Shown here one piece after another: positions 1 through 64,000 of a stretch of 64,000 nucleotides of DNA. The position numbers were made by a program, and so were the translations under genes. Origin of the DNA: Isurus oxyrinchus (taxonomy: Eukaryota); the NCBI GenBank assembly GCA_026770705.1, contig JANJGN010000071.1, positions 1,426,001-1,490,000 of the forward strand. Direction: 5' to 3'. How positions within the stretch are numbered: position 1 is the first letter of the stretch; every line of letters begins with the position of its first letter. Under the pieces are notes generated by a model. The model searched no databases and was not told the origin of the DNA. It was given only the letters and a program-made list of their open reading frames with translations.

Positions 1-640
1 AGGTGCAAGGTTAAGCACCACAGTGCCATCACTGGTGGGAGGATGTAAAGACAGTGTGACGTTTACATATGTTGCCCCCATTATAAACAGGGTCATTGGA
101 CATGATGGCAAAACTGAACACTGGAAAGGTGAGAAAATGAAGTAAGCTCTTCACTAACAGGAAATCCCTTCCTAAACTTCCTTATCTCTCCCTTTCTCTC
201 AGATACACAAAAAATTTGTCACAGGGCATTATAAGGAGGAGTTAGGACAGGCAAGAGTTACGGATTAGGAAGCTTCTTAAAGGAGGAGAGAGATACACGG
301 AGAGGTGGGGAGTATCAGTTGGAATCTTTGTGCATGTGAGTTTCTGGAATAGACTTTGTAATTTGGATATTCTTCGATAAATATGAATGGGAACACATAT
401 CCCAGAATCCAGGAGAACTCTCCAGTGCAGTACTGAGGGAGGTCAGGTAACTCACAAGGGAGTGTGTACTACTGAGTTAGTGTGTGAGTGTGTCTTTCTG
501 TGTGCTCATGAGTGTGGGATTGTGTGTGTGCATGCACTTTGGGTCTGTACATTTGTGAGTGCTTGTGTGTGTGTGCGTGGGAGAGCATCTGAATATTTGT
601 GTTTGGAGATGAGAGAAATATTAAAGTCTGTGTAACTCAC

Positions 641-922
641 ATTCCACAGTGATGGTTATGAACCCCTCCACTGCTCCATGTTCATTCTCTGCCACACACT
701 GATATTCTCCAGTGTCCCTGGATGTAACGTGAGGAATCACCAACCACAGCTCATTGTTGGAACTTGTTCTGTTCATTGGGACATTAAGATGTCGCCACAT
801 CAGGTTAGAAGCTGGGAAGCTCTCGACAGAGCAGATTATCACTGCAGAATTCCCCTCAATTATATTGATCGATGAAGCGTTAATCATATCTGGAGAAGTA
901 ATTGAGAGATTCCGTGGTGCGT
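641..922 (-). CDS. Gene A Siglec-like C2-set Ig exon (D3 type)
   Basis: 282 nt, acceptor ttttag and donor gtgagt, phase 1-1; (Y)APRNLSITSPDMINASS..VIICSVESFPASNLMW..DTGEYQCVAENEHGAVEGFITITVE. Confidence 0.85.
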
Positions 923-1039
923 CTAAAAACAAATACAGATCAGTTAACTTACACTGACTGTGAAGCACTTTGAAAGACACTGAGAATGTGAAAGGTGTGA
1001 TGTCAATGTACGTTCTTTCACCACATAGCCCGTAATCCA

Positions 1040-1520
1040 GGCAGACACTTCAGTTCAGTATTGAGGGCGTGCTGCACTGTCAGAGGGTCAGTACTGAGGG
1101 AGTGCTGCACTGTCAGTGTGTCAGTACTGAGGGAGTGTGGCACTGCCAGAGGGTCAGTCCTGAGGGGATGCTGCACTGTCGGAGGGTCAGTAGTGAGGGA
1201 GATCTGCACTGTTGGAGGGTCATTACTGAAGGAGTGCTGCACTGTCAAATGTTCGCTTCTGAGGGAGTGCTGCACTGTAGGAGGGACAGGGAGTGCTGCA
1301 CTGTAGGAGGGACAGTACTGTGGGAGCGCTGCACTGTAGGAGGGACAGTACTGTGGGAGCCCTGCACTGTAGGAGGGTTACTGCTGAGGTAAAACTGCAC
1401 AGTCAGAGCGTCAGTTCTGATTGACCAGTGCAATGTTGGAGGAGCACTACTGAGGGATCATTACACTATTAGAGAGTCAGTAATGAGGGAGTGCTGCACT
1501 GTAGAAGGGTCAGTGCTGAG
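1040..1520. repeat. 33-bp minisatellite (GTCAGTACTGAGGGAGTGCTGCACTGTCGGAGG family)
   Basis: Degenerate tandem units visible; produces spurious repetitive ORFs. Confidence 0.9.
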
Positions 1521-1791
1521 GAGGCAAACACGCTGTTATGTGTGTACTATAGGCCTCCTGTGATAATGTGGAGTGCCAGGTACCTTTAAGAGAATACAAG
1601 TGGATAAACCATGTGACAGTACTGACCAATCACTGGACAGTGTGGGCCACTGGTTAACTGTAAGTCTAGAGCTGGAGGTGGCTGTGGGAGCAGGCAAGGA
1701 TTTAGTGCTCTGCCCTCTGTTACAATAAATAATCAGCTTGTTCTAATGTCGGTCTCTCTTGGTTATTGATAGCGAGCATCAACTAAGAAGA

Positions 1792-1935
1792 ACTCAGCAG
1801 GTCTGGCAGCTTCGGGGGAGAAGAAAAGAGTTGATATTTCGAGTCCTCATGACCCTTCGACAGAACTGAGGTCATGAGGACTCGAAACGTCAACACTTTT
1901 CTTCTCCGCCGATGCTGCCAGACCTGCTGAGTTTT
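1792..1935. repeat. Inverted-repeat (hairpin) pair of a Penelope-like short repeat
   Basis: aactcagcaggtctggcagc...ttcgagtcctcatgacc is the reverse complement of ggtcatgaggactcgaa...gctgccagacctgctgagtt; ~65-bp arms. Confidence 0.75.
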
Positions 1936-2059
1936 TCCAGGTAACTCTGTTTTTGTTTTGGATTTCCAGCATCCGCAGTTTTTTTGTTTTTATCAACTAA
2001 CAAGTGTATATGAAGGAGTGCAATTCGAATTTACTCAACCAGTGAACTCATAGACTCAA

Positions 2060-3810
2060 GATATAAAACCAACAAACAGTCAGGGAGAGATGGACAATCC
2101 AACATGTGATCACATTTCAGAGATGTGTAAGAATAATAAAGCAGTAATACTCAGGGATTTTAACTACCCAAATATTAACTGGGACAGCTTTAGTGAGCAA
2201 GGTAGGGAGGGAGAAAAATTCTGAAGTTGCATCCAGGAGAAGATTTTTAGCCTGTGCATAGAAAGCTCAACAAGGGAGGGGACAGTTCTGGACCTAATAT
2301 ATGGAAAAGCGCCGGGGAAGTTGGAAAGCGTATCAGTAGGGGAGAAAGTGACTGGAACTCAATTGGATTTAGGACAGTTATGGAGAAGGATAAGTTTGTG
2401 CTGGGAATAAAAATTCTAAACTGGGGAAAGGCTAATTTTACTAAGATGAGATATGATTGGGCCCAAGTGGACTGGGAGAAGCTCTTTGCAGATAAAACTG
2501 TGTCAGAGCAGTGGGAGGCATTCAAGGAGGGAATAGCGAGAGTACAGAGCAGATATCTTCCTGTAAAGACAAAGAGGGAGACCAAGTCTGGAGAACCCTG
2601 GAAGACAAGGAACATAAAGGTTAGGATTGAGAAAAAAGAGAAGCTGATGGCAGATACTGAGGGCTCAATACAGCAGAGTCCCTAGAGGAGTATAAATAGT
2701 GCAGAGGGGAACTGAAAAAGGACATTAGGAAAGATAAGAGAGTGCATGAGAAAGCACTGGTGAGTAGAATAAAGCAAAACCCAGAGGGGTTTTTTAAATA
2801 TGTAAAGAGCCGGAGAATAACTCGGGAAAGAGTGGGGCTGATTAGGGACCATCGAGGTAATGTGTGTGTGGACCTGGAAGACGTGGGTACAGTCCTCAAT
2901 GAATACTTTGCATCAGTCTTCACAATGGAAAAGGATGATGCAGGTATAACATCAGGGTGGAGGACTGTGAAATATGAGATGAAATTAACGCGGAGAAAGG
3001 AGGTACTAGTGGGTTTAGTGGCCTGAAAAGTGGATAAATCCACAAGCCCAGATGAAATGAATCCAAAGCTGTTGAGGGAGGCAAGGGAAGAGATATCAGG
3101 GGCCCTGGCAGTAATTTTCAAATCCTCTCTGGCCACAGGTGAGGTGCCAGAGGACTGGAGGATGGCTAATGTTGTCCCATTATTAAAAAAGGGAGGAAGG
3201 GATAGATCAGGAAATTACAGGCCAGTCAGTCTAACCTCGGTGGTGGGGAAGTTACTAGTAAGAATTCTGAAGGACAGAATGAATCTGCACTGGGAGAGAC
3301 AAGGATTAATCTGGGATATTCAGCATGGATTTGTTAAGGGAAGGTCATGTTTGACAAACCTGATCAAATCTTTTGAGGAGGTAACCAGGAGTGTTGATGA
3401 GAGTAATGCCTTTGATGTCGTCGACATGGGCTGAGGAAGGCTTTTGATCAGGTGCCTCTTGGCAGAGAGGCCAAGAAAGTAAGAGCCCATGGGATCCAAG
3501 GCAAAGTGGCACGTTGGATCCAATATTGGCTGAGGCAGGAAGCAGAGGGTGATGGTGGAGGGATGTTTCTGTGACTGGATGTCTGTTTCCAGTGGGGTTC
3601 CACAGGGCAAAGTGCTGGGGCACTTGCTGTTTGTGGTGTATATAAATGAATTGGACTTATATAAAGGGGAAATGATCACGACGCAAATGGAATTCAACCT
3701 GGAAAAATGTGAGGTGATGCACTTGGGGAGGGAGTTGCTGACCAGCATGGACATGATGGGCTAAATGGCCTCCTTCTGTCCTGCAAGTGTCTATGAGTCT
3801 ATGAGTCCAT
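2060..3810 (+). mobile_element. Degenerate CR1-type LINE (endonuclease/RT fragments, internally deleted)
   Basis: Fragments GDFNYPNINW, VPEDWRMANVVPL, NYRPVSLTSVVGK, QHGFVKGRSCLTNL, SGVPQG; 3' microsatellite tail ctatgagt repeats; stops and frameshifts. Confidence 0.85.
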
Positions 3811-3978
3811 GATGCACTGTCGGAGAGTCAGTAGTAAGGATGTACTGCCTGTCAGGGGTCACTTTTTACCAGTTAAATACCAATGGTTTGTTTATAAACA
3901 AAGTGCAGTATGTGGGAGCTTGCTGTGCACATTTGATACTATTCCAACTAATGTAGATTGAAGGGTGTTTGTACTTAC

Positions 3979-4275
3979 ATAGCACAGTCAGTACGAGGGT
4001 CCGCTCCGATGAAACAGATGGATATCTCACTCTGCAGCTGAGAGTGTGTCCGTGGTGTTTGAGTGATGGGATCAGGGTCAGAACAGAAGTATGGGTCAGA
4101 GTGACACCATGCTGAGTTACAGTGTTTGAGACTGATCCACGTACGTCAGTGGGAGTGTCCCAGGTTAAGACAGGTGCTGCTGTCCCATTGCACGTTGTGT
4201 TGAAGGTGCAGCTTACATCCACACGCTTTCCTGCAATAATTTCAGCAGGGAATATCGTGGGTTTATCTGTGAAAT
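3979..4275 (-). CDS. Gene A Siglec D2 C2-set exon
   Basis: 297 nt, acceptor ctgtctgttag and donor gtaagt; DFTDKPTIFPAEIIAGKRVDVSCTFNTTCNG..LTW..TLSCRVRYP; extra Cys (TTC) typical of the Siglec V-C2 interdomain disulfide. Confidence 0.85.
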
Positions 4276-5219
4276 CTAACAGACAGAGAATGGATCCTTT
4301 TAGACAAATATAATGTGAAGCATCAGTTCAAATAGAAACCACAGTCCCACAAGAGAAAGCATTTTTACAAGGATGATATCAGAACTGAGAGGTTACAATG
4401 ATCATTTTAGAATTGTCTCTTTTTACACTTGTTGAATCTCTGTCACTCAGATTAATACACTCTCACTCAGTGACACTTGATTTGACCAGACTGGGTGAGG
4501 GTGGAGGAACAGCTCACAGCTCGGGGAGAACAGACTCAGCATTTGGAAAAGGATATAGAGACACTGGAGAGGGTGGTAAAAAGCTTCACAAGGATGATCT
4601 CAGCAATGTGAGGCTTTACCTATCAGGAGAGGATGTACAGGCTGGGTCTCTGTTCCCGTGAACAGAGAAGGTTGAGGGGTGACATCATTTGACCTTTGAA
4701 GTAATGAAAGGATTTGATCGAGTAGACATGGAGAGAGTGTTTCCACTCATCACAATGAACAAAACCAGAGGCTGACAATATAACATCCTCACAAATAAAT
4801 CCAATGGGGAATTCAGGAGGAACTTCTTTACCCAGAGAGTGGGGAGAATGTGTGCTTCAAGAGTCACTTCATTGGCTGTGAATTGATTTAGGATCATCCT
4901 GAGGTGGTGAAAGGCGCTATAGGAATGCAAGTCATTCTGTTGTCAATTTGTGGGAATTTAAAACAGGATTAGAGAGCTTGATAAGATTGGATAACCTGAT
5001 AACACTGATGGACACACTCAATCTATTTAATCATTGATATTAAAGTGAGTATTAGAGGTTGCTTTAGGACTGAACTGGAAGCTATCACCCGGTTATTGAG
5101 AATCAGACAGTGTGTTATAATAAACTGTGTTTTGTGTTAATATGTAAACGTCACAGTTTGTGTTATTTCCCATTGAGTGTTGGATGTGAATTGTTGAGTA
5201 ATTATAACACAGCACTTAC

Positions 5220-5588
5220 CAGAAATGTGAAGCTGGGTTACAGGATAGTAGTTGTAGTTATTTGTACTTCCAAATTCTATTCTGAAAAAATAAGGTCCTG
5301 CATCTTCCCATCTGATGTTGTTTATAATCAGGGAACAGTCGCCATCTTTCAGGTCTCCAGACAGCCGGGTCCGATGGTGGAACCGTGGTAACTCGTGACT
5401 GTGATCCTTGGAGTGAAAGGCAAAGGGATTGTCGAATTTGTGTTTCTCGTTATTAAACCAGATTCCGACTCGTGGTTGGCTTTCCAAATGTGCTGGATAA
5501 CTGTAATGACATGGAATCTGTACACACGAACCTTCCTGCGCTGTCACTTCTCGTGGAGTGTCACCTTTCCACTCTTGTGACAGTCCAA
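5220..5588 (-). CDS. Gene A Siglec V-set exon (V1), essential Arg intact
   Basis: 369 nt, ccccag/gtaagt; VGLSQEWKG..EGSCVQIPCHYSYP..W..GDCSLIINNI..DAGPYFFRIE (Siglec B/E-strand Cys pair, no F-strand Cys, YFFR arginine). Confidence 0.9.
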
Positions 5589-6539
5589 CTGGGGAGAGAA
5601 ATATCTATATTTAATTCTGGATCCTCAATGTCAACTGAATCTTCATTGTCACTTCATTGTCTAAGGAATCTCGTTGGATCCTCATTGTCTGAGGAGTCTC
5701 TTTGGATCCTCAATGTCTAAGGGATTATTTCTGATCCAAACCCCATATTGTTGTATTGTTGATTCCGATGCAGCATTGTAGACTGACTTGTCCCCAAGCT
5801 CAGCACTGACCCTACTCCAGCAGACACTGTGAAACACACTAACAAAGCGCCTTTAGCCTGAGCTCTGCCTGTGTCAAGAGCAAAGACAAATATACAAACT
5901 GAATATTGACACCTTTACACACGGACAGCTTTGCCTTCCTTCTCTCTTTCAGTTATCTTGCTCCCTTATTGAAGTATCTAGCAAGGTGAGAATGGACAGG
6001 AAGTGTGACACTGAACAGCCTGTCTATTCTAGGAGCTGCTGTGTTGTCTTCATGGGAAATTCTGACTAAAATCAGCAAAAGACACTAATTTCAGGCCATT
6101 GCTGTCAGAGTCTCAGCATCAAGATAGACTTCATCCCCTGAATTTTGTGTTTGATTTTCTACTCAAACTTTCACCTCCCCAAACCTCCACCCCGACCCCA
6201 CAAGTCACTCGCTGACCTACACTGGCTCCCAGTCCAACAATGCCTCGATGTGATTATTTTCACACTTGATTTCCAATCCCTCCATCACTCCGCTCCACTT
6301 CCTGTCTCTGTAACCCCCTCCAAACCTACAACCCTCTGTGATCTCTGCTCTCCTCCAATTCTGCTGTCAGACAGGGAGTCAGTGTATATCAGTGAGCACA
6401 GGGGTGGTGGGTGAATGGGACTTGGTGTGAGTTTGTACACTGGCTCACTGCTGAATCAGTTCCCTATCAGAGCTCAATAAGAATGATCTTTTACAAAGAC
6501 TATTAACCATAAATCTGTCCAAGCTGACAATGATATTAC

Positions 6540-6579
6540 CTTGGAGAAGTGACAGGAGGCAGTAATATTTCCCGATTAT
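6540..6579 (-). pseudogene. Gene A signal-peptide exon with start codon ATG>ATA
   Basis: Reverse complement reads ggacaATAatcgggaaatattactgc..ctccaag|gtaata; paralogs read ggacaATGatcggg. Confidence 0.75.
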
Positions 6580-7011
6580 TGTCCACTCCCAGATATTCCT
6601 TTAGCTTCTGACTCTCAAACTCTGAAAGAGAAAGGAGTTAATGAGACCTCACCTCTTGTCCGACAGCTCTCGAGAGATCTGAACTGCTTTTAGACAATGT
6701 CCTCTGAGACTAATTTGGTTCTCTGTGGGATGATAGGTGCTCTGCAGAGAGTTAAAAAGCTTTAAAAAAAAAATCAATGAAGGACTTGCATTTCTATATC
6801 GCCTTTCACCTCCTCAGGATGTCCCAAAGCTCATGTACCTTGAGCTAGAAAGATGTTCTGTACAACAGACTTGAGTCTCACACCCAGATCTCAATAATCA
6901 GTAGAAATCTTTCAAAGGCATCAATCATTGGAATCTGTCTTTATAAAGTCACAACATCAACAAAGGACGGTGTTGGTGGTGGAAGTGAATTCCAATCGTT
7001 CCGTTACTTAC

Positions 7012-7151
7012 CCAGGACCTGTCCGACTGCTCGCCTGGGGAGGAACTGCCCACACGCTCTGCTTGGGCTGAATGACCTCTTCCTGTGCTGCTCCTCTGTG
7101 TGTTTAATTAGAAAGGGTTGATGTGTCACTGTGAGACAAAATGAGGAAGTT
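7012..7151 (-). promoter_or_regulatory. Gene A non-coding exon 1 and proximal promoter (PU.1/ETS site)
   Basis: Same exon as 14901-14987 with donor ctgg|gtaagt; AAAATGAGGAAGT at 7138-7150. Confidence 0.65.
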
Positions 7152-7369
7152 GCATCAAAGTGACAGAACAGCTCGTGTTTTGAGTTTTTTGAAGCTGTTA
7201 ACCCTTTGCGTTCTGGACTTGTGATGATATTTCTGCTCAAAAGCGGAAAGTCATTGACCAGGAATTCTCCTGTGGGACACTGGATTTCGAACCCTCTCTC
7301 TCTCTGAGTGAGAAGGTCGTCAGTTCGAAATTCATTTGGCAAAATTCAGGCTGGCAAACCAGACCGGCA

Positions 7370-8460
7370 CTCGGTGTCAGGACTGAGAGTCCTGCACAGT
7401 CGGAGAGTCAGTACTGAGGGAGTGTTGCACTGTTGGACGGTCAGCACTGACTTAGTGCTGCACTGTCGGAGGGTCTGTACTGCGAGTGTTGCACTCTGGG
7501 TGTGCCAGTGCTGAAGGAGTGCTGCACTGTCAGATGGTCAATGCTGAGGGAGCGCTACACTTTTCAAGCATCAGTACCTAGGGGCTGCTGCACTATCAGG
7601 GGCTCATGACTAAGGGACCACTGCACAGTCGGAGGGTCCGTACCCAGGGAATGCTGCACTGTCGCAGGCTCAGTACCGAGGGAGTGCAAACTTAAGTAGT
7701 GACAAGGGTTGAATAAACTGGTGATGAGGTGAAAAACAAGGAAGAAAAATCAAGGAATGAGAGTCCTGCACAATCGGAGGGTCAGTACTGAGAGAGAGCT
7801 GCACTGTTGGAGGGTGAGTATTGAGGGAGTGCTGCATAGTCAGAGGGTCAGTACTGAGGGAGTGCTGCAAGGTCAGAGGGTCAGTGCTATGAGAGAGCTG
7901 CATTGTCAGAGGGTCAGTACAGAGGGACTGCTGCACAATCGGAGCGTCAGTACTGAGGGAGTGCTGCACTGTCAGAGGGTCAGTACTGAGGGAGTACTGC
8001 ACTGTTGGAGGGTCAGTACTGAGGGAGTGTTGCACTGTGAGAGGGTCAGTACAGAGGTAGAGCTGCACTGTCAGAGGGTCAGTACTGAGGGAGTGCTGCA
8101 CTGTCAGAGGGTCAGTACTGAGACAGAGCTGCACTGTCAGATGGGCAGTACTGAGGGAGTGTTGCACTGTGGGAGGGTCAGTACTGAGAGAGTGCTGCAC
8201 AGTCGGGGGGTCAGTACTGAGGGAGTGCTGCACAATCGGAGGGTCAGTACTGAGGGAGTGCTGCACTGTCGGAGGGTCAGTACTGAGGGAGAGCTGCACT
8301 TTCGGAGGGTCAGTACTGAGGGAATGCTGCACTGTTGGAGGGTCAGTACCGAGGGAATGCTGCACCGTCGGAGTGTCAGTACTGAGGGAGTGCTGCACTG
8401 CTGGAGGGTCAGTACCGAGGGACTGCTGCACTGTCACAGGTTCAGTACCGAGGGAATGTA
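7370..8460. repeat. 33-bp minisatellite array
   Basis: ~30 units; a ~65-bp block (tagtgacaagggttgaataaactggtgatgaggtgaaaaacaagg) occurs at ~7696 and ~8486. Confidence 0.9.
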
Positions 8461-8639
8461 AACCGAACCCATTGGTCAACTAAAATAGTGACAAGGGTTG
8501 AATAAACTGGTGATGAGGTGAAAAACAAGGAAGAAAAAGCAAGGAATGAAAGCAAGCAAATTGAAATCGGGCTGTGCCTCACGCAGTGATTATAAATATA
8601 ATTTCCATCCTAATAACCGAAGCAGTCCCCTCGAAGAAT

Positions 8640-11130
8640 GCTGCAGTTTGGAAGAGTTGATCCTGTCGACCCAACGGTGGGTGATTGGTATCATTATGGT
8701 GAACTTCTCGCGTTCTTTTTCCAAGTGAATGACATTGATGGGGAGGAGAAGAGGCGAGCGACCCTCTTATCCACGTGTGGCAGTAAGATTTAGGGATTGA
8801 TGCGAACTTTAATGCCACCCGGTGCCATGGATTCAAAAAGTTTAGATGATATAGTGAACCTTGTGAAGATTCCTTCCCAGCCCCAGCCCTCGGTAACGAT
8901 GCAACGGTCCAAATTTAACTCAAGAAATAGAGTCCCAGGGGAGGTAGCTGCATGTTATGTGGAAATTCTGAAACAGTTCACAGGACATTGTGAGTTTGGT
9001 AAATCTATAAATGATATGCTGAGAGATCGACTGGTGTGCAGAATAAATGAAGATGCGATTCAGAAGAGATTACTGTCTGAAACAGATTTGGATATTCAGA
9101 AGGCTCTGGGAAGAGTGCTGGCTAAGGAAAGAGCAGTGAGGGACTCGAAAAACATATGGTGAGAGCAAAATGTCACCGTCCTCATGTTGGGTGAGGAGCC
9201 TCAGCCAAGAAGTGCGGGAAAATGTACAGCTCTGATGAGAAACGGGAAACCTCCACCACTAGCAGCAAATAAAAAGGAATGACTTATCAGAGGAAACATG
9301 GAATAATGTGAACAGAGGTGAAGCAGACAACCTCGTAGTGAATGGAACTTTAAAAAAATCAATTTTTTTTACTGTCATCGAAACAGAGAGCCCATGAGAG
9401 ATTGCAAGGATAGAATCAGGCAGAGTTTCAACCAAGAGAGAAAACCCTGTGAGATCCATAACATAGAAGAGCCTGAAGTAACAGATTCAGATAGTTATTC
9501 ATTGTATAATTTAAAGGTAGGAAGAACAGAGCCAATCTATGTAACAGTGAGGGTGAATGATAGAGCTCTCCGAATGGGGGTGGACACAGGAGCTAACACT
9601 ACGCTAATTGGGGAGCATACTTTCAAATACTGGAATCATGGGGAAAGTCAATTAAATTTGGAAGAAACAGATGACTAATTGAAAACTTACACGGGAGAAG
9701 ACATTCAAGCCAAAGACATAAGCAGGGTTGTTATACAGTATGGAAGTCAATCAGTAAAATGACCCTTGATGATAGGAGCTGGTGAGGGACCAAGCCTCCT
9801 TGGACGAAACTGGCTGAAAGATATTAAACTGGATTGGTCTGAGATCTTCCAACTGAGAGCCAGTGGGCTACCTGAGCGACTACAAAAATACATCTCAGTT
9901 TTCCAAGATGAACTCGGGGAGATCCAGGGGCTGCAAGCAAAAATTCATGTGGATCCAGACTCTACCCCTCTGATTTATGAAGGCACGACCAGTACCTTAT
10001 GCAATGTGGGAAAAGGCAGATGCTGAATTGGGCAGGTTCTAGAAACTGGGAGTGATACAATCTGTGCTGTCCTCAGAATGGGCAGCACCAATAGTCCCTG
10101 TACCTGAGCCTGGCCAAAGTGTTTGTGGAGATGACAAGAATTGACTGGAACGGCCTACACGGAGCTGATATGAGCCATGCTTATCAACAATTGGAGTTCG
10201 AGAAGGCCTCCCAGAAGTTTGTCACAATTAATACACACAAAGGGTTGTATCAATAAACCGGTTTGCCTTTCAGAGTCTCCTCTGCAGGATCACAGTGTCT
10301 TAATGGCACAGCAGGAGGCCATTCAGCCCATCGTGTCTATCCCAGCTCTCCAAATGAGCATCATGACCTAGTGTCATTGCCCTGCCTTTCCCCATGCCCC
10401 TGCACCTTTTCTCTATCCAAATAACCATCTAATGCCCTCCTGAATGCCTCGATTGAACCTGCCTCCACAACACTTCCAGGCCGTGCATTCCAGGCCCAAA
10501 ACTTAGTTGTGTGAAAAAGTTTTTTCTCACGTCACATTTGCAACATCAGTCATGCTAAATGTCAGCGGGAAGGTGGAAAGGAGTCCAGGAAGACAGGAAA
10601 CTGGACATGACTGGCATAGCCATGACAGGAAGCTGACCGTAGGAGAGACGGTATATGTGAAGGATTTTAGAGAACGGCCAAAGTGGTCACCGGGTGAAAT
10701 AAATGCAGCGATTGGAACTCTTTCTCACCATGTGAAAGTGGAAGACCGAGTCATATGGAGACATGTGGGTCATATAAGGAGGAGAGAAACAAAGTACCAA
10801 GAAACAACCCCACCAGTCTTCACGGCTGCGTCTATGTCTCCTGTTGAAAGAACTCAGCTGAGAACAGATGTGTCTGAAGGGTCCGTTGTACCTGCAAGAG
10901 TTGAGGAAACAGGTTTGCAGGTGTCCACCGAAGAAGCTGGTGTTGGGACAACATCAGAAAAGGAGACTCCTGACAAAGCATCTGAAGCTGTGGATCTGAG
11001 ACGTTCCAGACGCATAAGGAAACCCCCCAGAAAGACTGAATTTGTAAATTACTGATCTGTGTAAATCATCTGATACTTTGAGAAAATGGTAAAAGTAAGT
11101 GTAAAATGTATTTCTGAGTAAAGGGGGAGG
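8640..11130 (+). mobile_element. Degenerate Gypsy/Ty3 LTR retrotransposon internal region
   Basis: Gag-like MLRDRLVCRINEDAIQKRLL, protease VDTGA and LLGRNWL, partial RT, integrase C-terminal region; polypurine tract aaagggggaggg ~11119-11131. Confidence 0.8.
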
Positions 11131-11131
11131 G

Positions 11132-11862
11132 TGGTGGTAATCTGATGTGTGATGTACCTTTAAGAAGAAGGTTACAATGGAAGATAACATGAGCTCAGTG
11201 TTGTGGTGTGTTCTCAGAATCAACCTCAGGCCTGGCTAAAAACAGAACTCTACCCATTACAGGGAAACCATCTTTTTTGTTCACAGAGTTAGTCACGTAC
11301 ACATTGGGTTATTGAAATTCAAATCTTGTCAGTACATAATCACATAATAAGCAGATGTTCCCAGTCCCAGGTACATATCTGCTCATTACCCAAGCAAGAA
11401 CTGTTTATCTCGTTCTAGCCTGGTGCTGTTTGCCTTTACCTGATCTGTTTACCCTCAGCATCTCTTTATGTCTCTTCTCGAGTTAATCCCTTGTGATCTT
11501 CAAGGCCTTTCTGGAGAGTTCTGCTGATGTCAGCCCCATGGTGCACAAGGTTCACCTGGAGAATTCTGCTGACCTTTGGTTTTCACTAATAGAAGTCCCT
11601 GTTTAACTCTTATATCAGTGTCCAACAGCCGAGTGGCGCAGGTACCTCAGTAGTCGGTCACCTTTGGTTAGAGCCTGTAATGCGGAGACAGGGCTTGAGT
11701 TGAAAGCACACAAGTGTAGCTGCTGAGTTCCTTTGTAAATAAGCAGAATGTGTTTCATCTAAGAACTGTCTGCTGATCTACTCTGTCTATTGTACCTACT
11801 CAGCCTCTCCAAAACAAGCCTGGATCCATAAGTCCCAACAAACTCGTGAGCAGCATCCAACA
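11132..11862 (+). mobile_element. Probable LTR (possibly with nested sequence)
   Basis: Begins TG after the PPT and ends ...catccaaCA at the segmental-duplication junction. Confidence 0.45.
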
Positions 11863-11971
11863 GTATCAATAATTAATGTATGTATTGTGGGTGGAATTTT
11901 TGATTTGGATCAATAATACTAAACACTGATCACTCTGATTGTCACTCTGATCATTTCTGTTTCTATTACAG

Positions 11972-12088
11972 AAGAAAGATGAGAAGGATCTGGAAATGAA
12001 ATCTAACCGCGGAGTCAATCCTGATACAGATGATGATCTTTACGCAAACTGTGATTTTGCCAAGGATTCTGTTTATGGGAATTTATAA
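11972..12088 (+). pseudogene. Orphan copy of terminal cytoplasmic exon (KKDEK..DDLYANCDFAKDSVYGNL*)
   Basis: Identical to 45235-45351 with acceptor ctattacag, but no upstream + strand gene body in the window. Confidence 0.7.
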
Positions 12089-13199
12089 ACTGAGCAAGAA
12101 TGAGACACACACAGTGTGGGGAGAATACAGAACGGGAGAATCATTCAAAACTCCATTTTACCTTCCTAATATCCACAGGAACTCACTCCCAGGAAATGGA
12201 TTTAAACCTCTTGTTACAAACTGATGGAATTTCTTCGGAATGATCTATCCAGGATGATTGTCTGTGGGTTTCAATTCGAACATCCTCCTTCAGAATTGTC
12301 CCTCACTGTTGGAAACATCCTTCTCTCCATTCTGATTGTAAATGTCTTTAGATATCGTTCGATGATGTACCAGGACAGAACGGACAAATTCAATCCCGTG
12401 TCCTTGATTATGAGTTAATTTTCATTCTGTTATTCACCTTCCTGTCTGTCAGTTTTTACAGAATATTCATCAGCCAGTGTAGACTTCAGGAAATGCAGGA
12501 TCGGTGGATAATTGGAGCAGAAGAGATTGGTAAAATTTACTCAGCATTTTGTAGTCAAATGTATTTTCAGATATATATTTGGATTTTACACTTCATCGTT
12601 AAACAGCAAAACCATCAGCAATCCCGGAAACAGGGAAACAATTTGATTGGAGATTTGAGAAATTCTCTGCAGCTCAGAGGATAACAGATGTGATACAGTG
12701 CCACCACTGGTGGCAGGACATCATTTCAGCGTGACATGTTTACATTGATGTTGCCAATGAACATAGGAAATTATGATGTGAAAAATTGGTTGCAGGTTTA
12801 CCTTCTTCAATATGTCATGGATGGATGAGACAGCTTTGACAACAGAATGAGATATAGCTGCAATAAACCATCATTTTAGTCTTTCACACTTGGAGAGTAC
12901 AATGAGCATCCATCCTGAAGGCTGAGTGGATGGGTGGACTGTGCGATGTGTTACAGATCACAGAGACCAACATCCTTGATCCTGGTTCTGCTCTGTGTTT
13001 GATGAGATACTTGGATAAAAGATTGGGAAAATAAATAATCCTCCGGCATTAACCTGTAACTGGTCTCTCCATCTGTCAATGTCCTGAGGACAGAATTGGG
13101 TTCGAGGTCCAAAATCAGACATTCTTTGACTGCCCATTGAATAGGAACAGGAGGAGGCCATTCAGCCCCCTCGAACCTGCTACACAGGAACAAGAGAGC

Positions 13200-13420
13200 A
13201 CCTGAAATAAAAACAGAAAATGCTGGAGAAACTGAGTAGGTCTGGCAGCATCTGTGCAGAGATAAACAGAATTAGCATTTTGTGTCCGTATGACCCTTCT
13301 TCAGAGTCTATAAGCAAAAACTCTGTTTCTCTCTCCACAGCTGCTACCAGACCTGCTGAGTTAATGCAGCATTTTCTGTTTTTATTTCAGATTTACAGCA
13401 TCTGCAGTATTTATTTTTAA
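13200..13420. repeat. Inverted pair of Penelope-like short repeat
   Basis: gaaataaaaacagaaaatgctg..ggtctggcagc versus gctaccagacctgctgag..cagcattttctgtttttatttcag; copy at ~46465-46680. Confidence 0.65.
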
Positions 13421-14750
13421 TGACAGGAGGACATTCAGCCTCTTGATCCTGTTACACAGGAACATCAGGAGGCCATTCAGCCCCCTCGAGCCTGTTACAC
13501 AGGAACAGGAGGAGGCACATTCAGCCCCTCGAGCCTGTTACACAGGAACAGGAGGAGGCCCATTCAGCCCCCTCGAGCCTGTTACACAGGAAGAGGAGGA
13601 GGCCCATTCAGCCCCCTCGAGCCTGTTACACAGGAACAGGAAGAGGCCCATTCAGCCTCTTGATCCTGTTACACAGGAACAGCAGGAGGCCATTCAGCCC
13701 CCTCGAACCTGTTACACAGGAACAGGAGGAGGCCCATTCATTCCCTCGAGCCTGTTACACAGGAACAGGAGGAGGCCCATTCAGCCCCCTCGAGCTTGTT
13801 ACACAGGAACAGGAGGAGGCCCATTCATTCCCTCAAGCCTGTTACACAGGAACAGGAGGAGGACCATTCAGCCACTCAAGCCTGTTACATGAGGACAGGA
13901 GAAAGCCCATCAGCCTCTTGAGCCTATTATACAGGAACAGGAAAAGGACATTCAGTCCCTCAACACCCTTCCACAGGAACAGGAGAGAGTCTCAGCTCCT
14001 CGAGCCTGTTACCCAGGAACAGGAAGAGGACATTCAGTCTCTCAACCCACTTACACAGGAATAGGAAACCCATTCAGTCCCTCGTGCCTGTTACACAGGA
14101 AAAGGAGGAGGCCCATTCTGTTCCCTCGAGCCTGTTACACAGGAAAAGGAGGAGGCCCATTCTGTCCCCTTGAGCCTGTTACACAGGTACAGGAGACCCA
14201 TTCAGCCTCCACAAGCTTGTTACACAGGAACATTAGGGGCTCCATTTAGCCCCATCAAGCCTGTTACACAGGAACAGGAGGAGGCCCATTCAGCCACTCA
14301 AGCCTGTTAGATAGGAACAGGTGGAGGCCCATTCAGCCCCATGATGCTGTTACACAGGAACAGGAGGAGGCCCATTCTGTCCCCTTGAACCTGTTACACA
14401 GGAACAGGAGGTGGCCCATTCAGACCATCTAACCTGTAACACAGGAAAACAAGGAGATCCATTCAGCCTCTTGAGCCTGTTACACAGGAACAGGAGGAGG
14501 CCTATTCGGACACTCGAGCCTGTTACACAAGGACAGGGGGAGGGCATTCAGCACCTGGAGCCTGTTACACAGGAACAGGAGGAGGCACATTCAGCCCTGC
14601 CAAAGACTGTTACACAGGAACAGGGGGAGGCTTAATCAGCCACACAATCATGTCACACGGGAACAGGAGGAGGCCCATTTAGACCCCTCGAGCCTGTTAC
14701 ACAGGAACAGGAGGAGGCCCATTCAAACCCTCGAGCTTGTTGCATATGAA
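13420..14750. repeat. ~41-bp minisatellite (CCTGTTACACAGGAACAGGAGGAGGCCCATTCAGCCCCCTCGAG), CR1 3'-end related
   Basis: ~30 tandem degenerate units; unit resembles the ggaggaggccattcagccc motif at CR1 fragment ends in this window. Confidence 0.9.
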
Positions 14751-14846
14751 CAGTCAATGGCCCTTCAACCACATTATTGGCACGCAAAGGGTTAACAGTT
14801 TTCTAACAGTGCGAGGCAAAGAGTTGCTTTCTCACTTGGTACCAAG

Positions 14847-14987
14847 CACTTCCTCATTTTGACTCACAGTGACACATGCACCCTTTTTAATTAAACACAA
14901 ATAGGGAGCAGCACAGGAAGAGGTCATTCAGCCCAAGCAGAGCGTGTGGGCAGTTCCTCCCCAGGCGAGCAGTCGGACAGGTCCTGG
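14847..14987 (+). promoter_or_regulatory. Gene B promoter (PU.1 + AP-1 sites) and non-coding exon 1
   Basis: CACTTCCTCATTTTGACTCA at 14847-14866; donor ctgg|gtaagt at 14987/14988. Confidence 0.65.
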
Positions 14988-15437
14988 GTAAGTAACGGAA
15001 CGATTGGAATTCACTTCCACGACCAACACTGTCCTTTGTTGATGTTGTGACTTTATAAAGACAGATTCCAATGATTGATGCCTTTGAAAGATTTTTACTG
15101 ATTATTGAATTCTGGGTGTGAGACTCAAGTCTGTTGTACAGAACATCTTTCTAGCTCAATGGATGAGGGAAGTGCAGGGACATGAGCTTTGGGATGTCCT
15201 GAGATAGTGAAAGGTGCTATAGAAATGCAAATCAATCATTGTTTGTCTTACTTAAAGACTTGTAACTCTCTGCAGAGCACCTATCATCCCACAGAGAATC
15301 AAATTAGTCTGTGAAGACATTGTCTAAAAGCAGTTCTGATCTCTCGAGAGCTGTCGGACAAGAGGTGAGGTCTCATTAACTCCTTTCTCTTTCACAGCTT
15401 GAGAGTGAGAAGTGGATGGAATATCTGGGAGTGGACG

Positions 15438-15477
15438 ATGGTTGGGAAATCTTACTTCCTCCTGTCACTTCTCCAAG
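15438..15477 (+). CDS. Gene B signal-peptide exon MVGKSYFLLSLLQ
   Basis: ATG at 15438, 40 nt, phase-1 donor caag|gtaata. Confidence 0.75.
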
Positions 15478-16180
15478 GTAATATCATCATCAGCTCGGAC
15501 AGATTTATGTTTAACAGTCTTTGTAAAAGATCATTCTTATCTCTTTATCTCTGTAACCTCCTGCAACTCACCCAAACAACTTCCCAGATCTCTGTGTTAC
15601 TCCAATTCCGGCCTCTTGACCATCCCTCGATTCCCATCACTCCAATACTGGCGGCCGGGCCTTCAGCTGCCTGGGGCCTGAGCTCTGGAATTCACTCCCT
15701 AAACCTCGGGGATGGAGGAGCTCAGAGGGTTTCATTTTACTGAGAATCACCACGACCACATCACAGCTGCAGTCAGAATAGACAGAGGGTCCAGCCCTCA
15801 CACTTCCTGCACAGTTTCACCATAGCAACCACAATATGGAAATTTAAAAATACTGAAAGTTAAACTGAAGCTCAAACCAGTCAGTGTAGAGAGATGAGAT
15901 GTTTACACAGTTTCCCTGTGTGTCTTGTAGACACTGTGTTGGGTGGAAGACTGGCTTCACTAAACAGGGTCCTGAGGACCATGAGCCAATGTAGAATGAA
16001 CTTGTCCACTCCAGTGTCCAGGATTCTCTTCCCTCCGTTGTGAAACCTTGGGGGGTTCTTTGTGTGTCCAGTAGATGGTCCACACTGCAGCCACTGTGCC
16101 CCAGTGATGGAGGGGGTGGATATCGAGTCTAGTGGATCTACAAACCTTCCAGAGTTAAATATTGACATTTCTCTCCATAG

Positions 16181-16555
16181 TTGGACTGTCACAAGATTGA
16201 AAAGGTGACACTTCACGAGAGGTGACAGCGCAGGAAGGTTCGTGTGTACAGATTCCATGTCATTACAGTTACTTATCAAATTTCGTAGGGAGATCACGTG
16301 TCGGAATCTGCTTGAAAGGAATAGATGGGAACCCACAGCCGAAATGGTCTATAGCCTTTCATTCCGAGGGTCACAGTCACAGGGATCAAAGATTCCACCA
16401 TCGGACCAGGCTGTCTGGAGACCTGAAAGATGGCGACTGTTCCCTGATTATAAACAACATCAGACGGGAAGATGCAGGACCTTATTTTTTCAGAATAGAA
16501 TTTGACAGCAGGAATAGATACAACTATTACCCTGTAACCCGGCTTCACGTTTCTG
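16181..16555 (+). pseudogene. Gene B V-set exon (V2) with premature stop
   Basis: 375 nt; CAA GAT TGA (16198-16200) where paralogs have CAA GAG TGG; C-strand Trp>Cys; YFFR retained. Confidence 0.85.
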
Positions 16556-17026
16556 GTAAGTGCTGTGTTATGATTACTCAACAATTCACATTCAACACTC
16601 AATGGGAAATAACACAAACTGTGACGTTTACATATTAACACAAAACGCAGCTTATTATAACTTGCTATCTGATTCTCAATAACCTGGTGATAGCTTCCAG
16701 TTCAGTCCTAAAGCAACCTCTAATACTCACTTTAATATCAATGATTAAAAGCATTAACTGTATTATCAGGTTACCACTCCCATCAATCTCTCCTGTCCTG
16801 TTTAAAAGTCTGACGTATCGATAAAAGAAAGATGTGCATTTCTGCAGCGCAATTTACCACCTCAGGAGGATCCAAATCCCTTCACAGCCAATGAAATTAT
16901 TCCTGAATTGTAGTCACAGATGTAAAACACAGCAGGCAGTTTGTGCACAGCAAGATCCAACAAACCACAAGGTGATAAATCACCCAGATCACTGAGGAAA
17001 TGAGAAGCCAGTGAACTCAAACCTCT

Positions 17027-17062
17027 GGTCTGATGAAGAGTCATACGGACTCGAAACGTTAA
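17027..17062 (+). ncRNA. Minimal type I hammerhead ribozyme motif in Penelope-like repeat
   Basis: CTGATGA(17030-36)-A-GAGTC-atacg-GACTC-GAAA(17053-56)-CGTTA; 5-bp stem II, palindromic AACGTT stem III, ggt/acc stem I. Confidence 0.6.
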
Positions 17063-17413
17063 CCCTGTCTTCCTCTCCACTGATACTGTCAGACCTGCTG
17101 AGTCTTTCCAGCAATTTTTGTTTTTGTTTCAGATTTCCAGCATCTGCAGTATTCTGCTTTTAACTCCAATCTCTGGTCTGAGCCTCTTCTCTCATCCAGT
17201 GTTCTCAATTCACATGTCTCGGAGTGAACGTGTATTAAGCTGAGAGACAGAAACACTACTGCCAAAGAGCAAGAAAATCTTTCCTGATCATTGTAACCTC
17301 TCAGTTCTGATATCATCCTTGTAAAAGTGCTTTCTCTTGTGGGACTGTGGTTTCTATTTGAACTGATGCTTCACGTTATATTTCTCTAAAAGGATCCATT
17401 CTCTGTCTGTTAG

Positions 17414-17710
17414 ATTTCACAGATAAACCCACGATATTCCCTGCTGAAATTATTGCAGGAAAGCGTGTGGATGTAAGCTGCACCATCAACACAACGTGCA
17501 ATGCAACAGCAGCGCCTGTCTTAACCTGGGAAACTCCCACTGACGTACCTGGATCAGTCTCAAACACTGTAACTCAGCATGGTGTCACTCTGACCTATAC
17601 TTCTGTTCTGACCCTGATCCCATCACTCAAACACCACGGACACACTCTCAGCTGCAGAGTGAGATATCCATCTGTTTCATCGGAGCGGACCCTCGTACTA
17701 ACTGTGCAAG
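17414..17710 (+). pseudogene. Gene B D2 C2-set exon (open, but downstream of the V stop)
   Basis: 297 nt, gttag/gtaagt; DFTDKPTIFPAE..SCTINTTC..SCRVRYP. Confidence 0.8.
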
Positions 17711-18033
17711 GTAAGTACATACACCTTTCATTCTACATCAGCACTCCCTCAGCGCTGACCCTCTGACAGTGCAGCCCGTTCTCAGTATCCACATTCTCAG
17801 ACCTCTCTAAGTGCTTCACAGTCGATTGAAGTTAATTGATCTTTATTTGATTATTGCTGAATAAAGAGACAAGCTGTCTAAAGTTTACATCTCGCACACA
17901 CCATTCTCCATGGCAACACGTCCACCTATCAGAGACCACTTGCCAACCAATCAGCACTCTCTTCCCATTAAGTATAAATTGTGGTTCACTTTCTGTTGGT
18001 AATCCTGCGAACGGGCTTCTTGATTCCTGCCCT

Positions 18034-18186
18034 GACATCTTAATGTCCAAATGAACAGAACAAGTTCCAACAATGAGCTGTGGTTGGTGATTCCTCCCAT
18101 TACATATCGGGACACTGGAGACTATCAGTGTGTGGCAGAGAATGAACATGGAGCAGTGGAGGGGTTCATAACCATCACTGTGGAAC
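18034..18186 (+). pseudogene. Gene B 5'-truncated D3 exon
   Basis: Only ..HLNVQMNRTSSNNELW..YQCVAENEHG..TVE remains; acceptor and first ~130 nt replaced by a ~175-bp unrelated insert (~17858-18033). Confidence 0.8.
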
Positions 18187-19852
18187 GTGAGTGTACACAG
18201 ACTTCAACATCTCTCTCAGATTCAAACATTGCACAAACACACACAAATATACAGAACTAAATAGACACATGCAGACACACATGTATGAGCAATTACAAAG
18301 ACACACTCACAAACAAACACACTAGCACACACTCCCCTGTGGCTTACCTGAGTACTGCACTGGAGAGTTGGCCTGAATTCTGGGATTTGTGTTCCCAATC
18401 ATGTTTATGGAAGTATATGGAAATTACAAAGTCTATTACAGACACTCAGATGCATAGAGACACTCACAGATACTCTCTGCCTCTCCAACTCTCTCTCTCC
18501 CTTTAAGAAGCTTCCTGAAAGCTAACCCTTCGAACAATCACCGGCCCCAACTCCTCCTTATCTGATTCTGTGTGATTTTGTTTGTGTATCTGAGAGTAAG
18601 AGAGAGGTGGAGAGGTTTAGTTAGAGAATTCCTGCTGGTGAAAATCTTACATCATTTACTCACCTTTCCAGTGCACATATTTCCCAGTATGTCCAATGCC
18701 CCTGTTGATAATGATGACTGCCCATGTAAACGTCACGCTGTAGTTACAGTCTCCCACCAGTGGTGGCATTGTAGCACTTAATCCTTGTGTTTCCCAGCTT
18801 TTCAAGCAACTCCACTTCCCAGTTTGCTACACAAGCTGTGAGTTCATCAGAATTAAATTATTTCTCAAATGATAGATTTGATAATTCATTTTATTGAAAA
18901 CTTCCTCAGTGCCTCCCTGAAGGGTTTACACTCTCTGGGAAGCAGGAATAGGCTGGATGTTGGGGAGTTCATCTTTTCCCAGAGAGTAGGGATCCTTGAG
19001 AATGTGCTGTCAGTGGGTGTGGTAGTTCATGTTTCTCTGTCGCCTTCAAGAGGGATCTGGAGTGGTTACTGACTGGGGGAGAGATCATAGAAGCAGAGAA
19101 TGATACAGCACAGGAGGAGGCCATTCAGCCCATTGTGCCTGTGCCAGGTCTTTCAATGTTCTATCCAATCAGATCCACTAACCACCACTCCACTTTACCC
19201 CATCTTCCTCCTTCAAGTGTTTATCCAATTTCCCTTTTGAAAGTTCCTATTGAATCTGCTTCCACCGCCCTTTCAGGCAGCACCTTCCAGATCACAACAA
19301 CTCGCTCTGTCAAAACAAATTCTCCTCATCTCCCCCTCCAGTTGGTCAATCTGTGTCCCTCTGGTTACCGACCCTCCTGCCCCTTAAATACATCGATACT
19401 GTTCACCTCAACCACTCCCTGTGGGAGTGAGTTCCACATTCTCCCCTCTCTCTGGGTAAAGATTGGAACTGTTTATTAAGCGGGGGGTGTAAGTCTGTGG
19501 GGGAGTCCATCTCGATTCTGCCCGATTCGCACACGCGTCCGAGATGGATTTCCACCCTGCACTAAACGTTTCCAGAATTTTCTACAGCACAATCCTGTAC
19601 ACAGCGATGGAGAGAAACATTGGACAGGGAGTCCAACAGCACAATGATCCATTCTCACCAATGTTCCACGCTAAGGGGAAAGTTCCGATTGTCCGATTGT
19701 GTTTACAATGAAAACATTCATTCCACATTGAATCCCAGTGGATGGGTCAATATTACAGCAAATGTTGCAGTGATATGAAGCTTGATTGTTCAGCCAGAGT
19801 GAGAGATTGAAAGCGGAGAGTCAGTGATGATTTCTTTCTGTGTGTTCTCTAG

Positions 19853-19974
19853 ACAGTGGAGGACAGATCCTGGGAATACGAGCTGTGATATTCCTTGTGG
19901 CTGTGGTTATCACTATCACTGGAGTGTGTGTCTGGGAGAGACAAACAGTGAAAGGAAGTCGACAGACTGTTTGA
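19853..19974 (+). pseudogene. Gene B activating-type TM/short-tail exon (18-nt in-frame deletion versus B')
   Basis: Acceptor ttctctag; xSGGQILGIRAVIFLVAVVITITGVCVWERQTVKGSRQTV*; Arg codon CGA at 19879-19881 in the hydrophobic segment. Confidence 0.8.
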
Positions 19975-20099
19975 AGCTTTGTACAGCAACAATCTGGTCA
20001 GTCAGTGCGGACAAATAACGTGTGATGTTGTGTTAAGTTGTAATGAAACTGGTCAGTGTCCTGGTTAGAATCACCTTCGTATCAGAGAGGCATTCCAGC

Positions 20100-20690
20100 A
20101 CAGTAGGAGACCATTCAGCCCATTAAGTCCATGCTGTCTCTCTGTAGAGCAATCCAGTCAGTCCCATTCCCCCTCTCTATCCCTGTATCTCTGCAAGTTT
20201 ATTTCCAAGTGTCCATCCAATTTCCTTTTGAAATCGTTCATCGTCTCCGCTTCCACCATCCTCGTAGGCAGCGAGTTCCAGCTCATTACCACTCGCTGTG
20301 TAAAAAAGTTCCTCCTCACATCCCCCCTCTGCCCACAACCTTCAATCTGTGTCCCCCAGTCCTTGTACCATCAGCTAATGGCAACAGCTTCTCTTTGTCT
20401 ACCGTATCTAAACCCATCATCATCTTGTACACCTCGATCAGATCCCCCCTCAATCTCCTTTGCTCCAAGGAGAACAACCCCAGCTTCTCCAACCCAACCT
20501 TGTAGCTAAAATCCCTCATCCCTGGACCCATTCTGCTCAATCTCCTCCCCACCCTCTCAAGGACCCTCACTTCCTTCCCAAAGTGAGGAGACCAGAACTG
20601 GACACAATACTCTAGTTGTGACCTAACCAGAGCTTTATAAATGTTCAGCATAACCTCCCTGTGTTTGTACTCAATCCCTCCATTTATGAA
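20100..20690 (-). mobile_element. CR1 LINE 3' fragment
   Basis: ALVRSQLEYCVQFWSP, LGLFSLEQRRLRGDLIEVYK; copy at ~53340-53920. Confidence 0.85.
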
Positions 20691-21399
20691 AAGCTTATTC
20701 TTTCCATCAGCACAAACAGCAATTTCCAAGCGGACTCCCATCAGCAGACAGAGTGCAATGAAACATCGGCATGCCTGCTTCTTAATGTACGGAGAGAAAC
20801 CTGCAACGAGAGATTCTCCTTCTTCTCCTCAGCAAGCTGAAACTTTTCCTTATACCTGGTGCTCCCCAGTCCTGCTGTGTGGACACATCATAACCACGGC
20901 ATTGTCTGGCTGTGTGCAGCCAACATGGTCGAATAGGAATGAACAGAAATGTGACGTTGCTAAACTCTGTTCTCTGATTGGAATGTGCTTTCTGAATGCT
21001 GCACCTTTTTCATGCTGCGATAGATTGTAAGAAGCATTTGGGTTATGAATAAAATTACATTGATTAACACAAGTGATTAAAATGTTCAGCCTTTTCTGTA
21101 GATACTTATGGATTAAAATTCTTATTTTGCTGCCAGATTCTTGGCTCAAAGACATTATTTCATGTTGTCACTTTTTCCAGTCAGATGAATTCCTGTGGCC
21201 ATCTTTATAATGGAAATTTTCAATGTAAACACGTCACATTGCAGCTGCACACTCCTGCCAGTGGTGGTGCCATTCCAAAACTGTCTTGCTGCACCAACAC
21301 AGTGAGAATTATTCTCGACATGTACATGATGTTGTTGTTACACAGACATCAGGCGGAATCTTGGGCTGTGCCTAGAATGCACTTAGGACATTGCAGACC

Positions 21400-23490
21400 A
21401 CGCACAGAACTGACAGTGCAGCGTTTCCTCAATCCTGACCCTCGGTCAGTGCAGCGCTCCCTCATTACTGTCCCTCTGACAGTACTGCACTACCTCATTA
21501 TTGACCCTTTTCAAGTGCAGCACCCTGTCAGCACTGACCTTCTGACAGTGCAGCACACCCTCATGGCTGACAATCTGACAGTGCAGCACTCCCTCAGTAC
21601 TCATCCACCCACAGTGCAGCACTCCCTCAGTACTGATCCTCTGACACTGTATCCCTCCCTCACTACTGACCTTCCGACAGTTCAGCACTCCCACGGTACA
21701 CACCTTCTGACAGTGCAGCACTCCCTCAGTACAGACACTCTGACAGTGCAGCACTCCCTCAGTACTGACCCTCCCACAGCGCAGCCCTCTCTCAGTACTC
21801 ACCCTCCCACAGTGCAGCACTCCCTCAGTACTCACCCTCCCATGGTGCTGTTCGAGTTGATTCAATCAAGACTGGTGCCCAAAGAGGGAGGTTTCAATGC
21901 TAAATCATTGAATCGGTGAAAATTATTTTTAGGCTTACGGGAACAAGACTTAGTTCCTCAAATCCTTTCTTTTGCAATAACACACAGTACAAGAATTGTG
22001 TTTAAATAAATTCCAGTTAAACTTTGCCATGAAAGGATATCTTCTCACACTCCACTCTACCTCAGCACTAACCCTCCTACAGTCTGGCACCCCCTCAATA
22101 CTGACCCTCTGACTGTGCGGAACTCACTCAATACAGACCCGCCGACAGTTCAGCACTCCCACATTACTGACCCTCTGACTGTGCAGCACTCCCTCATTAC
22201 TGACCCTCCCACAGTGCAGCACTCTCTCAGTACTGACCCTCCCACAGTGCAGCACTCCCTCAGTACTGACCCTCCCACAGTGCAGCACTCCCTCAGTATT
22301 CCCCCTCCCACAGTGCAGCACTCCCTCAGTACTCACCCTCCCACAGTGCAGCACTCCCTCAGTACTCACCCTCCCACAGTGCAGCACTCCCTCAGTACTG
22401 ACACTCCTACAGTGCAGCACTCCCTCAGTACTCACCCTCCCACAGTGCAGCACTCCCTCTGTACACACCCTCCCACAGTGCAGCACTCCCTCAGTACTCA
22501 CCCTCCCACAGTGCTGTGCGAGTTGTTTCAATCAAGACTGGTGCACAAAAAGGGAGGTTTCAATGCTAAATCATTGAAATCGATGAAAATTATTTTTAGG
22601 CTTATGGGAACAAGACTTAGTTCCTCAAATCCTTTCTTTTGCAATAACACACAGTACAAGAATTGTGTTTAAATAAATTCCAGTTAAACTTTGCCATGAA
22701 AGGATATCTTCTCACACTCGGCTCTACCTCAGTACTAACCCTCCCACAGTCCGGCACCCCCTCAATACTGACCCTCTGACTGTGCGGAACTCACTCAATA
22801 CAGACCCGCCGACAGTTCAGCACTCCCACATTACTTACCCTCTGATAGTGCAGCGCTCCCTCAGTACTCACACTCCCACAGTGCAGCCCGCGCTCAGTAC
22901 TCACCCTCCCACAGTGCAGCACTCCCTCAGTACTCACCCTCCCACAGTGCTGTGCGAGTTGTTTCAATCAAGACCGGTGCACAAAAAGGGAGGTTTCAAT
23001 GCTAAATCATTGAAATCGATGAAAATTATTTTTAGGCTTATGGGAACAAGACTTAGTTCCTCAAATCCTTTCTTTTGCAATAACACACAGTACAAGAATT
23101 GTGTTTAAATAAATTCCAGTTAAACTTTGCCATGAAAGGATATCTTCTCACACTCCGCTCTACCTCAGCACTAACCCTCCCACAGTCTGGCACCCCCTCA
23201 ATACTGACCCTCCGACTGTGCGGAACTCACTGTACAGACAATCTGACAGTGCAGCACTCCCTCATTACTGACCCTCTGACAGTGCAGCACTCCCACATTA
23301 CTGTCCCTCTGACAGTGCAGCACTCCCACATTACTGACCCTCTGACAGTGCAGCACTCCCTCATTACTGACCCTCTGACAGTGCAGCAATCCCACATTAC
23401 TGACCCTCTGACAGTGCAGCACTCCCACATTACTGACCCTCCCACAGTGCAGCACTCCCACAGTAGAGTCCCGCTGACAGTGCAGCACTC
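21400..23490. repeat. 33-bp minisatellite interleaved with three copies of a ~205-bp unique block
   Basis: Block gtgctg..caatcaagactggtgc..aggatatcttctcacactc at ~21845, ~22511 and ~22947. Confidence 0.9.
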
Positions 23491-23720
23491 CCTCCGTAAT
23501 GATAACAGGGGTCGTTGAAATGTATCATACGGCCCGAGACCTGTATTGGGGACTCTATCGCCTGAGTTTCAGCCTCTGTGGTGAGGGGGAGGAGTCTAAT
23601 CCCACGGAGCCAATGGAGAAGCTTCATGACTACAGCTGCCCAAATATGAGCTGACAGATCACACATGGTAAACGTTTTGCTGAGAGCACAAAACATCCTC
23701 GATCTTCTCACTGTTTACCA

Positions 23721-23860
23721 ACTTCCTCATTTTGTCTCACAGTGACACATCCACCCTTTCTAATTAAACACACAGAGGGAGCAGCACAGGAAGAGGTCAT
23801 TCAGCCCAAGCAGAGCGTGTGGGCAGTTCCTCCCCAGGCGAGCAGTCGGACAGGTCCTGG
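23721..23860 (+). promoter_or_regulatory. Gene C promoter (PU.1/ETS site) and non-coding exon 1
   Basis: ACTTCCTCATTTT at 23721-23733; donor ctgg|gtaagt at 23860/23861. Confidence 0.65.
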
Positions 23861-24310
23861 GTAAGTAACGGAACGATTGGAATTCACTTCCACCACCAAC
23901 ACCGTCCTTTGTTGATGTTGTGACTTTATAAAGACAGATTCCAATGATTGATGCCTTTGAAAGATTTCTACTGGTTATTGAGATCTGGGTGTGAGACTCA
24001 AGTCTGTTGTACAGAACATCTTTTTAGCTCAAGGGATGAGGGAAGTGCAGAGACATGAGCTTTGGGACGTCTTGAGGTGGTGAAAGGTGCTATAGAAATG
24101 CAAATCCTTTAATGTTTTTCTTTCTTAAAGTCTTGTAACTCTCTGCAGAGCACCTATCATCCCACAGAGAATCAAATTAGTCTGTAAAGACATTGTCCAA
24201 AAACAGTTCTGATCTCTTGAGAGCTGTCAGACAAGAGGTGAGGTCTCATTAACTCCTTTCTCTTTCAGAGTTTGAGAGTCAGAAGCTTATGAAGTATCTG
24301 GGAGTGGACA

Positions 24311-24350
24311 ATGATCGGGAAATCTTACTTCCTCCTGTCACTTCTCCAAG
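24311..24350 (+). CDS. Gene C signal-peptide exon MIGKSYFLLSLLQ
   Basis: Acceptor tctttcag ending 24268, ATG at 24311, phase-1 donor caag|gtaata. Confidence 0.85.
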
Positions 24351-25829
24351 GTAATAACATCGTCAGCTCGGACAGGTTTATGGCTAATAGTCTTTGTAAA
24401 AGATCATTCTTATTGAGTGTGATTGGGAACCGATTCAGCAGTGAGCCAGTGTACAAACTCACACCAAGTCCCATTCACCCATCACCCCTGTGCTCACTGA
24501 TATACACTGACTCCCTGTCTGACAGCAGAATTGGAGGAGAGCAGAGATCTCAGAGGGATTTAGGGTTGGAGGAGGTTACACAGATAGAGAGTGTAGAGGG
24601 GGGATGGTGGGGTAAGAACTCGATGATGAGAATTTGAAATTTGAGTCATTGCTGGACTGGGAGTCAGTGTAGTTCAGCCAGTGACAGGAGAGCGATCCGC
24701 TGACTAGAGAATCAGGAATACCAACTGGGGGATGAGGTCTATCCTGATGCTGGGACTCGGATAACAATGCCCTGAAATTTTGTGTCTTTTGCTGATTTTA
24801 GTCAGAATTTCCCATGAAGACAACACAGCAGCTCCTAGAATAGACAGGCTGTTCAGTGTCACACTTCCTGTCCATTCTCACCATGCTAGATACTTCAATA
24901 AGGGAGCAAGATAACTGAAAGAGAGAGGGAAGGTAAAGCTGTCTGTGTGTAAAGCTGTCAAATATTCTGAGTTATCATGATTGTTTCTGATCTGCTGCAG
25001 AGTTTAAAGTTCTCAGAATATTAGCACTTTGCAGCTCAGAGAGAGACCATTGACTCACTGCCTGAAAGGGCGGTGGAAGCAGATTCAACAGGAACTTTCA
25101 GAAGGGGAACTAGATAAATACTTGAAGGGGACATTTTGCAGGGCTGTGGAGGAGAGAGCAGAGGTTAGAGTGGGACTAATTGGACAGATCTTTCAAAGGC
25201 CCAGCACAGGCTCGATGGGCCAAATGGCATCCTTCATTTCCGGATCATTCTACAATCTGATAAATTAAGCCCCACATCAGTAACTCTTCAGGCTCCTGCT
25301 GCAGGGATGGATCTTTGAGAAGGACAGGGAACAAGAGGTTCCTGGTATCATTTTCATATTTCTTGACAATTATATAAGTGTATAGATCTGTTGAATATTT
25401 GAGTCTCTAAAGCGTAGAGGTAATCTGCTGTTATATCGAGATCTTGTGGTGGCAAAATTGTCTGGAGGTTTCTTTAATTGCTCACATTGATCTGTGGGAT
25501 TGTCATTCATCGATGTTGTCCCTGGTTTCAATTGACATTACACCCTTGATGCAACTGAGGAGGCTTTAAACTAATATGGCAGGGGATCGGATCCCGAGAG
25601 GAGGTTCAACAGAGAGAGATGCAAGGCCAAAATTAGAAGAGAGAGCAAATGAAACTGGAAGGCATAGAAATTATTGGCCATTTAAGGCTCAAGATAGCGT
25701 GGCAAAGTTGGATTGTATTAATTTTAATGCAAGGAGTCTGACAGACTTGCATTCTCCTGCAGGTGTAATGTTGCAGCTCCCTTGAACCTGCCAATATTGT
25801 TGAATCTTTCTGCATATTTCAATGTTATG

Positions 25830-27540
25830 TCATGAACTGAGCTGATGGGATAGTTTCTGAGACTGGGACAGACATAAATCCATTGGCTTTCGGCCGGACC
25901 GGACAATCATGGAAGTGGGTGGGGCCAGAAAATCCCACCCCTATGGGAACATTTTCAGTTAATTTGATGTGCCCAGAGAGATCAATAAAGACCACAATCC
26001 ACAATTTATTGGCAAGCCACGTCAGGATATGTGTGAGAGGTGGAATATCGATCACCGCTCCTAGTCTTGTCGTGTACATCATCGCCATTTCCTGGTTTGT
26101 CAGTCACCACATGTATATGTTCCTGATGGGATAGCGGATGGTCATTCTTATTGCTTGAAGGTTCCCCGTTGTGCAGTGTTTGATTGGATCAGCGCACGGC
26201 TCTTTGTAGCTGCATCAGCCTTTGCTCTCGTGCCCTGCCGCTGTCAATGGCCCTTTCTGCCACAAGCCTTGCAGGATTGGTGGAAAGCTGGGCATTTCCT
26301 TGGTGCCTGCAGAAGGCCACACCTTCCACACGTCTCACTAGGTTTGGATGTTCTAGTGAGTGTGTCAACAATTGATGTTGTACTGAGGACCTGTAAGCTT
26401 CGTTGACCTGCGAGGATCACTTCGTATTTATGTCCATCCTTGAGTAGCTCTTCAATGCTATAGGTTTTGGTCTTATCTAGCAGATCTTTCTGGAAGGCTT
26501 CCATGGGAGTGGATGTAATCACCAACTCAACAACTCTGTCTGCAGGCTCTGTGTTTGAAATCACAGTGCGTACCCTTTTCTCTACATCGGCTGATGAAGT
26601 GGTCTATGGATTGTGTAGGCTGATGAAATGACATAAACTCTAGTTGATGAATATGGAGTTTCACCTGATTCTGAACCTGTCTTCCAATGTTGTCCATATC
26701 TATTGGGGATCCTTTCGCTCTTCTGCTGTTAATCCTGATGTGCTCAGCCTGTGTAGACCTTCATTCCCAATCGCGAGGTGAATTTTTATGGCTTGCTCGT
26801 CTGGTTCAGTCATACCTGAATCAGGAAACCAGAGCTCTGTATGCTGTTTAAACATTCTGAATTCAGATAGTCGGTCAGCTACATCCCAGTTCAAACTGGG
26901 GAATTTAGTGGACATTCTGACAATATTCCTTTGACATTCCTTCTCCTACAGGATCTGGGATGAGTGTCGCTTTAGCCCCTTTCGTGCGCTTTTCCGAAGC
27001 TCCGCCCACGGAGACGGGTTGTGGCAGGAACACACCACGGAGTAATGGAGTCTTTGTTTTTTATTCAATTTGCTGTTCAGCAATCTCGAAGCCGCCCGTT
27101 ATAATCACTAACTTCTCTGGGCTGATTTTTATAATGGTTTTTGTGTGTTTGACTCTCCCTCGCTCACTATCGATCCAGCCCACACCCTGGTCACTCGCCT
27201 TCCCTGACTGAGCTAACCCGCTGCTGGTCCTGGCGATACACACTGTCCCACTCACTGACCTACAGGCCGTATGCTGTAATCTCACCACGAGGGATCCGTC
27301 TGCTCCCCAGCTCTTTACTTGAGCTCTTTCCCGTCACTGTGTCTTCAAAGGTTTCCTGAGCAGTCAGTACACTGCGATTTCAACCCTCTCTGATGCTGTG
27401 TCTCTGTTGTGGTCTGACCAAAGCGTCGAGGGTCGTCTCATGTCATGTAGCTCGATCTCAGGCTGTTCACCACGTCATACCTGTACTGAATCTTGCTGCC
27501 AGAATGTTTGGCCACCACTGATCACCATGTTGTGTTTTTA
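25830..27540 (-). mobile_element. Degenerate Gypsy-type gag region
   Basis: FPSLNWDVADRLSEFRMFKQ; Cys/His knuckle CGRCG..CPAFHQSCKACGRKGH; copy at ~58620-60330. Confidence 0.7.
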
Positions 27541-29633
27541 TAATGATATAAAGGCACCAGCCACTGATACGGAATTGGGTAAATACATTGTGGGTTCAGT
27601 TATTTAGAACAGGGACATGAGAACAGATATACAAGGATAGAAAGCTGGGAGACACCTGCAGCCAAACTGTGTGAGCTGTGTTCTGCTCACAGGCCAAAGT
27701 GAAACTTGGACTGGATGGTGTTATCATCCCAGCTGATGTTACTACTGTGCAAGTCAGATCCCAGGGTGGAGCTCAGCTTGATAGGTCCTAACTTTTATTT
27801 TTTATTTAGGAATGTGGAGTGCGGCTACTGAACAGAGTCACAGGAGTCATCTGATGAACGTCTAACAAAAGAATAAAACATTTATTAAACTAGGAAAGAC
27901 AAACTATATGACATTACTCCTTCACCCAGACCTATACCTTTACAGATACATAAGTAGAACACAAATTACGATAACTATCTTATATTCTCATGTTCACACT
28001 AAGTACACAGTCCGTGTAAACCAATAGACGACCTGTGGTCAGGGACACAACATTCTGAAGCAAGTGGCAGAGCCCACTTGAAACAAATTCTATGTCTCAT
28101 CTGTCCCCAGACGCTTGTGACACTGTGAGCCAACCAGTCTCACTGAAAAGCTTCTTTCATATGAGAGTTTCCAATCTCCACTCTCCAAGAACTCTCTTTG
28201 GAATCTTCTCCAACATGACACTTTCACTCAGACACCTTCCACAAGGGTCCACTTTCACTATTTCAAACTCTCCTTCCCATGTTCCTGCCCCCTGGATCGC
28301 CACGTGCATTCAGCCTTCCTTCCACGCCCTGTCTCTCCAATGCTCAGCCGTGTCAATGGAACACCATGGCTTCACATGGCCGTAGTAATGAGTCACCAAC
28401 CTGTGGTGTCTCCTAGGATCTTCTGGCTTCTCGCAAGCCTATTTTGCTTTAGGTCTGTGTCCTGCTGCTTCTTCCTTTAAGCTTGAAGCCTTCTTCTGCT
28501 CCTCACTCTTAACTTCACTTAACAGGGCCTTTTCCAGATTTGACTAGAAGGTTTTCTTGGGCCCTTTCTCCTGTTCCACTCGATGGTTTTGGCTTCTTCT
28601 TTACTTTGGGACTGACTATCTGTCCCAATCCTTTGCTGCTTCTCCTGGCAACTCCTTTCAACAGAACTGAAAGTACTTTTCTGTTTTTTTCTGTCTCTGT
28701 GGGTCCTTCCCTCTGCATCACTGTTGCCTGGCAACAGCACAGTTTCTTATGCCTTGTATTTGTTTTGACTTCCCTTCAACAGTCATAAAACCTCAATGGA
28801 ATGCTGGCTTCTTTTTAACTCAAGTTCCCCCTTTTCTCAACACCCAAATACAGAAATACAAACTAAACTTGAACTTAAAGATAGACCTTTTGCCTAACAC
28901 ACACAAATACACATAGAACTTACTTAAGCGAACACCAGTTCCTAAAAATCACATGACACACTTCCCCTCGAGTGATGTCATGCTGCTGTCCCTGAAAGGC
29001 ATATTACGACAGTGTTATCACTTGGCAGGTGATGTGTGCCAGGCAGACCAAGTCCCTGAGAGAAACCTGGTCACACTATCATAATGATTTTGCAATTTGT
29101 ATTTATTATGAGATGTGTGCACTTAATTCAGAAGCAATAACTCCACCAATACCTTTAGAGATTTAAAACAATAAATTAACATATTTGTCATCAAAATAAA
29201 GGATTTCAAGCACATACGTAACTACAAGACTGCTATCATAACTCCTAAAATTCCTAATTAACCTGACTCCCAGTTACACTCCCTTTAAGGCAACAGACCA
29301 AAAATAGATGTTAGATTTAAAACAAAATCAGCAAGTTAACCCAATGCCCCGGACAGTGGAATTCCAAATGCATTGTCCCCAACTTCAGTTCTGTTGGAGA
29401 ACAGGCTTCTGCACAAACAGGGTCCTGAGGACCATGAACCAATGTAGAATGAACTTTTCCGCTTTTGTGTCCAGGATTCTCTTCCATCTGGTGTGATACC
29501 TTGTGGAGTTCATTGTGTGTCCTGTAGATGGTCCACACTGCAGCCACTGTACCCCAGTGATGGAGGGGGTGAATATCGAGTCTAGTGGATCAACAAACCA
29601 TCCAGAGTTAAATATTGATATTTCTCTCCCCAG

Positions 29634-30011
29634 TTGGATTGTCACAAGAGTGGAAAGGTGACACTCCACGAGAGGTGACAGCGCAGGAAGGTTCGTGTGT
29701 ACAGATTCCATGTCATTACAGTTATCCATCAGATTTGGTAAAGAAACCACAGGTCGGAATCTGGAAAATGAGAAGATACATACGGAACAAATGGTCTAAA
29801 TGGTCTATAGCCTTTCACTCCAAGGGTCACAGTCGCGAGTTATCACAGTTCCACCATCGGACCCGGCTGTCTGGAGACCTGAAAGATGGCGACTGTTCCC
29901 TGATTATAAACAACATCAGACGGGAAGATGCAGGACCTTATTTTTTCACGATAAAATTTGACAATGGTCCGAGCCATAACTATTACCCTGTAACCCAGCT
30001 TCACGTTTCTG
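29634..30011 (+). CDS. Gene C distal V-set exon (V3), essential Arg replaced by Thr, polybasic C-C' loop
   Basis: 378 nt open, ccccag/gtaagt; ..GIWKMRRYIRNKWSKWSIAF..DAGPYFFTIKF (ACG 29948-29950). Confidence 0.85.
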
Positions 30012-30239
30012 GTAAGTGCTGTGTTATAATTACTCAACAATTCACATTCAACACTCAATGGGAAATAATAGTGTTTGATTTGCTTGTTTTTTGGCCGTGT
30101 TAACCAGCATCACTATTTTTAATGATTTGTCTATTTCTGCTCCCAGATCCATGAGCTTATTGTGTGTGATTGAATCCACATCATAGCTGTAACGTAAACC
30201 GAGCTGAGGGGTGATGACACCTCCCACCTGAGTGAAGTA

Positions 30240-31230
30240 TCTCCTCCCCACTACACCTTCCACCCCTCACACTGTCTGTGTAAACCCCCGTCCCATCTCC
30301 ACCCTCTCTTTCACCTCCAAAGTCCTTGAACGTGTTTCCATCTCCCGAATCCGGTTCCATCTTTCCCGGAACTCCATGTTTGAATCCCTCCAATCAGGTT
30401 CCCACCCCAGCCACTGTGCTGAAACAGCTCTTATCAAGGTCACAAATGGCATCCTGTGTGACTGTGACAAAGGTCAACTTTCCCTCCTCGTCCTTCTCGA
30501 TCTGTCTGCAGCCTTTGACACGCTCGACCACACCATCCTCCTCCAACCCCTCTCCACTGTCGTCCAGCTGGGTGGGACTGCTCTCCCCTGGCTCCATTCT
30601 TATCCATCTCATCATAGCCAGAGAATCACTTGCAATGGCTTTGCAGCATCATCTGAACAGTGTTAGTTTTCACCTGTCCACTGAGGATCCCCAGCTCTAC
30701 CTCACCACCACCTCTCTCGACTCCTCCACTGCTGCTAAATTATCAGGCTGCTTATCCGACATCCAGTACTGGATGGGCAGAAATTCCCTCCAATTAAATA
30801 TTGGAAAGACTGAAGCCATTGTCTTCATTCCCCGCTCCAAACTCTGTTCCCTCGCTACCAACTCCATTCCTCTCCCTGGCAGCTCTCTGAGATTGAAGCC
30901 AATCTGTTCACAGCTTTGTTGTCCCATTTGATCCTGAGATGAGCTTCCGGCCTCATATCTGCGCCCTCACTAACACCGTCTATTTCCACCTCCATAACGT
31001 CGTACGACTTCACCCTGTCTCAGCTCATCTGCTGCTGAAACCCTCATCCACGCCTTCATTACCTCCAGACTCGACTGTTCCAACACACGCTCTACACTCC
31101 ATAAACTTGAGGCCATCCAAAACTGCTGACCACGTCCTTACTCACACCAAGTCCCGTTCCCTTATCACCCGCTCTGCTCGATGACCGAGACTGGCTCCTG
31201 GTCAAGCAAAGTCTCAATGTCCAAATTTTT
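30240..31230 (+). mobile_element. Degenerate L2/CR1-clade LINE RT fragment
   Basis: LVLLDLSAAFDTLDH, LQLNIGKTEAIVF; frameshifted; copy at ~63030-64000. Confidence 0.8.
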
Positions 31231-31284
31231 GAATATTTTTCCTCCCTATTACAGTAATCTCCTCCTTTATCTTCATCCACGGCA

Positions 31285-32240
31285 ACATTCCCTATCTCAG
31301 GAGCCTCCTCCAGTCCCTACAACCCTCTCTATCTCAGGAGCCTCCTCCAGTCCCTACAACCCTCCCTATCTCAGGAGCCTCCTCCAGTCCCTACAACCCT
31401 CCCTATCTCAGGAGACTCCTCCAGTCCCTACAACCCTCCTATCTCAGTACTCTCTTCCAATCCCGAAAACCATTCCTATCCCTGCAAACTCCTCCGGACC
31501 CAACACCCCTCCCTATCTCTTTAACATCCTCAAGCCCCGATAACCCTCGCGATATTTGTAGCCTCCTCCAGTCCTAATAACCTCCCCTATCTCTGCAACC
31601 TCCTCCAGACCGAATACCTCTCCCTATCTCTGTAATCTGGTCCATCTCTTACAACCCTTCATATTTCTGTAACCTCCTCCAGCCCACTACAACCCTCCCT
31701 ACCTCTGTAACCTCCTCCAGTCCCTAAGAGTTTCCTTTATCTCTGTAACCTCCTCCAGCCATTATAACCCTCCCTATCTCTGTAGCCTCCCTCAGCCCCA
31801 GCCACACTCCATATCTATGTAACCTCGTCCTGCCCCTACAACCCTCCCTATCTCTGTAACCCCATCCTGCCCCAAAAACTCCCCCATCTCTGTAAACTCC
31901 TCCAGTCCCTGCAACCTCCCTACCTCTGAAACCTCCACCAGCCTTTCCAACCCTCCCTACCTCTGCAATCCGTCCAGCCCCTACAACTCTTCCTATCCCT
32001 GTAAACTCCTCCTGCCCCTAAAACCCTCTCTGCCCTTGCAGCCTCCTCCAGTCCCTACACGCTCCCCATCTCCATAAACTCCTCAAGTCCCTACAGCCCT
32101 CCCTGTCTCTGCAACCTCCTCCAGGTGCTACCACCCTCCCTATCTGCGTAACCTCCTCCAGCATCTACAGCCCTCCCTATCTCTGTTACCTCCTCCAGCC
32201 CCCACAAACCTCCCTATCTGTGTAACCTCCTCCAGCCCCT
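31285..32240. repeat. ~37-bp C-rich minisatellite (CCCTCCCTATCTCTGTAACCTCCTCCAGCCCTACAA)
   Basis: Degenerate tandem units following the LINE fragment. Confidence 0.85.
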
Positions 32241-32309
32241 GATGGAAGGTGGGTCGAGCGGGTCAGCCACTTGCATGTTTATTCTGCAGCTTTAATATTT
32301 TAAGAAGGT

Positions 32310-33140
32310 AAGAATGTAGGAACATAAGAAATAGGGACAGGAGCAGGCCATTCGGCCCCTCGAGCCTGCTCTCACTGATCTGGTTGTGGCCTTAACTCCA
32401 TTTTCCTGCCTGTCCCCCAAACCCTTGACTCCCTTGTCGATCAAAAACCTGCCTCACTCAGCCTTGAGTCTATTCAATGGCCCAGCCTCCACTGCTCTCT
32501 GGGGAAGAGAATTCCACAGGCTAGCGCCCCTCTGAGAGAGGAAATTCCTCCTCATCTCAGTCTTAAATGGGAGAGCCCTCATTCCGAAACTGTGCTCCCT
32601 GGTTCTAGATTCCCCCACGAGGGGGAAACATCCTCCCAGCATCCACCCTTTCAAGCCCCCTCGGAATCGGATATGTTTCAATAAGCTCACCCCTCATTCT
32701 TCTAAACTCCAATGGATACAGGCCCAACCTGCTCAACATTTCCTCACAGGACAAACCCTTTAATCCCAGGAATCAGCCCAGTGAAGCTTCTCTGAACTGC
32801 CTTCAATGCAAGTCTATCCCTCCCTAAGTAAGGAGACCAGAACTGTACACACTGCTCCTGATACAATCTCACCCTGTGCAGCTGTTGCAAGACTTCCCTC
32901 CTTTTATACTCCATCCCTTTGCAATAAAGGCCAACATTCCACTTGCCTGCCTCATTCCGTGGTGTTCCTGAATGCTGACTTTCTGTGATTCATGTACAAG
33001 GACACCCAGATCCCTCTGTACTGCATTCTGCATCCTGTCTCCATTTAAATAATATCCTGTTTTTCTATTCTTCCTGCCAAAATAATTTGTTGCCATTTTC
33101 CTCAGTATTGACCATCCCCCCAATTCAGCCTCATCAGTAA
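32310..33140 (-). mobile_element. CR1 LINE 3' fragment
   Basis: VQRDLGVLVHES, FKTEMRRNFLSQR..LWNSLPQRAVEA. Confidence 0.8.
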
Positions 33141-33201
33141 ATTTTGAGTCTGGTGGATCCACAAACCATCCAGAGTTCAATATTGAGATTTCTCTCCCCA
33201 G

Positions 33202-33570
33202 CTGAACCCTCACAAGAGTGGAAAGGTGACACTCCACGAGAGGTGACAGCACAGGAAGGTTCGTGTGTACAGATTCCATGTCATTACAGTTATCCATCGT
33301 GTCTGGAAAACCAACCGCGAGGTGGAGTCTGGTTTAATAATGAGGAACAGGTTCCCTGGGCTCCCATTGCCTTTCACTCCAAGGATCACAGTCACGAGTT
33401 ACCACGGTTCCACAATCGGACCCGGCTGTCTGGAGACCTGAAAGATGGCGACTGTTCTCTGATTATAAACAACATCAGACGGGAAGATGCAGGACCTTAT
33501 TTTTTCAGGATAGAATTTGACAATGGTCCGAGCCATAACTATTACCCTGTAACCCAGCTTCACGTTTCTG
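33202..33570 (+). CDS. Gene C proximal V-set exon (V4), essential Arg intact
   Basis: 369 nt open; AEPSQEWKG..EGSCVQIPC..WFNNEEQ..GDCSL..DAGPYFFRIE (AGG 33507-33509). Confidence 0.9.
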
Positions 33571-34383
33571 GTAAGTGCTGTGTTATAATTACTCAACAAT
33601 TCACATTCAACACTCAATGGGAAATAACACAAACTGTGACGTTTACATATTAACACAAAACACAGCTTATTATAACACACTGTCTGATTCTCAATAACCT
33701 GCTAATAGCTTCCAGTTCAGTCCTAAAACAACCTCTAATACTCACTTTAATATCAATGATTAAATGTATTGACTGTGTCCATCAATGTTATCAGGTTATC
33801 CACTTACATCAATCTCCCTAATCCTGTTTAAAATTCTTACATATCAACAAAAGAAAGATTTGCATTTCTATAGCACCTTTCACCACCTCTGGACGTCGCA
33901 AATGGATTCACAACCATTGAAATAATTGTTGAAATGTAGCCCTTGTTGTAATATAGGAAACACAGCAGCCAATCTGTGCACAGGAAGCTCCCAGAAACAG
34001 CAATCTGATCAATAACCTGATCATCTGTTTTAGATGCCGGTTCAGTGATTGGTTCAAATGGATTCTCTCCTGCTGGGAACTGGATAGAATTTAAATCTTG
34101 CAGATTGCGGAGAAAGTAACAAGCCAGTGTGTCAGGAACTGTGAGCTGCTCCCCCGCCCTCACCTGGGATTGTCAATTCAATTGTCTCAAAGTGGAAGTG
34201 AATTCATCTGAGTGACAGAAACTCCACTAAGTCTGAAAATAGGAAATTCTCTCCTGATCGTTGTAACCTCTCAGTTCTGATATCATCCTTGTAAAATTGC
34301 TTTCTCTTGTGGGACTGTGCTTTCTATTTGAACTGATGCTTCATGTTATATTTCTCTAAAAGGATCCATTCTCTGTCTGTTAG

Positions 34384-34680
34384 ATTTCACAGATAAACCC
34401 ACGATATTCCCTGCTGAAATTATTGCAGGAAAGCGTGTGGATGTGAGCTGCACCTTCAACACAACGTGCAATGGAACTGCAGCACCTGTCTTAACCTGGG
34501 ACACTCCCACTGACGTACCTGGATCAGTGTCAAACACTGTAACTCAGCATGGTGTCACTCTGACCTATACTTCTGTTCTGACCCTGATCCCATCACTCAA
34601 ACACCACGGACACACTCTCAGCTGCAGAGTGAGATATCCATCTGTTTCATCGGAGCAGACCCTTATGCTAACTGTAAAAT
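34384..34680 (+). CDS. Gene C D2 C2-set exon
   Basis: 297 nt, gttag/gtaagt, phase 1-1, open. Confidence 0.9.
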
Positions 34681-35029
34681 GTAAGTATGGATTCCCTTCA
34701 TTCTATATTAGCTGTAATAGGATACAATGTGCAGAGCAAGATCCCACAAACATCACTTGAAGACAAAACAGGTCCTTTTTTATTAGTGATATTGACCAGG
34801 GAGAGCTCTTCCTGTATTGAGCCTTGGGATTGTTTATGCCTACCTGATAGGGCAGAGGGGGCCAAGGTTGAACTTAAAAGACAATATAGGATAATATAAA
34901 TATTGTCTTCATTGATGTCAAAGATTTTGGGGGAGATGTAGTATAAAAGTTTAATATTAACAATGTAAATAGATAGTATTTATCATCAGTTACTCAAGGT
35001 CACATGAGAATAGAACACGGAGAGAGATA

Positions 35030-37100
35030 GTTCTATAGATACCTAGGTACATAGAAACTAGGAGCACGATTAGGACATTCAGCCCTTCAAGCCTTCTCCG
35101 CCATTCAATATGATCAAGGCTGACCCTCTATCTCAAAGCCTTATTCCCGCTTTCTCTCCGTACCCTTTGATGCCCCTAATATCAAAATATTTATCAGTTT
35201 CTTTCTTGAATACACTCAGTGACCCGGCCTCCACAGCCTCTGTGATGGAGAATTCCACAGATTGACCACCCTCTGAGTGAAGAAATGTTTCCCTATCTCA
35301 GTCCAAAATGGCCTGCCCTGTATCCTGAGATTGTCGCCCTTGGTTTTAGACTCCCCAACCAGGGGATGCATCCTCCCTCCATCCAGTCTGTCTATCTCTG
35401 TTAGAATTTCTTACGTTTATTCAGGTCTCCTCTCATTCTTCTAAACTCTAGTGAATATAGACCCAGTCGTACCAATTCTCCTCATACGACAGTCCTGCCG
35501 CCCCTGGTATCAGCCTAGAGAACCTTCTCTGTGCTCTCTCGACGGCAAGTCTATCCTTTTTTAGGGAGGGAGACCAAAACGGCACGTAGTACCCCATGTG
35601 CAGTCTCACCAAGACCTTGTATAACTGCAGTAAGACATCCCTACTCCTGAACACAAATCCTCTTGCAATGAAGGCCAACATACCATTTGCCTTCCGAATT
35701 ACTTGCTGCACCTGCCTGTTTACTTTCATTGGCTAGTGCACAAGGACACCCAGATCCCTTTGTACATCCACATTTCGCAATATATCACCATTTAAATAAT
35801 ACTCTGCCTTTCTGTTTTTCACACCAAAGCCTACAATGTCACATTCATCCACATCATCTGCCATGTGTTTGCCCACACACACAACTTGTCTAAATCGCCT
35901 TGAAGCCTCTTTGCATCCTTCTCACAGCTCACACCCTTACCCAGCGTTGTGTCATCAGAAAACCTGGAAATATTGCACTTGGCTCCCTCACCCAAGTCAT
36001 TTATATATATCGTGAATAGTTAGGTCCCAAGCACGGATCCCTGTGGTATACCACTAGTCACCGCCTGCCACTCAGATAAAGACTCATTTATTCTGACCCT
36101 CTGTTTCCTGTCTATCGACCAATTCTCAACCCATGCCAGTAAATTACCCGCAATCCCATGGGCTTTAATGTTGCGCACTAGCCTCATGTAGGACCTTATC
36201 AAAAGCCTTCTTGAAATCTAAATACACCACATCCACTGGTTATCCCTTATCTATTCTACTCGTTACATCTTCAAAATCTCCAATAGATTAGTTAAGCATG
36301 ATTTTCCTTTCATTAACCCATGCTGATTTTGTCGAATCCCATTAAAGCTTTCCAAGCGTTCCATTAGCACACCTTATATAATAGGCTCTAGCGTTTTCCC
36401 CATGACTGATGTTAGACTAACTGGTCTGTAATTCTCTGATTTTTCTCTCCCTTTTTTTTTAAATAGTGGAGTTACAATTGCCACCCTCCAACCTATAGGA
36501 ACTGCTCCAGAGCCTATAGAATTTTGGAGGATGACCACCAGTGCTTCCAATATTTCCAGGGTCACTTCCGTTAGTCTCTGGGATGTAGATTTTCAGGCCC
36601 TGGGGACTGTTCAACCTTTAACCCATTAATCTCTCCAGATTCATTTTTTAAAACTAATCCTGATTATCTTCAATTCCTCCCTCTCACTAGACACTTGGTT
36701 CCCTAACATTCCTGGGAAATTATTTGTGTCCTCTTTTGTGAAGACAGAACCAAAATATATGTTCAGTTCTTCTGCCATTTCTTTGTTTCTCATTAGAATT
36801 TCCCCCATTTCTGACTGCAAGGAACCTACATCGGTCACTGCTAATCTTCTCTCTTCACATATTTATAGAAGCTTTTACAGTCGGTTTTTACGTTCCCTGC
36901 AAGTTTACTCCCATGTTCCATTTTCCCCTTCTTGATCAATCTTTTTGTCCACTTTTGCTGAATTCTAAACTGCTCCCAATCCTCGGCATTGCTGCTTCCC
37001 CTGGCAATTTTATGTCTCCTCCCTGGATCTAATACTATCCCTAATTTCTTTTGTAAGCCCTGGTTGAGCACCATTTCCTGACTTATTTTTACGCCAGACA
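35030..37100 (-). mobile_element. Degenerate CR1 LINE (RT and 3' region)
   Basis: NYRPVSLTSVMGK, TSGIPQGSVLG, KANGMLAFIARG, QRRFSRLIPG. Confidence 0.85.
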
Positions 37101-37229
37101 GAAATGGATAATTGTTGTAGCAAATGCTTCAGCATTATCTTTTGCCCTGATGTGCTGGGCTCCCCCATCATTGAGGATGGGGATATTTGTGGATTCCCCT
37201 CCTCCAGTGAGCTAATTGTCCGTTACCAT

Positions 37230-38090
37230 TGGATACGAGCATTAGTGGACTGTATTAGACCATTATCAAAAATGAAAGCCGGACTCCAGTATGGCCTCAC
37301 TATGATGGATATGACAACTCGATTTCCAGAGACCATCCCTTTAGGAACAATTACAGCTAAAGTAGGAATAGGGAAGCTAACCCAATTTTTTACCCATTAT
37401 GGATTACCGCTGGAGATCCAGTCAGATCAAGGTTCCATCTCTATGTCTTAAAATTTTCCGAACATAATGAGTAATTTGGGTATAAAACAGTTAAAGTCCA
37501 CAGCATATCATCCATAGACACAGGGATCTTTAGAGAGGGACCAACAAACACTCAAAACAATGATTGAAGCTATTGTCATGAACTCCCCATGACTGGGACA
37601 AAGGACTGGATTTTCTTGTATTTCCCACACGAGATTCACCAACTGAATCGGCAGGTTTTAGTCTTTTTGGAATAACTTATGGACACGAGATAAGAGGCTG
37701 TCTGAAATACATCAAAGAAAGATATTCCGGACAGAGGGATGAATCCTCTATTTCAGATGATGTGTCCATGTTTCAGGAACGGCTCATAGGAGCCTCCAAA
37801 GTGGCACAAGAACATCTTATAGTTTCTCAAACAGAGATGAAGGAATGGGGCAGACAGGCAAGCTGTGACCCGAACATCACAACCAGGGGGATGACGTGTT
37901 AGTATCATTGCCTTGGCAGGGGGAGCCTCTGAAAGTGCGGTTCAGTGGTCCCCACAAGGTAATTAGGAGGGTTGGTCAAGTAAATTATTTGATAGACACC
38001 CCAGATTGTAGAATAAAGAATCGGCTGTGACACATCAATATGTTAAAACGATACCATCGTAGGGAGGGAGGTAAAAAGGAGCAGGTATTT
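37230..38090 (+). mobile_element. Gypsy-type integrase fragment
   Basis: MDMTTRFPETIPL..FTHYGLPLEIQSDQGS (rve core D..D), followed by degraded integrase sequence. Confidence 0.7.
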
Positions 38091-38279
38091 CATTTCTAAC
38101 CAGATTCTGCATAGATTACAGAAAGGTTAATGCAGCAATAAAACCAGATTCCTACCCAAACCCCCGTTTAGAAGATGGTATTGACGAGGTTGGCAGTGCC
38201 ATGTTCCTTACTGAGATAAATTTGTTGGTAGTGGGGGGTGTTCGTGACCATCAGTGTGGAAGGGTTAGGTTTACAGGTT

Positions 38280-38655
38280 ACACAGACCAGACACACACCA
38301 ACAGACACACACACACATGTAAGCACGCACATTCACACGCACACGCGCACACACACAACACACACACGCACACACGCACACGCACATACGCACACACGTA
38401 AGCACGCACATNNNNNNNNNNNNNNNNNNNNNNNNNNNNNNNNNNNNNNNNNNNNNNNNNNNNNNNNNNNNNNNNNNNNNNNNNNNNNNNNNNNNNNNNN
38501 NNNNNNNNNNNNNNNNNNNNNNNNNNNNNNNNNNNNNNNNNNNNNNNNNNNNNNNGTGCAGAAACACAAACACACACACACACACACACACACATACACA
38601 CACACAAGCACACTCACTTGTGCAGAAACACAAACACACACACATACACACATGT
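38280..38655. other. CA microsatellite flanking a 144-N assembly gap (38412-38555)
   Basis: Run of N with (CA)n-rich flanks. Confidence 0.95.
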
Positions 38656-39085
38656 AAGCTCCCTCTCCTCACTCAGTGCTGCACTGGAGTCTCGGTGTCA
38701 GCTCCGATTCTTTGTTGAAGGAAGGTAAACTCCAGATCAACAAGACCCTGTATTGGATGAGCAACCTCCTGAACAGAGAATTGTAGATTTACCATTCAGT
38801 GCTCCATCGATTAAATACAATTCATTGCCTGTCAAGCCCTTGGGGACATTCTGAGGATGTGAAAGGCAGTTTCTTTAAATCTGGATGGGCAGGGTCTCTG
38901 GTGGGAGAATGCTCCTGCAGTGTGACAGTTTACATAGGCAGTGCCCATTGTAAATGTGACATAGGAACTTATCTTGAGAGAAGGTGCCTAGAAATGCACA
39001 CAGGCATCAGTTACAGTGAGATGATACGGGAAGTTTTGCTGTGCACTGTGTTTGCTCACATTAAAATCTTTATATATATTTTTAG

Positions 39086-39367
39086 ATGGACCACAGAATC
39101 TCTCAATTACTTCTCTTGATGTGATTAACGCTTCATCGGTCAATATAATTGAGGAGAATTCTGCAGTGATAATCTGCTCTGTCGAGAGCTTCCCAGCTTC
39201 TAACCTGACGTGGCGACATCTTAATGTCCCAATGAACAGAACAAGTTCCAACAATGAGCTGTGGTTGGTGATTCCTCACGTTACATCCAGGGACACTGGA
39301 GACTATCAGTGTGTGGCAGAGAATGAACATGGAGCAGTGGAGGGGTTCATAACCATCACTGTGGAAC
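39086..39367 (+). CDS. Gene C C2-set exon D3a
   Basis: 282 nt, tttag/gtgagt; (Y)GPQNLSITSLDV..YQCVAENEHG..TVE. Confidence 0.85.
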
Positions 39368-40327
39368 GTGAGTTAAAGCAAACTTCAACATCACTCTCAC
39401 ATATTCACACACACACACATACACATACACACATGCATACAAACAAGCATTCATGTGCAATCCCACATGTGCACAGGTGTGCACGCCTGTATGCTTACAC
39501 ACAGAAGCATACATACAGAATCACACGTGTGCTTGCTCACACACACACCGACATGTGTGTGTTGTCTGTTCTCCCTGTGCTGCACTGGAGCGTTGCTCCA
39601 GATTCTGCTCTGAAACACTGACGACATCAGCTGAACAAGACCCTGTATTGGACGAGCAGCCCCCTGCACAGAGAATTGTAGGTTTATCACTCAATACCCC
39701 ATTATTCTAAAGCAATTCCTCCGCTGTCAAATCCCTGTGAACATCCTGATGATGTGAAAGACATTTTCTTTTCTTCTAGCCTGACAGTGTCTCCTCTGGT
39801 GGAAGGCTGTAATTACAGCGTGACAGTTTACATATCCACATGCAGCAAGAGCTGAGCAACTTTCAGCTTGGGCTGAGAAATGACAAGTAATGTTCATGCC
39901 ACACAAGTACCAGGCAGTGAACATCTCCAACAAGAGGCAATCTAACCATCTCCCCTTGATATTCAATCACTTTACCATTGCTGAATCCCCTACCATCAAC
40001 ATCCTGGAGGATGTTAACAAAACAACTAACTGGACCGGCCATAATAACTGTGGCTTTAGGAGCAGGTCAGAAGCTGGGAAATCTGTTGGGGTGAAAAACT
40101 CACCACCAGCTTCTCAAGGACAATTAGGGATGGGTAATACATGTTGGCCTAACCAGTGACACCCACTTCCCATGAATGTCCCTAAAGAAACACACCAGCC
40201 GTGACCATTATAGATGTTGACATAGTAACTTATAATGGGTAAGATACCTTGAAATGAAAGCAGATACCAGATAGAGAGAAATGAAGCGTGGAGCCTTGTT
40301 CACAATGAAATCTTTATATGTTTTCAG

Positions 40328-40609
40328 ATGCACCACGGAATCTCTCAATTACTTCTCTTGATATGATTAACGCTTCATCGATCAATATAATTGAGGGGAA
40401 TTCTGCAGTGATAATCTGCTCTGTCGAGAGCTTCCCAGCTTCTAACCTGACGTGGCGACATCTTAATGTCCCAATGAACAGAACAAGTTCCAACAATGAG
40501 CTGTGGTTGGTGATTCCTCACGTTACATCCAGGGACACTGGAGACTATCAGTGTGTGGCAGAGAATGAACATGGAGCAGTGGAGGGTTTCATAACCATCA
40601 CTGTGGAAT
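40328..40609 (+). CDS. Gene C C2-set exon D3b
   Basis: 282 nt, ttcag/gtgagt; near-identical to D3a. Confidence 0.85.
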
Positions 40610-41594
40610 GTGAGTTAAAGCAAACTTCAACATCACTCACATACACACACATATACACACACACACATACACACACACACACACACATGCATACAAACAA
40701 GCATTCATGTGCAATCCCACATGTGCACAGGTGTGCACGCCTGCATGCTCACACACACAGAAGCATACATACAGAATCACACATGTGCTTGCTCACACAC
40801 ACACCGACATGTGTGAGTTGTCTGTTCTCCCTGTGCTGCACTGGAGTGTTGCTCCAGATTCTGCTCTGAAACACTGACAATATCAGCTGAACAAGACCCT
40901 GTATTGGACGAGCAGTCACCTGCACAGAGAATTGTAGGTTTATCACTCAATACCCCATTATTCTAAAGCAATTCCTCCACTGTCAAATCCCTGTGAACCT
41001 CCTGATGATGTGAAAGACATTTTGTTTTCTTCTAGCCTGACAGTGTCTCCTCTGGTGGAAGGCTGTAATTACAGCGTGACAGTTTACATATCCACATGCA
41101 GCAAGAGCTGAATAACACTCAGCTTGGGCTGAGAAATGAGAATTAATGCATCACAAGTAGCAGGCAGTGATCATGTCCAACAAGAGAGAATCTAACCATC
41201 TCCCCTTGATGTTCAGTGAGTTTACTATCACTGAATCCCCCACAATCAACATCCTGGGGGATGTTAACCAAACACCGAACTGGACTGGCCATAAATACTG
41301 TGGCTACAGGAGCCGGTCAGAGGCTGGGAATTCTGTGGGGGTGAAAAACTCACCACCACCTCCTCAAGGGCAATTAGGGATGGGTAATAAATGCTGGTCT
41401 AGATAGATACAGCCACTTCCCATGAATATGCAAAAAGGAACACACTGGCAGTGTCTGTTACAAATGGTGACATAGAAACTTATAATGGAGAAAGAAGCCT
41501 TGACATGCACATAGACACCAGATGGAGAGAGATGATACCTGGAGTCTTGCTGTGCACTGTGTTTGCTCACAATGAAACCTTTATTTGTTTTTAG

Positions 41595-41876
41595 ATGCAC
41601 CACAGAATCTCTCAATTAATTCTCTTGATATGATTAACGCTTCATCGATCAATATAATTGAGGAGAATTCTGCAGTGATAATCTGCTCTGTCGAGAGCTT
41701 CCCAGCTTCTAACCTGACGTGGCGACATCTTAATGTCCCAATGAACAGAACCAGTTCCAACAATGAGCTGTGGTTGGTGATTCCTCACGTTACATCCAGG
41801 GACACTGGAGACTATCAGTGTGTGGCAGAGAATGAACATGGAGCAGTGGAGGGGTTCATAACCATCACTGTGGAAT
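41595..41876 (+). CDS. Gene C C2-set exon D3c
   Basis: 282 nt, tttag/gtgagt; near-identical to D3a and D3b. Confidence 0.85.
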
Positions 41877-41904
41877 GTGAGTTACACAGAGTTGAACGTT
41901 CTCT

Positions 41905-42950
41905 TGTTATTAGCTCATGGGATATGGGCATTGTTGACAAGGCCAGAAATTATTGCCCATCTGTAACTCCCCTTGAGAAGGTGGTGGTGAGCTGCCTTCT
42001 TTAACCACTGCAGTCCATGTGGTGTAGGTACACCCACAGTGCTGTTAGGGAGGGAGTTCCATGATTTTGACCCAGCGACGGTGAAGGAACGGCCGATATA
42101 GTTCCAAGTCTCATAGAAGATCAACACCTCAAGTTCACCTCCAAGTCACACACCACACTGACTTGGAACTGTCTTGGTGGAAGAGGTTAAGGGTTTGGAA
42201 GGTGCTGTCGAAGGAGCCTGGGTGAGTTGCTGCAGCGCATCATGTAGATGGTGCACACTGCTGCCACTGTGTGCCAGTGGTGGAGGGTATGAATGTTTAT
42301 GCTGGTGGATGGGCTGTCGATCAAACAAGCTGCTCCTGAATGGTGTTGAGGTTCTTGAGTGTTGTTGGAGCTGCACTTATTCAGGCAATTGGAGATTATT
42401 CCATCACACTCCTGACTTGTGCCTTGTCGATGGTGGACAGGCTTTGGGGAGTCAGGAGGTGAGTTACTCACTGCAGAGTTCCCAGCCTCTGACCCGCTCT
42501 TGTAGCCACATTATTTCCTGTTGCCGGGTTGTTGCCAGGGCCAATAGCATTTGCTGTATCCAGTATCATCAGCTGATTCCTGATGTCACGTGGAGTCAAT
42601 CGAATTGTCTGAAAGCTGACATCTGTGATGCTGGGACCCTCTGGAGGAGGCCGAGATGGAGCATCCACTCAGCACTTCTGGCTGAACATGGTTGCCAATG
42701 CTTCAGCCTTGTCGTTTGCACTGATGTGCTGAGCTCCCCCATCATTAAGGATGGGGATATTTGTGGAACATCCTCCTCCTGTTAGATCTTTAACTGTCCA
42801 TCACCATTCATGACTGGATGTGGCAGGACTGCAGAGCTTAGATCTGACCCGTTGGTTGTGGGATCGCTTTGCTCTGTCTATAGCATGTTGTTTCCGCTGT
42901 TTGGTGTGTATGTAGTCCTGTGTGTCACCTCAGCAGCTTGGCACCTCTGT
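41905..42950 (-). mobile_element. Degenerate CR1-clade LINE fragment
   Basis: Minus-strand SITDVSFQTIRLTPRDI..LDTANAIGPG and 3' WNSLPNSTVGVPTPHGLQW; smaller pieces of the same family at ~39840-40170 and ~41100-41430. Confidence 0.65.
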
Positions 42951-43139
42951 TATATGTGAATCCTCCTTATAGAAACCTGCATGTACATGGATATTATCAA
43001 TAAATATTACATAGATAAATGTTATTTGTATAGACCTTTCATGCATAGACAATATCACTTCACAAGTTCAGAATTACTACATGTACATAGGGAACCATTC
43101 TCAAACTGTACCGGAGTCATTCATTGGCTGATTTTACAG

Positions 43140-43236
43140 GGCGAGATTCCAATGAATGGAAAGCAGGATTGCTTGGAGCTGGAATCTGTTTGAGTGTTGG
43201 ACTGAGTGGATTCTTCATCTTCAAGTGTGTGAGAAA
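43140..43236 (+). CDS. Gene C transmembrane exon (uncharged TM)
   Basis: Acceptor attttacag, donor gtaagt; phase 1-2; WRDSNEWKAGLLGAGICLSVGLSGFFIFKCVR; in frame with D3c; frame not shown in the ORF track. Confidence 0.8.
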
Positions 43237-43996
43237 GTAAGTGTGAAGGTTTAATTGGTTGTTTTTGAACATGTTTTCTTCAACCTTCTCTCCGTATAGA
43301 AAGAACTTGCATTTCTATAGCACCTTTCACAACCCAAAACCCTCCACAACCCCTGAAGAGCTTTGATGTTCACTCACTGTTTAACATCTCATCCAACACT
43401 CAATGTTTCACAACTCAGTCCTGTAACAGGCAGTGTTGACCTGGACCATAAAATACCTTGTGACTTCCTGAGGATGTGAAAGGGGATATATAAATGAAGA
43501 CATTTCTTTTGTTAGTGAATGCAATCTCTTTCCATTTTCAGTGTCTAGCTCACTCTCCCTCTTATCTCCACTAATAACCTCCTTCTCATTCTCTCTCTCA
43601 TTCACTCTCTCTCCAATCTCCACTAATGCTCTCCTTCTCATTCTCTCTCTCATTCACTCTCTCTCCAAACTCCACTAATGCTCTCCTTCTCATTCTCTCT
43701 CTCGTCCTCTTACACGTTGTTCAGTCTCTCACACATTTTAAACGGGCGCTGAGCAACATCTGTTCCTTCAGAAGATCCACCTCAACACCTGGAGTGAGCA
43801 GTGAATTGAAACTCACTCAACGACAGCTCAGCTTTACACAGGAATTACGTCACAGAGTCAGGACACAAAGGGTTAACAGTTTGCTTACAACACAACACTA
43901 AGGCCCTACGTTTCAATGAAAGGGTTTTCACAATTGTTCCCCAATTCCTGATTTGACTCACAGAGACACATCAACCCTTTCTCATTAAATACACAG

Positions 43997-44081
43997 AGGG
44001 AGCAGCACAGGAAGAGGTCATTCAGCCCAAGCAGAGCGTGTGGGCAGTTCCTCCCCAGGCGAGCAGTCGGACAGGTCCTGG
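43997..44081 (+). other. Copy of exon-1 module inside gene C tail region; candidate phase 2-0 cytoplasmic exon
   Basis: 85 nt between acacag and gtaagt; reads KGSSTGRGHSAQAERVGSSSPGEQSDRSW in frame with the TM exon and the next exon; homology to promoter/exon 1/intron 1 spans ~43840-44247. Confidence 0.5.
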
Positions 44082-44592
44082 GTAAGTAACGGAACGATTG
44101 GAATTCACTTCCACCACCAACACCGTCCTTTGTTGATGTTGTGACTTTATAAAGACAGATTCCAATGATTGATGCCTTTGAAAGATTTCTACTGATTATT
44201 GAGATCTGGGTGTGAGACTCAAGTCTGTTGTACAGAACATCTTTCTGGTTAAATTATGCAGACAGGTTACACACAGTCTACCATTATATCCCATCGGGTC
44301 TAGAAGATTAAGGAGTGATGTAACTGAGGGGTTCAAACTGATTAAACACTCGATAGGGTCGATAGAGAGAAGCTATTCCCTCGGGTGGGGGTGGTTGGTG
44401 GGTGTCGGGTGGAGTCCAGAACAAGGGGGCCGGAACTTCAGATTGGAGCCAGGCCGTTCAGGGGTGATGTCAGGAAGCACTTCTTCACACAAAGGGGAGT
44501 GGAAATCTGGAACTCTCTCCCCAATAATCAAACCCAACACCGAATACACATCATGTTGATTGTCACTCTGTCCATTTCCATCTCTATTACAG

Positions 44593-44697
44593 AAGAGAGG
44601 CGAGGGGAAAGCAGGAATCAAATCGAACCATCATGTTGATGAATATCGAGGTCCTGTTTATGAAAACTGTGAGCATGGTTGGGCTTTGAGGAATCAG
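44593..44697 (+). CDS. Gene C cytoplasmic exon with YENC motif
   Basis: 105 nt, ctattacag/gtgagt, phase 0-0; KRGEGKAGIKSNHHVDEYRGPVYENCEHGWALRNQ. Confidence 0.75.
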
Positions 44698-44832
44698 GTG
44701 AGTCACACACCACAGGATCCCCAGCCTCTCAGCTGCTCCAGTAGCCTGGTTATTGATATGGCTGCTCCAGTCCTGTATCTGCAACGTTTTATACAGTCAC
44801 TCCCAAACCCAACCAAACTCACAGCCAACACC

Positions 44833-45134
44833 GTTCAGAATCAATAATCAAAACCTGTTCAGTATCAATAATCAAACCCCGTTCAGAATCAATAATCAAA
44901 CCCCGTTCAGTTTCAATAATCAAACCCCATTCAGAATCAATAATCAATCCCCATTCAGTATCAATAATCAAACCCTGTTCAGATTCAATAATCAAACTCC
45001 GTTCAGTATCAATAATCAAACCCCGTTCAGAATCAATAATCAATCCCCATTCAGTATCAATAATCAAACTCCGTTCATTATCAATAATCAAACACCGTTC
45101 AGTATCAATAATCAAACCCTGTTCAGTATCAATA
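44833..45134. repeat. 21-bp minisatellite (GTTCAGWATCAATAATCAAACCC)
   Basis: ~14 units; spurious INNQTPF ORF. Confidence 0.9.
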
Positions 45135-45234
45135 ATTAATGTATGTATTGTGGGTGGAATTTTCGATTTGGATCAATAATACTAAACACTGATCACTCTG
45201 AATGTCACTCTGATCATTTCTGTTTCTATTACAG

Positions 45235-45351
45235 AAGAAAGATGAGAAGGATCTGGAAATGAAATCTAACCGCGGAGTCAATCCTGATACAGATGATGAT
45301 CTTTACGCAAACTGTGATTTTGCCAAGGATTCTGTTTATGGGAATTTATAA
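45235..45351 (+). CDS. Gene C terminal exon with LYANC and ITIM-like SVYGNL
   Basis: 117 nt to TAA; KKDEKDLEMKSNRGVNPDTDDDLYANCDFAKDSVYGNL*; SVYGNL fits [ILVS]xYxx[LV]. Confidence 0.8.
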   Translation, partial: KKDEKDLEMKSNRGVNPDTDDDLYANCDFAKDSVYGNL

Positions 45352-46684
45352 ACTGAGCAAGAATGAGACACACACAGTGTGGGGAGAATACAGAACGGGA
45401 GAATCAATCAAAACTCCAATTTACCTTCCTAATATCCACAGGAACTCACTCCCAGGAAATAGATTTAAACCTCTTGTTACAATCTGATGGAATTTCTTTG
45501 GAATGATCTATCCAGGATGATTGTCTGTGGGTTTCAATTTGAACATCCTCCTTCAGAATTGTCCCTCCCTGTTGGAAACATCCTTCTCTCCATTCTGATT
45601 GTAAATGTCTTTAGATATCGTTCGATGATGTACCAGGACAGAACGGACAAATTCAATCCCGTGTCCTTGATTATGAGTTAATTTTCATTCTGTTATTCAC
45701 CTTCCTGTCTGTCAGTGTTTACAGAATATTCATCAGCCAGTGTAGATTTCAGGAAATGCAGGATCGGTGGATAATTGGAGCAGAGGAGATTGGTAAAATT
45801 TACTCAGCATTTTGTAGTCAAATGTATTTTCAGATATATATTTGGATTTTACACTTCATCGTTAAAGAGCAAAACTAACAGCAATCCCGGAAACAGGGAA
45901 ACAATTTGATTGGAGATTTGAGAAATTCTCTGCAGTTCAGAGGATAACAGATGTGATACAGTGCCACCACTGGTGGCAGGACATCATTTCAGCGTGACAT
46001 GTTTACATTGATGTTGCCAATGAACATAGGAAATTATGATGTGAAAAATTGGTTGCAGGTTTAACTTCTTCAATATGTCATGGATGGATGAGACAGCTTT
46101 GACAACAGAATGAGATATAGCTGCAATAAACCATCATTTTAGTCTTTCACACTTGGAGAGTACAATGAGCATCCATCCTGAAGGCTGAGTGGATGGGTGG
46201 ACTGTGCGATGTGTTACAGATCACAGAGACCAACATCCTTGATCCTGGTTCTGCTCTGTGTTTGATGAGATACTTGGATAAAAGATTGGGAAAATAAATA
46301 ATCCTCCGGCATTAACCTGTAACTGGTCTCTCCTTCTGTCAATGTCCTGAGGACAGAATTGGGTTCGAGGTCCAAAATCAGACATTCTTTGACTGCCCAT
46401 TGAATAGGAACAGGAGGAGGCCATTCAGCCTCCTCGAACCTGCTACACAGGAACAAGAGAGCACCTGATACAAAAACAGAAAATGCTGGAGAAACTGAGT
46501 AGGTCTGGCAGCATCTGTGCAGAGATAAACAGAAATAACATTTCGAGTCCGTATGACCCTTCTTCAGAGTCTATAAGCAAGAAGTCTGTTTCTCTCTCCA
46601 CAGCTGCTACCAGACCTGCTGAGTTAATGCAGCATTTTCTGTTTTTATTTCAGATTTACAGCATCTGCAGTATTTATTTTTAAT

Positions 46685-47960
46685 GACAGGAGGACATTCA
46701 GCCTCTTGATCCTGTTACACAGGAACAGGAGGAGGCCATTCAGCCCCTCGAGCCTGTTACACAGGAACAGGAGGAGGCCCATTCAGCCCCTCGAGCCTGT
46801 TACACAGGAACAGGAGGAGGCCCATTCAGCCCCCTCGAGCCTGTTACACAGGAACAGGAAGAGGCCCATTCAGCCTCTTGATCCTGTTACACAGGAACAG
46901 CAGGAGGCCATTCAGCCCCCTCGAACCTGTTACACAGGAACAGGAGGAGGCCCATTCATTCCCTCGAGCCTGTTACACAGGAACAGGAGGAGGCCCATTC
47001 AGCCCCCTCGAGCTTGTTACACAGGAACAGGAGGAGGCCCATTCATTCCCTCAAGCCTGTTACACAGGAACAGGAGGAGGACCATTCAGCCACTCAAGCC
47101 TGTTACATGAGGACAGGAGAAAGCCCATCAGCCTCTTGAGCCTATTATACAGGAACAGGAAAAGGACATTCAGTCCCTCAACACCCTTCCACAGGAACAG
47201 GAGAGAGTCTCAGCTCCTCGAGCCTGTTACCCAGGAACAGGAAGAGGACATTCAGTCTCTCAACCCACTTACACAGGAATAGGAAACCCATTCAGTCCCT
47301 CGTGCCTGTTACACAGGAAAAGGAGGAGGCCCATTCTGTTCCCTCGAGCCTGTTACACAGGAACAGGAGGAGGCCCATTCTGTCCCCTTGAGCCTGTTAC
47401 ACAGGTACAGGAGACCCATTCAGCCTCCACAAGCTTGTTACACAGGAACATTAGGGGCTCCATTTAGCCCCATCAAGCCTGTTACACAGGAACAGGAGGA
47501 GGCCCATTCAGCCACTCAAGCCTGTTAGATAGGAACAGGTGGAGGCCCATTCAGCCCCATGATGCTGTTACACAGGAACAGGAGGAGGCCCATTCTGTCC
47601 CCTTGAATCTGTTACACAGGAACAGGAGGTGGCCCATTCAGACCATCTAACCTGTAACACAGGAAAACAAGGAGATCCATTCAGCCTCTTGAGCCTGTTA
47701 CACAGGAACAGGAGGAGGCCTATTCGGACACTCGAGCCTGTTACACAAGGACAGGGGGAGGGCATTCAGCACCTGGAGCCTGTTACACAGGAACAGGAGG
47801 AGGCACATTCAGCCCTGCCAAAGACTGTTACACAGGAACAGGGGGAGGCTTAATCAGCCACACAATCATGTCACACTGGAACAGGAGGAGGCCCATTTAG
47901 ACCCCTCGAGCCTGTTACACAGGAACAGGAGGAGGCCCATTCAAACCCTCGAGCTTGTTG
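46685..47960. repeat. ~41-bp minisatellite (duplicate of 13420-14750, about one unit shorter)
   Basis: Same unit; duplication offset shifts from 33263 to 33218. Confidence 0.9.
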
Positions 47961-48064
47961 CATATGAACAGTCGATGGCCCTTCAACCACATTATTGGCA
48001 CGCAAAGGGTTAACAGTTTTCTAACAGTGCGAGGCAAAGAGTTGCTTTCTCACTTGGTACCAAG

Positions 48065-48205
48065 CACTTCCTCATTTTGACTCACAGTGACACATGCACC
48101 CTTTTTAATTAAACACAAATAGGGAGCAGCACAGGAAGAGGTCATTCAGCCCAAGCAGAGCGTGTGGGCAGTTCCTCCCCAGGCGAGCAGTCGGACAGGT
48201 CCTGG
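48065..48205 (+). promoter_or_regulatory. Gene B' promoter (PU.1 + AP-1) and non-coding exon 1
   Basis: CACTTCCTCATTTTGACTCA; donor at 48205/48206. Confidence 0.65.
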
Positions 48206-48655
48206 GTAAGTAACGGAACGATTGGAATTCACTTCCACCACCAACACCGTCCTTTGTTGATGTTGTGACTTTATAAAGACAGATTCCAATGATTGATGCC
48301 TTTGAAAGATTTTTACTGATTATTGAATTCTGGGTGTGAGACTCAAGTCTGTTGTACAGAACATCTTTCTAGCTCAATGGATGAGGGAAGTGCAGGGACA
48401 TGAGATTTGGGATGTCCTGAGATAGTGAAAGGTGCTATAGAAATGCAAATCAATCATTGTTTGTCTTACTTAAAGACTTGTAACTCTCTGCAGAGCACCT
48501 ATCATCCCACAGAGAATCAAATTAGTCTGTGAAGACATTGTCTAAAAGCAGTTCTGATCTCTCGAGAGCTGTCGGACAAGAGGTGAGGTCTCATTAACTC
48601 CTTTCTCTTTCACAGTTTGAGAGTGAGAAGTGGATGGAATATCTGGGAGTGGACG

Positions 48656-48695
48656 ATGGTCGGGAAATCTTATTTCATCCTGTCACTTCTCCAAG
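48656..48695 (+). CDS. Gene B' signal-peptide exon MVGKSYFILSLLQ
   Basis: ATG at 48656, 40 nt, donor gtaata. Confidence 0.75.
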
Positions 48696-49398
48696 GTAAT
48701 ATCATCATCAGCTCGGACAGATTTATGGTTAATATTCTTTGTAAAAGATCATTCTTATCTCTTTATCTCTGTAACCTCCTGCAACTCACCCAAACAACTT
48801 CCCAGATCTCTGTGTTACTCCAATTCCGGCCTCTTGACCATCCCCCGATTCCCATCACTCCAATACTGGCGGCCGGGCCTTCAGCTGCCTGGGGCCTGAG
48901 CTCTGGAATTCACTCCCTAAACCTCGGGGATGGAGGAGATCAGAGGGTTTCATTTTACTGCAAATCACCACGGCCACATCACAGCTGCAGTGAGAATAGA
49001 CAGAGGGTCCAGCCCTCGCACTTCCTGCACAGTTTCACCATAGCAACCACAATATGGAAATTTAAAAATACTGAAAGTTAAACTGAAGCTCAAACCAGTC
49101 AGTGTAGAGAGATGAGATGTTTACACAGTTTCCCTGTGTATCTTGTAGACACTGTGTTGGGTGGAAGACTGGCTTCACTAAACAGGGTCCTGAGGACCAT
49201 GAGCCAATGTAGAATGAACTTGTCCACTCCAGTGTCCAGGATTCTCTTCCCTCCGTTGTGAAACCTTGGGGAGTTCCTTGTGTGTCCTGTAGATGGTCCA
49301 CACTGCAGCCACTGTGCCCCAGTGATGGAGGGAGTGGATATCGAGTCTAGTGGATCTACAAACTATCCAGAGTTAAATATTGATATTTCTCTCCCCAG

Positions 49399-49773
49399 TT
49401 GGACTGTCACAAGATTGAAAAGGCGACACTTCACGAGAGGTGACAGCGCAGGATGGTTCGTGTGTACAGATTCCATGTCATTACAGTTACTTATCAAATT
49501 TCATAGGGAGATCACGTGTCGGAATCTGCTTGAAAGGAATAGATGGGAACCCACAGCCGAAATGGTCTATAGCCTTTCATTCCGAGGGTCACAGTCACAG
49601 GGATCAAAGATTCCACCATCGGACCCGGCTGTCTGGAGACCTGAAAGATGGCGACTGTTCCCTGATTATAAACAACATCAGACGGGAAGATGCAGGACCT
49701 TATTTTTTCAGAATAGAATTTGACAATGGTCCGAGCCATAACTATTACCCTGTAACCCAGCTTCACGTTTCTG
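49399..49773 (+). pseudogene. Gene B' V-set exon (V5) with premature stop
   Basis: TGA at 49416-49418, the same lesion as V2. Confidence 0.85.
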
Positions 49774-50244
49774 GTAAGTGCTGTGTTATAATTACTCAAC
49801 AATTCACATCCAACACTCAATGGGAAATAACACAAACTGTGACGTTTACATATTAACACAAAACGCAGCTTATTATAACACACTGTCTGATTCTCAATAA
49901 CCTGGTGATAGCTTCCAGTTCAGTCCTAAAGCAACCTCTAATACTCACTTTAATATCAATGATGAAAAGCATTAACTGTATTATCAGGTTACCACTCCCA
50001 TCAATCTCTCCTGTCCTGTTTAAAAGTCTGACGTATCGTTAAAAGAAAGATGTGCATTTCTGCAGCGCAATTTACAACCTCAGGAGGATCCAAATCCCTT
50101 CACAGCCAATGAAATTATTCCTGAATTGTAGTCACAGATGTAAAACACAGCAGGCAGTTTGTGCACAGCAAGATCCAACAAACCACAAGGTGATAAATCA
50201 CCCAGATCACTGAGGAAATGAGAAGCCAGTGAACTCAAACCTCT

Positions 50245-50282
50245 GGTCTGATGAAGAGTCATACGGACTCGAAACGTTAACC
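50245..50282 (+). ncRNA. Minimal hammerhead ribozyme motif (duplicate)
   Basis: ggtCTGATGAaGAGTCatacgGACTCGAAAcgttaacc. Confidence 0.6.
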
Positions 50283-50631
50283 CTGTCTTCCTCTCCACTG
50301 ATACTGTCAGACCTGCTGAGTCTTTCCAGCAATTTTTGTTTTTGTTTCAGATTTCCAGCATCCGCAGTATTCTGCTTTTAACTCCAATCTCTGGTCTGAT
50401 CCTCTTCTCTCATCCAGTGTTCTCAATTCACATGTCTCGGAGTGAACGTGTATTAAGCTGAGAGACAGAAACACTACTGCCAAAGAGCAAGAAAATCTTT
50501 CCTGATCATTGTAACCTCTCAGTTCTGATATCATCCTTGTAAAAGTGCTTTCTCTTGTGGGACTGTGATTTCTATTTGAACTGATGCTTCACGTTATATT
50601 TGTCTAAAAGGATCCATTCTCTGTCTGTTAG

Positions 50632-50928
50632 ATTTCACAGATAAACCCACGATATTCCCTGCTGAAATTATTGCAGGAAAGCATGTGGATGTAAGCTGCA
50701 CCATCAACACAATGTGCAATGGAACAGCAGCGCCTTTCTTAACCTGGGAAACTCCCACTGACGTACCTGGATCAGTCTCAAACACTGTAACTCAGCATGG
50801 TGTCACTCTGACCTATACTTCTGTTCTGACCCTGATCTCATCACTCAAACACCACGGACACACACTCTGCTGCAGAGTGAGATATCCATCTGTTTCATCG
50901 GAGCGGACCCTCGTACTAACTGTGCAAG
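50632..50928 (+). pseudogene. Gene B' D2 C2-set exon
   Basis: 297 nt; several replacement changes versus B (e.g. TLSC>TLCC, PVL>PFL). Confidence 0.8.
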
Positions 50929-51251
50929 GTAAGTACATACACCTTTCATTCTACATCAGCACTCCCTCAGCGCTGACCCTCTGACAGTGCAGCCCGTTCT
51001 CAGTGTCCACATTCTCAGACCTCTCAAAGTGCTTCACAGTCGATTGAAGTTAATTGATCTTTATTTGATTATTGCTGAATAAAGAGACAAGCTGTCTAAA
51101 GTTTACATCTCGCACACACCATTCTCCATGGCAACACGTCCACCTATCAGAGACCACTTGCCAACCAATCAGCACTCTCTTCCCATTAAGTATAAATTGT
51201 GGTTCACTTTCTGTTGGTAATCCTGCGAACGGGCTTCTTGATTCCTGCCCT

Positions 51252-51404
51252 GACATCTTAATGTCCAAATGAACAGAACAAGTTCCAACAATGAGCTGTG
51301 GTTGGTGATTCCTCCCATTACATATCGGGACACTGGAGACTATCAGTGTGTGGCAGAGAATGAACATAGAGCAGTGGAGGGGTTCATAACCATCAGTGTG
51401 GAAC
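51252..51404 (+). pseudogene. Gene B' 5'-truncated D3 exon
   Basis: Same insertion/deletion as 18034-18186. Confidence 0.8.
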
Positions 51405-53075
51405 GTGAGTGTACACAGACATCAACATCTCTCTTAGATTCAAACATTGCACAAACACACACAAATATACAGAACTAAATAGACACATGCAGACACACAT
51501 GTATGAGCAATTACAAAGACACACTCACGAACAAACACACTAGCACACACTCCCCTGTGGCTTACCTGAGTACTGCACTGGAGAGTTGGCCTGAATTCTG
51601 GGATTTGTGTTCCCAATCATGTTTATGGAAGAATATGGAAATTACAAAGTCTATAACAGACAGTCAGATGCATAGAGACACTCACAGATACTCTCTGCCT
51701 CTCCAACTCTCTCTCTCCCTTTAAGAAGCTTCCTGAAAGCTAACCCTTCGAACAATCACCGGCCCCAACTCCTCCTTATCTGATTCTGTGTGATTTTGTT
51801 TGTGTATCTGAGAGTAAGAGAGAGGTGGAGAGGTTTAGTTAGAGAATTCCTGCTAGTGAAAATCTTACATCATTTACTCACCTTTCCAGTGCACATATTT
51901 CCCAGTATGTCCAATGCCCCTGTTTATAATGATGACTGCCTATGTAAACGTCACGCTGTAGTTACATTCTCCCACCAGTGGTGGCATTGTAGCACTTAAT
52001 CCTTGTGTTTCCCAGCTTTTCAAGCAACTCCACTTCCCAGTTTGCTACATAAGCTGTGAGTTCATCAGAATTAAATTATTTCTCAAATGATAGATTTGAT
52101 AATTCATTTTATTGAAAACTCCCTCAGTGCCTCCCTGAAGGGTTTACACTCTCTGGGAAGCAGGAATAGGCTGGATGTTGGGGAGTTCATCTTTTCCCAG
52201 AGAGTAGGGATCCTTGAGAATGTGCTGTCAGTGGGTGTGGTAGTTCCTGTTTCTCTGTCGCCTTCAAGAGGGATCTGGAGTGGTTACTGACTGGGGGAGA
52301 GATCATGGAAGCGGAGAATGATACAGCACAGGAGGAGGCCATTCAGCCCATTGAGGCTGTGCCAGGTCTTTCAATGTTCTATCCAATCAGATCCACTAAC
52401 CACCACTCCACTTTACCCCATCTTCCTCCTTCAAGTGTTTATCCAATTTCCCTTTTGAAAGTTCCTATTGAATCTGCTTCCACCGCCCTTTCAGGCAGCA
52501 CCTTCCAGATCACAACAACTCGCTCTGTCAAAACAAATTCTCCTCATCTCCCCCTCCAGTTGGTCAATCTGTGTCCCTCTGGTTACCGACCCTCCTGCCC
52601 CTTAAATACATCGATACTGTTCACCTCGACCACTCCCTGTGGGAGTGAGTTCCACATTCTCCCCTCTCTCTGGGTAAAGATTGGAACTGTTTATTAAGCG
52701 GGGTGTGTAAGTCCGTGGGGGAGTCCATCTCGATTCTGCCCGATTCGCACACGCATCCGAGATGGATTTCCATCCTGCACTAAACGTTTCCAGAATTTTC
52801 TACAGCACAATCCTGTACACAGCGATGGAGAGAAACATTGGACAGGGAGTCCAACAGCACAATGATCCATTCTCACCAATGTTCCACGCGAAGGGGAAAG
52901 TTCCGATTGTCCACTCTTAGAGTGTTTACAATGAAAACATTCATTCCACATTGAATCCCAGTGGATGGGTCAATATTACAGCAAATGTTGCAGTGATATG
53001 AAGCTTGATTGTTCAGCCAGAGTGAGAGATTGAAAGCGGAGAGTCAGTGATGATTTCTTTCTGTGTGTTCTCTAG

Positions 53076-53215
53076 ACAGTGGAGGAGAGATTCTGCACGT
53101 GATCCTGATCCTGGGAATACGAGCTGTGATATTCCTTGTGGCTGTGGTTATCACTATCGCTGGAGTCTGTGTCTGGGAGAGACAAACAGTGAAAGGAAGT
53201 CGACAGACTGTTTGA
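53076..53215 (+). CDS. Gene B' activating-type TM/short-tail exon (itself intact)
   Basis: xSGGEILHVILILGIRAVIFLVAVVITIAGVCVWERQTVKGSRQTV*; Arg CGA at 53120-53122; no Tyr in tail. Confidence 0.8.
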
Positions 53216-54629
53216 AGCTTTGTACAGCAACAATCTGGTCAGTCAGTGCGGACAAATAACGTGTGATGTTGTGTTAAGTTGTAATGAAACTGGTCAGTGT
53301 CCTGGTTAGAATCACCTTCGTATCAGAGAGGCATTCCAGCACAGTAGGAGACCATTCAGCCCATTAAGTCCATGCTGTCTCTCTGTAGAGCAATCCAGTC
53401 AGTCCCATTCCCCCTCTCTATCCCTGTATCTCTACAAGTGTCCATCCAATTTCCTTTTGAAATCATTCATCGTCTCCGCTTCCACCATCCTCGTAGGCAG
53501 CGAGTTCCAGCTCATTACCACTCGCTGTGTAAAAAAGTTCCTCCTCACATCCCCCTCTGTCCAAAACCTTCAATCTGTGTCCCCCAGTCCTTGTCCCATC
53601 AGCTAATGGCAACAGCTTCTCTTTGTCTACCGTATCTAAACCCATCATCATCTTGTACACCTCGATCAGATCCCCCCTCAATCTCCTTTGCTCCAAGGAG
53701 AACAACCCCAGCTTCTCCAACCCAACCTTGTAGCTAAAATTCCTCATCCCTGGACCCATTCTGCTCAATCTCCTCCCCACCCTCTCAAGGACCCTCACTT
53801 CCTTCCCAAAGTGAGGAGACCAGAACTGGACACAATACTCTAGTTGTGACCTAACCAGAGCTTTATAAATGTTCAGCATAACCTCCCTGTGTTTGTACTC
53901 AATCCCTCGATTTATGAAAAGCTTATTCTTTCCATCAGCACAAACAGCAATTTCCAAGCGGACTCCCATCAGCAGACAGAGTGCAATGAAACATCGGCAT
54001 GCCTGCTTCTTAATGTACGGAGAGAAACCTGCAACGAGAGATTCTCCTTCTTCTCCTCAGCAAGCTGAAACTTTTCCTTATACCTGGTGCTCCCCAGTCC
54101 TGCTGTGTGGACACATCATACCACAGCATTGTCTGGCTGTGTGCAGCCAACATGGTCGAATAGGAATGAACAGAAATGTGACATTGCTAAACTCTGTTCT
54201 CTGATTGGAATGAGCTTTCTGAATGCTGCACCTTTTTCATGCTGCGATAGATTGTAAGAAGCATTTGGGTTATGAATAAAATTACATTGATTAACACAAG
54301 TGATTAAAATGTTCAGCCTTTTCTGTAGATACTTATGGATTAAAATTCTTATTTTGCTGCCAGATTCTTGGCTCAAAGACATTATTTCATGTTGTCACTT
54401 TTTCCAGTCAGATGAATTCCTGTGGCCATCTGTATAATGGAAATTTTCAATGTAAACACGTCACATTGCAGCTGCACACTCCTGCCAGTGGTGGTGCCAT
54501 TCCAAAACTGTCTTGCTGCACCAACACAGTGAGAATTATTCTCGACATGTACATGATGTTGTTGTTACACAGACATCAGGCGGAATCTTGGGCTGTGCCT
54601 AGAATGCACTTAGGACATTGCAGACCACG

Positions 54630-56290
54630 CACAGAACTGACAGTGCAGCGTTTCCTCAATCCTGACCCTCGGTCAGTGCAGCGCTCCCTCATTACTGTCC
54701 CTCTGACAGTGCTGCACTACCTCATTATTGACCCTTTTCAAGTGCAGCACCCTGTCAGCACTGACCTTCTGACAGTGCAGCACACCCTCATGGCTGACAA
54801 TCTGACAGTGCAGCACTCCCTCAGTACTCATCCACCCACAGTGCAGCACTCCCTCAGTACTGATCCTCTGACACTGTATCCCTCCCTCACTACTGACCTT
54901 CCGACAGTTCAGCACTCCCACGGTACACACCTTCTGACAGTGCAGCACTCCCTCATTACAGACTCTCTGACAGTGCAGCACTCCCTCAGTGCTAACCCTC
55001 CCACAGCGCAGCCCTCTCTCAGTACTCACCCTCCCACAGTGCAGCACTCCCTCAGTACTCACCCTCCCACGGTGCTGTTCGAGTTGATTCAATCAAGACT
55101 GGTGCCCAAAGAGGGAGGTTTCAATGCTAAATCATTGAATCGGTGAAAATTATTTTTAGGCTTATGGGAACAAGACTTAGTTCCTCAAATCCTTTCTTTT
55201 GCAATAACACACAGTACAAGAATTGTGTTTAAATAAATTCCAGTTAAACTTTGCCATGAAAGGATATCTTCTCACACTCGGCTCTACCTCAGTACTAACC
55301 CTCCCAAAGTCCGGCACCCCCTCAATACTGACCCTCTGACTATGCGGAACTCACTCAATACAGACCCGCCGACAGTTCAGCACTCCCACATTACTTACCC
55401 TCTGATAGTGCAGCACTCCCTCATTACTGACCCTCTGACAGTGCAGCACTCCCTCAATTCTCACCCTCCCACAGTGCAGCCCTCCCTCTGTACACACCCT
55501 CCCACAGTGCAGCACTCCCTCAGTACTCCCCCTCCCACAGTGCAGCACTCCCTCAGTACTCACCCTCCCACAGTGCAGCACTCCCTCAGTACTGACGCTC
55601 CCTCAGTGCAGCACTCCCTCAGGACTCACCCTCCCACAGTGCAGCACTCCCTCAGTACTCACCCTCCCACAGTGCTGTGCGAGTTGTTTCAATCAAGACT
55701 GGTGCACAAAGAGGGAGGTTTCAATGCTAAATCATTGAAATCGATGAAAATTATTTTTAGGCTTACGGGAACAAGACTTAGTTCCTCAAATCCTTTCTTT
55801 TGCAATAACACACAGTACAAGAATTGTGTTTAAATAAATTCCAGTTAAACTTTGCCATGAAAGGATATCTTCTCACACTCCGCTCTACCTCAGCACTAAC
55901 CCTCCCACAGTCTGGCACCCCCTCAATACTGACCCTCCGACTGTGCGGAACTCACTCAGTGCAGACAATCTGACAGTGCAGCACTCCCTCATTACTGACC
56001 CTGTGACAGTGCAGCACTCCCTCAGTACTGAACCTCCGACAGTGCAGCACTCCCTCAGTACTGACCCTCTGACAGTGCAGCACTCCCTCATTACTGACCC
56101 TCTGACAGTGCAGCAATCCCACATTACTGACCCTCTGACAGTGCAGCACTCCCTCATTACTGACCTTCTGACAGTGCAGCACTCTCCCATTACTGACCCT
56201 CTGATAGTGCAGCACTCCCACATTACTGACCCTCCCACAGTGCAGCACTCCCACAGTAGAGTCCCGCTGACAGTGCAGCACTCCCTCCGT
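54630..56290. repeat. 33-bp minisatellite with two copies of the ~205-bp block
   Basis: Blocks at ~55072 and ~55672 (three in copy 1). Confidence 0.9.
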
Positions 56291-56511
56291 AATGATAACA
56301 GGGATCGTTGAAATGTATCATAAGGCCAGAGACCTGTATTGGGGACTCTATCGCCTGAGTTTCAGCCTCAGTGGTGAGGGGGAGGAGTCTAATCCCACGG
56401 AGCCAATGGAGAAGCTTCATGACTACAGCTGCCCAAATATGAGCTGACAGATCATCACATGGTAAACGTTTTGCTGAGAGCACAAAACATCCTCGATCTT
56501 CTCACTGATTA

Positions 56512-56654
56512 CCCACTTCCTCATTTTGTCTCACAGTGACACATCCACCCTTTCTAATTAAACACACAGAGGGAGCAGCACAGTAAGAGGTCATTCAGCC
56601 CAAGCAGAGCGTGTGGGCAGTTCCTCCCCAGGCGAGCAGTCGGACAGGTCCTGG
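56512..56654 (+). promoter_or_regulatory. Gene C' promoter (PU.1 site) and non-coding exon 1
   Basis: CACTTCCTCATTTT; donor at 56654/56655. Confidence 0.65.
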
Positions 56655-57104
56655 GTAAGTAATGGAACAATTGGAATTCACTTCCACGACCAACACCGTC
56701 CTTTGTTGATGTTGTGACTTTATAAAGACAGATTCCAATGATTGATGCCTTTGAAAGATTTCTACTGATTATTGAGATCAGGGTGTGAGGCTCAAGTCTG
56801 TTGTACAGAACATCTTTCTAGCTCAAGGGATGAGGGAAGTGCAGAGACATGAGCTTTGGGACGTCTTGAGGTGGTGAAAGGTGCTATAGAAATGCAAATC
56901 CTTTAATGTTTTTCTTCCTTAAAGCCTTGTAACTCTCTGCAGAGCACCTATCATCCCACAGAGAATCAAATTAGTCTGTAAAGACATTTTCCAAAAACAG
57001 TTCTGATCTCTTGAGAGCTGTCGGACAAGAGGTGAGGTCTCATTAACTCTTTTCTCTTTCAGAGTTTGAGAGTCAGAACCTTATGAAGTATCTGGGAGTG
57101 GACA

Positions 57105-57144
57105 ATGATCGGGAAATCCTACTTCCTCCTGTCACTTCTCCAAG
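57105..57144 (+). CDS. Gene C' signal-peptide exon MIGKSYFLLSLLQ
   Basis: ATG at 57105, 40 nt, donor gtaata. Confidence 0.85.
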
Positions 57145-60100
57145 GTAATAACATCGTCAGCTCGGACAGGTTTATGGCTAATAGTCTTTGTAAAAGATCA
57201 TTCTTATTGAGTGTGATTGGGAACCGATTCAGCAGTGAGCCAGCGTACAAACTCACACCAAGTCCCATTCACCCATCACCCCTGTGCTCACTGATATACA
57301 CTGACTCCCTGTCTGACAGCAGAATTGGAGGAGAGCAGAGATCTCAGAGGGTTTTAGGGTTGGAGGAGGTTACAGGGATCGGGAGTGTAGAGGGGGGATG
57401 GTGGGGTAAGAAATCGATGATGAGAATTTGAAATTTGAGTCATTGCTGGACTGGGAGCCAGTGTAGTTCAGCCAGTGACAGGGGAGCGATCGGCTGAATA
57501 GAGAATCAGGAATACCAACTGGGGGATGAGGTCTATCCTGATGCTGGGACTCGGATAACAATGCCCTGAAATTTTGTGTCTTTTGCTGATTTTGTCAGAA
57601 TTTCCCATGAAGACAACACAGCAGCTCCTAGAATAGACAGGCTGTTCAGTGTCACACTTCCTGTCCATTCTCACCTTGCTAGATACTTCAATAAGGGAGC
57701 AAGATAACTGAAAGAGAGAGGAAGGTAAAGCTGTCTGTGTGTAAAGCTGTCAAATATTCTGAGTTATCATGATTGTTTCTGATCTGCTGCAGAGTTTAAA
57801 GTTCTCAGAACATTAGCACTTTGCAGCTCAGAGAGAGACCATTGACTCACTGCCTGAAAGGCCGGTGGAAGCAGATTCAACAGGAACTTTCAGAAGGGGA
57901 ACTGGATAAATACTTGAAGGGGACATTTTGCAGGGCTGTGGAGGAGAGAGCAGAGGTTAGAGTGGGACTAATTGGACAGATCTTTCAAAGGCCCAGCACA
58001 GGCTCGATGGGCCAAATGGCTTCCTTCTGATCCGGATCATTCTACAATCTGATAAATTAAGCCCCACATCAGTAACTCTTCAGGCTCCTGCTGCAGGGAT
58101 GGATCTTTGAGAAGGACAGGGAACAAGAGGTTCCTGGTATCATTTTCATATTTCTTGACAATTACATAAGTGTATAGATCTGTTGAATATTTGAGTCTCT
58201 AAAGCGTAGAGGTAATCTGCTGTTATGTCGAGATCTTGTGGTGGCAAAATTGTCTGGAGGTTTCTTTAATTGCTCACATTGATCTGTGGGATTGTCATTC
58301 TTTGATGTTGTCCCTGGTTTCAATTGACATTACACTCTTGATGCAATTGAGGAGGCTTTAAACTAATATGGCAGGGGATGGGATCCCAAGAGGAGGTTCA
58401 ACAGAGAGAGATGCACAGCCAAAATTAGAAGAGAGCAAATGAACCTGGAAGGCATAGAAATTATTGGCCATTTAAGGCTCAAGATAGCGTGGCAAAGTTG
58501 GATTGTATTAATTTTAATGCAAGGAGACTGACAGACTTGCATTCTCCTGCAGGTGTAATGTTGCAGCTCCCTTGAAACTGCCAATATTGTTGAATCTTTC
58601 TGCATATTTCAATGTTATGTCATGAACTGAGTTTATGGGATAGTTTCTGAGACTGGGACAGACATAAATCCATTGGCTTTCAGCCGGACCGGACAATCTT
58701 GGAAGTGGGTGGGGCCAGAAAATCCCACCACTATGGGAACATTTTCAGTTTATTTGATGTGCCCAGAGAGATCAATAAAGACCACAATCCACAATTTATT
58801 GGCAAGCCACGTCAGGATATGTGTGAGAGGTGGAATATCGATCACCGCTCCTAGTCTCGTCATGTACATCATCGCCATTTCCTGGATTGTCAGTCACCAC
58901 ATGTATATGTTCCTGATGGGATAGCGGATGGTCATTCTTATTGCTTGAAGTTACCCCGTTGTGCAGGGTTTGTTTGGATCAGCGCACGGCTCTTTGTAGC
59001 TGCATCAGCCTTTGCTCTAGTGCCCTGCCTCTGTCAATGGCCCTTTCTGCCACAAGCCTTGCAGGATTGGTGGAAAGCTGGGCATTTCCTTGGTGCCTGC
59101 AGAAGGCCACACCTTCCACACGTCTCACTAGGTTTGGATGTTCTAGTGAGTGTGTCAACAATTGATGTTGTACTGAGGACCTGTAAGCTTCGTTGACCTG
59201 CGAGGATCACTTCGTATTTATGTCCATCCTAGAGTAACTCTTCAATGCTATAGGTTTTGGTCTTATCTAGCAGATCTTTCTGGAAGGCTTCCATGGGAGT
59301 GGATGTGATCACCAACTCAACAACTCTGTCTGCAGACTCTGTGTTTGAAATCACAGTGCGTACCCTTTTCTCTACATCGGCTGATGAAGTGGTCTATGGA
59401 TTGTGTAGGCTGATGAAATGACATTAACTCTAGTTGATGAATATGGAGTTTCACCTGATTCTGAACCTGTCTTCTATTATCGTCCATATCTATTGGGGAT
59501 CCTTTCGCTCTTCTGCTGTTAATCCTGACGTGTTCAGCCTGTGTAGACCTTCATTCCCAATCGCGAGGTGAATTTTTATGGCTTGCTCGTCTGGTTCAGT
59601 CACACCTGAATCAGGAAACCCGAGCTCTGTACGCTGTTTAAACATTCTGAATTCAAATAGTCGGTCAGCTACATCCCAGTTCAAACTGGGGAATTTTGTG
59701 GACATTCTGACAATATTCCTTTGACCTTCCTTCTCCTACAGGACCTGGGATGAGTGTCGCTTTAGCCCCTTTCGTGCGCTTTTCCGAAGCTCTGCCCATG
59801 GAGACGGGTTGTGGCAGGAACACACCACGGAGTAATGGAGTCTTTGTTTTTTATTCAATTTGCTGTTCATCAAACTCAAAGCTGCCGGTTATAATCACTA
59901 ACTTCTCTGGGCTGATTTTTATAATGGTTTTTGTGTGTTTGACTCTCCCTCGCTCACTATCGATCCAGCCCACACCCTGGTCACTCGCCTTCCCTGACTG
60001 AGCTAACCCGCTGCTGGTCCTGGCGATACACACTGTCCCACACACTGACCTACAGGCCGTGTGCTGTAATCTCCCCACCAGGGATCCGTCTGCTCCCCAG

Positions 60101-62426
60101 CTCTTTACTTGAGCTCTTTCCCGTCACTGTGTCTTCAAAGGTTTCCTGAGCAGTCAGTACACTGCGATTTCAACCCTCTCTGATGCTGTGTCTCTGTTGT
60201 GGTCTGACCAAAGCATCGAGGATCGTCTCATGTCATCTAGCTCGATCTAAGGCTGTTCACCACGTCATACCTGTACTGAATCTTGCTGCCTGAATGTTTG
60301 GCCACCGCCGATCACCATGTTGTGTTTTTATAATGATATAAAGGCACCAGCCACTGATACGGAATTGGGTAAATACATTGTGGGTTCATTTATTTGGAAT
60401 AGGGACATGAGAACAGATATACAAGGATAGAAAGCTGGGAGACACCTGCAGCCAAACTGTGTGAGCTGTGTTCTGCTCACAGGCCAAAGTGAGACTTGGA
60501 CTGGATGGTGTTACCATCCCAGCTGATGTTACTACTGGGCAAGTCAGATCCCAGGGTGGAACTCAGCTTGACAGGTCCTAACTTTTATTTTTTATTTAGG
60601 AATGTGGAGTGCGGCTACTGAACAGAGTCATAGGAGTCATCTGATGAACTTCTAACAAAAGAATAAAACATTTATTAAACTAGGAAAGACAAACTATATG
60701 ACATTACTCATTCACCCAGATCTATACCTTTGCAGATTCATAAGTAGAACACAAGTTACGATAACTATCTTATACTCTCATGTTCACACTAAGTACACAG
60801 TCGATGTAAAACAATAGACGACCTGTGGTCAGGGACACCACATTCTGAAAGCAAGTGGCAGAGCCCACTTGAAACAACTTCTATGTCTCATCTGTCCCCA
60901 GACGCTTGTTGCACTGTGAGCCAACCAGTCTCACTGAAAAGCTTCTTTCATATGAGGGTTTCCAATCTCCACTCTCCAAGAACTCTCTTTGGAATCTTCT
61001 CCAACATGACACTTTCACTCAGACACCTTCCACAAGGGTCCACTTTCACTATTTCAAACTCTCCTTCCCATGTTCCTACCCCCTGGATCGCCACGTGCAT
61101 TCAGCCTTCCTTCCACGCCCTGTCTCTCCAATGCTCAGCCGTGTCAATGGAACACCATGGCTTCACATGGCCGTAGTAATGAGTCACCAACCTGTGGTGT
61201 CTCCTAGGATCTTCTGGCTTCTCACAAGCCTATTTTGCTTTAGGTCTGTGTCCTGCTGCTTTCTCCCTTTATGCTTGAAGCCTTCTTCTGCTCCTCACTC
61301 TTAACTTCACTTTACAGGGCCTTTTCCAGATTTGACTAGAAGGTTTTCTTGGGCCCTTTCTCCTGTCAAACTCGATAGATTTGGCTTCTTCTTTACTTTG
61401 GGACTGACTATCTGTCCCGCTCCTTTGCTGCTTCTCCTGGCAACTCCTTTCAACTGAACTGAAAGTACTTTTCTCTTTTTCTCGGTCTCTGTGGGTCCTT
61501 CCCTCTGGATCACTGTTGCTAGGCAACAGCACAGTTTCTTACACCTTGTATTTGTTTTGACTTCCCTTCAACAGTCATTAAACCTCAATGGAATGCTGGC
61601 TTCTTTTTAACTCAAGTTCCCCCTTTTCTCAACACCCAAATACAGAAATACAAACTAAACTTGAACTTAAAGATAGACCTTTTGCCTAATGCACACAAAT
61701 ACACATAGAACTTACTTAAGCGAGCACCAGTTCCTAAAAATCACATGACACACTTCCCCTCGAGTGATGTCATGCTGCTGTCCCTGAAAGGCATATTACA
61801 ACAGTGTTATCACTTGGCAGGTGATGTGTGCCAGGCAGACCAAGTCCCTGAGAGAAACCTGGTCACACTATCATAATGATTTTGCAATTTGTATTTATTA
61901 CGAGATGTGTGCACTTAATTCAGAAGCAATAACTCCACCAATACCTTTAGAGATTTAAAACAATAAATTAACATATTTGTCGTCAAAATAAAAGATTTCA
62001 AGCACATACATAATGACAATGACTGCTATCATAACTCCTAAAATTCCTAATTAACATGACTCCCAGTTACACTCCCTTTAAGGCAACAGACCAAAAATAG
62101 ATGTTAGATTTAAAACAAAATCAGCAAGTTAACCCAATGCCCCGGACAGTGGAATTCCAAATGCATTTTCCCCAACTTCAGTTCTGTTGGAGAGCAGACT
62201 TCTGCACAAACAGGGTCCTGAGGACCATGAACCAATGTAGAATGAACTTTTCCACTTTTGTGTCCAGGATTCTCTTCCATCCGGTGTGATACCTTGTGGA
62301 GTTCATTGTGTGTCCTGTAGATGGTCCACACTGCAGCCACTGTGCCCCAGTGATGGAGGGGGTGGATATCGAGTCTAGTGGATCAACAAAACATCCAGAG
62401 TTAAATATTGATATTTCTCTCCCCAG

Positions 62427-62804
62427 TTGGATTGTCACAAGAGTGGAAAGGTGACACTCCACGAGAGGTGACAGCACAGGAAGGTTCGTGTGTACAGATT
62501 CCATGTCATTACAGTTATCCATCAGATTTGATAAAGAAACCACAGGTCGGATTCTGGAAAATGAGAAGATACATACGGAACAAATGGTCTAAATGGTCTA
62601 TAGCCTTTCACTCCAAGGATCACAGTCGCGAGTTACAACGGTTCCGCCATCGGACCCGGCTGTCTGGAGACCTGAAAGATGGCGACTGTTCCCTGATTAT
62701 AAACAACATCAGACGGGAAGATGCAGGACATTATTTTTTCATGATAAAATTTGGCAATCGTCCGAGCCGTAACGTTTCCCCTGAAACCCAGCTTCACGTT
62801 TCTG
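62427..62804 (+). CDS. Gene C' distal V-set exon (V6), essential Arg replaced by Met
   Basis: 378 nt open; ..DAGHYFFMIKFGNRPSRNVSPETQLHVS (ATG 62741-62743). Confidence 0.85.
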
Positions 62805-64000
62805 GTAAGTGCTGTGTTATAATTACTCAACAATTCACATCCAACACTCAATGGGAAATAATAGTGTTTGATTTGCTTGTTTTTTGGCCGTGTTAACCAG
62901 CGTCACTATTTTTAATGATTTGTCTATTTCTGCTCCCAGATCCATGAGCTTATTGTGTGTGATTGAATCCACATCATAGCTGTAATGTAAACCGAGCTGA
63001 GGGGTGATGACACCTCCCCCCTGAGTGAAGTATCTCCTCCCCACTACACCTTCCACCCCTCACACTGTCCGTGTAAACCCCCGTCCCATCTCCACCCTTT
63101 CTTTCACCTCCAAAGTCCTTGAACGTGTTTCCATCTCCCGAATCCGTTCCCATCTTTCCCGGAACTCCATGTTTGAATCCCTCCAATCAGGTTCCCACCC
63201 CAGCCACTGTGCTGAAACAGCTCTTATCAAGGTCACAAATGGCATCCTGTGTGACTGTGACAAAGGTCAACTTTCCCTCCTCGTCCTTCTCGATCTGTCT
63301 GCAGCCTTTGACACGCTCGACCACACCATCCTCCTCCAACACCTGTCCACTGTCGTCCAGCTGGGTGGGACTGCTCTCCCCTGGCTCCATTCTTATCCAT
63401 CTCATCGTAGCCAGAGAATCACTTGCAATGGCTTTGCAGCATCATCTGAACAGTGTTAGTTTTCACCTGTCCACTGAGGATCCCCAGCTCTACCTCACCA
63501 CCACCTCTCTCGACTCCTCCACTGCTGCTAAATTATCAGGCTGCTTATCCGACATCCAGTACTGGATGGGCAGAAATTCCCTCCAATTAAATATTGGAAA
63601 GACTGAAGCCATTGCCTTCATTCCCCGCTCCAAACTCTGTTCCCTCGCTACCAACTCCATTCCTCTCCCTGGCAGCTCTCTGAGATTGAAGCCAATCTGT
63701 TCACAGCTTTGTTGTCCCATTTGATCCTGAGATGAGCTTCCGGCCTCATATCTGCGCCCTCACTAACACCGTCTATTTCCACCTCCATAACGTCGTACAA
63801 CTTCACCCTGTCTCAGCTCATCTGCTGCTGAAACCCTCATCCACGCCTTCATTACCTCCAGACTCAACTGTTCCAACAAACGCTCTACACTCCATAAACT
63901 TGAGGCCATCCAAAACTGCTGACCACGTCCTTACTCACACCAAGTCCCGTTCCCTTATCTCCCGCTCTGCTCAATGACCGAGACTGGCTCCTGGTCAAGC

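Follow-up and report, generated by a model that had tools for sequence, protein, structure and literature searches.

Does a shark carry paired activating and inhibitory Siglecs of the kind known from mammals, and are both partners functional? In the window, the whole 64,000-nucleotide stretch of Isurus oxyrinchus DNA analysed here, related Ig exons lead into two kinds of ending: in one, an arginine-bearing membrane exon has a short tyrosine-free tail; in the other, the membrane exon is uncharged and the tail contains tyrosines. Both kinds of membrane exon have canonical splice sites and start in phase 1, and to this extent an earlier note on the same DNA, which proposed a paired receptor system, described the endings correctly. 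Pairs of the SIGLEC5/14 and SIGLEC11/16 type have been described (PMC4042635, PMC5701461), and fish genomes are said to lack CD33-related Siglecs, a statement that is based on bony fish (PMC7226832). Our full-text search of the literature found no paper on shark Siglec pairs. The reading that we prefer, with a probability of about 60%, is that the window holds a Siglec cluster in which gene C is open and carries a tyrosine tail, and in which the genes with the activating layout, B and B', are most likely pseudogenes.

The best PDB matches of the second V domain of gene C (V2) are Siglec-5, Siglec-8, Siglec-7 and CD33, and the bit scores are 62 for Siglec-5, 58 for Siglec-8, 56 for CD33, 55 for MAG, 49 for Siglec-1, 36 for Siglec-15 and 26 for CD22. 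YFFR is aligned on YFFR, and YFFRIE of V2 lies opposite YFFRVE of Siglec-5, the position of the conserved strand F arginine of the V-set domain. The arginine is kept in V2 of gene C and in the V domains of genes A, B and B', and is missing from the first V domain (V1) of gene C (Thr) and from that of the next gene (Met). Pfam assigns V-set and Ig_CD22 to the V exon, C2-set_2 to D2 and Ig_3/I-set to D3; the PDB matches of D2 include the second domains of MAG and CD33. The cysteines point in the same direction: SCVQIPC ... DCSL in V would correspond to the B-E intrasheet pair of Siglecs, and an extra cysteine in D2 (TTCNGT) would fit the Siglec V-D2 link. By analogy, gene C would bind sialic acid through V2.

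Among elasmobranchs, 77 proteins matching at E<=1e-20 bear the RefSeq names Siglec or CD33-like. In a V-domain tree the elasmobranch V domains form a single clade (support 100/99), separate from the white shark CD22-like protein, from sialoadhesin-like proteins and from the tetrapod CD33-type group; the tree contains no MAG reference, and the link of its shark clade to the tetrapod CD33-type clade carries no firm placement. The proposal of an independent expansion in cartilaginous fish agrees with this topology, and the domain sequences support the view that the cluster consists of Siglec-type genes of a tandem, lineage-specific shark expansion that are not orthologues of one conserved Siglec. 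The combination LxYAxL + TEYSEI (a membrane-proximal ITIM and a distal ITIM-like motif) occurs in no tail exon of the window, and a search of the window returned neither a second C2 exon type nor a CD33-type ITIM/ITSM tail exon.

Orthology to CD22 (Siglec-2) was considered and rejected. The likeness consists of a YENx-type tail tyrosine, YENV in the CD22 tail being a Grb2-family SH2 site, and of the Ig_CD22 assignment on the V domain. The PDB match to CD22, in contrast, is weak (E 9e-5 vs 6e-16 for Siglec-5), and the white shark has a separate CD22-like gene outside the elasmobranch clade of the tree.

Leader exons were located from homologues, the exons were searched singly, and splice sites and phases were checked exon by exon. 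Gene C comprises 12 exons, all open, whose splice sites are AG/GT and whose phases link up from one to the next:

23776-23860, + strand: probable non-coding first exon, a copy of the 85-nt module, then a GTAAGT donor
24311-24350, + strand: leader exon from ATG, MIGKSYFLLSLLQ, donor in phase 1
29634-30011, + strand: V1 exon, V-set, of the 'first V' type (VGLSQEWKG), with YFFTIKF, that is, no sialic-acid arginine
33202-33570, + strand: V2 exon, V-set, of the 'internal V' type (AEPSQEWKG), with YFFRIEF
34384-34680, + strand: D2 exon, C2-set (Pfam C2-set_2)
39086-39367, + strand: D3a exon, Ig (Pfam, splice sites)
40328-40609, + strand: D3b exon (splice sites)
41595-41876, + strand: D3c exon (splice sites)
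43140-43236, + strand: uncharged membrane exon, RDSNEWKAGLLGAGICLSVGLSGFFIFKCVR, ending in phase 2
43997-44081, + strand: cytoplasmic exon 1, GSSTGRGHSAQAERVGSSSPGEQSDRSW, 85 nt, phase 2 to 0
44593-44697, + strand: cytoplasmic exon 2, with DEYRGPVYENC, phase 0 to 0
45235-45351, + strand: last exon, DDLYANCDFAKDSVYGNL then stop

The leader is the same as in RefSeq shark Siglec models, and a homologous copy of the first exon upstream of gene B is spliced to the leader exon in RNA contigs (joint 48205->48614/48617). No leader exon was found between 30100 and 33141; judged by its exons, gene C most likely begins at the 24311 leader and has two V domains, of which the outer lacks the arginine. Two-V models are known in basking shark, white shark and Mustelus, and among white shark Siglec models with the arginine membrane exon there are V domains that share up to 95% identity with V2. 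D3a, D3b and D3c are three tandem copies with a period of 1.24 kb. The membrane exon is 94% identical to that of the basking shark model P0160, which agrees with gene C in its membrane exon and its three tail exons. Cytoplasmic exon 1 was found by tblastn with P0007 and P0017 and is also present in P0160; the ends of RNA contigs join the letters of the membrane exon end and of the next exon start to this exon (loose ends 48121, 48205). The earlier exon set for gene C was out of frame because this 85-nt exon (43997-44081) had been left out: the VYENC exon begins in phase 0 and cannot directly follow a membrane exon that ends in phase 2. At the positions first proposed, exons contained stops because they start in phase 1, and a six-frame motif search fixed their positions. 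The tail motifs themselves were located as described, VYENC at 44656-44670, LYANC at 45301 and 12038, and SVYGNL at 45331 and 12068.

The predicted product of gene C would consist of a leader, two V-set domains and four C2-type Ig domains, followed by an uncharged helix and a three-exon tail of ~100 residues. Of the four tyrosines in the tail, the final one (SVYGNL) matches the ITIM consensus. Once phosphorylated, this tail would, by analogy, recruit SH2 proteins, namely SHP-type phosphatases and/or Grb2. We infer an inhibitory role for gene C, and go no further than this because one motif matches the ITIM consensus and the conserved feature of the tail is YxN. Of the description of this tail as inhibitory, the tyrosines are confirmed, and the ITIM consensus is matched a single time.

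Genes B and B' lie on the same strand:

48656-48695, + strand: gene B leader exon from ATG, MVGKSYFILSLLQ
49399-49773, + strand: gene B V exon, in-frame TGA at 49416-49418, YFFR kept
50632-50928, + strand: gene B D2 exon, open; five amino-acid changes are private to it, including one extra Cys
51254-51403, + strand: gene B remnant of a D3 exon (3' half), which the D2-to-membrane-exon joint skips
53076-53215, + strand: gene B terminal exon, SGGEILHVILILGIRAVIFLVAVVITIAGVCVWERQTVKGSRQTV then stop
15438-15477, + strand: gene B' leader exon
16181-16555, + strand: gene B' V exon, TGA at 16198-16200 as in B
17414-17710, + strand: gene B' D2 exon
19853-19974, + strand: gene B' membrane exon with the arginine, shortened by an in-frame deletion of 18 nt, SGGQILGIRAVIFLV...

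Both have the activating layout of leader, V, D2 and a single terminal exon that carries a membrane arginine and a 12-residue tyrosine-free tail. In mammals, the layout with a basic membrane residue and a short tail couples the receptor to an ITAM adaptor. The terminal exon of gene B encodes the arginine membrane helix, with ILILGIRAVIFLV at 53102-53140 as named in the earlier note, and a 12-residue tyrosine-free tail; it is 91-96% identical to the ends of white shark P0167 and P0157. B' has the shorter ILGIRAVIFLV within 19853-19974. The ectodomains, which had been called near-identical, share 73-77% protein identity between C and B/B' in V and 87-91% in D2.

In both genes the TGA replaces a conserved Trp codon, codon 6 of the V exon. 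The core Trp of the fold is also lost (VGICLKG, Trp to Cys), and all relatives have W at this position. The V exons of B and B' are at best 71-73% identical to the V of the white shark arginine form, and the stem branch of their V domains in the tree is long (0.23). B and B' are 97.8% identical, recent duplicates, and their exon divergence is not below their intron divergence. Apart from V, all their exons are open with intact splice sites, and dN/dS among the copies lies between 0.3 and 4.5, values that come from few changes and are too weak to decide; since the duplication is recent, neither dN/dS nor the open state of the D2 and membrane exons weighs much. From these sequence features, B and B' are probably pseudogenes. 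We infer their non-function, and given the defects the activating partners at this locus are most likely pseudogenes. Linked genes with both endings are present, as proposed for an activating/inhibitory pair, but the two copies with the activating layout have the early stop and further defects in common.

The arginine exon itself is in use at the level of the family, where it is spliced to D2. The RNA joint 50926->53074 (GT..AG), which leads from D2 directly to the arginine membrane exon, was found in four runs from two organisms. In D2 the contigs carry 50683 G, 50703 T, 50864 T and 50868 A, which points to a D2 of the A/C type and not to that of B or B' (gene B has 50683 A, 50713 T and 50864 A), and the joints therefore cannot be pinned on gene B; a paralogue matches these contigs better. 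One RNA contig has zero mismatches to the terminal exon of gene B and its 3' flank, so B may be transcribed. No leader-to-V joint is among the RNA joints listed. Searching with the frame of the B V exon returned just five matches, at <=72% identity and none derived from RNA, so that the state of the TGA in transcripts cannot be read from it. In the RNA read table, no difference at 49415-49418 appears among the rows listed, an observation that we do not count as evidence. The same arginine exon ends RefSeq models in the white shark (P0156, P0157, P0167), S. canicula (P0158, P0168) and S. torazame (P0006), and LGIRAVIF is invariant in these endings.

The arrangement of the genes differs from the one activating and one inhibitory gene per 33-kb unit that had been proposed. 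The duplicated stretch is ~19 kb long (11861-31207 vs 45124-64000), its second copy is cut by the end of the window, and 1-11860 is not colinear with 33264-45123. The first unit holds only the last inhibitory-type exon, and upstream of this orphan copy no membrane, cytoplasmic 1 or cytoplasmic 2 exon was found. The remaining features are as follows:

641-6579, - strand: gene A, running off the left edge
6540-6579, - strand: gene A leader exon, with ATA instead of ATG
5220-5588, - strand: gene A V exon (YFFR)
3979-4275, - strand: gene A D2 exon
641-922, - strand: gene A D3 exon
11972-12088, + strand: orphan copy of the last C-type tail exon (motif search, splice sites)
38412-38555, no strand: assembly gap, within the gene C intron between D2 and D3a, in an (AC)n microsatellite
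57105-62804, + strand: start of the next gene, leader and arginine-less V1
57105-57144, + strand: leader of the next gene
62427-62804, + strand: V1 of the next gene, YFFMIKF

The gap at 38412-38555 is crossed by no exon or frame, and the flanking exons are in phase 1 whatever its length; it may conceal an exon.

Could B and B' still be working activating receptors paired with an inhibitory gene C, the stop being avoided or being a private allele of the sequenced animal? We consider this unlikely. An AG at 49421-49422 (16203-16204 in B'), 25 nt past the normal acceptor, would drop the stop and keep the frame, giving leader-G-DTSREV..., but it follows a purine-rich stretch, whereas the normal AG is the first after the pyrimidine tract. 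Alternatively, the V exon could be skipped, the leader staying in frame with D2. The open remaining exons with their intact splice sites, the D2-to-arginine-exon splicing in RNA and the contig without mismatch to the terminal exon and 3' flank of gene B are in line with working genes, as is white shark P0167, which has exactly the V-D2-membrane-exon layout. The stop is present in both copies, however, and thus predates, or has spread across, their 2% divergence. The missing core Trp, the preponderance of replacements in D2 between B and B' (6 replacement vs 1 silent change) and the absence of a leader-to-V joint among those listed likewise speak for pseudogenes.

On the side of gene C, it is conceivable, though rather doubtful, that the tail is not of the classical inhibitory type and that the selected feature is pYxN, as a Grb2-family SH2 site or as an ITAM-like pair (YxNC, 6-7 residues, YxN[VIL]); the direction of signalling would then be open, and the locus would not form an on/off pair as mammals have it. 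In sharks and rays, Y-x-N is retained in both distal motifs, whereas the last motif has S, A, P or V at position -2 and the first has mostly Cys at +3; paralogues of other sharks contain the CD33-type pair LLYANI...TEYAQI, which is absent from the window. The two tyrosines are 10-11 residues apart, which is inside ITAM spacing, but Cys at +3 is a departure from the ITAM consensus. Moreover, SVYGNL matches [ILVS]xYxx[ILV], and recruitment of Grb2 can itself be inhibitory, as in CD22. We regard it as very improbable that the receptors no longer read sialic acid, that their V domains evolve fast under pathogen pressure and bind other ligands, and that the arginine-less V1 domains are the working heads: the Thr and Met at the arginine position and the 16 replacement vs 1 silent change between V1 of gene C and V1 of the next gene would fit, but YFFR and the cysteine pattern of Siglecs are both retained in V2 of gene C and in the V exons of A, B and B'. 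A ~310-bp cassette, nearly identical in all six copies, holds the 85-nt exon, and the same 85 letters would serve as a non-coding first exon before each leader and as a coding exon in the C-type tail. That this cassette is the site at which ectodomains and signalling ends are exchanged, a device for making and remaking activating/inhibitory pairs that evolved independently of mammals, seems improbable to us.

A Siglec cluster with an open gene C and probably dead activating-type genes resembles human SIGLEC5/14 and SIGLEC11/16 in having neighbouring genes with related V and C2 exons, a basic-helix short-tail form beside an uncharged-helix tyrosine-tail form, signs of gene conversion (a patch at 49725-49739) and an activating partner that is prone to inactivation. 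Human SIGLEC14 null and SIGLEC16P are such inactivated activating partners. Unlike the human pairs, the shark expansion is independent, the inhibitory-type gene encodes two V domains and four C2 domains, the tail has YxN motifs instead of the LxYAxL + TEYSEI pair, and V identity inside the window pair is only 73-77%. Human Siglec-12 also has two V-set domains in tandem, one without the essential arginine, but in the shark the arginine-less V is the outer one; RefSeq labels several shark two-V models 'Siglec-12'. The closest counterparts are RefSeq shark Siglec models (white shark XP_041037180, basking shark 'Siglec-13 isoform X3' and S. torazame XP_072326180 among others), which share leader, V, D2, D3 and arginine exon, and the C-type membrane exon with three tail exons. 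These models are open, whereas the V exons of B and B' carry the stop.

It had been suggested that automated annotation could miss such endings, but it finds both in related sharks, and the idea of arginine and tyrosine-tail Siglecs is already recorded by automatic annotation in several of them. For counts of receptor pairs, the locus is a caution that activating-type copies can be dead although their downstream exons are all open. It also raises the question of which adaptor serves the arginine-membrane form; a 2014 survey did not find an FcR gamma homologue in shark genomes (PMC4016189). The mammal-like on/off design is present in shark Siglecs, and in this window only half of it looks functional. 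If the shark and ray expansion has both arginine and tyrosine-tail forms, this would place the design, or an independent invention of it, at the base of the jawed vertebrates.

The V exon of gene C, the gene with an uncharged membrane helix and a tyrosine tail, finds its best solved-structure match in Siglec-5 (E 6e-16), followed by Siglec-8, Siglec-7, CD33, MAG, Siglec-10 and sialoadhesin, while the match to the CD22 structure is weak (9e-5). YFFRIE of gene C aligns to YFFRVE of Siglec-5, the strand with the sialic-acid arginine. According to Pfam, the V exons are V-set and Ig_CD22, D2 is C2-set_2 and D3 is Ig_3/I-set. A full HMMER scan gave 1371 relatives; closest are RefSeq models annotated as Siglec-8/12/13/14 or CD33-like, from basking shark, white shark, catsharks and Mustelus. 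In a V-domain tree, which left out MAG and does not resolve the branching order among groups, the elasmobranch sequences form a single clade (100/99) apart from a white shark CD22-like sequence, an anchovy sialoadhesin-like protein and a tetrapod group including bat Siglec-8. This argues that the genes are a lineage-specific expansion and not orthologues of one conserved Siglec; they may also belong to the CD33-related subfamily as strictly defined.

The earlier note had proposed paired activating (B, B′) and inhibitory (C) receptors, and a six-frame motif search found all the motifs it had named:

53102-53140 (+), arginine helix ILILGIRAVIFLV of gene B, the second copy
earlier copy (B′), shorter arginine helix ILGIRAVIFLV
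44656, VYENC
45301 and 12038, LYANC
45331 and 12068, SVYGNL

Translation at the exact coordinates it had given meets stops because the exons begin in phase 1. We searched exons singly by reference, not as a joined model. With the leader peptide M[I/V]GKSYFLLSLLQ, derived from homologues, leader exons were found at 15438, 24311, 48656 and 57105; the interval 30100-33141 has none. The V exon at 29634 starts with VGLSQEWKG, the form of first V domains, and that at 33202 with AEPSQEWKG, which in shark models with two or three V domains marks the internal ones; this most likely places the start of gene C at leader 24311 and gives it two V domains. The most likely model comprises a leader, V1, V2, D2, three D3 exons, a membrane exon and three tail exons:

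24311-24350 (+), leader
29634-30011 (+), V1, YFFT, without the arginine
33202-33570 (+), V2, YFFR
34384-34680 (+), D2
39086-39367, 40328-40609 and 41595-41876 (+), D3a, D3b and D3c, tandem copies
43140-43236 (+), membrane exon, uncharged helix
43997-44081, 44593-44697 and 45235-45351 (+), tail exons

Without the first tail exon, as gene C had previously been drawn, the model fails: the phase-2 end of the membrane exon (GAGAAA/GTAAGT) does not fit the phase-0 start of the VYENC exon, so that joining them directly yields a tyrosine-free frame with a stop within the VYENC exon. The 85-nt exon 43997-44081 (GSSTGRGHSAQAERVGSSSPGEQSDRSW; phase 2 to 0), which the proteins of bamboo shark, white shark and basking shark also contain, puts the tail back in frame. 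In gene C, 12 of 12 exons have AG/GT sites and the phases chain. The intron separating D2 from D3a holds an imperfect (AC)n microsatellite, and within this repeat is a run of N (38412-38555). Neither exons nor reading frames extend across the run, whose length does not affect the model because both flanking exons are phase 1. The gap may conceal an exon.

The arginine-less first V exons, 29634-30011 and 62427-62804 (+), have Thr and Met at the arginine position, differ by 16 replacement versus 1 silent changes (dN/dS about 4.5) and share a basic, aromatic C-C′ loop (KMRRYIRNKWSKWS).

The 85-nt exon and about 225 nt of downstream intron make up a cassette of ~310 bp that carries TATA-like and CCAAT-like boxes and recurs, nearly unchanged, in six copies:

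43935-44246 (+)
6847-7152 (-)
14848-15150, 23712-24023, 48065-48370 and 56509-56819 (+)

Between the V exons of the genes bearing this near-identical cassette, 15-28% of silent sites differ. Five of the six copies precede a leader exon by ~450 nt; the sixth is the coding exon cyt1 of the gene C tail. In RNA contigs the donor of the cassette exon is used both to a leader exon (48205 to 48614/48617) and to the VYENC exon, and a C-type membrane exon is joined to its acceptor; thus one exon type doubles as untranslated first exon and coding tail exon.

In the arginine genes B and B′ the terminal exon encodes SGGEILHVILILGIRAVIFLVAVVITIAGVCVWERQTVKGSRQTV, and just the 3′ half of a D3 exon lies between D2 and this exon:

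48656-48695 and 15438-15477 (+), leaders of B and B′
49399-49773 and 16181-16555 (+), V
50632-50928 and 17414-17710 (+), D2
53076-53215 and 19853-19974 (+), terminal exons

Where all other copies and all homologues have GLSQEWKGD, the V exons of B and B′ read GLSQD-stop-KGD, the in-frame TGA (49416-49418 in B, 16198-16200 in B′) falling six codons past the canonical acceptor CCCCAG/TT. Both also read VGICLKG and lack the strand C core tryptophan kept by all relatives, human Siglecs included, and 18 nt are missing from the B′ membrane exon. Between the two D2 exons there are six replacement differences and one silent one, with five private replacements in B, including a second cysteine next to the canonical one. 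Exon divergence between B and B′ is not below the 2.2% of the whole 5.4 kb, and the stem branch of their V domain is long (0.23) in the tree. These features count against function of B and B′, and the activating half in the window appears broken. A dense patch of differences in the F-G loop (49725-49739 vs 16508-16521), where B has DNGPSH as in V1 and V2 of gene C and B′ has DSRNRY as in white shark models, suggests a short tract of gene conversion.

Four runs, three of a single organism A sample and the fourth of organism B, supplied Logan contigs, which the tool guesses to be RNA; these were aligned to 47900-53300. In all four, V is joined to D2 (49772 to 50631) and D2 to the arginine exon (50926 to 53074), both with GT..AG ends and the half D3 exon skipped. 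Splicing of the arginine exon to Ig exons, on which the earlier proposal depended, is thus seen at the level of the family, and the joints are not assignable to B: the D2 letters of the contigs (50683 G, 50703 T, 50864 T, 50868 A) are of the A/C type, not B/B′, and the V part without mismatch to B spans a stretch nearly identical across copies, which points to a paralogue at least 95% alike. One contig has zero mismatches to the terminal exon of B and its 3′ flank. No leader-to-V joint is among those listed. The D2-to-arginine-exon junction (TVQDSGGEILHVI...) is identical in P0156, P0157 and P0167, white shark Siglec models ending in an arginine membrane exon; in the V domain these models share 93-95% identity with gene C V2. 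Such similarity, which would mark paired receptors, is seen here between species and not within the window. A loose contig end at 50927 runs from the D2 donor into TATAAGCCGGAGATTTCCCAGCAG..., reading YKPEISQQ, with which another C2-type exon, known in catshark models, begins; this exon is absent from the window, which assigns the contig to a paralogue located elsewhere.

The V, D2 and D3 exons of gene A (minus strand) are open, and the 3′ end of the gene lies past the left edge of the window. Its leader exon has ATA at 6577-6579 (-), where the other four have ATG, with an in-frame TAA upstream. Either gene A is a pseudogene or its start lies elsewhere.

By self-comparison, the duplicated block is 11861-31207 versus 45124-64000 (97-98% identity, offset ~33.2 kb), the second duplicate being truncated by the window's end; there is no colinearity between 1-11860 and 33264-45123. 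The last C-type tail exon has an orphan copy (11972-12088, +) at the start of the block, and upstream of this copy are retroelement remains (8794-11052) and 33-bp satellite (7373-8480), with no membrane or tail exons. Satellite arrays (periods ~33, 42-43, 37 and 24 bp; the 33-bp array on both strands) and open-frame fragments resembling, by eye, reverse transcriptase, gag or integrase lie between and inside genes, the latter in introns:

7373-8480, 21410-23500, 54640-56300; 13424-14753 and 46688-47990; 31283-32240; 44827-45140, long satellite arrays
2251-3760, 30232-31181, 63025-63974, 26247-26945 (-), 36377-38398, retroelement-like fragments

Could gene C be inhibitory, as first proposed? Its last motif, SVYGNL, fits the ITIM consensus [ILVS]xYxx[ILV]. 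However, what the two distal motifs conserve across sharks and rays is Y-x-N; the last motif can have S, A, P or V at position -2, Cys mostly occupies +3 in the first distal motif, and 10-11 residues separate the two tyrosines. YENV of CD22 is a Grb2-type site, and the shark motifs would suit such a site or an ITAM-like pair, the alternative to a classical ITIM, at least as well as an ITIM; an inhibitory role is thus something we infer. The CD33-type pair LLYANI...TEYAQI occurs in paralogues of other sharks, and an exon with it is absent from the window. Concerning adaptors, a 2014 survey did not find an FcR gamma homologue in shark genomes (PMC4016189).

A full-text literature search found no paper on shark Siglec pairs; a 2020 paper reported CD33-related Siglecs missing from fish genomes, with sharks outside its scope (PMC7226832). 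The concern that annotation could miss both endings is not general, since RefSeq predicts both in several sharks. In humans, Siglec-5/14 and Siglec-11/16 form pairs (PMC4042635, PMC5701461). The shark cluster is like them in layout and unlike them in tail motifs, domain number and independent expansion. The activating partner of human Siglec pairs is prone to inactivation, and in this tendency, too, the shark cluster appears to resemble them.
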